Assembly (NCBI RefSeq): GCF_028641065.1
Contig: NC_073382.1
Location: forward strand, 51,770,001 to 51,834,000
DNA from: Leucoraja erinacea
Taxonomy: Eukaryota
Direction: 5' to 3'
Length of the DNA: 64,000 nt
Shown: positions 1 through 64,000 of the stretch, one piece after another
Layout of the letters: every line of letters begins with the position of its first letter
Numbering within the stretch: position 1 is the stretch's first letter
Translations under genes and position numbers: made by a program
Notes under the pieces: model-generated
The model's input: only the letters and a program-made list of their open reading frames with translations
Databases searched by the model: none
Told to the model about the DNA's origin: nothing

Positions 1-599
1 TCAGTAATGAGCTCAGTTCCCACACTTAGCTTAGAATCGTGATTGATGCTTTTATTAGGATCCTTATAGAACCTATCTGACCGAGCACTGTAGGAGGGGA
101 ATCCTATGTTTTCATCAATACTTTATCAGCTAATGCGAGTATGATTTACACTATATCAGTTAAAAGATCTTAATATTACTCTGACGGACAGCTGTGGTTT
201 TAGAAAACTAAGCAAACAGTAAACCTATAATTTCTATATGGCATTCAACTTTTTAATAATCTAACAATGAATAGTTTAATAATCTAACAACAAAATGAAA
301 GCCAAATGTTGTCCAATGCAATTTTTAGAATATGAATTCACATTACAACACAGAAGAGACCATGCTATTTCACTGGAGAATACAAAATGCTCTAAAGGAT
401 AATGGGCAGCAAAACACAGTGGTGGAGGAACTCTGTGGATCAGGCAGCACCTGTGGAGTCATTGAATGGACCACGTTTTGGGTTGGAACCCTTATTCAGA
501 TTGATTGCAGTGGGGGTGGGGGGTGTTGTGGGGAGAAAGCTGAACAAGAGATGAGTGTGGGGACAAAGCCTGGTGCTGATGGTTGGATAATGGTTATTC

Positions 600-1429
600 A
601 GTGGTCTGCACGAGGAGAAGAAGGACGTCTTCGGGCAGCCGCCCTATCGGGTGGCTAGGCCTTGAGCAGCGGCCGGCGGGGTAATGGACTGGCCTGTCTC
701 TCTCCTCACCCCCGAGGCCGTCAGGCGGGAGTCGGTGATGCTGGGGGCTGCTATACATGCAGCCCCTGCTGCAGCTGGTGGGGGAACTGCGGCTGGTGGG
801 GGAGCGATGGCAGGCGCAGCCTCTCAGCTCCGGGCAGGTCCTGCGGGAGAGAAAACGAGGGCCGAGGCTGCTGCGCCGCTGACTGCTGCGGTGGGTCAGG
901 GATGTGGGCGGGCGACCCTGGCGGCCTGCGATCAGCTAGAGGCATGAATCAAGCGGCCCGACCGCGGCAGCAGGAGCCAAGACGGCGTCCGGTTGCCGCA
1001 CAGTTAATGGCTGCATACATAGCGTTCATTACCGTAGAGCTGGGCTGGGCTGTTGGCTGCAGACATCAGGTCACCACCAATTTGAAATCCAAAATATCCG
1101 TTTTGGAACGTCGGGTCACCAGTGTAGAGACACAAACGTCGTGAATAAATGGATTCTTTAATCAGGCATTGTAGGTTAGATATACATGCACGTTTAGCAC
1201 TCTAACATAATAGTCATTGTTGTTGCTGAGAGGGAGTTGCCTCGTGGGGTCGGTTGAGCTCCTGCTGAGGTGGCAGGACACTCTCATGAAGAGAGAGGAA
1301 GAGGAAGAGAGCGAGAGAGGGAAGGTCAGTTCTTATATACTAGGGCACACCCCTATATCCCGTGACTCCTTCCTGTGACTGCCGGGGATTCGCATAGCAA
1401 GAGTGGCCTAACAACTAGGTGCCGCTACA
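600..1429 (-). mobile_element. Truncated LTR retrotransposon (Gypsy-type): 5' LTR 1123-1429, tRNA-Trp-like PBS 1109-1121, GC-rich internal remnant
   Basis: LTR termini TGTAG...CTACA; ATTAAA polyA signal; TGGTGACCCGACG 1 nt after the LTR (tRNA-Trp PBS consensus TGGTGACCCCGACG). Left boundary approximate. Confidence 0.7.
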
Positions 1430-1469
1430 GTACTGTGCTTTCACATAGAAAATCAGAAGTGGCACCATA

Positions 1470-1669
1470 GAGGCACCTTGCGTTTTACGCAAAGATCATG
1501 TTTCTGAAAAGCAGCGCGTAATTCAAAAACATGTCAATTAAACATACTTTCAAACAGGCCTAAATTTGAATGCGTTATCTCAAAAATAAATTAGGTTTAC
1601 GTAATAATTAAACCAGCGTGTCATTTCAAAAATGTACAAATCGAACACGTGTAAAATACGAGGTGCCTG
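1470..1669. mobile_element. MITE, Tc1/mariner (pogo/Tigger-like)
   Basis: TA flanks; imperfect TIRs gaggcaccttgcgttttac / gtaaaatacgaggtgcctg. Confidence 0.6.
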
Positions 1670-1727
1670 TATTGTTAAATCAGCACACAAATTGTTTTCA
1701 TGACATAAAGTTTTCACATCTGTTTAC

Positions 1728-1933
1728 CTGTTGATCTGAACTTTATGTTCCTTCATTAAATGAATTTCTGCTTTGGCATTTTTGAGAAGTGCACGTTTGT
1801 TTTCAAACTCAGACGACTTCATATAATTATCAATACTCTGATACTGTGCATCAGAGAACCGTGCCAACGATAAAAATGCTTCAATTTTCCCATTGTGAAC
1901 TATGTCCTTATGTTGAATGCTATGAGTCACAGC
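1728..1933 (-). CDS. ATM: ATM exon (~human exon 49), 206 nt
   Basis: attcag|AVTHSIQ...[38 protein letters not shown]...QIN|gtaaa. Confidence 0.95.
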
Positions 1934-4900
1934 CTGAATAAACAAAAAGCAATAGTCTAAAACTGTGTAATATTATTGCCATTACATTTGTTTGAAAGTT
2001 AAAAGTCCAATGTTTCCCCAATAGGTCAGTACAATACAGAAATAACTGGTAATTTACTCCTTACTTTTTCTAAATACATCTGCATGATAGTGCCAGGGCT
2101 TTCTAAACATGTTTCTGCCAACCAATTTCCACACAGTCTCAGACACTCAACATAGAGTGGTACTAATGCTTTGTCATCAGTTCCCTAAGAAGAAAAAACA
2201 GAACAGGTGGAAAATTATAAATGCAACAGGATTCTAAAATTAAGACCACAGCTGAATACCGAAGAAAAGGTAAAATGATAGGGACTATCAACTTGGCTTA
2301 ATGATGCATATTCAACGTTCTTGAAAATCTTTTCAATGCCTACACAACAAAACTGTGAAAGTAATTTCAAAAGTCATGTAAAGATCTGTATGAGCACGAA
2401 TGGATTGTAACGCTTCTGCGTTTTTACATCCTGAAAATCCATTGTTAGAGGCAGAGTAAGAGAGACTTCTTCAATTCTAATCCAATTGATGTGCACAACA
2501 ACAGAAAAGGTTGCGTTTCTTTTGATTTTGGAATGGCTTACCTGTTCTCATCATTGTATTAAAAATATATTTCCAATACAACTGACACATTGTCCTTCAA
2601 ATTATGTCATCAAGTATTTATACATTTACTTTGCCCTCAATAAATAATAACTATTTGCCTTAATTTTTTCCATTTATGTGTTTTGCTTGCAAGACGAAAT
2701 ACGTTGCAATCACCACAATATTAGATTAGCCAGGTTTTTGGTCGTCTATCAAGGGTTTATTTTTGAGATGGCATTCAAATTTAGGTCTGTTTAAATGTAC
2801 GTTTAATTTACATGTTTTTGAATTTCGTCCTGCTTTTCAGAAGCATGATCACTTACTTTTACTAATTCTGATTAAACCATTTTTAGTATTTGTGTAATTT
2901 GAGCCTAATGAACTTACCTCTAGCTTGTCAATCATCTGTTTGAGAATATCAAGAGAAAGACTCTGTTCCTGTTTATCCCAAAAGACTTGGGCTTCTTCCA
3001 GCTGCCAGGTAGAAACACCAAACCCAACTGGATTGTGCTGTTTGATTTGGAAAATTGCCTTTTCTGCCAACTGGAACCAAACAAACGTTATAAATATGGA
3101 CAAATTGGAAATAGTGCGTGAAAACAAAATCAGTTCCTTTGTTAATTATTTTGGTACAGTGATAAATGAAGCTCCAAGAAATGCATTGAAATCACATGCT
3201 GCTTTTAATTATAAGACTACAGATTAACATCTTAATAACTTAACATTTTGTATCACTTAATGCCCACTATAAAAAATGTCAAAACGAAGCTGAACCTGGG
3301 AATTTTTTGCTGCTCTTGCTAATTTTGCCATTTCAAGTAAATGCTCAGTCAGAGCATCTTTAATGAGTTCCTTCCTTTGACCATCCATTTCTTTTTTGAT
3401 AAGCAGCTCTTGAATGACAGTCCTCATGGTTAAGACAGGCTCCTGGAATGTAAAGTCACTGTCCTTGAGAAGCAGAAGCTGTTGCTGCCATTTTCTGTGT
3501 ACTGTATTCAAAGCATCATCTGGGTCAGATCTGAAAACAAAGAAATGTCACGTATGAAAATGAAAACATTTAGAAAATGATTCTCATTATTTAGAAAGCA
3601 TTATTTCTTTTTGCCCTCTTTTCGATGAATTTCCTTTGTATCCATTCCAAATCAGCAATGTTGACTTCATTAATCTGTTATTCAACAGGCATAATGCAGC
3701 CTTAGTGGCTATTAGTTAAACAGCCAACTATAAGTAGCAATGTTACAAAATTTTGAGATTTAAAAAATCAAGTCTGCAATTTATCCCATCAGATAAAGCA
3801 TAACAATAAGTTGAATTTGACACCTAATTCACTTTCATATCTCGATTAATAAAAAGGTTATGGCCATTTTCATACTCGGAAATTAGCATCTTGTTCCCTA
3901 TTGATTTTCTATGGACATAACAAAAAAGCTGTGATCGTGGACAGTCAAAAGCCCATAACCTTCTTAAAAATTAAGAGAACTGAATGAAATTTTCAGTTAT
4001 CATAGATTGAAGCATTCTGAAACAAATATAAAATAATCTTACTTGGATGACCTGAAATTAAAGCTTATAATTAGTTAGTTACCCAATTGTAGCTAATTTC
4101 AAACTTCAATTGCTATATCTAAACATCTATCCATTTCTTAATAAATGATTAACATTTTTAAATAGCCCAAGTGTCCAAATAATATTCACAAATAATTCAC
4201 AATAAAACATGATTTTTAAATCTCATTTACATCAATTTATAGGCCAAATGGAAGGAAATTTAGTGTTCATTTGCTGTAAATTAAAGTCTATTTTTAGTGG
4301 GTTCCTGTGAACGCGCTGGTTTAGAACGTTCACATTGCGCTGGATTTGTGCCCTCAAGTGCCCAGAAAAATACTGCGGGATATAAAGAGCCCAAAATGAA
4401 CTACTCGCTATAGAAAACTTTATATACAGGGTTATATACAAGCCCCATTTAATGTTTGCTTTATAAAACCCTGGGGCTGCGAGAGGTTGCGGAGTGAGAG
4501 AGTGATTTTTAAACTACTATAAATATTATACAAGGCCATAAAAACTAATAATACCTTTTGCGACGGGGTCTTTCAGCGATTTTCCGTTAATGATTTACTA
4601 GGCTGAACATTTTCGATTGGAACAGCCTAGTAAAAATCGCGTTTTAAACCCGCCCCCTCTAAACAGCGCCAAAATCACACACAAGGGGTGGGGCAGATGC
4701 TCAGCCACGATTCAGGTAGGTTTTGTAACATACCTACTATAAGGAGAGGTTATTTAAGTCTGGTGACTGCAGTTAAGTCTAGCCCTGTCCTCACCAGTCC
4801 TTCAGCCACGTACATTGTTTAGTTATTTAAGTAAAAATAATTTAAAACTTGACAAAGACTAATTATAATCCTCAATACAAATGATGATAAAACATCAGTT

Positions 4901-7900
4901 CGTTACCTGCAGAGCATGTGCCCGATGATTTCTAGTTCTTCCAGTATTTGCAATCTGCATAGTGTGGGGTATAGAGAGTAGACAGACTCCAGGCTTCCTT
5001 TGCACAATTCTTCAACTTCTTTAATTCTATCATCACAATAAATTGAAACTCAATTAGTTGGAATGGTTGAAACACAACGTATGAAATATAGTTGAGGTGA
5101 GCAATTGTATCAGATATTGGCAGGCTCAGGTTTTACAGGACTTCTAACGACAAGGAAAATGGAAATTTTCTTTATTATGCCAGAAGTAGATAAAATCTTG
5201 AACAAATCATCTGCAATGAGTGAAACGTTACCTGGCAACCTTCAAAACCTCATGGAAGGCAGAGAATTCTTGGTCTTTCAGAGACTGCAAAGCATGGTAC
5301 ACAGATTCATGATACCCAGGTCCCGAATTCCCACCTCTGGGAAAAGACAACAAAAAGTTTCCAATCATTTTGGAAAACAAAGGAAGAATCAAAGAACATG
5401 AGCATCGGAAAAGTGGAGCAAAATCCGTAGCATAACATTTGCCTTCCTAATGGGCTCGTTATCTACAGGTTAATTTTTTTGTGATTTATGTATAGGGACC
5501 CATAATCTGAATGACGTCTCTCTATTGTTAAAACACATTTTGCTCTTCTATTCTTCTTATTGAAGTGGACTCCATCTATATCTTCTTTGTTTATGCATTA
5601 CAGTACGGAAACAAGCCCTTCAGCCCAACTTATCCATGCCTACAAGGTTTTATAACTAAGCTGGTCTCATTTGCCTTTGTTTGTATCTGATCACCTCTAA
5701 ACCTTTCCTATCCACATGGGGAGCATCCACGAGAAAAGCAGTAGCGCACTCGTAATAGACACGTAACTCCAAAATAAAGCAGTGGGCTAGAGAGAATTGT
5801 TTATGTAAGTGTGTGTTCATGTAAATCGCTTATTGCATAAGTCGGGGAGTGCCTGCATTTTGATTGTGATCTGGTTTGAAGTCCAAAATCTGTATTTATA
5901 ATTAATGCATGTATGATAAGATGACAATTTTACCATAAAAGTGAGCGCAATTCAGTTTATTGCAGCAGAAAACGTTGTATTTACTTGCTTGGAGGGATAG
6001 GATCCCACTGCATGTTTCTCCAGGCTGCCTGGAAGCGGATTTCCTGCAGTTCCTCACACCATTCTGTGTTTTCAACTTCAAGCCCCTTTAGATATGTAGT
6101 TAGAATATGGCATAGTCCAAAGTTCTGTAAAGCCTTCAATAAACAAGTACAAATTAATCTTGGTTATCATCAAACTGAGCATGTTAAATAGAAAAATTCA
6201 CGCAGAAAAGCAATGTCCACAAATAGATTGGCATCTTATTAATCAATAGTTGTCAGTTGACGGCACTATCTTGACTCCCTCCATTACTTAGCTTATAATT
6301 GTGATATCAACATACAGCAACTGCAACTAACCCCAAGTAGATGTTAGCTATTTTTCACGAGTAGATTATTTTGGTTTCATGGTTTTTTGTAATTGAGGAG
6401 TGAGTGAGGTGCTACTGTTTAATGCATCAAATTGCGTCCCAGATATTTAGTATTCAGCATCAAGGCACATTGTCCCAATTTCGGAGATAGTTGTGGAACA
6501 CAATAACATGAAATGGTGGCTTCATTTTGAAGACAAGAATTTTGACTTTATTTTTATTAGTGCTCAGCTGTGTGTGTAACTTGTCAAGTAGTTACAAACT
6601 TCCGCTGATTCAATAAAATTTAAGCAATGGAAGTCATCTGTTATGAAAAAAAATTGTTTGCATGTTATCCAGTCAAATCATACAAAGTATGAATACAATC
6701 AAACCACATATAAGCAACAGGAAATGCAGAGAAAAAAATACCAGACGTGGAAGGGCCACAATTGGTACAATTGATCACTTCCCTCAGGACTGTCAAAGCT
6801 GCCAAAGCCAGACATAAAAACAGCTTTTTTCCCCCATGAGTAGTAGCTCTACTCAATAACCAAAAATCTGCAGCCTCCTTTTGCTCTGGTATTTTATTTA
6901 ATTCCCATGTTTAATCAATGATGTTTTATTATTAATGTTTAATTTTTTATGTATCATTCTTAACTGTCACTATATGTCATGTCACTTGTGGGCGGAGCAC
7001 CAAGGCAAATTCCTTGTATGTGAATACTTGGCCAATAAACTTATCCATTCATTCATTCACAATGAGAAAGCATGGGTGACGTTTCGGGTCGAGACCCTTC
7101 TTCAGATTGAAGAAAGACATTATATAAATGCACGCCTTTCTTTTCTCATCAGGATTTTTTGTAACTCTGAGCTTTTATCTTTTAGAAACATAGAAAATAG
7201 GTGCAGGAGTAGGCCATTCGGCCATTCGAGCCTGCACCGCCATTCAATATGATCATGGCTGATCATCCAACTCAGTATCCTGTTCCTGCCTTCTCTCCAT
7301 ACTCCCTGATCCCTTTAGCCACATGGGCCACATCTAACTCCCTCTTAAATATAGCCAATGAACTGGCCTCAACTACCTTCTGCGGCAGAGAATTCCAGAG
7401 AATCACCACTCTGTGTGAAAAACATTTTCCTCATCTCGGTCCTAAAAGATTTCCCCCTTATCCTTAAACTATGACCCCTTGTTCTGGAATCCTTAAACTA
7501 TGACCCCTTGTTCTGATGCTAATGAGGAAGAAACCAAAGGAGCAACTGGGCTGAAATAGTTTTGCTCCCAATTGCTAGTGATTATTGAATAAATAATTAT
7601 GAAATTATTCTTATTGAATTTTCATTACTTAGGTTGCTGGTTGAGTACTACAGTAATGGCATGACTAAATCAAAAAGAATATTCTTTCAGGCTCATTCAC
7701 CTCACCACAAATACAATGCAATGCACCAGTAAATCAAGATAACATTTTGTAATGTTAAGGGCCTGTCCCACTAGGGCGTCATTTGCGCCTCATTTACGCG
7801 ATATCATTTACCCGTTGTGATGAGCACGTGATGCGCGTATGGCGAGGCATGGTGGCGTAGGCAGTTAAGCGCGGTTGCGCGCGGCGCCCCAGGATTTTGG

Positions 7901-10900
7901 GATTCACAAAATCTTCGAGCTCCACCTGCGTGACGCGCAAATGACGCCCAAGTGGGACCGGCCCTTTACTCCTTCAGTGATATCTGTAGCACATGAGGAT
8001 TGCAGGCAAGTAGCTGGGCATTTAAAAAGCTGCCAGAAATAGTGAAAATACCCAATACCATAGAATGGACTGCCATGGAAAAGTTCCCTAACATATTCCG
8101 CAGATTTACTGAACGAAAACAGTGCAGATCACTTTCTGATTTTCCATCATCTAAACTAGGCAATTATCGTGGTTATAGTTACATAGTGCATGTTTAATAC
8201 TAGTGTTAAGACCCCTATGAAAATAAACTACCTGGACAATACCAGCTTGGCGTGTAGAGACAGGAAGATTCATTTCAATGTCATATGTTACAAGAGCCTT
8301 ATCCCACAGCACTTCATGCTCATATGTTCGAACTCTGTTACATTGAAAAACAAAATATTAAACATTAATAACATCTAAAGAATTAGGATTGGTTGCAAAT
8401 GAAATTAAATATTAGCGGGCATTTTGTGCAGGAATATCTCTTGTATATTGTCTGAAACCAGTTTCTTGGAAATATTACATTCACCTGTGCACATGATAAA
8501 TATTTGCAGATGTGCATCTTAAGTTCAGTTATACGAATACCAACTCCCATTTTGAAGCTCTAGAAATACTGAGCAAAACATGATCGATTAAGAAAATGGT
8601 ATTCCCCATAGTCTACAAATCTATTCCAATCCTGCTTACTCCGTATCGTTAGAGATTCACCTTTATTAAATATCTAATTATCTATGTTCCACTGCATAAT
8701 TATATTTTCTATCCAATCACCTTTAGTAAGTAATTTATTTCTCATGTCCTTGCAGTTACCATCTGATGCTCTTGTTGGATCATGGCAGGGAATTTGAAAT
8801 ATGTTGTCCTGGGGCCACCCTTCAAAGGACAATCCTGGGATAACATGGTCTAAATAGTATAATATTAAGTCCAGGCATGTACTTAACTTGCGTTCATCTT
8901 TGGACCTCCATGCACTGTACTGAGAGCTAACACGCTGCAGCTTGACCTCAGTGACCTGTGCTTGGTCCCTGACACTGCCCCCCTCCCCCGCATACTCAAA
9001 CTCTCCTCTGACATTGGTCCTGATCTTCCCATCAGTGTACTGCTGCTTCCCAATTCCAGGACCTACTTTCCCAACGTGCTATATTTCATCCTAACCATTC
9101 CAACTACCAAGTGTTGGTCTCTTTCTTTCAATACACACTGCCCGATTCTGCTTATCTTCCAAGATCAAATGACTGTCTCAGAATTCCCATCTGTACTTTC
9201 CCCACCAAGGTCACATTTCTTCCCCAACTACCAAGATTCAGACTCTGCCCTTATCCCCCACACCCCTACCCTGTAAGCTGTGCTCTGATGTCCCCCAACC
9301 TTAGGCTTGGGGCCGTCAACATCTTGATACCAAATTCAAAATAATTGCAGGGAAGTGAATTTATCACTGCTGCAAAGTCTAAGAAGTACGGTAGGATTTA
9401 TAGACAATAATGGGAGAAAGAATACAGAATGTAACTAAATCAGTCAGTCATAGTGGGAAGTATCAATAACCTCAGGTTTTACCTGGCAAGTGGGTGCAAC
9501 ATCTTCCCTCCACCACAGCCATATAAACTATCAGGTTCTCCTATACTTCTGTAGACTTCAATCAGTAGCTCCTGTTGGAAAATACAACATCTTAAAGACG
9601 AACAAGATATTTTATCAACTTACTTTCTCTGATGCAGTAATACTATTTCCTGGAGCCTTTTGACCTGCCAAAGATTGCCCTTATTTATTATGAAAACTTT
9701 TGTTTATTATTAATTCAAAGGTGCAGACATGGATAAAGGCTATCTGACTGAGTTGGTTGTTGATGGTATGCGATCTGGTGATGAGACCTCATGGAATATT
9801 GGATTTTGCTCTAGATAGTAAGCAGAGAATTGGTCTTCTGTTTGGCAGACCCTCAGAGTTGAGGACGATATATTTTCACTGAGTAATAGAAAATGCATAT
9901 TCCCAAATTTCTTTCATATGTGATGACTTTTCCACATCAGCTATCACAGGAACATGACAGAGCAACAGGTAGGAAGGTTAAGAATGACCATGGTGATGAT
10001 GTTCCCTGCGTCCTACAGGAGACGGCTCTGTAACTACCATGACTAAAGGCATAATAATGATGTATCTTGGCATTTCCTCCTTTTTCTAGACATGGGTGTA
10101 TGTGAGACTTACATTTCTCTGCTAAATTTTAGAGCCACAAAGGATACCATCCACTTCTGAGACATTTGGATTTGGTATCTTCAAATTCTCATTGGTCAGG
10201 GGTGGAGACTAGGTCAGATGCTATTGGACGGCGTCAAGGTCAAGGACACAGTCGGGGTTGAGTAGTTATTTTAAGTATTCACCCCAAAAGATGCTGAATA
10301 CTTCTCTGTCTTGGTAAATTCATTTCTGTTCTTGTTCACTTTTGCTCGCTATCATAATCTCCTTGCTTGCAGAGGAGATTAGTTTCACTTTGCATCACGT
10401 TGGCACGGTTATTGAAGGCTGAAAGGCCTGTTCCTGTGCTGGTACATGTCCAATGTCATCTATTATTCATAGATATTTCACTGTTATAAGACGAGGTTTT
10501 AGAGATATAGAATGGAAACAGGCCCTTTGGCCCACCGAGTCCACCCTAACCAACAATCACCGTTCACACTAGTTCTGTTTTCTCAGAAGAACAGTGCTGG
10601 GGTGTTTGACCTCCATGGGGAACATGGAGAGATGACTTTTTGGATTGGGACACTTCTTCATTTGAGAACTTCTTCAAAGTCGGCCTACCTTGAGGAGATT
10701 TCACAATGGAGCAGGGCAGTGTAGAACCTTATTTTTGTAAACCAGTATCTGCAGTTCATTATATAAACATTTAAGTTCTTGTCTCGGAGACTTTGTTGCA
10801 GATAGGAGATGCAAGAGCCATTTACAAAGTTTCTGTACCTGTAAGCTAATCCCCGTTTCTTCTCTGCTTTTACTGCTCAAGCTGGAGATTGTTTGTTCTT

Positions 10901-13900
10901 GGCTGCCTTCATCAAACTTTAAGATGCGAGCTGCTCTGCGAGAACTCCTAAATACCATAAATAATTATTTTTAAATGAATTGTGTTACTGAAGCATCTTT
11001 TGCAAGTACAGGTATTTGTTACCAGTTATACAAAAAATAACCATTGACATGTTAGTTTTGCAGCTACTGCTACATTTTATTTTTACACTAAACATTCCTT
11101 TGGGTTAATTTTTGACCATCAAAAATTATTAAGTTTGGGCTGAGTGGGAAATTAACATTTGGAACCCAAATCCAAGCCATACTTCATCCTTTAATTTAAT
11201 TTAGAGATACAGTGTAGAAACAGGCCCCTCGATCCACTGAGTCTGAGCCCACCAATAATCACCTATTCACACTAGTTCTATCTTACACACCAGCGACAAT
11301 TTAGAGGCCAATTAACCTACAAACCTGCACGTCTTTGGAATGTGGGAGGTAACACCCAGAGAAAACCCACGTGATCACAGGGAGAACGTAGAAAGTCTGT
11401 ACAGACAGCACCCGTAGTCAGGATCGAACCTGGATCTCTGCTCCTGCAAGATCAGCAGCTCTATCATTGCGCCACGGTGCTGCTCACTTTACTGAAGGCA
11501 TGAGATGGACAACTAAAAAAAATTACTCTCAGAATGTGGATAGATCAATGAAAGCTTTTACGCGGGCTACAAAACTTCATTTCAACGTGCAGCGGTATGA
11601 ACATTGACTTCACTAACTTCAAATAGCCCTTGCTTTCCTCCTCTCTCCATAGGGAGGTTGCACGGCAGTCGAGGTCACGACCCGTGACCTGTAATGTTGC
11701 CATGCAACGCCAACTGGAGTACTCACGGTGAACTGCAGGTAAGCATTTACTATTGGTGCCAGCACAGAGGGCCCTTCTTCTGTCCCAGCATCTGGGGGGG
11801 GGGGGGGAGGAGGTCAGGGGTGTCGGTGGCTCTGGGTGGGCGGAGGGACGAGACCGTCCCCAACTCTGCTGCAGCTTCCGGAGCTGCGGCTCCGTGTGTG
11901 TGCGCTGCCGACCCACAGCCCGTGACAGTGCGGCCCACAGGGGGAGACGGGGCAGAGAGCGGCCGTAGCCGGACAGCGCTGACCCCAGGGGGGGTGGGGG
12001 AGGGGAAGAGTGGGGGCTGTCCCGATGGATGCGCTCCTTCTGCCGCTTACACCTTGTTGCTCGCGTTCAGAGCAACGATACTCGAGCATTTGGTTCAGAG
12101 CGCTCAGTCACCCTCCACAATTATTTACAGCACAACAATTGACCGTTTTGGCAGCTTTTAACAGGTAAGAAAGTACGCGTTTCGTGTGTTAAGTGTATTC
12201 CGAGGCTGCCATGTCCTCCAGATGGATTGAGCTGCTCCATGCTTCACGCCCTTTGACCCGATGACCTTACGCGCAACCCCCGTATACCCTCCTGCTTCCC
12301 CCACCAGTCTTACTGTCTCCAACTACATTCTATCTCTGTCCCACCCAATCCCCTGACATCAGTCTGAAGAAGAATCTCCACCCGAAACATCACCCATTCC
12401 TTCTCTACAGAGATGCTACCTGTCCCGCTGAGTTACTCCGGCATTTTGTGTCTATCTTTAGTTTTGAGAAATTAGGCACATCTCAATTTCTCCAGTTATG
12501 CTGGTTACCAGTCAGTGATCCTGCTTCAGTTTTACTTAACTCTCGAGAGCCAGAGCACATATGTTTAAAGTGAGGGGAGAAAGATTTAATAAGAAACTGA
12601 GGGATAACTTTCTCCCCCACAAAGGATGGTGAGTGTATGGAAGGAGCTGCCAGAGGTACTATCACAACATTTAAGAAACATTTAGATAGGTACATGGATA
12701 GGATAGGTTTAGAGGGATAAGAGCCAAATGCAAGCTGGTGTAGATGAGACATGTTGGTTGTTGTGGACTTTGGGCCGAAGGGCCTGTTTCCATGCTGTTT
12801 GACTTTATGACTCTCAATTTTTGTTCATGCTCTGCCATAGAATTTAAAAGGATAATTAAAATCTTCTGGTCTTAACTTTTAGATGTCTCCCTTAGTTGAT
12901 CCCTTAGTGATCCTTTGTTTGCAATCTTAACCTATTATTCTTTCAATGTTTACTAACTTTAGCAAACAAAAATACAATGAGCCCCAATACATTCACTATA
13001 GACTGAGGCTCCACATTAAAAAAAATAACAAGGTTCCAGATAAATTCACATAGCTGTCAAATCAAAACAGAAAGCTGTTGATTAAATATATATTATTTCA
13101 GACAATTTAAGAACACAGTGAAACTTTTGCAAAATATGGTAAAGTTTAAGATGGCACTATTTTATATTTTAGGGCAAATTGTTATTTGTTTGTGGACACA
13201 CTGAAGGTCATAGCAGATAACTGAAGAAGGGTTCCAATCCGAAATGTCACCCATTCTTTTTTTCCTGAGATGCTGCCTGATCCATTGACTTACTCCAGCA
13301 ATGAGTTTATCTTCAATATAAACCAGCATCTACAGTTCCTTCCTACACATGACTTTTTATGATTTGCTACAATTTAAAGGGAGTACCGTTTCAACTCTTC
13401 CTCGTCAGATCTGATTTTATCAGCATAGATTTCTGCATAAAGCAAGGCTGTAAAGTGAGCTGCACATGACTGGGCTGTCAAAGCAACCTCCAAATAATTC
13501 AGATCCAGCCAGAAGTTGTCATCCCATACAGTGCTCAGCTGATGTCTGAAATGAGAAAAATATCAAAAATCAAAAATAAAAGTTTTCTCTTGACTTAATT
13601 TCAAACATTTAAAATTAAACTAAATCAATGATGCTGTATCAACTTGAAAAATATGATAGTATTGATGCAACATTAAAATAAAATCACTGTGTTCAGGTTA
13701 TTCATTCCAGTAACAGTCTGATAAACAAGGCAAGATGCAACCATTCACCAATACTCATAGGGACTTGAATTCTTATGAAGAGTTGCAGCTTTTTTTGCTA
13801 ACCTACTTTTCTTCTTCAGATGCTGAATGATCTGTTGTGACATTTCAGCATCATCTGCTACGTAAATTAAAAGAATATGAACAAATTTTGTTGAAACCTT

Positions 13901-16900
13901 TTTTGCTTGCGCAGATAATCGACCACAGCCAGCATTGTGCGCCGAGAGGTCTTATCCATAGATCCGTGGGGAAGGCTGTCCGTTTCTGACAAAATAATAA
14001 AAACTGGGTTAACAAATGGGAATAAAGAAAAAGCTTCATATAAAATGTAACCACTTTCACAACTAGATTGTTTGTGAACATTGAATTCCCTACTTTTCGG
14101 TGACTAAAGGGCCTGTCCAACTTAGGCGATTTTTTTGGTGACTGCTGGCGACTGTCATAGTCGTAGCAGGTCGCCGAAAAACCGGCAACTGGACCCCCCT
14201 ACGACAATGTCTACGATGAGCTACAACAACCTACCACCTAGTCGAAGTCAAGCTACCGACAACCGGCGACTCATTAGGCTGTCCACATACGACCACACCT
14301 ACAACAACCTACGTCTACCCGCGACAAGCTCCGACAAGCTACGACCCTGTCGGCGACAACTGAAGACAACTTAAGACAATTCAGTAGGTAGTAGTAGCCA
14401 ATGGAATTCACCAAAGTCAGCACCTGGCGACAACCGACGTCACGTCACCCTGGCGACAACCTACGACAGCACCTACATCAGGAGAAGTCGAGCTACACTC
14501 ATTGGCGTCAAGCCTACTGTCACCAAATTTTCTTTGAACATTTCAAAATCCAGTGGTGACCAGAAAAACTCTACGACACTTTGGGCGGCTGAGGAGCTAC
14601 TCACGACCATACAGGCGACACCCGGCGACAGCCTAGTCACCTAAAAAAAAAGTCGCCTAAGTGGGACAGGCCCTTAACCCACACAACAACACCCCCATTC
14701 TCCATCGCCTCACCCACCCCCTCTTCCCAGTAGCCAACCTGGACTTGCACCCATTTCTCCCCTTCCCTTCCATCTTTATTTCTTCTTCTGGCTTCACAAT
14801 TTGCACTTCCATCCTTATCTCACACCTTTTGCCTTTTCATGTCTTGCCTTTGGCCAACCATCTGCCTTTCGAAAACTCCCCTCACCTGTATCCACCTATC
14901 ACTCGCCAGGCTTTGTCCTCTCTTCCAGCTTTTACCTCCCGCCACCACAATCAGTCTACAGAAAGGCCAGACGCGAAACGTCACCTATCCATGTTCTCCA
15001 GATAGGCTGCCTGACTCGCTGAGCTACTCCAGCACTTTGTGTCGTCTTTTGATTATACTCACTACTATTCAGAAAACGTGTGATTATCAGAAATGCTTTC
15101 TAAAGGCGTAAACTTTAGAAAGATTCAGCAGAAGATAAAAAAGATCCCTACCATACTGATGCCAATATGGTACTTTAGCCATACTTGAGAGTGAGAAATT
15201 AATGTTGAATGACAGTCACTGCCATACTTTCCTTGAAGGAACTTCAGAAGGCAGAGGAACAATGAAGTGCAAATTTGGTGGAGCAGAGGGGATGAAAACT
15301 GAAATGTTTTCAGAGGAAAGAGGAAACTGAAAAGATGAGGACATTATTAATGGAGTATTTTTAAATGATGGAGCTTTTTCCTGGAGTTAATTAGAAAAAA
15401 ATAGAAATATTTCTGTTGTTGCTTTGACAATAAGAGGCTAATACTGTCAGTGTGAGAGTAAAATGAGAATCTATATACAGAGATACTGTTAAAGTGGAGA
15501 AAATTGCAACATCATAGAGAACTTTACTTACTCAGAAATATTAGTGGAAAGTACAGAGCTAAGGGGAGACGTTCTATGTCCTATAGTTTCTACTTAGGCA
15601 GTCACTGGAGATCAAGGATCACTTACTTCCACTTGCTTGTGGGTTCTGATTTAATTGAAGACAATAAAATGTGAGAACCATATATTGTTACGCAGATGAG
15701 GCAACAAATGCGTGGCACAGTACATGGTTAATTTGTGCAGTTCTGCAATTGCACACTGGGCAGGGATTCCCAGCAGACGGTGGGGATGTATGATTTTTTT
15801 TTTTTTTAAAGGAGGTTTTGAGCATATTGAATCTTTTCCTGCTTGTCTGGCAATCTTTTTGCATGCCAGATTTCGGAAAAGATTGTTTGCTCCAGAAGTA
15901 TGCTGTGGGGCATCCAAAAAGGAATAATGGATTGCCGTGCACTGTAGTATTTTAAATCTCAAAACGGCAGATCCAAAGTTAGCTACGGTCTGAAAGAGGC
16001 TGCAACAAACATAGGACTAGTATTGCTAAAACAATCGGAGGGATGGTAGAATATTCAAAAGGTTAGATATGATCATCATAAAACATAGGAGCAGAATTTG
16101 GTCATTCGGCCCATTGAGTTTGCTCTGCCATTCAATATGCTCACAAAACAAAATTTAAGTATTCAGCTTGAACAGATAGACAATCTATGTGGAACTGCCC
16201 CATTATATTAAATTCAGAAAATGATCCAATGAAAAAAATATTTTATTTAAGAAATATACTGAAGGCAATAATCCAAATTAATGGCTCAGTGGTGGAAATA
16301 CCAAAGGGATAGGCATTATTACAAAATCATGAGAGGAATAGATTGGGTAAACACATATAGTCTCTTGGCCAGAGTTGGGGAATCGAGAACAGAAGAGAGG
16401 TTTAAGGTGAGGGTGGTGGGTGTATGGAACGAGCTGCTGGAGGAAGTAGTTGAGGCAGGTACTATCCCAACGTTTAAGAAATATTTAGACAGGTACATAG
16501 ATAGGATAGGTTAGAGGAATACGGGCTTATGCTGGTAGGTGGGACTAGTGTAGATGGGACATGAAGGTGGGCAAGTAGTGGGCATGAGTGTGGGCTAGTT
16601 GGGCTGAACTATTAGCTAATTATCTGAGGTTTCATACATTCTTACTTTCCAAAGTAAGACTTACTTTCCAAAATAATTTTATACAAACTGATGTACAACA
16701 CCATCAAATTGAAATGCTTATTGAAATACTTTTTCAGTGGACTTGTGTAAAATCCATTACCTGAATCAATAATGGCTGGTGTGGTGGATCTGCTAGAGCT
16801 TGATCCCATTCTACAGCACACATTAAAGAAACTTTGAATGTGGTTAGATAACAACCCCTGCCAGCAACTGTTATCGTCATGAAGGAGAATATCATGGATC

Positions 16901-19900
16901 AAGTATGGAAGAATCATCTGGCAGAAGTCAGCCTTCACCTGATGAAACAAGGTAACAAACATGAACAAAATCAAATTTGAGGTTATAATGTACAACGTTT
17001 AAACTCGGCAGATAGCCTTTTAAAAGCTTCAAATTCAATTCCAACTATAAGTTCCAAAACATTATTTTTTATTGAAGCCTGCCAGTTAATCGTTTTGCTA
17101 AGTCTAAAGAGAAAAGATAAATTGATAATTGAGAAAAACTAGAGGTTGTGCTCGTGATGTAACTGGAATAAGTGATTCCAAACAACCTGGCTATTTAGTT
17201 TGTAACTGGGTATTAGCTTCTTTCAAACTCCCCAACAAAATAGTCATTACATTAGACACAAGGAATTGCAGATGGTGTTTTTTTCAAAAAAGAAAAACAA
17301 AGTGTCAGAGTAACTCAGCAAGTCAGGCAGCATCTCTGGAGAACACAGAGAGGTGACGTTTCTGGTTGGGTCCCTTCTTCAGACTCACTTCTGATCTGAT
17401 GAGTAATTCCAGCACCTTGTGTCATTTTTGGCCATGATGTTACTCAAAATCCACAAATGTAATGAAATAAAGAAAACAATTCCTAATATACAGAAATATT
17501 TAATAATCTGATTAGAGTGCAGGGGTCACTCAGTCTGAGCAGTCAACAAGGTTGGTTGCATTGGTACACTGTTAATGTTTAAATATCAATTTCAAGCAAA
17601 GGCACAAAAACAAATCTGGAGAATTAAAAAAGTACCAGATTACCTCACATAGTGACTTTATTAACTGTAGAACTTCACTCCTCACACCTCCACTGTCTAA
17701 TAGTTTACAGGTTAGTGTTTTCAACCATGTGTCATGGTTTACACCCTGAGGTATCCACAAACTGCTGTCATCAAGAGTTTCAGAAGGACTGGATCTGCTG
17801 TCTGCTAGCAGCTCAGGAATCTATGTCAACAAATCATAGGTTTACACAATGGTTTTATTGAAAAGGTTTTAATAATGGTTTTATTACAGGAAAGACACAC
17901 AACAGAATCACAGATGAATGCGAAAGGTTAGAGGATAAAGTCAATATTTTAAGAAAAGGAGTTGCATTCTGGCAACGGGTAAGGTTAAATATACACCAAA
18001 AAGTGTTCAAAACCATGAAATAATTATTTCATCCATTAGAAAAATGATGAACAGTAGAAAAGAAAGATCAAGTTGACAGAGGAGAATTTAACTATAGCGT
18101 TAGTGCCAGAGCCAAAAAGCACGATGTGACATATTTAAAAATTTTAAAAACATTATCACAATAACTGCTAAAAAACAAAATCAGAAAACTTAAGACAGAC
18201 GGAAGCAGGTTATATGAAAGGCAATAGCATGATACTAAAATAGATAGTTTAGCAGTGGAGCTATTATCTGCACATTAGCTAAGATGTAGCTTCAGATAAG
18301 ATTGTTATTCTGCATCTACACAGTGAATATGATGCTTTGCTGTGTTCAGGGATAATTACCTTCATTCTGGGTGTTCGGAAAGGGTGTAAATACATCAACA
18401 TGGGATCAGGACCATTGGGTTCATTCTTACTGAACTCCCAGAATTGGTGGCCTGTTTGGGTGGCAAGTATGTTCTTTGCACATTTAGCAGCTGCAAAGCG
18501 AACATCAATACTGGCAGAAAAGAACAGGAAGGCTAGATTATGTAAAAGCAATCAGTAAAATTACAATAATTTTTGTTCACTTCTCTTTGACTCTATGCGC
18601 TCTTCTAAACCAATAGTACCTGAAAATGAACAAATTACATTCCTTTGATGGAACTGCAATATGCCCAAAATAATCTATCACTCGTAGACAAAATTACTGG
18701 AGAAACTCAGCGGGTGCGGCAGCATCTATGGAGCGAAGGAAATAGGCAATGTTTCGGGCCAAAACACTTCTTCAGACAGCAAAGTCTGAAGAATGGTTTC
18801 AGCCCGAAACGTTGCCTATTTCATTCACTCCATAGATGCTGCCGCACCCGCTGAGTTTCTCCAGCAATTTTGTCTACCTTCGATTTTCCAGCATCTGCAG
18901 TTCCTCCTTGAACATAATCTATCGCTCACTTTGAACTGGATTAACTGGGCAAGTTTAGTCCGGGTTCACTTTGAACCAGGGCCGATTGCTCCAAATTGCT
19001 CTTAAATTACCCCAAAAATTGATTTACGGATTAAACTTTGCTCTCATGGAATTTATGTGGAAAAAATTAATAATTCAAAACAATTTTTTTTCCCCCAACT
19101 TGCAGATGACATGTATCACATTATGGAAAAAAAACTCATTTTTTAGCAAAGCAACTTCCTCCCTTCTCCTGTAATCTGTAGTGAAAGATTAGAACATAAT
19201 TTCGAACTGACCAAATGGACATTGCAGCTGAAATTTTAGACTATTACTTCCAACACAGGATGAATAGTCACAATGCAACATCTACAAGGGAAAATCGAGA
19301 TTTTATCTGGGAGTTATATGTACATGTACATGAAAGTATGCAATAAACTCTTCAACAAAATCACGCATAAGCAAGCCTAATTAAAACCGCTGTGTGCATT
19401 TTGCTGATAGGATGCTACAAAACTGTATACAAATAATATTCTGTGCAATAAATATAATGATTCACACAAATTCACTCTAAAGGGTATATGTAATGCAGAC
19501 TATAGTGATCTGCAAGGCCTTTTTTTTTCTCTTTGCTTCATTACAAAACATGCATAAACTCACCATTGGTCAATGAGAGCATTATTAATTACACCGAGGA
19601 GAATGCAAACCAATTTAGAATCATTTTCTTTCAAAACTTCTGACGCCTTGAAATGAAATTTATCTTTCTTGTTTTGTAAAGCAATGGTGGAAAAGTCAAT
19701 TGGACCCATTTCTCCAAAGCACTTGCCTGCAGCTTCTGAAATAACAAAATGAATGTAAACCTCAAGGATATATTCAAATAATAATTGCTGCAAACTAAAT
19801 AATCCAGAAACTAGATTAGATTAGATCCTTTATTTGTCATTCAGACCTTTCGGTCTGAACGAAATGTCGTTGCCTGCAGCCATACATATAATAATAAACA

Positions 19901-22900
19901 ACAAAACACACAATAAACACAAATTAACGTCCACCACAGTGAGTTCACCAGGCACCTCCTCACTGTGATGGAGGCAAAAGTCTTAAGATTTCTTCCCTTA
20001 AAAGTCTCTTCCCTCCTCATTCTCCCTCTGCGCTGAGGCGATATGTTGTTACCCCGCCGGGCGATGGTAGTCAGTCCAGCGGCTCAACCGAGCTCCGCAA
20101 ACGGGCCGGTTCAAGCTCCGCGGCCCGGGGTGGTCGAAGCTGCCGCCCTCCAGTCCAGCGGACGCAGCTGTTGCTGTGGGAGCTCCGGAAAACAGGCACC
20201 AGCCTGTGACCTGTGAGCTCCCGACGATGTCGTCCACTGGCCCGCGGCCGAGCCTGGGATTCATGTCGCTGCCGCTGGAACGCCACCTCAGCCACCGGAG
20301 CACCGTCTCAGCTCCAAGCCGGGCCATCCTCACCGAGCACCGTCTCAGTTCCGAGCCGGGCCGCCCTCACTGGAGCACCGTCTCAGCCCCGAGTCGTGCC
20401 GCTGCCACTGGAGCGCCCGAACGCTGCCACAGCTCCGAAGTCGACCAGCCTCGCGTTGGTGAGTCCTGGCTGGCTCTGCCTCCGGAGCCTCGAGGTCGGT
20501 CGCAGGTTGGAGGCTGCCAGCTCCGCCATTAGGCCTCAGCGCAGACGGAGGCAGAGAAGGGGGGATACGACAGAAGAGTCGCATTCCCCCGAAGGGAGAG
20601 ACAGAAAACCTTCCCCCACACCTAACACAACCTAATAACCAAATATTTAACTAAAACAAGACAAAAAAAAACACCAACAAAAAAGTAAAGACAAACGGAC
20701 TGCAGGCGAGCCGCAGCCGTTCAACAGCGCCGCCACTTCCGGTGCAATACACCGCTTTGAAGGTTTTCATAATGAATTGACTAACACATCAAAGGTGGAC
20801 ACCAAAGTGCAACTTGCTAAACTTGTAATGTAACAGGTTCAAGGGAAATTATCTTCTTCATTGTTTACATACAACGGTATTATCAAGTGAAGATAGACCC
20901 AAAATACTGGAGTAACTCAGCAGGACAAGCAGCATCTCTGGAGAGAAGGAATGGGTGACGTTTCAGGTCGAGACCATTCATCAGACTATTATCAAGTGGC
21001 TCTGGAATAGAATACTGTTTGATCAGATGCACACCAACCCCAGTTTCAAACACATGCCATTTTCTACACCAGTCATTAAAAAAATGTGAGTTGGCTCAGA
21101 GATAGAAGGAACTGAAATCTTGAGCAAAACACAAAGTGTTGAGGAATATAGCAGGTCAAGCAGCATCTGTGGAGGGATTGGACAGACGTTTTAGGCGGGA
21201 CCCTTCTTCAATCTGTAGAAGAGTCCAGACCCAAAACATCATAATATTCCCTTCACAGCAGGGTGGGACAACGGTAGAGTTGCTGCCAGAGAGACCCGGG
21301 TTCGAACTGGACTACGAGTGCTGTCTGTACGGAGTTTGTACGTTCTCCCTTTGACCACATGGGTTTTCTCCGGGTGCTTCCGATTCCTCGCACACTTCAA
21401 AGACATACAGATTTGTAGATTAATTGGCTTCGGTAAAATTGTAAATTGCCCCTAGTGTGTGTAGGATAGTGTTAATGTGTGTAGGATAGTGTTAATGATT
21501 AGCGCAGACTCAGTGGGCCGAAGGGCTTGTTTCCATGCTCTATTTCTAAACTAAACCAAAAAAAAAAAATGCTGCTTGGCCAACTGAGTAGCTCCAGCAC
21601 TTTGTGTTTTGCTCAGGTTTAATTGTCCTTTATTTAGTGATGAAGACTGCTTTAAGCAGGAATTGGAGAGGAATGGCTCAAACTAATTCTGGATAGGATT
21701 CTTATATCAACTGAACATTCTGCCAGTTCAGGCTGGGTTTTCCATCCTATGAAATATATTCCACGTTTTAAATCCCAATCCATTTGTCACTTTTGAACTC
21801 AGCTGGGAGGTATTGGTTTGCTGGATTGTGGTCCTGTGATGTGTGTTTCAAATATTGGTATGTTAAAAGAGCTCCACAGTGAAAGTTTTTGTTTGATGAT
21901 ATTTGTTTATTCAGACCGAAAGGCACTAAAACCCCTTAACAATATCCATTTGTTCCTTAATATTTTCTAGGTTATTGGTTTCAGTGTGGGTTGATAATGC
22001 TTTACTAAGAAACATTTCCAGTCCTAAAATTGCCATTTATATAAATGAGCCAGTGTCCATTTGCTCAATTAAAAACATTTAAAATACAAGATAAATTAGT
22101 CCGTAAATCTAAAGTGTCACTTCTGAAAGGAAGAGTTTCTAGTTTTCTAATGCGTTGCTATTCTCTATGAAGACTGAGGATCATGTTTTTTTCTCCCACA
22201 CATTGAATCACAGGCAGATTAAGTACTCACCCAATATATCTTTTCCAGCAGGGTGACAGATAGCAGACTTGCACAATTGCAGAAGATTCACGACTAGTTT
22301 CACAAGGACACTGGACTCAGGATCATCTGAAGACATTTTAGAAATGTATTAAATCAAGTCTAACAGTATAGCTTGTAATCTTTAAAATAATACAGCTACA
22401 GAAACTTCCACCGTTTGTACTAAAATGTATGATATAAAGTATGCACACATTACAATTGTACATTCATAATGCAGTCCTATTGGAATGGTGGAAATTCAGC
22501 CATCCACAACACTGAGAAAGGCATCTTTTCATTTTAAGAAAGGAAATGTACACACTTCCTCGAGTCCCCTGATACAACAAATAAAACTAAGGATTGAACT
22601 TGGATTGGGAGGTTAAAGCTGCTATCTACGTTAACATGTCGTATGATCTGAGTGGTTTACCAAGTTTTGACAGAAGGCTAAGATAAGCAAACCTAATCAC
22701 TCAGAGGGCACCGAATCTCCTGGGAGGGCAATACTGCTCTGGGACTAGATTCCTATTGAGTTGAGTCACGTGGCAAAGTTCCAACCTTCTATGGCTAGGA
22801 ACCAAAGAGGCTGGGTAGAGGAAGGCAAGGGTGGGTAGCAAACACGTGCCTTCTTCTTGGCTAATAAAATCCCTTTATTCCAATTTGTTTAATTAATTAA

Positions 22901-25900
22901 TTTAACAATTTGGAGAAAATTCCTACTATAAACAGCAGGTTTAATGCACACCATCTAATTTAGTCTATTATAACAGTGGTGTAGTCGGTTCAATATGTTG
23001 ATACTGCAACATTTATCTGCAAGAAAGATTTAGTGAAGTGCAGCTCAATTTTAAAGCTTGTTTTTAACACGATTGTGCTCTGTTGAAATAAAATTTTCAT
23101 GTACTGTTGACAGGATCTTTATACATTAAGATACTATCAAGTTACCTTGGCATTCTTTTAGCAGGATTTTAGTGTCCTCTTTATGAAGTGCTAGTTGTTT
23201 TTTTAGATCATTTAATCCCACAAGCCTAGTCAAGGGCAAGGAATCACAGGAATTGACTGAGAGGAAGTGATTGATTTCCTGAAAAAGAAAAAAGAAAGTA
23301 GGTAAAGGAAAACATAAACTTATAATCACCTTATTTTTTCTTCTACAATTGACTTCTACCTCATTTTCTGTTATCAAACTTCTTCTGTTCTCCAGGGAAT
23401 TAAGTCTGTGTTTCTGTAATCTTTCATTTATGGCCTGTTATTTCTATTTCCATTAGTCTTTTGTGTCATTGTCTGTGAATACAGTTCCTCTAGTCTTTGA
23501 ACTTAGTTATTTGGATGCTTCATGTTTACCGTCCTTCATTGTCTTCCGCTTCTTCTGGTGTTCTAGACTTCATTGATTTCAGCCCTGTTTGATTTGTTCT
23601 TTCATAACATGAAATTCAGCTCACTTCTTCCAATATTTATTTCCCTTTACCAACCACAGGCATCTAAATCTCAAGTTTCCAAGTCCTGTAAACATTAGCA
23701 CCCAGAAATACATGGATTCAAATGCCGGAGTGGACTTGAGTGTATAATGTTGGCTGAAATTTCAATTCAGCATCGATGGTTTGTTGCATTATCAGATGTG
23801 AAGTCTTATTAATTAGGTTGAGCTGAGGCTCTATACATCTATATGCACAGTGACATGGTGCATTCAAAAAAAAGCAAAGAGTTTTATCATGTCCTGGTCA
23901 ACATCACTACTTCAAAAATTTCTCTCCCACAAAATAATTAATTGGCAAATTATTATCAGTTTATTACTGTCATGTGTATCAAGATACTTTGAAAACTGCT
24001 TTGTGTGTTATTCAGTCAAATCATATTATACACGAGTACAATGAAAATCACACAAGTACAACGGGTATTGCAAAGTGAAAAATAAACTGCGCAGAATATA
24101 GTATTAGAGCAAAGAGATAATGCAGATTAAAACAAAATATGTGCAAGGGCCGGGATTGGGAGATCAGGACTACATCCTTAGTTTATGTTAGATCCGTTCA
24201 ATTGTCTGATAATAGTGCCATTTCCATAGCACCAGATTGAGGAACAGTTTCTTCGCCACGGTTAGTAAACTACTGAACGGACTTCTCACAAACTAGGTGT
24301 GCAATTCCGATTCTCCAACTACCTCATTGCAGCCCTTGCACTTTATTTTTGTCTGCATTTTCTGTTGTACTATATCTTGCTCTGTTTACATTTCTCCTTG
24401 CAGTATCTATTGTACTTGTGTATGATTTGATTGTACTCATAAATGGAATGATTTGACTGCATAGGACGCAAAATGAAGTTTAATTTGTTTTGTGGTAACA
24501 TGCCATAGCATGTTTCTTTTTTTTTTTGCAGTTTTTCCCTCTTCTTGCTCTTTAATTGATCTCATCTTCTTTAGATCAGAGATACAGCACTGAAACAGGC
24601 CCTTTGGCCCACCGAGACCGTGCTGACCAGTGATCACAACTTACACTAGCACTATCCTGCACACTAGGAACCTACAAACATTTGGAGTGTGGGGGGGAAA
24701 CAGAACCGGCTCCCGGAGAAAACCCACGGGGTCATAGGGAAAATGTACAAATTCCATACAGACAGCACCCATAGTCAGGATCGAGCCCGGGTCTCTGGCA
24801 CAGTAAGGCAGCAGCTCTACTGCTGCACCACTGCTCTCCAACTTATTAAGAATTTGTTTGAAAATTCTCAATTTAATAAATACAAGAACAGTCCAATCTA
24901 TAATCTTTCTAGCAGGAACCAATAAAAGAAGCAATATTGGATCCAACAAAAGTCAGTGTAAGTGGCAATTCATTCTGCAAAGTGCATGGCTGTCTGGACA
25001 TTGCCTATAGATATAAGGTACACATAAGGAACTGCAGATGTTGGTGTGACAAAAAGACACAAAGTGCCGGAGTAAGTCAGTAGCATCTCTGGAAAACATT
25101 GATATGCACCATTTTGGCTCGAGATCTTTCTTCGGACTTTAGAAGAGTCCGGACACGAAACATCACCTTACTTGTTCTCCAGGAATGATGCCCGACTCAC
25201 TAACTTTGAGTCTCTAGCACTTTGTGTCTTTTTTGGTCATTGACTATGTTAATGCCAAGAAATTCAGAAGATATAAAGAAAGTTGACAGGATTTTACCGA
25301 GTGGCAATGCATACTCAAAAAGCTGTAGGAAATTGGAGGAACAGCAACTCATATTTCACTTGGGCAGCTTACAACCCAGTGGTATGAATATTGATTTCTC
25401 TAACTTCAAGTACCCCTTGCTTTCCCTCTATCTGCATCCCTCCACATCCTCGTTCTCCTGTCTTCCTGATTAAATGCTACTGATTGTATGCCGCAATGTC
25501 AGCTTCAATATAGCTTACAATGAACCATTTCCTTATTTGTTATCTGCTTTGATCTTCTATTTTCACACCTTACCCTTCCACATATCTCTAGTTTCCCTCT
25601 CCCATGACTCTCAGTCTGAAGAAGGGTCTCGACCCGAAACGTCACCCTTTTCTTCGTAACTTTACATTCATTGAATTCTTGGAGTCTGCCTTCTACCTGA
25701 GCATTAAATCTTTACCCAGTTATACGGTTTTTTTGATTAATGATAATAATGTGATACTTCATGTAAAGTTAAAAGCTGCATTTATGAGCTTTAAAAGTAT
25801 ATTCACAAAATAAAAAGCATGAAAAGCATAAAAAGCATGGCATACATTAAAACAAATATTTTTACCTCCAATAATGTGAACCTTTTCTTACTATACTTGA

Positions 25901-28900
25901 TTTTCTCCTGGATAAGACGCAGCTCTTTGAATTCAGGAAGATCGGGGAATGGATCCAACCGCCTAATTGCATGGTATAGGTTTTTATTGTCTCGATTAGA
26001 AATCACTAGATACTTCAACAACGTGAGGGCCTGGAAGAATTACAACTATAAATCACTAATTGTTTATATCACAATTAAAATTGAGAATAACAATCACAAA
26101 GAATCTTAAAACATTTATGAAGCAGAATGGGAATAATTATATGCATGATGCTCAGCTCCTACGAAGTTGACCTTTAAAATAACTTCTACCCTATTTGTAT
26201 ACTCCAGAGATGCTGCCTGACCCACTGAGTTACTCCATGTTAATGTACGAGGCACATTTAGGGGGGGGGGGGTCTGAGCCTGTATTCGCTGGAGTTTTGA
26301 TGGAAGAGCGGGAAATCGCATTGAAACCTACCGAATAATGAAAGGCCTAGATGGAGTGGATGTGGAGAGGATGTTTCCAGTGATAGGAGAGTCTAGGACC
26401 AGAGGGCACAACCTCGGAAAAACAAGATGTACATTTAGAATGGAGATGAGAAGGAATTTCTTTAGCCAGAAGGTGGCGAATCTGTGGAAGTCATTGGCAC
26501 AGACGATAGTGGAGGACAAGTCATTTGGTCCATTGGCGGATATCGACAGGTTCTTGATTAGTACGGATGCCAAAAGTTACGGGGAGAAGGCAGAAGAATG
26601 AGGATGACAGGGAAAAATAGATTGGCCATGTTTGAATGGTGGTGTAGATTTGATGGGCTGAATGGCCTAATTCTGCTCCTATCACTTATGACCTTTTTAA
26701 TGGCCTAGTGCTGCTCCTATGTCTTATGGCCCCTTGACCCCACCAATTTACAATTCTTATAGGCAGACACAAAATGCTGGAGTAACTCAGCGGGACAGGC
26801 AGCATCTCTGGAGAGAAGGAATGGGTGACGAGACCCCGAAACAGTACCCATTCCTTCTCTCCCGAGATGCTGCCTGTCCCGCTGAGTTACTCCAGCATTT
26901 TGTGTCTCCCTTCGATTTAAACCAACATCTGCAGTTACTCCCTTATAATTCTTATCGCCGTGTATCAGAATCCCAGCTTCCTTTGGACTCATAATTAGTG
27001 ACTTCCTTTCAGCCGTGTCAGTCTGAATCTTCAGATAAACCTCTATAAATAACTATCCCTTTGCTTCCCACTAAAGACCTAACCCAGCCTATTAAAAGCT
27101 TAGGGTTACAGAGGTTTTTCAACCAGCTATTGACTTTTTGATTGTGTCTTTGATATATCATGGGATATTATTCCACATTAAAAGTAGCATACAAGTTCAA
27201 TTTTGTAGTAAGTGTTTAACATTTTCTTGCTAAGTTTGAAAACATATATAATTAATCCAATAAAATTTAGAACAAAGAAGCCAACAGAATCGTTATTGCA
27301 CATCAATGTCTTACCTGTTGACGGATCTCTGGCTGTTCCTGGACCAATGGTGTTAATGTACCCACAATGACGTGAAGATGATTTTCCAGTGCATCCCCAC
27401 AATGTTCTACAGCAGTTTTACAAGTGGCATTCAAGAGATCACAGCACAGAGAAAAACTGCGTGTGGATACATCATCCATGTGTGCTGGCCTATAAAGAAG
27501 GAAAAAAAATACAATGCACAATCTGAAACAATGATGTGGAAATATAAGATGTTGGGGATTTTGGTCTTCCAAGTCACCCTGCTAATTCGGACATCAGCGA
27601 GCCACTATACTGCCTGCCTAATAATTTTGTATTCATCGAAGCTAATGGAAATCAAATTGTTTTGCAAGAGTGGCCCATTCACCAACATAATAGCATATCA
27701 TGTTTTATAATACAATACAATATTTATTCTCATTTGAACCTCAGTGAGGCTCAAACGAAACTACAGCCATACAAACAAAAACGATTCCTACAGACACACA
27801 ACCAATTTAATTCACACAAACATCCATCACAGTGAACCTCCTCCTCACTGTGATGGAAGGCAAAGTCCTTTCTCTCCCCTGCTCTCCATTTTTCTCCCGA
27901 TGTTGAAGCCCCAGGCGGGCAATGTTAAGTCCCACGGCCATTTTAGGCCGCGCCGGGCAATGTACGGCCCCGCTCCCGGTCTAAATGTCACAAAGTTGGA
28001 GCCCCCGGCGGGCACTGGAATGTCCCGCGACCGTTAAAGTCATTTACATTCTGTAAGTAACATATGCTTGAAAGGCACAGAGCTGTGGTGAGCTATTGCA
28101 GAAACACATGCAAATCTATTGGAGAATTCACGAGCTTAACATTGGTATCAGAGGCCTGAGCAAATTGTTTTAAATCTTTTTTTTTTTAAAGAAGTAAGCT
28201 TATTTGGAAAGTGCTGACCACATTTGCAATTGCAAGAGATGTATCTCAAGACATACAATGAACAAGAATTAATTGTAAGCAAACTTGAAATAAACTATCA
28301 ATAAGAAAAGAACTGACCGACTGTTGATGTGGTGAATCAGACTATAGATGACGTCACGGAGAACAAATGCCCACAATCTTCCCAGTCCGTCCATAATCTC
28401 TTTCAGTAGCAAATTTACAAACAATCGATACATCGTCAGAATTCTATGCTTTTCATAAGCACTGGTACTGTCTGCTGCCTTCTTACAAATTGCCAGCAAG
28501 ATCTTTTGTATTGAATCCTGTTTACAACACAAGTTCCAACAGATTTAATTATACATGGGTTCTTAAAAAGATTTGGTGAGATTTTCAGTAATATACATTT
28601 GAAAGACAAAGAGTTGCAATGAGTTAAAGCAGAGATAAGAAAAATAAACCCAACAAAACACATTGTAAAAATTAACCAATAAGAAAGTTTGCTATTAATA
28701 AATAATGACAGTAAAATATGATATCTCTTTAAAAATCCTCTGTTGTAATTTTTGCTTAGAGTTACAGTGTTGAAACAGGCCCTTTGACCCACCGAGACTG
28801 TCCCCGCACACTATCCTACACACACTAGGGACAATTTTACATTTATACCAAGCCAATTAACCTACAAAACTGCATGTCTTTGGATTGTGGGAGGAAACAG

Positions 28901-31900
28901 AAGGAATAAGTAACATTTCAGGTTGAGAGCCTTCATTAGAGGCTAAAGGGTCTCGACCCGAAACATCATCTATACCTTTTCTCCAGAGATGCTGCCTGAC
29001 CTGCTGAGTTACTCCAGCATTTTGTGTCTTGTTCAGTTATAATCTGGCATTTCCCAGTTTTCACAAATATATTTGTTAGATCACTCTACGTATGTACTGT
29101 AAATCCAGCTAGGAGGAATTTGTCTTCTCACGCAAAGGAATATTCTGAATTCTTGATAATTTTGTCATCATCATCATCGGTGGTCACTCAAAGCGAGTAT
29201 GACTGTCCTCTCCTCTCCATAGGGTCGACAACTTGTGGGTCTGCTGATGTCTGTAGAGGCTGTTCCGCGATCCACACACCTTGGTGCAACATGGGCAGTG
29301 AAGACTGGTGGTGGTAGTTGTCGAGTCCCCTTCTCTCTCTCCTTACGGTGCTGTTGCTTTGTCTCTGCGACACGGCATAGTTCCATTTCGTGATGTGCAG
29401 CTCCTTCCTGCACGGATTTCCTCCAGGAGCGCTTGTCCAGTGCAATGTGCTCCCAGTTGCTCGATGTGATGTGGAATTTCTTCAGACTGTTCTTGATGTT
29501 TTCCTTGAAGCGTTTCTTTGGCCCGCCGGGGGCTCACCGGCCATCCTTCAATTGAGACTACAGGATCTGTTTAGGGAGACATAGTGTGTTGGACAGGCGG
29601 ATGACATGGCCAGCCCATTGAAGTTGGTGCCGCATTATTGTGGTGGTGGTGATGCTGGTCATGTTGCCTTCCTCCAAAACGCTGATTTGGTGCGTTTTTC
29701 CTCCCAGCTGATCCTCTGAATGTTTTGTAAGGATCTTTGATGGTACTGTTCAGGGGCTCTCAGGTGCCTGCTGTAGGTGGTCAATGACTCTGCTCCATAC
29801 AACAGGGTGGAGAGGACAATGGCTCAGTAGACCAGCAGTTTTGTTTGAGCCTTTAGGTCTCGGTCTTCAAAAACTCTTTTCCCGAGTCTGGCGTAGGCTC
29901 CGCTGGCACAACTCAGCCCATGGTTGACCTCAGAGTCAATGTCAGCTTTTGAGGAAAGAATGCTGCCAAGGTAGGGGAAGTGGTCAACGTTTTCAAGAGT
30001 GGTGTCATCCACTTTTATAGTGGGCTGGGTGGATGGCTGGTTGGGTGGAGGTTGATGTAGGACCTGGGTCTTCTTGATATTTAAGGCTTGGCCCAAAGCT
30101 CTGTATGCCTTGGCAAAGGCATTCAGGATGTCCTGGAGGTCTTCTGCAGAGTGTGCTGCAATGGCACAGTTGTCCGCATACTACTGAAGCTCCACGATGG
30201 TGTTACTGACTTTGCTCTTGGCCTTCAACCTCTTAAGGTTCAAGAACCCACAGTCAGTTCTGTAGAGGATTGGGATCCCCTGTGGCAGCTCTTCACCAAT
30301 GAGTATGGCAGCAATGAAGTCGACAAACAGGGTGGGTGCGATGATACATCCCTGTTTGACCCCCGTTTCCACATTGAAGGGCTCGGAGTCAGAGCCGAAG
30401 TTGCTGAGCACTGTGACCGACATGCCATCATGTAGAAACCTCAATATTCTGGGGTACTTGTCGTGACAACTGTACCTTGATAGTATGCTCCAAAGAGCCT
30501 GGCGGTCTGCCGAGCCTGGCGGTCTACCTAGACTTTGGCAGGTCCACGAAGGCCATGTACAAAGGCTGCCTTTGTTCACGGCATTTTTCCTGGAGTTAGC
30601 GTGCTGTGAATATCATGTCTGCTGTACCTCTGGATGGGTGAAAGCCACATTGTGATTCTGGGAGTACCTCCGCAGACAGTGGTAGAAGTCGGTTTACGAG
30701 GACACAAGCAAGGACTTTGCCTGTTGTTGACAGGAGCGAGATGCCCCTGTAGTTTCCACATTCTGCCTTGTCCCCTTCTTAAAAATGGTCACCATTAGAG
30801 CATCCCGGAGTTCTGAGGGAAGTTCTTCTTTTTCCCCAGACCTTGAGGAGTAGGGCGTGGATGCGGTACAGGAGCTCCGGTCCACCTTCCTTTAAGATCT
30901 CAGCTGGGATCCCATCTGGACCGGTGGCCTTGTTGTTCTTAAGGCTCTTGATGGCATCTTGAACCTCTGTCATAGTGGGAGGTTCTTCCATGTCTTCTCT
31001 GATGGGACTCTGGGGGATGCGGTGGGTAATGACTGGTTCAGTTGTGCTGTCACGGTTGAGGAGTTCCTGGAAGTGGTCTTTGTATTGGGGGTTAATGGAC
31101 TAACTGTCCTTCAGCAGTTCTTGTCCGTCTTTTGAGCGCAGGGGGGTTAAGCCGCGGTAGCTTGGCCATAGACGGCCTCAGTAGCGCTGAAGAAGCCTCT
31201 GGTGTCACGCGAGTCTGCCAGTCTCTGGTTTTCAAGAGCCTTATCTGTACACCAATAGTTCTTAAGCTCTTTTGTAGTGCATGCACCAAGGAGGCGTATT
31301 ACTGTGAAGAATGTTACATCCACTGCCACCCTCCAATCAGCTAAAACAATTAAAACGCTGGATTTATTAGTAAGTTCACAAATGCAAGCACAGAAAGTGG
31401 ATACAAGAAGGAACTTACAGGGTTTTTTGAAAGTGCTGCCACAAGTGATTTGAACTTCTCTTTATGGCAGTTTCCAATATATTCCAGAGTAGCTTTGATA
31501 ATGTAGGAAGGAAAATGTGGTGGGTTAGGAGCAGGATCCATTGCCCTGAATAAAAGAGGGAAATAGAATAGCTTTCGACTCTTAAGCAGAAAAATACAAC
31601 TATTATTTCATCATGCAAAAGATTCCACGATGGGTCACAATAACTATCCGATTCATTTCCTAGTAAAATGGCAAGTCATATCTATCTCTTTACTTTTCAA
31701 TTAATGCTGCACAATTCACACTATTTACAGATTTGATCTCCAGTTGGATAAAAAATATTCAAGGGATAATGGATACAATTAATTGGATTGCTTTTTTTCT
31801 CATACAAATTCAAAAGATCTATTTAAATATAAACACACAAATGGAATTAAACAACCTTGTTTAAACATATATAAATTAATACTTTACTCAATAGATTTTG

Positions 31901-34900
31901 TTGCTTATGCAGTAAAGGTACTAGGCTAAAACATATTTCTTAATGTGGCAAAATAAAACAAAATTGCAATTACAATAAGCTTGCTTAAAAAATAATTACA
32001 CTTTCCACAAGGTTTGTAACAGTATTGTTACAAGCAAATCATTGCCCATTATGTCTTATCAGTAGAAAAAAAGATTCAAATGTACTTTAGTTTCCTTACC
32101 CAACAAAGTTCCCCAGCTCTCCACCATTCGCTACATCTTGGTTAGGAAGATCATACAGGGTATTGAGCACCTCAACAACAATCTCTGGCAAGTTGTTGAG
32201 GCTCAAATGGTCAATTTGCTTTTTTTTTAAAGGAAAAGAGAAACACTAATGTTAAATATTATAAACATCCTAATTTTTAAAGCTTTGAAAAAAAAATGCA
32301 TTCAATACCTGTACCATCATTGTTTCTGAAATATTTCTTATCTTTTTTGATAAATTATGAAACGACCGTATCAATATACCGACTTCAGATTGCATGTAAC
32401 TGAAATGCACCAGAGTTTACATTGTCTATTGGAGTCACAATAATAACAGGATACATATTGCTGGGTACAGGATACAAATTTTAACTGGAGAGTAAAAGGG
32501 AGAGGCAAAGTTACCGTGTCCGCCTTGGCCTACACAATCTTCCAGTTACCAAACATTTTAACTCCCCTTCCCACTCCCATACTGACCTTTCTGTCCATGG
32601 CTTTCTCCACTGTCAGAGTGATGCCACACTCAAATTGGAGGAAACCACCTACCAAACGAGTATTGATTTCTTTTCAACTAACAGCCTTCCCACTTCCATA
32701 CTGACTTTCGTCCCATTACAATGGGTCATTGAGGGTTCCTGGAGCCAAATTTCTCACTAACGTTAGAGTGTCCTCCATTCCCAATTGGAGGAACAGCACC
32801 TCCATTTCTTGGGTTCGGCTTATAATCCGTTCTGTACCCTTTTCTACAAGTTCAGAGTCCCATGGCCTCTCAGTCTGAACTTATTTCCAAAGGGTCTTTC
32901 AAATTCCCAACCTATCTCCTCCCACCTTTTGATGCAGCCACTTATTGGCATTTATCAATCAATTTCAAAAACCTTTCCACAAGGGTTTGTAACAGTATTG
33001 TTACAAGCAAATCATTTATGTCTTATCAGTTAGAAAAAAAAGATTCAAATGTACTTTAACTGTTCCTTATCTCCTCTTTATCACCTCCTCCACATCCAAC
33101 AATCTGTTAAATTAAACTCCTCTAGCTTCAAAAAAAAATCAATGCATCACATAGTACCCATCATTGTTTCTGAAATACCTGTATCATACCTCAAATGTAA
33201 AGGGTCTCGACCCATTTTAACTGGAGAGTAAAAGGTAGAGGCAAAGCTACCCGCCTTGGCCTCTCTCAATTTTTAAAAACTCCCCTCCCATATACTGACC
33301 TTTCTGTTCTCATGCTTTCTCCACTGTCAGAGTGATGCCACACTCAAATTGGAGGAACAGCACCTCATATTTCACTTGTGCAGTTTATAACCCAGAGGTA
33401 CGAGTATTGATTTCTCAAATTTCAAGTAACCCTTGCATTCCCTCTATCTCAATCCCCCCCACCTTACTCATCCTGCTAGTTTTACTGTTCGTATCTCCTC
33501 GTTATCACCTCCTCCACAGCCAACAATGGGCCATTGTGGGTTCTTTGGGTTCGGCATCAATCCGTTCTGTACCTTTTCATACCTCTAGTTTCTCTCACCC
33601 CTGTATCTCAGTCTGAAGAAGGGTCTCGACCCAAAGGGTCTCTCACCCATTCCTTTTCCCTAAAGATGCCACCTGAGTTACTCCCACCTTTTGCAACATA
33701 GAAAATAGGTGAAGTAGGTCATTCGGCCCATCGAGCCAGCACCGCCATTTAACATGATCATGGCTAATCATCCAAAATCCGTACCCCATTTCTAATTTCT
33801 CCCCATATCCCTTGATTCCATATTTTGTGTATATCTATGATTACTTCAAGACTACCTTTATCAGCAAGGCTAGAAAGGAAATAAAAATGTTGCATCACAA
33901 CTCCGCAACCAACCACTTGATGCCCATTGGGATTCATTTTATCAACAGCTATCTTGCTGTTGGAGGCTGCCCCTCTCAACTTACTTCTGGGATTCAGCTC
34001 TTTGGCCCATATTTGGATCAAGACTGCAATAGGTCTAAAGTCAAGTGATCCAGGTGAAACTCAAACTCAGTATTAGTGAGATTATTGGCGAGTAAATATA
34101 GTATGCTTGCCTGCATTGCTTGGGTCATTGAACATAAGGGTCAGGAAGTCTTTGCAGCTCTATAGGGCTTTGGTTAGGTCATATTTGGAGTATTGCGAGC
34201 AGTTCTGGTCATCCTATTACAAGAAAGATGTGGACGCTTTGCAGAGGTTTACCAGAATGCTGCCTGGATTATGGAGTTTCAGCTCCAGGGGAGGTTGGAT
34301 AGACTTGGGATTGTTTTCTCTGGAACATCAAAGATTGACAAGAGATTTGATAGGTATATATTATGAGAGGCATAGATAGGGTAGACAATCAGAACCTTAT
34401 TTCCCAGGGTGGAAATGTCTAACACTAGAGTGCATAGCTGTAAGGTGAGAGGGGGAAAAGGTTTTAATCGAGATATGCGGGATGGGTTTTTTTTACACAC
34501 ACAGGAAAATAAAAGCCCAGAACGCATTGCCAGGGGTGATGGTGGGAGCAAATGCGACAGTGGCATTTAAGAAGCTTTTGATAGGCCCATGGATCTGTGG
34601 GAAATTGAGAGATATGAATCACTTGTGGGCATATGAGAGCAGTTCAGCTTCATGTCATCATGTCGGGCACAAACATTGTGGGCCAAAGTGTCCGTTCCTG
34701 TGCTTTACTGAATTACTATAGAACTGTCAATGACATCTTCCACCACTTTTGGAGAGGACTGGATGATAATTAGCCAGATTCGATGTGTTCTGCTCTTCAT
34801 GAAGTGGATGTACCTTGACTCTCTTCTGCATTGTTTGATTGGTGCCATTGCTGTATCTGTAATGGCAGGAGTTTGGCAGAGATACAGATAGCTCTGGAGC

Positions 34901-37900
34901 ACGCTTTCACATAAAGCATGAAATAAACTAATCGTGACAATAAACTAAACTAATCCCTTGTTATATGATTTTTGTCCATGGTAGCATAATAACTCACCGT
35001 AGGGCTCTAGTATTAGTAAAATACATCAAAAACTGTACAACAAAATGGCAGTATATCTCACCTGCTTCCCCAGGCAATCATCTTCTTTCAGCATGTCATA
35101 CACCTTGGATGCATTTTCTCTCCGTTGTGCAAAAACATTATCAGATCCACTATTTTCTTGATATGCAAAGTAAGGCAGAATATTAACCATTATCTTTGGA
35201 AGGCAATCAACAAGCAATTCTTTCCACTCTCTGTTAATGTGCGCAGCAATTGATTTCACTTCCTTTATGTTCCCAGTAACCATCAGGTGGGGGATAAGTA
35301 CTTTGTAATAGGACCTAAAACAGAAACCAACAAAAATAGTTAATAAAGAGAATCAATTACAACTGTTGTTCCAAATCAGTAGCTATCAAAATAATAATTC
35401 AATCATTTAAATTCTTCTCAACAACTATATGATCTGAGTATATTTATTTAGTAGTTTGTAACAGAATTTTGGTGCTGAAAAGTGAAGCATATTCATTGAG
35501 AAATATCTTAAATTCTCAGTTTATGCTGTTATTCTCACAGAAGGTGCAATAATACAGTTACACAACACAGATGGAAAACCAGATGGATGCAGTATCAAAC
35601 TCAGACTACACTTTTACTTCAATCTCTCTCAGCTGTAAGATCAGAAGGGTGAGGTGAGGAGGGGAAGGATTTAATAGGAACCCGAGGAGCAAGCAACGTT
35701 TGTTTTACATAAAAAGGTGGTAGGTATATGAAAGAAGCTGTAGGAGTAGGTAGTTAAGGCAGGTACTATCTTAACAGTTTAAAAAAAACATTTGCACAGG
35801 TACATGGATAGGATAGGTTTACAGGGAAATGGGCCAAACACAGGCAGGTGGGACATGTTGGTCGTTATGGGCAGGTTGGGCCGAAGGGCCCGTTTCTACT
35901 CTGTAAGACTCGTTAACAGCAATATTATTGTTTCCACAACTTTTTCAACAGTTCTGTAAGTCAGTCAAATTTAGAGCATGTCCAGAGATACCCCCAACTA
36001 ATTGCATTGATATGGGCCCATAAGGCAAAGCAAACATATATGTCTGCTGAACGTGAGAGAAATTGTTGGTCTATTTTTCTTTAAGCCAATAAATTTATTA
36101 CCATTGACTTTGAGCACATTTACTTACAGTTAACATAGCACTGTTAATGATCAGTAAACATGTTTAGATATATTGCAGAAATGCAGGACCACTCCAGTAT
36201 TTGTTGTTGTGACTTGCCCACCATTTACCTGTAAAATTCTTCCAGATTAGAGCAGTTCAATACAATGTAAGGGAATGTAGACAATTTGTAGTCAGGATCA
36301 GTCACTGCCAGCCATTCATGGATCAGATAATCCATATGAGAAACCATGAAGCTCTCCAAAGTATGGTAAGTCAAACACTTTGACGTAGACTCAAGAATCT
36401 AAGCAAAAGTAAGCAGACATATGTATAACTCAAAACAATATGGCTTTATAAAATCCTGAACAACAAAAAATATTCTGCATTTGTTATTGACTGCGGGACG
36501 GGAACAATCATACCACCAATTAATTGTGCAATTCCAAAAATATATTCTGCATCACAAAACATTTGGTGATATTGGATTTTATGTTAATATTTTTCCTTTC
36601 CGCTCCAGCAGGTCTTCCCAACATTGATACTTCATTGCGTGACCGGAGTTAGAGGTGTTGGGAAATTTAAATGTAAAGATTTTAGACTTGAGATACAGCA
36701 TGAAAAAAGGCTCACCATGTCCTTGTCGAACAGTGATCACCCTCGTACACTAACACTACCTCATGCACTACGGACAATTTACAATTTTACAGAAGTCAAT
36801 TAATCTAAAAACCTCAAGAGTCAAGAGTCAATTTAATTGTCATTTGGACCCCTGGAGGTCCAAACGAAATGCCGTTTCTGCAGCCATACATTACACACAA
36901 ATAGACCCCAGACACAACATAATTACATTTAACATAAACATCCATCACATAGCTGTGATGGAAGGCCAAATAAACTTCTCTCCCCACTACCCCTCCCCCC
37001 CCCCCCCCCGATGTCAGAGTCAAAGTCATAGCCCCCGGCTGGCGATGGCGATTGTCCCGCGGCCATTAAAGCCACGCCGGGTGATGCGAGGTCGCACACC
37101 GGGTCTTGATGTTGGAGCCCCCGGTGTGCGCTCGCAGAGTCCGCGGCCATTCCAGCCGCGCGGGGCAGTGATGTAGGCCCCGCTCCAGGAGCTCTTCGAC
37201 CCCGCAACTCGGGCGGGAGAAGTCACCGCCGCAGAAGCCCCGAAAAGCGGTCTCCCCCCAGGGAGCCGTGGGCTCCCGGCGCCGTCGTCCACAGACCTGT
37301 AGAGAGCCTCCGACTCTCCGGCAGCAGCAGCAGCAGCAGCAGCAGCACAGCATCAGCAGCAGCAGCGCTCCTCCACCGCTCCGGACTCGGCCAGCTCCGC
37401 GACGGCAACGGTGAGTCGACACCTGAGTCCCCGGTCTCTTCCTGTTGGAGGCCGCTCCTCGTTGCGGCCTCAACGACGACTGAGACCCGACGAGAAAAGG
37501 TCGGGTCTCCAGTGCAGGGAGAGATTCAAAAAGTTTCCCCCCCCCCCCCCCCCCCCCCCACACACACACCCCAACAAAAAATAACAAACACTACATAAAA
37601 ACACAGACAAAAATAATAAAAACGCGGACAGGCTGCAGAGGCCGCTGCTGGCCAGAGCCGCGCCGCCTACCGGAAGCTGTATATCTTTGGGATGTGGGAG
37701 GAAACCGGAGCATCCGTGGAAAACCCATGTGGTCACAGGGATAATGTACAAACTCCGTACAGACAGCACCCGTAGTCAGGATCGAACATAGGTCTCCGGC
37801 GCAGTAAGACAGCAGTTCTACCGCTGTGCCACACCAGAGATTTCTGCACACAGAATGTTAATCTTTGACATGGATGCGTTTGATGTGTTATTCTTATACA

Positions 37901-40900
37901 CAAAAAGAAAACAGAATGAGGAAGTAAACAGTGCCATTTGAACATCTGTTATAAAGATAACAATTTCCTTTCATAATTACCTTTTTAACAAGCATAGGGT
38001 CTAGCTTGTTCTCCTTTAATGATTGGCAAATAGCAAATAGGGCCTGCTTTTCACATATGGGGCTGCAGCACATGATCAATGAAAGCACTATAAGCAACGT
38101 AGCTCTTCTGTTGCATTCCTCATCCTGAAGTTCTTCTGGGGATGTACGATTCTGAAGAAACGGAGAATATATTTTAAAAAGCCATGGACAATTGCACAGA
38201 CAAGGCATCTTCGATTTGCATTGCGACATTATTGCAGAATAATCTCTTACATTGGTCTTGAGAGGCACCAGGAAGAAGCTGATCACAGGGAGAATGGAAG
38301 CAATATTAGATGGGATGGCCAAAAGCAACAATGCAGAGCTCAGCATTAAGAGGACAGAAAAAGGTGGAGATGTAGGTAGGAAGTACTGGAGACAGAAGAA
38401 TGGGGAGTTTGGTCAGGGACTCTGAAGAAGATTAGAAATAAGGAATAATATTAATTATTCTGATAATATTAATGCTAGTGTGGCGTCAGCTAATACACGG
38501 GCCACTTATGGTCGAACCCTCGTCAGTAGGTACGAGGGCTGGCATGTGACGTCATGGGCTAGAGGGAGTGTCCTGCGACTTAAGGTTATCTCACCTCGAG
38601 ACCTTAGCAGTCAACAGGTAGCGGAGCCCGAGAGAACAACCTCACTCAGCTACAGCAGCAATGATACTATAGTTAGCGGACCAACCTAACGTGTAGAACC
38701 TGAATAAACTATTGTTTGAACCTGCCTGACGTCTGGCGTTATTCACCACGTTTGGTGGCGCTACACTAGACACAAAATACTGGAGTAAATCAGCGGGTCA
38801 GGCAACATCCCTGGTGATAATCGATAGGTGACGATTTAGGTCGGGACCCTTCTTCAGACTGATTGTAGGAGAGAGCAATGGAAGCAAGAAAATAAAAGGG
38901 TCTTTTCTTGCTTCCAGTTCCTCTCCTCTTTAATCAGACTGAAGAAGGGTCCATACCCGAAACATCTCCTATCCAGAGATGCTACCTGACCCACTGAGTT
39001 ACTCCAGCATTTTACGTCTCTCTTTGGTATAAACAAGCATCTGCAGTTCATTTTTATTAATGATAATATTAATGCTTGAGAGAGAATTAAATATAATTGT
39101 CAAATACAAAATAATGCCCTGGAAAAGACACAAAGTGCTGGGATAACTCAACAGAGTAATGCAGTGAATAAGGTAGTATCTCTGAAGAACATGGATAGGC
39201 ATTGTTGTGGGTCGAGACCCGTCTTCAGGCTCTGGATTTAGTTTATCCACTGCGTTCTTCATAAAGAATTAATTGCCACGATTCATTTTCAGATTACGAT
39301 TTGGTGTTTCATGGATTCCTAATATTCCAGAGAGTATTGTAATATGTAACATTATTTCACCATTTAGTGTCACAGACTGCCATCTATGGTTGCACATTGG
39401 GAATGAACTTCACGTAAAGTTGGCTCCAGTATAATTGGAGCAATATTTCTCTAATGCGAATGATGCAATTATTAGAAACATAGAACCATAGACATAGAAA
39501 ATAGGCGCAGGAGTAGGCTATTCGGCCCTTCGAGCTTGCACCGCCATTCAATATGATCATGGCTGATCATCCAAATCAATATCCCATACCTGCCTTCTCT
39601 CCATACCCCCTGATCCCTTTAGCCACAAGGGCCACATCTAACTTAAATCCAGCCAATGAACTGGACTCAACTACCTGCTGTGGCAGAGAATTCCATAATT
39701 ATCGTATTAATATATAGTATTAATATAGCTTCCCACTTACATATGGCAGGAATGAATAACGGAATAGTTAATATTCCAGTGCCTTGCTCTGCCTCTGCAA
39801 GATTATAAAATAGTTATATAGAGAAGGGTCTTTTAAAATTTTGAATTCTTAATGAAATTTTAAAGCTACACTGCATTCCGAAAGTATTCAAACCCCTTCA
39901 CTTTTTCCACATTTTGTTACGTTACGGCCTTATTCTAAAATGGATTAAAATCTTTTTTTTTTTAAATCATCAATCTACACACAATACCCCATAATAAAAA
40001 AGAAAAAAACAGGTGTGTAGAAATTTTTACAAAGTAATTCAAAAAAATAACTGAAATATCACACTTACATAAGTATTCAGACCCTTTACTCAGTTAATTG
40101 TTGAGGCACCTTTGGCAGCGACTACAGCCTCAAGTCTTCTTGGGTATGACGCTACAAGCTTGGCACACCTGTATTTAGGTAATTTCTCCCATTCTTCTCT
40201 GCAGATCTTCTCAAGCTCTGTCAGGTTGGATGGGGTGCGTCGATGCACAGCTAATTTCAGGTCCCTCCAGAGATGTTTGATCAGGTTCAAGTCCGGGCTC
40301 TGGCTGGGCCACTCATGGACATTCACAGACTTGTCACAAAGCCACTCCTGTATTGTCTTGGCTGTGTGCTTAGGGTCGTTGTCCTTTTGGAAGGTGAACC
40401 TCTGCCTCAGTTTGAGGTCCAGAATGCTCTGGAGCAGGTTTTCATCAAGGATCTCTCTGTACTTTGCTCTGTTCATCTTTCCATCGATCCTGACTAGTCT
40501 CCCAATTCCTGCCGCTGAAAACATCCGCACAGCATGATGCTGCCACCACCATGCTTCACCGTAGGTATGGTATTGGCCAGGTAATGAGCGGTGCCAGGTT
40601 TCCTCCAGGCGTGAAGCTTGGTATTCAGGCCAAAGAGTTCAATCTTGGTTTCATCAGACCAGAGAATCTTGTTTCTCATGGTCTGAGAGTCCTTTAGGTG
40701 CCTTTTGGCAAACTCTAAGCGGGCTGTCATGTGCCTTTTACTGAGGAATGGCTTCTGACTGGCCACTCTACCGTAAAGGCCCGATTGGTGGAGTGCTGCA
40801 GATATAGTTGTCCTTCTGGAAGGTTCTCCCATCTCTAGAGGAACTCTGGAGCTCTGTCAGTGACCATTGGGTTCTTGGTCACCTCCCTGGCCAAGGCCCT

Positions 40901-43900
40901 TCTCCCCTGATTGTTCATTTTGGCCGGGCAGCCAGCCTTATGAAGAGTCTTGGTGATTCCAAAGTTCTTCCATTTAAGAATGACGGAGGCCACTGTGCTC
41001 TTCGGGACCTGCAATGCTGCAGAAATTGTTTTATACACTTTCCCAGATCTGTGTCTCGACACAATCCTGTCTCGAAGGTCTACGGACAATTCCTTCGACT
41101 TCATGGCTTGTTTTTTGCTCTGACATGCCCTGTCAACTGTGGGACCTTATATAGACAGGTGTGTGCCTTTCCAAATCATGTCCAATCAATTTAATTTACC
41201 ACTGGTGGACTCCAATCAAGTTGGAGAAACATCTCAAGGATAATCAATGGAAAGAGGATGAACCCAAGCTCAATTTTGAGTGTCATAGCAAAGGGGTAAA
41301 TATGATATTTATGTAAATATGATGTTTCAATTATTTATTTTTAATTACTTGCAAAATTTCTAAACTCCTGTTTTCGCTTCTTCATTCTGGGGTATTGTGT
41401 GTAGATTGATGATAAAATAAAAAAAAGATTTTAATCAATTTTAAAATAAGGCTGTAACGTAACAAATTGTGGAAAAAGTGAAGGGGTCTGAATACTTTCT
41501 AAATGCACTGTATGGTTTCAAAATGATCACAGTCCATTTTCTCTTCTTTATAGAGCTCTACAAAACTAGCATGAAAACAGAAGCAATGATTAAAGTTCAA
41601 ACGATGAAAGAGTTTTGGTAGGCCATTCACCGGAAAATGAGTATCATATACTTAAGGTTTTGCCTGTTGTGCTGCTACAAGAATTTAATTGATCTGTTTC
41701 AGGAGACATGACAATAAAACACTCTTGACTGTTGATTGGTTGAGGTTAATGGACCATCTTCACGGTGCCAGTCATTCAGATCCGCGAATTTAATGGAGTA
41801 AAGAATTTATGATTGCTCCGATCTGTAAGTTTCAGTCAATGATCTAGTAAACATTGTCTGGAGGCATGCAAATATTTACAGTGAGGCACCAAAGATAGAA
41901 AAAAGGTGCACAAATCTAACCAATTACAGCATTGCAAACACAGTGAGCATCAAGAGAATGGTAGCAAGGAAAACAGAAATGAAAAAAAAAACAAAACAGG
42001 AATTACAATCAGAAAATTAACTTACTTGAAAATGAATCAATCATAATTAACCCATCATAATATTGATGTAAGAATTTCACTTGGAGGTAAAAAGAAATGA
42101 TTGAGTGCATTGCTTTACATTTCGTGTCAGTTTACATTATATGGGGCACGAGCCTGCAAACATCAGGGAACAATGGAGAATAAAGGAGCATGGAAAAAGG
42201 TGATGACCTTCCCTAAACTGGATGATCTCTTTTTAGAATTTCATTAAGATATACCTGAACTGAGGGAAGAAAAATGCACATGATTTAAAAATAAAATTAA
42301 AGAAAGGTTACCTGATATCTCATTCCTGATTGTACTTTCATATACACATTTTCAAAGGCTTTTTGCTGCAGTTTCACGGGAAGGGCGTGCAGCTTTACAG
42401 ACGTATCCTGTACCCGAGTCTCCTGGAATAGACTAGAGAGAAGAAACTGTTCAACATAAGTGACCACATTTTATAAAGAGTTAAAAAAGGAACTGCAGAT
42501 GCTGGAAAATTGAAGGTAGACATTAATTTTATAAAGTCACATAGTTCCCTTTGTTAAAAGTCCCAGACTGAAAGAAATACAGTAACTGGAATAGAGATTA
42601 CACTCTCACATAATTGTCTGTGTAAATTTTGTGATGGCTCAACTGCTCAAGCTGTATTGGATGCATTGATAAACCTTTGGGGAAAAAAACTGCATATGTT
42701 GGAAATAAAGGTTCTTGCAGCATCTGTGGAAATGGAAACAGAGGAAACATTAAACTCTGGCCTAACACCCTTTTGTCAAAACTGAGAAATGAAGAAAAAA
42801 GGCACAAAGTGCTGGAGTAACTCAGCCGGTCAGGTAGCATCCCTGGAGAACACGGATAGGTGATGTATCAATTTGGGACCCTTCGTAAATCAACATCTGC
42901 AGTTCCTTGTTTCTACAAGAATGAAAAAAAAACCTTTTAGCAGCAGAGAAGATGAGTGGGATAGATGGAACAAAATGAATAATTCTTATAATGCGAGTGC
43001 AAATGAGATTATACTTATTTTTGTACGTAGTGCTCTGCTGATGCATGTGCAGCAGATGAGACCATACTAAAAGAAAGATTCTCTGGGAGTTAGTTGCACA
43101 AATGTACTACTAACACATTATATGCGCAGGTGAGAGATTGATGATGGGCAAAGGGGGAAGGGAAAAGGGGGGGGGGGGGGGAGGTGAGCCATGGGAGAAG
43201 AAACCCAGGTATAAAGGCTTGGGTTATGGGCAGATAATGGGGAAGGGAATGTGAAGGGTAGAGGCTGGTAGATGATAGGCAGAGCAAGGAAAGGGAGGGA
43301 TGGTAGGGAGGGTAGCAAGTTGAGGTAGTAAGGGGGGGGGGGGGGAGATTGTTGGAAAAGGTGAATAAGGATGCTGGATGGATTGATGAACGTGGTAAAG
43401 TGTGTTTCCAACTACCATCTACAAGCATGCCCTCCTCCCCCTCCCAACCTGCTTCCCTCTGTCCATCATTCCCCACCCTATCCCCTTCATCCCCCTCAAC
43501 ACACCACATTCCACCTATCACCTTCAGAAGGGAGAAAGAGAGAAAGAAGGAAGAGAGGAAATGAGAGAAATCCGGGTGTCTCCCTACTATCCGGGGGTCT
43601 CCCTACGTATTCCCCTGCTGCAGGTTCGTGGAAGCCATTTCGAGGAGTCATTTGCACAAACCTGAAATCACCAGTGCCACCGGGTGGTCAAGACTGGGCC
43701 ATCCTTCTTCAGGCTTCCCGAAGAAGCCATAAACAACCAGTGCCTCTACTGAGGCCAAGGCTGAGTGGTTGGAGAAAGCCTGAAATGTCTCTTGCTGTCC
43801 ACGGACACTGAGGAACGTGTCCACACACAGAGGCAGACTGAGTAGCCAGGATAAGCTAGAGTCCACCAGAGCCTCCTCTCATGGCACGGGTGAACTGCAG

Positions 43901-45360
43901 GGGGAAGCCTGAGACGCAATGCCTCCTTCGAGACCAGGTGTGCGCTGCCCAGACAAGCCCAAGATCACCACCGGTGCACTCCTGGTCTCGGAGAGAAGTT
44001 TATGGAGGAGTTACAAGCTTGCAGTCTTCATAGTTGACAATAGACAAGGTTGATTCAAATGGAATTTTGTAAGCCTTGTTTTCTCCAAGATAATAATAAT
44101 AATAATAATAATAAATTAATAATAAATATTTATGGGCGCCTTTCAAAAGTCTCAAGGACACCTTACAGAATTTAACAAGAGTAGAAAACATATAATCGGA
44201 GTAAAATAAATAATAAAGACATCACCAATACACAAATTAAAGACAGAATTCGATCCAAAGACAAAAAAAAAAATCAAAAACACAATGTGAAGAGAGAGCA
44301 GCGGCAGCTAAACCGCGCCAGCGTACACTCTCCCTTCCGACAGCCATCTTGGACACAAACTAAAATAATCACTTACACACAAAAATCATCCCCCCACAAT
44401 GGTTACCACTGTGGGGGAAGGCACAATGTCCAGTCCCCATCCCCAGTTCTCCCAAAGTCAGGCCTATTGAGGCCTCCGCTATTGCCTCTACGGAGGCCCG
44501 ATGTTCCTGGCCGTTCTCGCCGGGTGCTGTTGCCCCGGCGTCGGGAGAGTCCTCTCAGCGGCTGGGCCACCTGGAACGGCCGCTTCCTTACCGGAGACCG
44601 CGGCTTCCGAAGCCGACAAGGCCGCGCCGGTTTGGAGCTCCCAGGCTCCCGATGTTGAAGTCGGCGCCGCCCGCTCCAGATAGGGACGTACATCGTCATC
44701 TTAATTTCTCAGAAATCTTTTTGGCCCTGGAATTGCTCATGAGTGCAACTGATATAATATTTTACAGCTCAGGGTTACTGCATTTGAAAACTGAAAAATT
44801 ACCTGCTTATAGACATAGCAGTAAGCATGCGAACTTGGTGATGACTGTCTGTTAGGAACTCTGTGTAGGCTTCAGAGACAGGCAATTCTTCATCTCGGCT
44901 GGAAAGCACAGTCCACTTGGAGTGAGGATCTTTCTGAAGCCATAAAAAACATTAGTCACACTAACAAAAGTGAAACATTTAACATGAACACAATTTATAC
45001 TGTAATATTCCATTTGCGTCTTGAAGATACCAAGAGACTATTAATGTAGGTTTTATTCACAATCAGGTCTCGAGTATTTTATTGTTATTTGTCCCGAACC
45101 AGAGGAATTAAATTCTTGTATATTATCCCGTGTGCTATCTGATATCAGGATCTCAAGAAAAAGGCTACAGGGTGACTACAGTTTAAACATTGTGTAATAA
45201 AATCTGCCATTTATGAAAATCCAATCATTTCTCAGCAAGTACGGAAAACAATTAAATATAGTCAGAGGGCAGTGTTCAACCAAATGCTTCAGGTTGGAGA
45301 CTATCTGTTAAAATAAAACTGATCACAACTCATTTTTGTAATTCAATTGTTAACTCTTTC

Positions 45361-45419
<59 letters not shown>

Positions 45420-48400
45420 TGGTGAAAACATCTGATAATATGATGGAATTGGTTAAACATTTAAAGATAATGTTACATTGCAATTAGGTCATGTTCACAA
45501 GCAGAAAATGCCATTAATTGTTGTTACATAAAACATGGTCGCATGTGTTGAGAATTGGATTTTCGGTTCTGTAAAGTGTTCCAAAAAGTATTTTTCTATA
45601 GTTCCTGGAGTTTGTAGAATGAGCTATTTCTGTGATACAAACAATTTTAAGGGGTAAGGTGAGGTTGGCAGGGTGGATGCTAAGAGACGATTTAATCATT
45701 AGTTGCATGTTCTAATTATCAGGAGTATAAGGGGACCTATTGTACATGGTCAAAACAGTTAACTGTTCAAACCAATGATAAATTTTAATCAAAGAAAGAT
45801 ACAAAATGCTGGACTAACTCAGTGGGACAAGCAGCATCTCTGGAGAACAGGGATAAATGACGTTTCGGGTCAGGACCCTTCTTCAGACAGATAATCTTTT
45901 AGATGAATAAATTTAGATTAATAAAATAGACGGATACATTTTGAACATTTTAATCATTTGTTATGTGAATATAAACAATTTGTTATGTGAATATATATAC
46001 ATTTGTTATGTGAATATATACCTCAAGTAGGGCTTTCATGCATCTCACCAGAGCAGTTCTCACTTGCACGTTACATTTTCCTTCCTTGCTTAGATGCCTA
46101 TTATAAATGAGAACCAGAAGTTATAGAACCTCTCCAGCATGCCTCAACAACCAATAATATCGCAATTGCTTCCCTACATGGTCTACTTTCACATCCAAAC
46201 CACATATTTTTTAACCACCCCCCGCCTCCCATGAATACCTTGAATGTGACCAATGATTGTCATTCATGGGACAATGAGTTGAGAAATTCAACAGATTCAC
46301 ACGATTCTGAGTTGTTTTATTCCTGATATTAATGTTAAATTGATAACCCTTTGCTTATCATGAACGTGCCCTCTAGTTCTAGAACTACCAGTTAAAAGAA
46401 ATAGCACTTCCCCACAATGATACAAACTCTCATTCTTCTGTTCCGTGAGGATGGGCCAATCTTGACTGAGTAGCACACACACACAACATTGGTACAGTAA
46501 TAGATAAATTAATGTACTAAACTAGAATTCAGAGTTCTGGACTAACAGTTCAGACACACAAGCAGTCCGAAGAAGATTCCCGAGCTGAAATATCGCCTAT
46601 CCATGCTCTTCAGAGAAGCTGCCTCACCTGCTGAATAATTCAGCACTGTGGGTCTTTATTTGTAAACCAGCATCTGCAGTTCCTTGTGTCTAGCCAAGTT
46701 TGAAGCAGGCACATTTGCAATGTTTAAGAAATATTTAGACAGGTACATGGATAGGATAGGTTTAGAGGGATATGGACCAAATGCAGGTAGGAGTAGTGTG
46801 GAAGAATTATGTTTGGCAAATCAGGAGTTAAAACTTGGTACTCGCTTGTGACTTCTCCACAGTGCTTACTTGTAAATTCCTGAGCATACTTATCTGCAGC
46901 TGCAGATAATTGTCCCCTGTATATTAAAACAACTAATGAACTAAAGGCAATAGCAGGGTAAAGGTTATCTCGCAACACACCACTGAATGGTCGGAAACCG
47001 GAGATAGCACGTATGTTGTTCCACAAATGATTTTTATGGATAATCACAAGAAGACTGTCAAAAGGCCTTTTGGCCGATCGTTCAATTTAAAAAAGATATC
47101 GTACTGGAACGGGAATTAGAGGCAGGAGATGGAGATCCCACGTGTGATTCTAATTATACAGTGCCCTCCATAATGTTTGGGACAAAAACCATAATTTATT
47201 TATTTGCCACAGTATGCCACAATATGAGATTTGTAATAGAAAAAAAAAAATCACACGTGGTTAAAGTGCACAATATCAGATTTTATTAAAGGCCATTATG
47301 GAGGGCACTGTATGTTGGGCTGTTTTGATAAATGGTTTGAGGCGGTCAAAAGACATCAGGCTCCCAAAATAAAGGGTAAGAAGTGAGGGCATGTATACTC
47401 TAATTTATAATCTGATGCATGCAATTTATAATCTAATGCAAAGGATCAGCAACAGCAAGCTATGTTGCATTGTTTGCAGCTACAGGATAATCCCCTGATT
47501 GCAATGTTTGTCGTTTTAGGCAGTTGACAGAAACCCCTGCTGATTTTTTGCAACATCTCATCCGTATTAGTAAATTCTTACAGAAAGCTAATTGCACTGC
47601 CCTGTTCACCGAGATTCCTCAACAGCAGTATGAAGAAGGCATGCAGCAGTTCTTGCAGCCTCGTGTTTATCTGCCCAGAGGGAATAGCAGCGGAAATATC
47701 TCTCTCTATTGTCCCGTTTAGCCCCCGGCAGGGGTATGTGAGTAACGCCAGGTACATGGTTCAGGCAGTGTTTCTTTAAGTAAATTCCTTGACAGGTGGG
47801 ACTAATGTAGATGGGACATGTTGGTTGGTGTTGGCAACTTGGCCTGATGGCCCTTTGTCTATGGTGCATTACTCTAATTGCTTGCCATTTACTTGCTTTA
47901 CATGTGTCAATTGGTCAACTACATACCAAGGGAAAAAAAGTTCACATTTTGGCTTCAACAGAACGAATAACTTGCAAAGGTCTGATGAAGAGAGTGGAAG
48001 AGTAATTATACCTACCAGAATGCTCCAATTGCTTTTAGCAAAATTCCTTGAATGTCAGCCATTTCATCAGCATCAAGGCCATGTACCGACAGTAATGGAA
48101 GAATGTGTGTCAGGATCACTGAACAAACGTCTTGATCACAACGATACACAGAACACAAGTCCCTGGACAGTACAGAAGCCACAATTACAAAATGCTATAT
48201 TTTGTTCAAAATTCTTCTATTCATTCATTCTTTTAAAAAGTAAAAAAATAGTCCAATTAAAATTAACGTTCTAGGAATATTAGATGTAAAAAAAAAAAAT
48301 TGGGAGAGTTATACACTGAGAAAAATGTCTACTACGAGGCAATTCCACAGTTATCTACTTAGGAGACATTTGCAACATTCCATTTTTCCCCTTCATTTTG

Positions 48401-51400
48401 CTGAGGTACAACACTGGGTAATGCAATGATGAATTCCAGTCACCTTTTTTGAGCATCAGCTAATGTTTTGCACAAAATGGTAGTTTAAAATTTTGGAAGC
48501 TCAAATTCCCGAGTTGAAGGTTTATGAGGACAAAATTACTACTTACAAGAGTGGTTTCAGAAGTACGACAAAATCACTTGAAGGTAGAATGCCTTCTTCT
48601 GATGGGAGCTCTTTTAAGAGGATTAAGTACTGTAAGATCAGACATAAACAAGATAAGTCAGCAAAATCGCATGCATTTATTACTGTGCAACAGATTCAGT
48701 TATAGACACTGACTACTGATAGGAACAGAAAATTTACCACATGATGTACTTCCAAACAAGAAGCATTACCAGAAAGGGATATTGTCAATGCTGCAGTGAA
48801 CTGGAAAATTATAACTTGATTTTTTACATATCCCAACATCCAATTTACAACCATCCATACAGAATGGAAACAGGTCCTTTGGCCCAACTTGCCCATGGTG
48901 ACCAAGACGGCCCATCTGCACTAGTCCCACATGCATGGGTTTGGCCCATATCTCTCCAAAACACATTAACAAAACCTGCAACCTCGTGTCGTAACCCCAT
49001 TCCACATACCTTGGTCTTCAAAATTGGAGGTGGATGACAGATAAATATCAGCTCATAGTTATATAGCACGAAAAAAGGCCCTTTGGCACAACCCGTTCAT
49101 TCCAACCAAGATGCTCCTTCTAAGCTTATCCCATCTGTTGTGTTTGGCCAATATCGCTCGAAACCTTTCCTATCTATGTACTTGACCAAATGTCTTCCAA
49201 AATTTTGTGTGTTAATGCTCTGGAGTTGTTGGAAGAAGATCATGCCCTCAATATATGGATACATCAAATGTTCATGTGCTTATTAGAGTAGGAAAGGGAG
49301 AACCAGCAGGTTGAAGCCAAATTCAAACTGACTCTCTTCATTATCAGTACAAATGGTCTGACCTTTAAAACATATGCATAACTGAGAAATTCCAATGATA
49401 ATAAAATGTTATTTGCAAGAGCATCCCGATTCCTTCTATAGTTAGGATTAGAAACATCATTCATTTCTTGACAAGTTACAAATTATACCACTGCTGCCAA
49501 TATTTATTTGCCCCATTGTAAATTAAAAAAAACATGGCTAGTCTTTTTTGTATTCAGGCCAAATTAGATTACTCCCCATACTTTACATCTACTTAGCATT
49601 ATTTATACATGCACACTTCCCCATGTGAACAGTATCTTGAGAAATAAACATATGTAATTTTCATTCCACCAAGGTCAGTGAAGCAATAATCTAGTGCCTG
49701 TTCACTCTCCTGACTGCAACTAAGCTTAATCAAAGATGATAGAATTATTAGTTTACTACTATACTTGCAAGATAAGCTCTCACTGTCTTCATTGCGATAA
49801 AGCAAATAGAATACAGAATCATTCTTAGCAGCTAATATGCAATGTGTAATATGCATAATACATTTAGCTCCAAGGCTCAAGCAATAATTCCTTAAAAAAC
49901 ATAACAACATTTACTAGCAGAAAAGAATTTCACCAAATAAAGAGAGCTCAATGTATTTCATCACAGATAATGGCATTCATCGACAAAAGATTAAAAGGGA
50001 TGTTTGACTATATTGCAGAAGCCTGAGGAATGTTACTTGTAGGGCACTGCACAATGTTTGTTTTAGTTTAGTTTTCATTTAGTTTAGAGATACAGGCATT
50101 TCGGCCCACTGAGTCCACGCCACCCAACATTCACCCTTACACCAGTTCTATCCTACACACTAGGGATAATTTCCAGAAGCCAAATAACCTATTATTTGTC
50201 TTTGGAATGTGGGAGGTAACCAGAGCAGCCGGCCAAAACCACATGGTCACGAGGAGAACGTACAAACTCCGTACAGGCACCACCAGTAGTCAGGATCGAA
50301 CCCAAGGCTCTGGCACTGTGCCGCCCTGGATGGGCCTTTCGAGTACGAGTACTCAACGTTAACACTGTACATCACTGAAGGCAAGTCAAACTTTGCATCA
50401 AATGTTAGGAAACAAACTCCCTGCAGTAGAAGCCAAGCAATGGCAGACCTTGAAATCAAATGCAATTATTACCCCCACTTTCCCTTCATATCACAGGGTG
50501 AGCTAGCGATGTTTTATTTAACATGGCAATGTCTGTTGCATCAGACGACATCCCAGATTATGGTGATGATTATGATACCATGCTAGTTTATTTTGTTATA
50601 TGTCAGATAGGATTAATTAAAAAAATATTTATCCATTAATAGAAAATTATTGGGAGTGCGTAGGATGAAGCCCAAATTCCCAATACGCCAACATTTTCAT
50701 TTTCCACAGGGAGCAATAATTTGTAAAATTCATTTGATTTTTATGGATGATGGAGATAGTGTAGCATTTAGGTTAATAACTCTAAAGAGAGTGAGCAAAA
50801 TAAATGTTTGTGCATTTCTCCATAGTAGACAATAGACAAAAGGTGCAGGAGTAGCCTATTCAGCCCTTCGAGCCAGCACTGCCATTCACTGTGATCATGG
50901 CTGATCATCCACAATCAGTACCCCGTTCATGCCTTCTCCCCATATCCCTTGGCTCTGCGATCTTTAAGAGCCCTATCTAACTCTCTCTTGAAAGCATCCA
51001 GAATATCGACCTCCTTGAGGCAGAGAATTCCACAGATTCAGGGTGGAAACGTTTTTCCTCATCTCCGTTCTAAATGGCCTACCCCTTATTCTTAAACTGT
51101 GGCCCCTGGTTCTGCACCCCCCCCCCCCCCCCCCCCCCCCCCCCGCAACATCGGGAAAATGTTTCCTGCCTCTAGCGTGTCCAATCCCTTAATAATCTTA
51201 CACAGTGCCCTCCATAATGTTTGGGACAAAGACCCATCATTTATTTATTTGACTCTACAATTTGAGATTTGTTATAGAATAAATCACATATTGCACATTG
51301 TCAGATTTTAATAAAGATAATTTTTATACATTTTGGTTTCACCATGTAGAAACTGCATCAGTGTTTATACAGTCCCCCATTTCAGGGCACCCTAATGTTT

Positions 51401-54400
51401 GGGATACAGCAATGACGTGTAAATGAAAGTAGTCATGTTTAGTATTTTGTGGCATATCCTTTGCATGCAATAACTGCTTGAAGTCTGTGATTCATGGACA
51501 TCACCAGTTGCTGGGTGCCTTTTCTGGTGATGCTCTGCCAGGTCTGTAATGCAGCCATCTTTAGCTTATGCTTGTTTTGGGGGCTGGTCCCCTTCAGTTT
51601 TCCCTTCAGCATATAAAAGGCATGCTCAATTGGGTTCAGATCGGGTGATTGATGTGGCCACTCAAGAATTGACCATTTTTTAAGCTTTGAAAACCTCTTT
51701 AGCAGGTTGCTTTAGCAGTATGTTTGGCATCATTGTCTTGCTGTAGAAATAACCGCGGGCCAATGTGTTTTGAGGCATTTGTTTGAACTTGTGCAGATAG
51801 GATGCGTTTAAACACTTCAGAATTCATTATGCTACCATCAGTAGTTGTATCATTAATGAAGATAAGTGTGCCAGTACCTTCAGCAGCCATACATGCCCAG
51901 GCCATAACACCCCCACCACCATGTTTCAAACATGGGGTGGTATGGTTTGGATCTTGGGCAGTTCCTTCTCTCCTCCATACTTTGCTCTTGCCATCACTCT
52001 GGTAGAAGTTAATCTTCGTCTCATCTGTCCACAGGACCTTTTTTTTCCAGAACTATGGCTGCTCTTTAAAGTATTTCTTGACAAACTGTAACCTGACCAT
52101 CCTATTTTTGCAGCTATCAAGTCGCTTGCATCTTGCAGTGTAACCTCTGTATTTCTGTTCATGAAGTCTTCTGTGGACAGTGGTCATTGACAAATCCACC
52201 CTGACTCCTGAAGAGTGTTTCTGATCTGTCGGACAGGTGTTTGGGGATTTTTCTTTATTATGGAGAGAATTCCTCTGTCATCAGCAGTGGAGGTCTTCCT
52301 TGGCCTGCCCGTCCCTTTGCAATTAGTAAGCTCACCAGTGCTCACTTCTTAATGACTTTGCAAACAGTTGATTTTAGTAAGCCTAAGGTCTGGCTGATCT
52401 CTAACAGTTTTATTCTTGTTTCTCAGTCTAATAATGGCTTCTTTTACTTTCATTGGCACAACTTTGGTCCTCATGTTGATAAACAGCAATAAAAGTTTCC
52501 AAAGGTGATCAAAAGACTGGAGGAAAGACAGTGCTGAGAGCTCTCTTATACCTGCATTAAGGAGGCATTTAAACACACCTGAGCAATTACAAACACCCGA
52601 GAAGCCTTGTGTCCCAAATATTATGGTGCCCTGAAATGGGGGGGACTATGTATAAACACAGCTGTAATTTATACATGGTGAAACCAAAATGTATAAAAAT
52701 GTCCTTTAATAAAATCTGACTATGTGCACTTTAACCATATGTGCTTTTTTTCTATTACAATTCTCAAATTATGGAATACAGAGGCAAATAAATAAATTAT
52801 GGGTCTTTGTCCCAAACTTCATGGAGGGCACTGTATGTTTCGATAAGATTCCCTCTCATCATAAATTCCAGTGTATACAAGCCCAGCCATTCTTTCAACA
52901 TAAGACAGTCCAGCCATCCCTGGAATTAACCTCGTGAACCTACGCTGCGCTCCCTCAATAGCAAGAATGTCCTCCCTCAAATTTGGAGACCAAAGCTGCA
53001 CACAATACTCCAGGTAAGGTCTCATTAGGGCCGTGTGCAAGTGCAGAAGGACCTCTTTGCTCCTATAATCAACTCCTCTTGTTATGAAGGCCAACATGCC
53101 ATTAGCTTTCTTCACTGCCTGCTGTACCTGCATGCTTACTTTCAGTGACGGATGCACAATAACACCCAGATCTCGTTGTACTTCCCCTTTTCCTAACTTG
53201 ACACCATTCAGATAATAATCTGCCTTCCTGTTCTTGCCTCCAAAGTGAATAACCTCACATTTATCCACATTAAACTGCATCTGCCCACTCACCCAACCTG
53301 TCCATGTCACCCTGCATTCTCATAGCATCCTCCTCACAGTTCACACTGCCACACAGCTTTGTGTCATCTGCAAATTTGCTAATGCTACATTTAATCACTT
53401 CATCTAAATCATTAATGTATATTGTAAATAGCTGCGGTCCCAGCACTGAGCCATGCTGTACTAGTCACTAGTCACTGCCTGCCATTCTGACAGGGACTCG
53501 TTTATTCCTACTCTTTTTTTCCTGTTGGCCAACCAATTTTCTATCCATGTCAGTACCCTACCCCCAATACCATGTACTCTAATTTTACCAACTAATCTCC
53601 TATGTGGGACCTTATCAAAGGCTTTCTGAGGGTACAGGTACACTACATCCACTGGCTATCCCTTGTCCATTTTCCTAGTTACATCCTCAAAAAATTCCAG
53701 AAGATTAGTCAAGCATGATTTCCCCTTCTTAAATCCATGGTGACTTGGACCGATCCTGTTACTGCTATCCAAATGTGCCGCTATATCATCTTTTATAATT
53801 GACTCAAGTATCTTCCCCACCACCGATATCAGGCTAACAGGTCTATAATTCCGTTTTCTCTTTCCCTCCTTTCTTAAAAAGTGGGATAACATTAGCTACC
53901 GTCCAATCCACAGGAACTGATCCTGAATCTAAAGAACATTGGAAAATGATCACCAATGCATCCACGATTTCTAGAGCCACCTCCTTAAGTACCCTGGGAT
54001 GCAGACCATCAGGCCCTGGGGATTTATCAACCTTCAGTCCCATCAGTCTACCCAACACCATTTCCTGCCTAATGTGAATTTCCTTCAGTTCCTCTGCCAC
54101 CCTAGATCCTCTCGCCACTAGTACATCTGGGAGATTGATTGTGTCTTCCTTAGTGAAGACAGATCCAAGGTACCTGTTCAACTCGTCTGTCATTTCCTTG
54201 TTCCCCATAATAAGTTCACCGGTTTCTGTCTTCAATGGACTCATATTTGTCTTAACTAATTTTTTCCTATTCACATACCTAAAGAAGCTTTTACTATCCT
54301 CCTTTATATTCTTGACTAGCTTACCTTCGAACCTCATCCTTTCTCCCCGTATTGACTTTTTAGTTATCTTCTGTTGCTCTTTAAAAGTTTCCCAATCCTC

Positions 54401-57400
54401 TGGCTTCCCGCTCATCTTTGCTATTTTACAGCAAAGATTTTCGGCCCGAAACGTCACCTATTTCCTTCGCTCCATAGATGCTGCTGCACCCGCTGAGTTT
54501 CTCCAGCATTTTTGTGTACCTTTGCTATTTTATACTTCTTCTCTTTTATTTTTATACTGTCCTTGACTTCCCTTGTCAGCCACGGTCGCCTCTTATTCCC
54601 CAATGAAGTACAAAACCAAATATTATAGAGCTTCACCCACCATATGCAAGTGGGGAGGTTTTGAAATGTTGTGGTTGATGTCCTCAATTAATGACAGTAG
54701 CTTTCTTCTAATGTCTGCACACCTGAATGAAAGTGCATGTATCTGACCTGCTGCTGTGCAGCAACAGATGAATCGGAGAATATCGAGCAGGAGGAAATCA
54801 TGCTTTGTCAAATTGTCTTCAGATAAAATGTTCTTTGCTCCTGAAAGAGAGTTGAAAGAGAAAATGATGAAAGTGCAACATTATGTTTCTACGTAAATTA
54901 TTTAAGAAAATGGCAAAGTGGTAAAATTAATCCGTTAATATAATCAATGGCTCTATTCTGTAACAATAGAAAGCTATTTTAAGTCGAAGAGTTTCTTTCC
55001 CTTAATAAAAATGTATTCGAGTCTGAACTAGCTTTCTATCGTTAAATAATTGAGTCTGTTGCATTGGCTTTTTTAGCATCAATGTGAAGCATGTGTCTGA
55101 AGCATCAATTTATCTTATTTTAAAATTGTAGTAACAAAGATTCTATGTATTTTATTTCTTTATAAAATGTCAACCTTCTGGATCAGGTTCCACAGTCACT
55201 CCTTTTCACCTCACCCATGTGACTGCTACTTTTGAATCTATAAAGAAGATTAGTGTAACATGAAAAGCATAATTTCTGAGAGAAATATCTTCACAAATCC
55301 ATCCACAATTATGTATCATCATCTCCAGCCCTATTTAGGTGCCTGTAACATACTATAAGGGCACGTGGTAGAACCAGGTTCAGTAACAATGCCCAAGAGA
55401 CATTTAGACAAACACACGCATGGGCAGGAAATAGAAGGATCGGGACCACGTGCAGGCAGATGGGATAAGTTTAATTTGGCATTGTGTTAGGTGCAGACTT
55501 GGTGGGCCAAAGGGTCTATTCCTTCGCTGTACTTTTCTATGTTCTATGGAGGCAAGCACTTTCTTGACCAGGGATGCTGAAATTACTTAAATATCTCTCG
55601 TCAAGAATAAGTGTATAAGCACAACGTGCAACTTAGTACAGGATACTGAGTTGGATGATCAGCCATGATCATATTGAATGGCGGTGCAGGCTCGAAGGGC
55701 CGAATGGCCTAATCCTGCACCTAATTTCTACGTTTATAGCCTGTTCAGTTGCAGTAGATTGTCGTAAAATGAGCCAATGTAGAGCTAATATTTAACATCT
55801 AATAATCTTATAAATGTCATACCTATTCCAACCGATGAGTCATTGTTTTCATTATAATCTCCTCCTTCAGGGCCTTTGTCGTTATCGTCATCAAAGAGGT
55901 CTCCGGATCCATGTCCCTCTGTTTCCATTAAATCATCTTGAAAATCGTCCTTTGCCTCAAAAGCATCACATGGTTTTCCAGTGGGAAATGCCTGTAGTAG
56001 ATACACCAGTGTTTACACTGAAAGCTATGGATTAGCAGAGAAAATATAATTACCATGTTTAATAACTTTCTGTGCAAACTATTAATAGTGCCAAACACCG
56101 TGGATAGATGTGGGGAACTTGTAAGACTTTGGAGTTTAGAGATACAGCCTGGAAACAGGCCTTCGGCCCATTGAGACTGCGCCGACCAGCGATCCCCATA
56201 CACTTAACACTACCCTGCACACTAGAGACAATATTACAATTTTGCCTAAGCCAATTAACCTACAAACTGGCACGTCTTTGTAGTGTGGGAGGACACCAGA
56301 GAACCCGGAGAAAACCCACGTGATCACAAGGGAGAGCGTACAAATTGGATGTTCTTTCCTCAAGATCATTTAATAAATATTGCAGTGTGGCATAGACCGC
56401 CCTAAGCAACGTAGATCCTGATTGCATGCTCAGACAAAGTTTGAAGAACCTGCCGCAGCTTCTCCCATTGTTTTGAGGATGAGAATGTATGACTGACCTG
56501 CAAGAGGCTAATGTCAAATTGGTGCTCCATTCATGCAGCTTTTGGCTATAGCCATGATTGCATACAGTACAGAAAGATTATGCAGAACCTGCCTTCTCCC
56601 CATATCTCTGGACTCCACAATCTTCAAGAGCCCTATCAAGCTCTCTCTTGAAAGTGGCCAGAACCGTCCTCTACCGCCCTCAGAGGCAGAGAATTCCACA
56701 GACTCACAACTCTGTGTGAAACCCCATAATAAAAAAGCGGAAACAAACGTTTAGAAATTTTTGCAAAGTAATTAGAAACAAAGAACAAAAATATCACATT
56801 TAGATAGGTATTCAGACCCTTTACTCAGTACTTTGTTGAGGCACCTTTGGCAGCGATTACAGCAGGGGTCGGCAACCTATGGCCTATAACCCGAAATCAC
56901 CCGGCCCGCAGGCATATTTTTTTTTAGTCCGATATGCGGTACTGCTGTCTCTGGAAGACGTCGATGTTGAGTGTGGGGGAGTCCCAGCTGTGACGTGTTT
57001 TCCCTTAGGTAGGTCTGTGGGCAGTAGGGTGCCTCAGGCAGGCTGTCCCGGGATGAGGAGTCCGTGCTGCAGTTGATGGCGTCATTGGAGATGAGTGTGC
57101 TGTCCAGGCTCTCGTTGTCCCCATCAGACAGTTCGGCCTCCACCTTGCTGTTGCGACTGGCCTCTCCGGGAGGGGGTCCAGGCGGCGGGGAACGGGCGGG
57201 GGAGGGACCTCGTGGACGGGTAGGGGAGGCAGGGAGGGTTTGGCCTCTGCCTCGTTGTAGCCTAGCTGCCGGCCTAGCAAGCCCCACTCAGACCGGTCGC
57301 TCATGTCCACTGAACTGTTGCTGGGCGGCTCGATGGTGAGCAGCGGCAGGTGGGCAGCACGACGCCGGTAGTCCTGGCACTCCGAGCAGGCAGCTGCCCT

Positions 57401-60400
57401 CCTGGCCCCTGTCTCCCCTGCCTCGCCCTCCCACACTTTGGGCACCAAAGGCTCGGTGGAGGCTAGCGTTGACCGGGCTGGGCTCCCTCTCCCTCTCCCT
57501 CCTCTAAGTATAGTGCCTTTGAAACAAAACTACAACTGTATTATTACCTCCATTTATGGCGATAGATGTGGCCCGCCATCCGCACAGACATGGGTGGTTG
57601 CCCACCCCTGGATTACAGCCTCGAGTCTTCTTGCGTATTACGCTACAAGCTTGGCACACCTGTATTTGGGTAATTTCTACCATTCTTCTCTGCAGATCCT
57701 CTCAAGCTCTGTCAGGTTGGATCGGGAGCCTCGATGCACAGCTATTTTCAGGTCTCTCCAGAGATATTCGATCGGGTTCAAGTTTGGGCTCTGGCTGGGC
57801 CACGCAAGGACATTCACAGACTTGTCATGAAGCTACTCCAGCGTTGTCTTGGCTGCATGCTTAGGGTCGTTGTCATGTTGGAAGGGGAACCTCTGCCCCA
57901 GTCTGAACGTGCTCGGGAGCAGGTTTTCATCAAGGATCTCTCTTTACTTTGCTCTGTTCATCTTTTCCTCGATCCAAACTTGTCGCCCAGTTCCTGCTGC
58001 TAAAAAACATCCCAACAGCATGATGCTGCCACCACCATGCTTCACCGTAGGTATGGTATTGGCCAGGTGATGAGCGGTGCCTGGTTTCTTCCAGACGCGA
58101 CACTTGCCATTCAGGCCAAAGAGTTCAATCTTGGTTTCATCAGACCAGAGAATCTTGTTTAGGTGCCTTTTGGCAAACGTCAAGCGGGCTGTCATGTGCC
58201 TTTTACTGAGGAGTGGCTTCAGTCCGGCCTTAAAGGCCTGATTGGTGGGATACTGCAGATATAGTTGTCCTTCTGGAAGGTTCTCCCATCTCCACAGAGG
58301 AACTCTGGAGCTCTGTCAGAGTGACCATTGGGTTCTTGGCCATCTCCCTGACCAAGGCCCTTCTCCCCCGATTGCTCAGTTTGGCCGGGCAGCCAGCTAT
58401 ATGAAGGGTCCTGGTGGTTTCAAAGTTCTTCCATTTAAGAATGACGGAGGCCACTGTGCTCTTCAGGACTTGCAATGCTGCAGAAATTGTTTTATACCCT
58501 TCCCCAGATTTGTGTCTCGAACATAATCCTGAGTCAGAGGTCTACGGACAATTCCTTCGTTATCAAGGCTTAGATTTTGCTCTGACATGCACTGTCAACT
58601 GCGGGACCTTATAAAGACAGGTGTGTGCCTTTCCACATCATGTACAATCATTTAATTTACCAGTGGTGGACTCCAATCAAGTTGTAGAAACATCTCTAGG
58701 ATAATCAATGAAAATAGGATGCAACGAAGCTCAATTTTGAGTGTCACAGCACCTGCTGCCCACAGACCTACTTACAGGAAACACGTCACAGCTGGGACTC
58801 CCGCACACTCAACAAAGGCAGTACCGCATCGGACTAAAAAAAAAATATGCCTGCAGGCTGGGTGATTTCGGGTTATGGGCCATAGGTTGCCGACCCCTGC
58901 TGTAATTGCTGCCAAAGGTGCCTCGACAAAGTACTGAGTAAAGGGTCTGAATACTTATGTAAATGTGATATTTCAATTATTTCTTTAATTATTTTGCAAA
59001 AATTTCTAAACACCCGTTTTCGCTTTTTTATTACGGGGTATTGCGTGTAGATTGATGAAAAATTTTTTTTTAATCCATTTTAGAATAAGGCTGTAACATA
59101 ACAAAATGTGGAAAAAGTGAAGGGGTCTGTATACTTTCTGAATGCACTGTAATTGCATGGTTTGTAGTATTGAGAAGCCAGAAGAATTTAAATTCAGATT
59201 ACACAATCAGCAACGCACTTAAAAAAAATTATCTTTCAATCTTAAGAACTTGCAATTAGTTTCTTACCAGCCGTCGACAAACTTCAACGAGGTCATTCAT
59301 AAAACTTGCTGCGAATAGTTGAAGAAAGAGAACAGATGATTGCTTCTTTGGCCAGTGCTGCTAAAATGATTGAAGAAATAGTTTACGTCACGGAGATAGA
59401 ATTTTTCTGGCATATTTTTGAAATACTAAATTGGATGGTAATTTTATGAGATCAACATAGATAAAATACATGGCAAATTTATAAATATTAACCAATTACA
59501 AAAGACAATAATATTAATATGTAATTCTCATCTTAAACAAGAAAATCCAATAAATAATAAGAGTTCTGACTCAAAATGTAACCTGTCCATTGCTGCCTGA
59601 TCTGCTGAGTTTTTCCAGCACTTTTCAATAAAATAGCAATTATAAATCAATTTTACATATACTATACTATATAAAACAATACTATATAATATATAAATCA
59701 ATAATATATCTATCTATATACTTTTAAAACAGTGTGTGCATATGTGTGTGTGCGCGTGCATGCGTGTGAGAGAGAGAGATTTTGCCTCCTCGTTAATCAG
59801 ACGCCGAAACGGGGAAATGTTTACATATTTCAGTAGAGATTTTCCTTGTGATTTTAGAAACCCACTCCTCTGTAAATTTGGTCAGTTATTTCCCCGACAT
59901 TTTTTATTAAATTCGTTGACCAATCTGACCTTTTTAAAACAAAATCTGACCGTTGCCCAGCTGCTAACGTTACAATGACGGTGACATTTTTACATATTCT
60001 GGTAGAAATTTTCCTTATGATTTAAAAAATCTGTAAATCTGGTTGATTATTTCACGAGTTATTTGCTAAAATTTATCAACAATCTGACATTTAAAAAAAA
60101 TATAACGGCTGCCCAGCTGCTGACCTCACAATGCCTGTCCTTGTGGCCCGTCCACCAATCCTCACCAGATCCCCCCCCCCCCCCCCCCCCCGGATGAATG
60201 CAGCTGCTGTCAACGCGCGCATGCGCAATTTTCAGGTCCACAAATTAAGAACCCCCCGTTCTTCAAAAAGCATAGAAAAGAACGAGAAATTTCTGCTGAT
60301 CCCCAGGTCACCGGCACTCACGTGTTGAAGAGCTTTCTCCTCGTTGCCAGCGCAGCTTGTAAAAACACGCCCACTCACTCCAGCTGTGGGTTACCAGAGA

Positions 60401-60671
60401 GTCAGGCCGGTTCTGTCTCTCACCACTTTTCGCAGCCCACTCACCAGCCCTGCTCCCCTAAAAAACCATCCTACCCCTCCCCCCATCTCTCTGCCCCCCC
60501 CCCTTCTCTCTCTCTGCCCTCGCTCTCTATACGTACCTGCAAGTTGAGGGGTATGCGTCAGTGGATGGGGCGGTTATGGGGTAAAAGGAGAACATTAATA
60601 ATATTAATATAATATCAAGGGGGTAGTTAGTGTGTGTGTACGGGGGGTAGTTAGTTAGAGTGTGTGTGTGT

Positions 60672-60712
<41 letters not shown>

Positions 60713-61673
60713 GTTAATGTGTGTGTGACCCCCCCCCGGAACCGAGCGTTGAGGGGACGGTACCAAATGGGTCCCCCTTGGTCTAGTAGTAACTAAAAAT
60801 GTAACAGCCTCATATCAATGAAAGATAGTAGATTTAAGTGAGCACCTTATAAATGTCATAAGCACTTTCATAAATACCCCATGTCCTAAAAATTAATTAT
60901 TTTAAAATGGATTGGCAAAGGTAAAACTGGTAATAGTGAATATCACAGTAAGACTCCAAATAATAGCAATAGCACTAATTAATCAGTAAATTTAGTGTCA
61001 CTGGGTAAAGAACAGTATTAGGAGTCCCGAATATCTTGCTTTTCTCTGAATATGAAAAGACATAAGTAAACAGAACAATGTTTCATGAGGAATGGTGTTT
61101 TTAATTTAGTCTATGGAATCTTAAGGTGAGACTCAATCTAGGGCCTCTGACTTAGCAACTGAAACCACAATTATGTAAATTTAATGTCATTATACAGACT
61201 ATATATGATTAGTTATATGTATTCTTCCCCTCTGTTATCATACTTCTGAACAGGTCCTTCCATGAGGTTGGGTACAGTCCCAATTCTCCAACCTACATTG
61301 CGGGCATTAGACTTTTTCTTTGGAACTCTTATGCTACAATGCTAAGAACTATATTTTCGTATCTTTCTACCTTTTGTACTTGTACCGTTTGGCATGATTC
61401 TATTCAAGTATATTTTCTGATTTGATTGGAGAGAATAAAAACAAAAGATTTTCATTGTACCTTATGTGACAATAATAAACCTTAACCTAAATAGGCTGAA
61501 TGTATTTGCATAATGCGGTTGTAGACAATTGATTGTATTGAACAGAATACCTTAGTGTGCGAGTGTAGACATTTTGTGCACACATTAATCAGTGTTTTCA
61601 GAGAGTTGAGAACCTCTTCATTAAGATCATTTCGCGTTGTAGAAATGTGTTCACCAACATTCTGCATAAAAGA
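1728..61673 (-). CDS. ATM: ATM serine/threonine kinase, partial multi-exon gene (35 exons, equivalent to human exons 15-49; the gene extends beyond both window ends)
   Basis: Spliced translation gives ATM-specific motifs in order: [90 protein letters not shown]. All junctions are GT-AG with consistent phase, and most exon sizes match the human sizes I recall. Confidence 0.98.
2065..2184 (-). CDS. ATM: ATM exon (~human exon 48), 120 nt
   Basis: tcttag|[40 protein letters not shown]|gtaag. Confidence 0.95.
2918..3070 (-). CDS. ATM: ATM exon (~human exon 47), 153 nt
   Basis: ttccag|[13 protein letters not shown]...[30 protein letters not shown]|gtaag. Confidence 0.95.
3296..3530 (-). CDS. ATM: ATM exon (~human exon 46), 235 nt
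   Basis: tttcag|[17 protein letters not shown]...[19 protein letters not shown]...LARAAKNSQ|gttca. Confidence 0.94.
3733..4738. mobile_element. Non-autonomous TIR DNA transposon, superfamily unassigned
   Basis: 18-nt TIR AGTAGcaATGTTACAAAA / reverse complement AGTAGgtATGTTACAAAA; ATA on both flanks; no ORF. Confidence 0.7.
4907..5026 (-). CDS. ATM: ATM exon (~human exon 45), 120 nt
   Basis: gatag|[39 protein letters not shown]|gtaac. Confidence 0.95.
5232..5336 (-). CDS. ATM: ATM exon (~human exon 44), 105 nt
   Basis: tcccag|[34 protein letters not shown]|gtaac. Confidence 0.93.
5985..6133 (-). CDS. ATM: ATM exon (~human exon 43), 149 nt
   Basis: ttgaag|[49 protein letters not shown]|gtaaa. 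Confidence 0.95.
6773..7058 (+). mobile_element. Rex1/Babar-like LINE 3' fragment
   Basis: Encodes [16 protein letters not shown]; ends ccaataaact+(CATT)n; acaat on both sides. Confidence 0.6.
7183..7515 (-). mobile_element. CR1 LINE 3' fragment with a ~27-nt tandem duplication at its 5' junction
   Basis: tagaaacatagaaaataggtgcaggagtaggccattcg tail, shared with copies at ~39475, ~50822 and ~55630. Confidence 0.75.
7758..7965. mobile_element. PIF/Harbinger-type MITE
   Basis: TIR AGGGCCTGTCCCACT, long palindromic arms, TTA TSD (7755-7757, 7966-7968). Confidence 0.85.
8232..8334 (-). CDS. ATM: ATM exon (~human exon 42), 103 nt
   Basis: taacag|[34 protein letters not shown]|gtagt. Confidence 0.95.
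9483..9571 (-). CDS. ATM: ATM exon (~human exon 41), 89 nt
   Basis: caacag|[29 protein letters not shown]|gtaaa. Confidence 0.95.
10839..10947 (-). CDS. ATM: ATM exon (~human exon 40), 109 nt; contains the S1981-equivalent SQ
   Basis: atttag|[36 protein letters not shown]|gtaca. Confidence 0.92.
11193..11483 (-). mobile_element. tRNA-derived V-SINE (elasmobranch HE1-like)
   Basis: Minus strand: tRNA-like head with B box GGTTCGATCC, V-domain (ACGTTCTCCC...GTGGGTTTTCTC), CR1-type tail ...CTGTATCTCTAAA. Confidence 0.85.
11651..12283. mobile_element. Non-autonomous TIR element with AT TSD (ISL2EU/Harbinger-like), nested in a Penelope-like 3' fragment
   Basis: AGGGAGGTTGCACG / reverse complement ACGGGGGTTGCGCG; AT flanks; interrupts a Penelope-like 3' region (11588-11650 and 12286-12460). 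Confidence 0.55.
12545..12812 (+). mobile_element. CR1-type (HER1-like) LINE 3' fragment
   Basis: gttgaggcaggtactat / gacaggtacatggataggatagg / gggccgaagggcctgtttcc motifs, repeated at ~16325, ~35645 and ~46700. Confidence 0.7.
13387..13545 (-). CDS. ATM: ATM exon (~human exon 39), 159 nt
   Basis: tttcag|[44 protein letters not shown]...LK|gtact. Confidence 0.95.
13898..13985 (-). CDS. ATM: ATM exon (~human exon 38), 88 nt
   Basis: gtcag|[28 protein letters not shown]|gtttc. Confidence 0.93.
14108..14674. mobile_element. PIF/Harbinger-type MITE with internal CGACA repeats
   Basis: TIR AGGGCCTGTCC(A/C)ACTTAGGCGA; TAA TSD (14105-14107, 14675-14677). Confidence 0.85.
16761..16938 (-). CDS. 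ATM: ATM exon (~human exon 37), 178 nt
   Basis: catcag|[21 protein letters not shown]...[12 protein letters not shown]|gtaat. Confidence 0.95.
17644..17820 (-). CDS. ATM: ATM exon (~human exon 36), 177 nt
   Basis: catag|IPELL...[44 protein letters not shown]|gtaat. Confidence 0.94.
18360..18510 (-). CDS. ATM: ATM exon (~human exon 35), 151 nt
   Basis: tgccag|[25 protein letters not shown]...[16 protein letters not shown]|gtaat. Confidence 0.95.
18684..18913. mobile_element. Fold-back Penelope-derived short retroposon with two hammerhead-like cores
   Basis: Inverted arms around ttcagacagcaaagtctgaa; 14-nt TSD ataatctatc(a/g)ctc at 18670-18683 and 18914-18927. Confidence 0.75.
19564..19735 (-). 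CDS. ATM: ATM exon (~human exon 34), 172 nt
   Basis: tttcag|[20 protein letters not shown]...INNALIDQ|gtgag. Confidence 0.95.
19811..20743 (-). mobile_element. GC-rich non-autonomous LINE-derived retroposon (Rex1-like 3' tail)
   Basis: 5' accggaagtggcggcgc; 3' atttcgttcagaccgaaaggtctgaatgacaaataaagg+(ATCTA)n; related copies at 27720, 36814 and 44090. Confidence 0.65.
20890..20986 (-). mobile_element. Penelope-derived short retroposon with hammerhead-like core
   Basis: gtCTGATGAatggtctcgacctGAAACGTC...; perfect 12-nt TSD tattatcaagtg (20878-20889, 20987-20998). Confidence 0.75.
21261..21557 (+). mobile_element. V-SINE inserted in a Penelope-derived repeat
   Basis: cggtagagttgctgcc...gggttcgaa head, V-domain, ctaaactaaac tail. 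Confidence 0.85.
22231..22326 (-). CDS. ATM: ATM exon (~human exon 33), 96 nt
   Basis: cttcag|[31 protein letters not shown]|gtgag. Confidence 0.93.
23146..23278 (-). CDS. ATM: ATM exon (~human exon 32), 133 nt
   Basis: tttcag|[44 protein letters not shown]|gtaac. Confidence 0.95.
24570..24835 (-). mobile_element. V-SINE
   Basis: Same family as 11193-11483. Confidence 0.85.
25322..25650 (+). mobile_element. Penelope-like element 3' fragment: GIY-YIG C-terminus, UTR and hammerhead-like motif
   Basis: Encodes [28 protein letters not shown]; followed by gtCTGAAGAagggtctcgacccGAAACGTC at ~25615-25643. Confidence 0.75.
25866..26030 (-). CDS. ATM: ATM exon (~human exon 31), 165 nt
   Basis: ttccag|[30 protein letters not shown]...[13 protein letters not shown]|gtaaa. 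Confidence 0.95.
26280..26722 (+). mobile_element. CR1 LINE 3' fragment
   Basis: Encodes [24 protein letters not shown]...[13 protein letters not shown] (CR1 ORF2 C-terminus). Confidence 0.85.
26761..26945. mobile_element. Fold-back Penelope-derived short retroposon
   Basis: ~60-nt near-perfect inverted arms (agacacaaaatgctggagtaactcagcgggacaggcagcatctc); aattcttat direct repeat on both flanks. Confidence 0.75.
27315..27489 (-). CDS. ATM: ATM exon (~human exon 30), 175 nt
   Basis: ttatag|[19 protein letters not shown]...[27 protein letters not shown]|gtaag. Confidence 0.95.
27720..28035 (-). mobile_element. GC-rich non-autonomous retroposon, 5'-truncated
   Basis: Shares the 3' hairpin and the CCATCACAG hairpin with 19811-20743. 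Confidence 0.6.
28318..28517 (-). CDS. ATM: ATM exon (~human exon 29), 200 nt
   Basis: aacag|[11 protein letters not shown]...[18 protein letters not shown]...[18 protein letters not shown]|gtcag. Confidence 0.95.
29165..31245 (-). mobile_element. RTE-clade LINE (BovB-like), 5'-truncated and frameshifted
   Basis: Fragments [47 protein letters not shown]; (GAT)n tail at 29165-29179. Confidence 0.9.
31419..31545 (-). CDS. ATM: ATM exon (~human exon 28), 127 nt
   Basis: ttcag|[42 protein letters not shown]|gtaag. Confidence 0.95.
32001..33690. repeat. Scrambled imperfect tandem duplication with Penelope GIY-YIG and UTR pieces
   Basis: 32001-32098 ~ 32972-33070; 32281-32333 ~ 33124-33177; 32478-32650 ~ 33213-33365; caaattggaggaa occurs three times. 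Confidence 0.7.
32100..32218 (-). CDS. ATM: ATM exon (~human exon 27), 119 nt; atypical A-rich acceptor
   Basis: aaaaag|[25 protein letters not shown]...GNFV|gtaag. Confidence 0.88.
34100..34705 (+). mobile_element. Old CR1 LINE 3' fragment
   Basis: Encodes [18 protein letters not shown]...[10 protein letters not shown]. Confidence 0.8.
35062..35314 (-). CDS. ATM: ATM exon (~human exon 26), 253 nt
   Basis: ttttag|[11 protein letters not shown]...[16 protein letters not shown]...[15 protein letters not shown]|gtgag. Confidence 0.95.
36229..36398 (-). CDS. ATM: ATM exon (~human exon 25), 170 nt
   Basis: cttag|[30 protein letters not shown]...[15 protein letters not shown]|gtaaa. Confidence 0.93.
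36682..37833 (-). mobile_element. V-SINE (36682-36813 and 37677-37833) split by a GC-rich non-autonomous retroposon (36814-37676)
   Basis: SINE halves rejoin. Insert has 5' ttccggtaggcggcgc, an (AGC)n run at ~37321-37365, and 3' atttcgtttggacc...ggtccaaatgacaattaaa+(TTGACTC)n. Confidence 0.75.
37981..38151 (-). CDS. ATM: ATM exon (~human exon 24), 171 nt
   Basis: cttcag|[20 protein letters not shown]...[30 protein letters not shown]|gtaat. Confidence 0.95.
38479..38765 (+). mobile_element. Solo LTR (Gypsy-type)
   Basis: TG...CA termini (tgtggcg...cgctaca), AATAAA, 4-nt TSD ctag; motifs shared with the LTR at 1123-1429. Confidence 0.8.
39869..41510 (-). mobile_element. Tc1-family DNA transposon, full length, transposase disabled
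   Basis: TA flanks, ~210-nt TIRs; transposase 41104-40090 in three frames ([15 protein letters not shown]..., [23 protein letters not shown]...WPSQSPDLN). Confidence 0.95.
42312..42432 (-). CDS. ATM: ATM exon (~human exon 23), 121 nt
   Basis: ctctag|[40 protein letters not shown]|gtaac. Confidence 0.93.
44090..44680 (-). mobile_element. GC-rich non-autonomous retroposon with L2-like 3' tail
   Basis: 3' ...gaaaggcgcccataaatatt+(TAT)n; shares the central hairpin and cccgatgttgaag motif with the 27720 family. Confidence 0.55.
44803..44933 (-). CDS. ATM: ATM exon (~human exon 22), 131 nt
   Basis: cttcag|[10 protein letters not shown]...[27 protein letters not shown]|gtaat. Confidence 0.93.
45353..45413. 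repeat. (CT)n microsatellite
   Basis: Direct observation. Confidence 0.95.
46022..46097 (-). CDS. ATM: ATM exon (~human exon 21), 76 nt
   Basis: aatag|[25 protein letters not shown]|gtata. Confidence 0.92.
47159..47310. mobile_element. 152-nt MITE derived from the Tc1 family at 51203-52833
   Basis: TA|CAGTGCCCTCCATAATG...CATTATGGAGGGCACTG|TA. Confidence 0.9.
48016..48162 (-). CDS. ATM: ATM exon (~human exon 20), 147 nt
   Basis: gtccag|[21 protein letters not shown]...[12 protein letters not shown]|gtagg. Confidence 0.92.
48547..48629 (-). CDS. ATM: ATM exon (~human exon 19), 83 nt
   Basis: ttacag|[27 protein letters not shown]|gtaag. Confidence 0.93.
50061..50326 (-). mobile_element. V-SINE
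   Basis: Same family as 11193-11483. Confidence 0.85.
51203..52833 (-). mobile_element. Tc1-family transposon (second family), degenerate, nested in CR1
   Basis: TIR CAGTGCCCTCCAT(A/G)A.GTTTGGGACAAAGACC; [26 protein letters not shown]. Confidence 0.92.
54429..54519 (+). mobile_element. Penelope-derived short retroposon inserted in CR1
   Basis: 13-nt TSD ctttgctatttta (54416-54428, 54520-54532); cggcccGAAACGTCacctatt... Confidence 0.8.
54641..54840 (-). CDS. ATM: ATM exon (~human exon 18), 200 nt
   Basis: ...[23 protein letters not shown]...[12 protein letters not shown]...HLHM|gtggg. Confidence 0.93.
55823..55991 (-). CDS. ATM: ATM exon (~human exon 17), 169 nt
   Basis: ctacag|[35 protein letters not shown]...SSVGI|gtatg; acidic segment as in human ATM. 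Confidence 0.88.
56128..56345 (-). mobile_element. V-SINE, 5'-truncated
   Basis: Same family as 11193-11483. Confidence 0.8.
56722..59149 (-). mobile_element. Tc1 transposon (same family as 39869) with hAT insertion and rearranged right end; left tip deleted
   Basis: Transposase fragments 57611-58565 ([11 protein letters not shown]); right end ...GAATGCACTG|TA. Confidence 0.9.
56863..57610. mobile_element. Non-autonomous hAT transposon
   Basis: TIR CAGGGGT(C/G)GGCAACC; 8-nt TSD gattacag (56855-56862, 57611-57618). Confidence 0.9.
59268..59357 (-). CDS. ATM: ATM exon (~human exon 16), 90 nt (93 nt with the upstream NAGNAG acceptor)
   Basis: ttttagcag|[30 protein letters not shown]|gtaag. 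Confidence 0.88.
59709..60786 (+). mobile_element. Non-autonomous Helitron-like element
   Basis: A|TC start (tctatctatatact); GGGGAC/GTCCCC hairpin at 60753-60776 then CTAG|T; internal ~160-nt tandem repeat and (TG)n. Confidence 0.7.
61551..61673 (-). CDS. ATM: ATM exon (~human exon 15), 123 nt
   Basis: ttatag|[41 protein letters not shown]|gtattc. Confidence 0.9.
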
Positions 61674-61849
61674 CTATAAGATGAGAAAAATAAATTAAGT
61701 TTAGTTTAGAGCTACAAGCATGGAAACAGGCGCTTCAGCCCACCGAGTCCGCGCCGACCACCAATTCCCGCACACGAACAGTATTTTACACACACTAGTG
61801 ACAATTTACAATTTTACTGAAGCCAATTAACCTTCAAACCTATGTATTT

Positions 61850-62031
61850 AAGAAGAAACTGCAGATGCTGGAAAATCGAAGGTACACAAAATGCTGGAGA
61901 AACTCAGCGGGTGCAGCAGCATCTATGGAGCGAAGGAAATAGGCAACGTTTCGGGCCGAAACGTTGCCTATTTCCTTCACTCCATAGATGCTGCTGCACC
62001 CGCTGAGTTTCTCCAGCATTTTTGTGAACCT
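61850..62031. mobile_element. Fold-back Penelope-derived short retroposon inserted in a V-SINE fragment
   Basis: ~70-nt near-perfect arms around tttcgggccgaaa; cct(t/c)caaacctat repeated on both flanks. Confidence 0.75.
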
Positions 62032-62242
62032 CCAAACCTATATGTCTTTGGTTGGATTTTTGGTTTTTTTTTATATTGAAGTGAAAATAGGATTGGCAAA
62101 TAAAATTTTGGACATTTAATTTCTCTGATCAGTGAGCCTTCAACTGTCTCAATGGTGAATCTGAACATTCTTAATCTCAATGTATGACAGAGTCATTTCA
62201 AAAACCCATCAAACATTTGAGGTACATGTGCACAAACAAATA

Positions 62243-63973
62243 CAGGTGCACAACCTTTTATCCGAAAGCCTTGGGACCAGGCACTTTTCGTAATTCAGAA
62301 TTTTTCGGCTTTCGGAATGGAAGATTTTTAGCGTAGATTTTAACGGCTGGCTCAGTGGTAGAGTGCTCGGCTCGTATCCGCAAGGTCGCGAGTTTGCGCC
62401 TCGATCCCGGCAGTTACTCGATCGCGAGTTTGAGTCTTCAATGTAGATTTTTCTTGCAGAATAGGAGAGAATAGGGAGGGTTAGGCTGGGATCATTCTCT
62501 GCGAGATGACCTTAGTGCGGGAGACAAGTATAGGAGAGGTGTACTGAATGTGTGGGCAGAACTTTGGAAGTGATTGCCCACCATTCTCAAAAGCCGCTGT
62601 GTCTCCCTGTCCCTCCAACTCCAGAGGAATCCGCTCCCCGATGGGCCGCTACGGCGACAAGTGGCAGTTCGCCCACAGCCCGAGCTGCACCCCCTCATCC
62701 GCAACCCGTGTTCCTCTGGAGTGTGTAGCGGGGGGTGGTTAGTAGAGTTGTTGCTGTGTGTGAGTCTCTGGGATCTCCGTGCTTGCAGTGGGCCTGGGGG
62801 TCGGTGTCCCTATGTGGGGGCGCAGCAACGGAGCTGTGATGGGGAACTGCCACTTGTCGCTGTAGCGGTAGCATCGGGGAGCGGCTTCTGGTGGTCCTGA
62901 CGTCTCTCAGCTCCTGTCCAGGGGGGTGGCCAGAGACGTCAGAATCAACAGGAACCCGCTCCCCGATGGGCCCGAGCTGCCCACAGCCCGAGCTGCACCC
63001 CCTCATCCGCAACCCGGGTTCCACTGGAGTTGGAGCGGGGCTGGGCTAGAGTTGCTGCTGGCTGTGAGTCTCTGGGATCTCCGTGCTTGCAGTCGGTGTC
63101 CCGTTGGTCCTGACGTCTCCGGTCTCCGGTCACCCCCCTGGAATGGAGCTGAGACTGGGAACTGTACCGCCCTTATACCCCTCCCTCTGCAATATGCAAA
63201 CAACTCCACAGTTCCCATAGTCTCAGGTCCTGTACATGGGGTTGGTACAGAGACAATCTCCAACCCGAGCCATTAGCTTTTTCTGTGGAACTCTACGGGG
63301 ACATCGGAGAGCGTTTCGTATCTTTCTCTGGAATTGGAACGGTTTGGCATGATTGCTGCTGGCTGTGGGTTTGATGGGTTAAAAACGTGCTTGCAGTGGG
63401 CCTGGGGGTCGGTAATAAACCTTAACCTTGGTCCTGACGTCATCCGGTGAGACAATGGCACTGGCTCCAACATGAAGACAGTGCAAAGCCCCCAGCGCCA
63501 GGTTGCAACCTCGCGGGGAGCTGGAGAGGCGTTGTAGAAATGTGTTCACCAACATTCTGCAGGGAGGGGGTCACACACATGGCCGGGAAGCAGAGGGGTG
63601 TAGGTGGGGTGAAACTGAAGGGAGCGACAATTTGCTGCTGCCTGCCCGCTGTTAAAAATTCCCACGCAAGACTCAAACCTATACACTGTGTATGCGTGAG
63701 GAAACCGTGGGACACTTTTTGCTGGAGAAACTCAGCGGGCAGGCAGCAGCAGAGTGTCAATTATTAACCCTCCCGCGCAATATACCCTCACCTTCTCTTT
63801 TATGAATGGGGATTTAGTTCCCCTTTCTTCGAGGACCGACCGGAGGTTCCGCTGTCACCTCTGCGGGCCGCCCTCGGTGAACGTTTTCAAGGACCTTTCT
63901 TCAAGGACTGAAAAAATGTCGCTATTCGGAGGTTTTCGTTATTTGGATCTTCGGATAAAAGGTTGTGCACCTG
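62243..63973. mobile_element. Non-autonomous Tc1/mariner-superfamily (pogo-like) element
   Basis: Perfect 24-nt TIR CAGGTGCACAACCTTTTATCCGAA; TA TSD; internal direct repeats, no transposase. Confidence 0.88.
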
Positions 63974-64000
63974 TACTCATGTTCATCCAGGACAAACTCA

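Follow-up and report, generated by a model that had tools for sequence, protein, structure and literature searches.

The window, meaning the whole analysed stretch of 64,000 nt, lies within the minus-strand gene ATM, of which four exons were placed from 61673 to 2080. A profile search of the window revealed 34 copies of a short repeat, 18 on the plus and 16 on the minus strand, whereas the reversed window, used as a control, gave no profile match (Table 1). As proposed in the initial annotation, the copies lie in ATM introns. The unit comprises the last ~95–135 nt of a parent element, i.e. a minimal hammerhead plus a 'tail'. By motif and profile search every previously listed position proved to be a copy, but the strict motif given for them is matched exactly in only four. 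The copies at 12363, 25617, 33613 and 38830, formerly taken as short, are extended upstream by pLTR sequence, and the front of the core is missing in those at 54440 and 61945. Extrapolation gives about 840,000 matches genome-wide; one 38-mer of the unit has 46,046 exact matches.

Table 1. Host gene and copies of the repeat in the window.
Positions	Strand	Feature
2080..61673	-	Host gene ATM, from the first to the last of the four exons placed; gene extends beyond both
7064..7110	-	Copy with intact minimal hammerhead core, ATM sense; no tail, ends near +41
10611..10711	-	Degenerate permuted insert: ORF-start piece (+139..+186) ahead of hammerhead copy
12359..12471	+	Hammerhead and tail closing a longer copy, pLTR upstream
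13221..13349	+	Short solo copy, begins at core, long 3' end
17260..17437	.	Short copy (-), inverted tail fragment on its 5' side
18667..18927	.	Young-subfamily head-to-head pair, one short and one long 3' end, 17-nt TSD
20878..20998	-	Short solo copy from -3, 12-nt TSD
21115..21241	.	Old head-to-head pair
25027..25246	.	Old head-to-head pair
25322..25655	+	5'-truncated Penelope-like remnant: GIY-YIG C-terminus, pyrimidine-rich UTR, core
26748..26955	.	Head-to-head pair, joint inside core, 13-nt TSD
28898..29053	.	Head-to-head pair, tail missing from one arm
33607..33693	+	Hammerhead and partial tail closing a longer copy; GAAA lost
38763..39056	.	Head-to-head pair, arms ~70 nt apart
45782..45891	-	Short solo copy, intact core, ATM sense
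46563..46686	+	Short solo copy with degenerate core
54416..54532	+	Young copy cut off inside core (about +11), 13-nt TSD
61829..62041	.	Young head-to-head pair, joint at stem II palindrome, 15-nt TSD

Parent element and hammerhead motif

Judged by sequence, the repeats are the end of an abundant Neptune-type Penelope-like retrotransposon. Full elements in the genome contain open frames of 750–844 aa with RT and GIY-YIG and end in the unit, which in L141 and L260 also lies directly before the ORF (pLTR or partial tandem). In one 755-aa frame RVT_1 (E 5.6e-6) and GIY-YIG (E 1.5e-3) were matched, both below the Pfam cut-offs; YIDD and IYC..C..C..IYIG motifs are visible in the element frame. The linker before GIY-YIG reads C-X4-C-X2-C in L141, L142 and L144, and a CX2-5CxxC linker marks the Neptune/Nematis type in the accessible text of PMC8557442. 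A Poseidon-type identity was dropped in view of the linker motif, from which the putative Neptune-type assignment comes. The GIY-YIG C-terminus described upstream of the motif is present by sequence at 25322–25410 and tied to the full elements by DNA similarity, while a Pfam search of short GIY-YIG remnants gave no match. The same remnant has an intact hammerhead core at 25616 and no tail.

Similar to EN+ PLEs of Neptune/Nematis type, as the accessible parts of PMC8557442 and PMC3846280 describe them, the element has a single ORF with RT, C-terminal GIY-YIG and the CX2-5CxxC linker, together with pLTRs, partial tandems and a variable TSD. The inverted 5'-truncated partner and the optional 30–40-nt tail at one end are likewise both present. 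In contrast, the great majority of insertions here consist of the last ~95–135 nt with a sharp common 5' edge; in those parts of the two sources neither such an edge nor repeated first bases are reported. The suggested mobilisation by a Penelope RT is supported; the copies have TSDs and a common 5' edge that random truncation does not account for.

Core bases and a descriptor search bear out the proposed minimal type I hammerhead of a Penelope-like element. The bases CUGANGA...GAAA..UH are kept in 10/34 window copies; a kept core with 4/4 stem II and CG palindrome occurs in 3/34 (7064–7110 and 45782–45891 on the minus, 25610–25655 on the plus strand). In 1.2 Mb the descriptor found 48 matches compared to none in the reversed sequence, all 48 with an extra base before stem II and 41 with the CG palindrome (15.2–16.2). 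This extra A had been named as a caveat, yet it is a known trait of such motifs (PMC4209133, accessible text). The minimal type I hammerheads of metazoan PLEs described there share CUGANGA, the extra base before G10.1, the G10.1–C11.1 pair and the palindromic 15.2–16.2, and also occur as thousands of scattered single motifs with opposite-strand neighbours. According to the same text their helix I usually has 4–5 bp; here it has 2 bp, as in a D. virilis variant, and 1–2 bp in natural dimers. Unlike in those motifs, the 4-bp stem II shows no compensatory changes inside the family: two-sided covariation was not found among subfamilies that are too close to be informative, a U-A/U-G change between subfamilies is one-sided only, and in 32 copies 0/10 predicted pairs are changed on both sides. 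For two natural dimers, modelling puts the double-hammerhead fold ~30 kcal/mol higher than the minimum. A search of the window and element loci with Rfam hammerhead models gave no match; the Rfam matches obtained are hairpin look-alikes of inverted pairs, with no hammerhead among them.

Regarding ATM, 16/34 copies indeed lie in the sense of the pre-mRNA, but only two intact cores are so oriented, 38 kb apart. The ribozyme would be mostly inert in these introns and harm to the ATM pre-mRNA is unlikely. The pair at 18667..18927 is predicted to fold as a long hairpin, and such intronic hairpins of head-to-head pairs would be a more plausible influence on the pre-mRNA than cleavage.

Ends and arrangement of the copies

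Among 72 young copies that reach the hammerhead, 46 stop within -6..+2. Across 109 young copies the per-base stop rate is 7.1% there, compared to 0.85% at +3..+42 and 0.12% at -500..-21. A second anchor gave 28/40 stops at the edge, with copies partly the same as in the first set. The edge is passed by 26/72 young copies and by 6,758/23,954 in a larger set of young cores. For older subfamilies, whose pLTRs diverge from the reference, the upstream part of the count cannot be relied on. The predicted cut (+28) shows no excess of 5' ends: +28..+35 holds 3/64 young and 6/58 older ends, not above neighbouring bins. Spread over ~9 nt, the edge overlaps both an acceptor-like AG and a 9-nt palindrome; what looks like an RNA end could therefore be a splice junction or a pause. 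In four RNA runs, which probably come from related species and consist mainly of passively transcribed copies, no place was found where many molecules begin. A search of sequencing runs listed no run recorded as RNA among the holders. A cap-derived extra G (at -4) was not seen in the young subfamily (29/100, hand tally, p=0.36); a small mixed sample (12/25) leans toward a cap signal. Literature searches in open-access main texts gave no account of a fixed 5' edge or of stutter in Penelope stubs.

Two 3' ends occur in the family, at +91..97 and +125..132. Head-to-head arrangement accounts for 16/34 window matches in eight arrangements, three with a shared TSD; this half of the window copies is absent as such from the initial annotation. 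A long and a short 3' end are joined in 14/15 young pairs, while solos show 32:36 (p=0.001), and neighbouring copies are direct in 13 and head-to-head in 63 cases. TSDs were found for 30/68 solos versus two in the swapped control, and for 13/15 pairs. Of the TSDs assigned earlier to single copies, those of 12 nt (20878–20889/20987–20998) and 13 nt (54416–54428/54520–54532) were recovered; the one assigned to 18684 exists as well (17 nt, two mismatches, 18667–18683/18911–18927) but flanks an inverted pair. Target and priming site match modestly over 1–3 nt, with 14/28 sharing two or more against a null of 17%.

The first 7–12 bases are repeated in 232/23,954 young cores, about 1% of short copies, versus 1/6,758 long ones; almost absent from the latter, these repeats therefore originate during insertion, at the junction. 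They do not prove reiteration by the RT: with a control motif at +44 there were 28 matches, mostly units from +41, a position at which truncated copies end as well. Such stutter may thus be shared by all 5' junctions, and host end-joining could have produced it. Rare inserts contain the front ~200 nt re-copied in tandem. Manual reading of 36 distinct loci gave 12 inserts in which a piece of the ORF start continues into the front of the hammerhead. Ten of them stop at -6..+1, which is not clearly above the general 46/72, and two ORF-start-linked segments extend beyond the edge. Three loci (L233, L337, L342) stop at the edge twice within one insertion.

Origin of the short copies

Most copies end just before the hammerhead, where the RNA likely starts, and therefore look like by-products of copying and not like a separate family. 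On balance, we consider the short copies to be probably run-off cDNAs of the autonomous RNA, primed within its front part, halted near its start and copied uncut. The element's own RT would use either of two priming sites in the front part of its mRNA and halt where the mRNA likely begins, a few bases ahead of the core; the edge would then correspond to the 5' end of the element RNA. With both target strands primed, one per site, head-to-head pairs of a long and a short copy would result. The ribozyme would be copied uncut, and the short copies would mostly be dead ends because they lack the sequence behind the tail.

In vitro, Anolis Poseidon_Ac primes internally at two tail-matching sites with extension of both strands; the sequence behind these sites is required, whereas ribozyme cleavage is dispensable (PMC11167929, accessible text). 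Similarly, the tail here would be defined by two RT start sites that lie downstream of the core, both strands would be extended, and our model likewise assumes uncut copying. The ORF starts ~160 nt past the core in L141, compared to inside the core in Poseidon_Ac, and for the short target match the accessible text of that study reports no homology; the clade also differs.

Plain random 5' truncation agrees with the even upstream distribution of the 5' ends of long copies, but is refuted by the stop rate, which is ~60-fold higher at the edge than upstream, and we regard it as hardly credible. That the copies start at an ordinary RNA 3' end and the edge is a pause, with the RT stalling at a structured or protein-bound boundary before the hammerhead, is unlikely, even though about a third of edge-reaching copies run past, a palindrome sits at the edge and the cap signal is missing. 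The inserts join ORF start to hammerhead, so their template was a front (or tandem) copy, and they mostly stop at the same edge, in three loci twice per insertion; moreover, structure prediction gives no stable fold there. A splice junction, with an acceptor before the core and RT copying a spliced RNA whose first exon is very short or lost, would fit the pyrimidine tract and AG immediately before the core as well as the Drosophila virilis Penelope intron ending at helix I (PMC4209133, accessible text). This is very unlikely, since the G and A upstream of the supposed junction are kept in short copies (66/95 and 60/95), these copies share no further upstream sequence, and such a joint is absent among 15 RNA-read joints examined of 175.

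In the initial annotation the copies were taken for a non-autonomous family of SINE or retrozyme character; as a separate lineage, it would have master copies of its own and be mobilised in trans. In favour of this reading are the constant length, the TSDs of the copies, the very large copy number and rare head-to-tail arrays of 177–209-nt units outside the window; it is nevertheless quite unlikely. Private sequence is absent, the unit being the end of the autonomous element itself; junctions of the array units are mixed, and the core is lacking from many of these units; head-to-head neighbours prevail over direct ones; and the cut site shows no pile-up of ends. Against a separate lineage, each of five young subvariants includes both short and long copies. 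A nearest-neighbour test, confounded by sampling, leans slightly to short-with-short (59/95). The unit begins at the hammerhead without a SINE head of its own: neither a tRNA gene in three element loci nor a tRNA-, 5S- or 7SL-derived head in Rfam searches of four was found. The animal non-LTR retrozymes (bioRxiv 10.64898/2026.07.22.740005, accessible text) likewise derive from PLE pLTRs and bear type I hammerheads, but form head-to-tail repeats with the motif in each unit; the window contains solos and head-to-head pairs and no head-to-tail array, and only the rare arrays elsewhere resemble them.

The family itself is ordinary, as both minimal hammerheads at Penelope ends and large numbers of short copies are already published. 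With run-off copying as the preferred reading, its value lies in what it records of the mechanism: the junctions, hundreds of thousands in number, yield base-level predictions for Penelope transposition that the existing in vitro assay can test, addressing the open steps of RNA start, strand-specific priming sites, upstream repeat rebuilding and template-end re-copying by the RT. More tentatively, and with well under even chances, the stubs could be integrated strong-stop cDNAs marking the RNA start at single-base precision, with the telomerase-related Penelope RT realigning and re-copying at the template end. The 7–12-base stutters would then represent its short range and tandem units of 180–210 nt its long range, and a single insertion could found a hammerhead-bearing array, a direct path from Penelope elements to retrozymes.

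Copies in the window and their parent element

The repeat family in the window is real. A profile made from the window copies gave 34 matches in the window and 0 in its reversed form, and a second profile placed 18 on the plus and 16 on the minus strand. At each position named in the initial annotation a copy was present, and ATM was confirmed as minus-strand host gene by four matching exons. Two of the three TSDs proposed there hold for solo copies; the third lies around an inverted pair. Of the 34 matches, 16 form eight head-to-head arrangements, three of which have a common TSD. The majority of copies is decayed, with the core letters kept in 10 and core, full stem II and CG palindrome intact in three. 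No head-to-tail array of the unit was found within the window.

Features located in the window
Feature	Position	Remarks
Remnant used as search query	25322-25655
ATM exons	between 61673 and 2080	four exons; minus strand
Tail-less copies	7064-7110; 25610-25655; 28898-28940	ends near +39..+41
Permuted insert	10611-10711	decayed
Young copy in another abundant repeat	61829-62041	at the short site shared with other loci
Two related elements, probably DNA transposons	39867-41512; 56776-59151	terminal inverted repeats of 140-150 nt
Sequences grouped with these two elements	51292-52728; 1494-2850
Second dispersed family, probably LINE 3' ends	7183-7339; 33694-33814; 39492-39643; 50831-50951; 55636-55738

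The search with the remnant recovered copies that combine a GIY-YIG C-terminus, a pyrimidine-rich UTR of ~220 nt, the hammerhead and the tail described initially, with 3' termini at two places. Walking upstream from those copies led first to an RT and then to near-intact young elements with open frames of up to 844 aa and matches to RVT_1 and GIY-YIG, both below Pfam's cut-offs. Their nuclease is preceded by a C-X4-C-X2-C linker; linkers of this kind are given as setting Neptune/Nematis apart from Penelope/Poseidon (PMC8557442), and by this mark the element would belong to the Neptune/Nematis side. At two loci, L141 and L260, hammerhead and tail also precede the ORF (likely start about +160, with the C of the CUGA core as position 0 and the predicted cut between +27 and +28), and the unit therefore occurs at both element ends.

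Eighty evenly spaced 10-kb stretches of the genome contained 308 unit matches, or 0.385 per kb, which cover 3.7% of bases; head-to-head pairs account for 114 of these matches. Extrapolation to 2.19 Gb gives about 840,000 matches; a single young 38-mer has 46,046 exact matches. Identical insertions and flanks at two places (L178/L181, L310/L311, L344/L345) were copied within a larger duplication or host repeat.

A separate SINE- or retrozyme-like family, as initially proposed, is not borne out, since five young subvariants are each present as long, edge-starting and shorter copies. A tRNA head was found neither by tRNA-gene search of three element loci nor with Rfam in four. Short copies had short nearest neighbours in 59 of 95 cases, a test confounded by locus choice. 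The element belongs to a known kind, as do its motif, tail and inverted partner. Tandem retrozymes from pLTRs, as outlined in a preprint (bioRxiv 10.64898/2026.07.22.740005), differ in layout from the copies here. The value of the family lies in its record of the transposition mechanism.

Ends of the inserted copies

Ends were mapped in 109 young copies, for whose choice the tail was the sole criterion; 69 came from spaced stretches totalling 1.2 Mb, 35 from pattern loci and five from the window. The 3' ends fall into two zones, +91..97 and +125..132. On the 5' side, 37 copies stop at +3..+42 (0.85% per base). Of the other 72, 46 stop at −6..+2, just before the hammerhead core (7.1% per base), and 26 are scattered up to −1407 (about 0.1% per base). 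With an anchor further 3', from which low-identity rows (4 of 74 and 20 of 92) were removed, 28 of 40 copies stop at this edge. No excess of 5' ends was seen in the predicted-cut zone, +28..+35 (young 3/64, older subfamily 6/58). Among 95 solos of all subfamilies the upstream match comprises T(−1) in 84, G(−2) in 66, A(−3) in 60 and C(−4) in 35, reaching background by −5/−6.

TSDs flank 30 of 68 solos (swapped control: 2) and 13 of 15 pairs. Long and short 3' ends (32:36 in solos) are combined in 14 of 15 pairs, whose junctions often lie at the unit's two palindromes, around −1 and in stem II. Of the 36 solos whose TSD is exact, eight show a gap at their 3' junction, and half of the 28 gap-free ones (14; expected 17%) overlap the element by at least two bases. 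Several young copies (L093, L161, L163, L167, L201 and one in the window) share one short site within another abundant repeat that is similar in sequence to the element's 3' ends; the site is possibly a target hot spot.

A repeat of the copy's own first 7-12 bases directly before it, here termed stutter, precedes 232 of 23,954 young cores and 183 cores of the older subfamily. Among cores with upstream pLTR it occurs in only 1 of 6,758 (p about 5e-32, the long-copy pattern being the looser one), and none of 30 inspected stutter copies, several with three rounds, carries upstream pLTR. This near absence from long copies indicates that stutter arises at insertion, at the cDNA end, through either RT or host repair. 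A control motif at +44 gave 28 matches, and these may have arisen in the same way where copies were truncated elsewhere. A literature search with supplements and subscription papers outside its scope returned nothing on a fixed 5' edge or stutter.

Proposed run-off at the RNA end versus pausing at the edge

The data show that the unit is identical with the element end, has two 3' sites and a sharp 5' edge, and comes with TSDs, long-short pairs and insertion-time stutter. To account for this we propose a run-off mechanism, which we regard as a whole as somewhat probable. The element RNA would begin near −5..−3, at TCAGT, which we take to resemble an initiator motif. RT would be primed mostly at the front copy, where the tail has sequence behind it, and would run off the RNA end once ~95-135 nt had been copied; the long class with random truncation would stem from priming at the back copy, and priming on both strands would give two cDNAs joined head to head. 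An Inr-like site within a pLTR has been noted (PMC3846280). According to the main rival, RT pauses at the edge position instead of meeting an RNA end. This position is a palindrome with an acceptor-like AG, which counts against run-off, as does the lack of support for a cap-derived G (29 among the first 100 of 2,057 matches, hand tally, p=0.36) and of a common RNA start in reads of four runs, where most reads map to copies carried within other transcripts.

The ORF-start motif has 633 matches in the genome. Thirty-six distinct loci, read by eye, are mostly short permuted inserts with +100..+300 sequence joined before a hammerhead-tail piece. In 12 inserts the ORF-start piece extends to the hammerhead front; ten end at −6..+1 and two continue past it. 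L233, L337 and L342 show two stops at the edge each. One locus (L245-L257) is an array whose units, 177-209 nt long, begin at different points (−3, −1, +21, +31). Here, and in those three inserts, L236, L240 and L353, the element's front 180-210 nt has been copied again head to tail, with junctions that vary, possibly a birth route of retrozyme-like arrays. In the permuted inserts L245, L343, L346 and L350 the jump starts at +31..+39, shortly after the predicted cut. This is a hint, noticed post hoc, that some templates were cleaved, and the solo 5' ends do not agree with it.

The hammerhead motif and ATM

A descriptor search of 1.2 Mb revealed 48 intact minimal cores (reversed: 0), all with the extra base and 41 with the CG palindrome. 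Both are likewise described in a report on metazoan PLE hammerheads, together with weak cleavage solely as dimers or mimics (PMC4209133). For an Anolis motif, cleavage only with protein and insertion independent of cleavage are described (PMC11167929). Fold prediction suggests that monomers do not prefer the hammerhead fold and that natural dimers would need about 30 kcal/mol for it; two-sided compensatory changes were not seen among the 32 of 54 eligible copies aligned. Head-to-head pairs are predicted to form long hairpins (−166.7 kcal/mol). Since the two intact ATM-sense cores lie 38 kb apart and paired copies are in opposite orientation, self-cleavage in ATM pre-mRNA is unlikely.

Columns 57-64 and 119-126 of A1, the alignment of copies, show no covariation and form a conserved 8-bp helix (about +46 with +110) around the first RT start site, a candidate protein-recognition structure.
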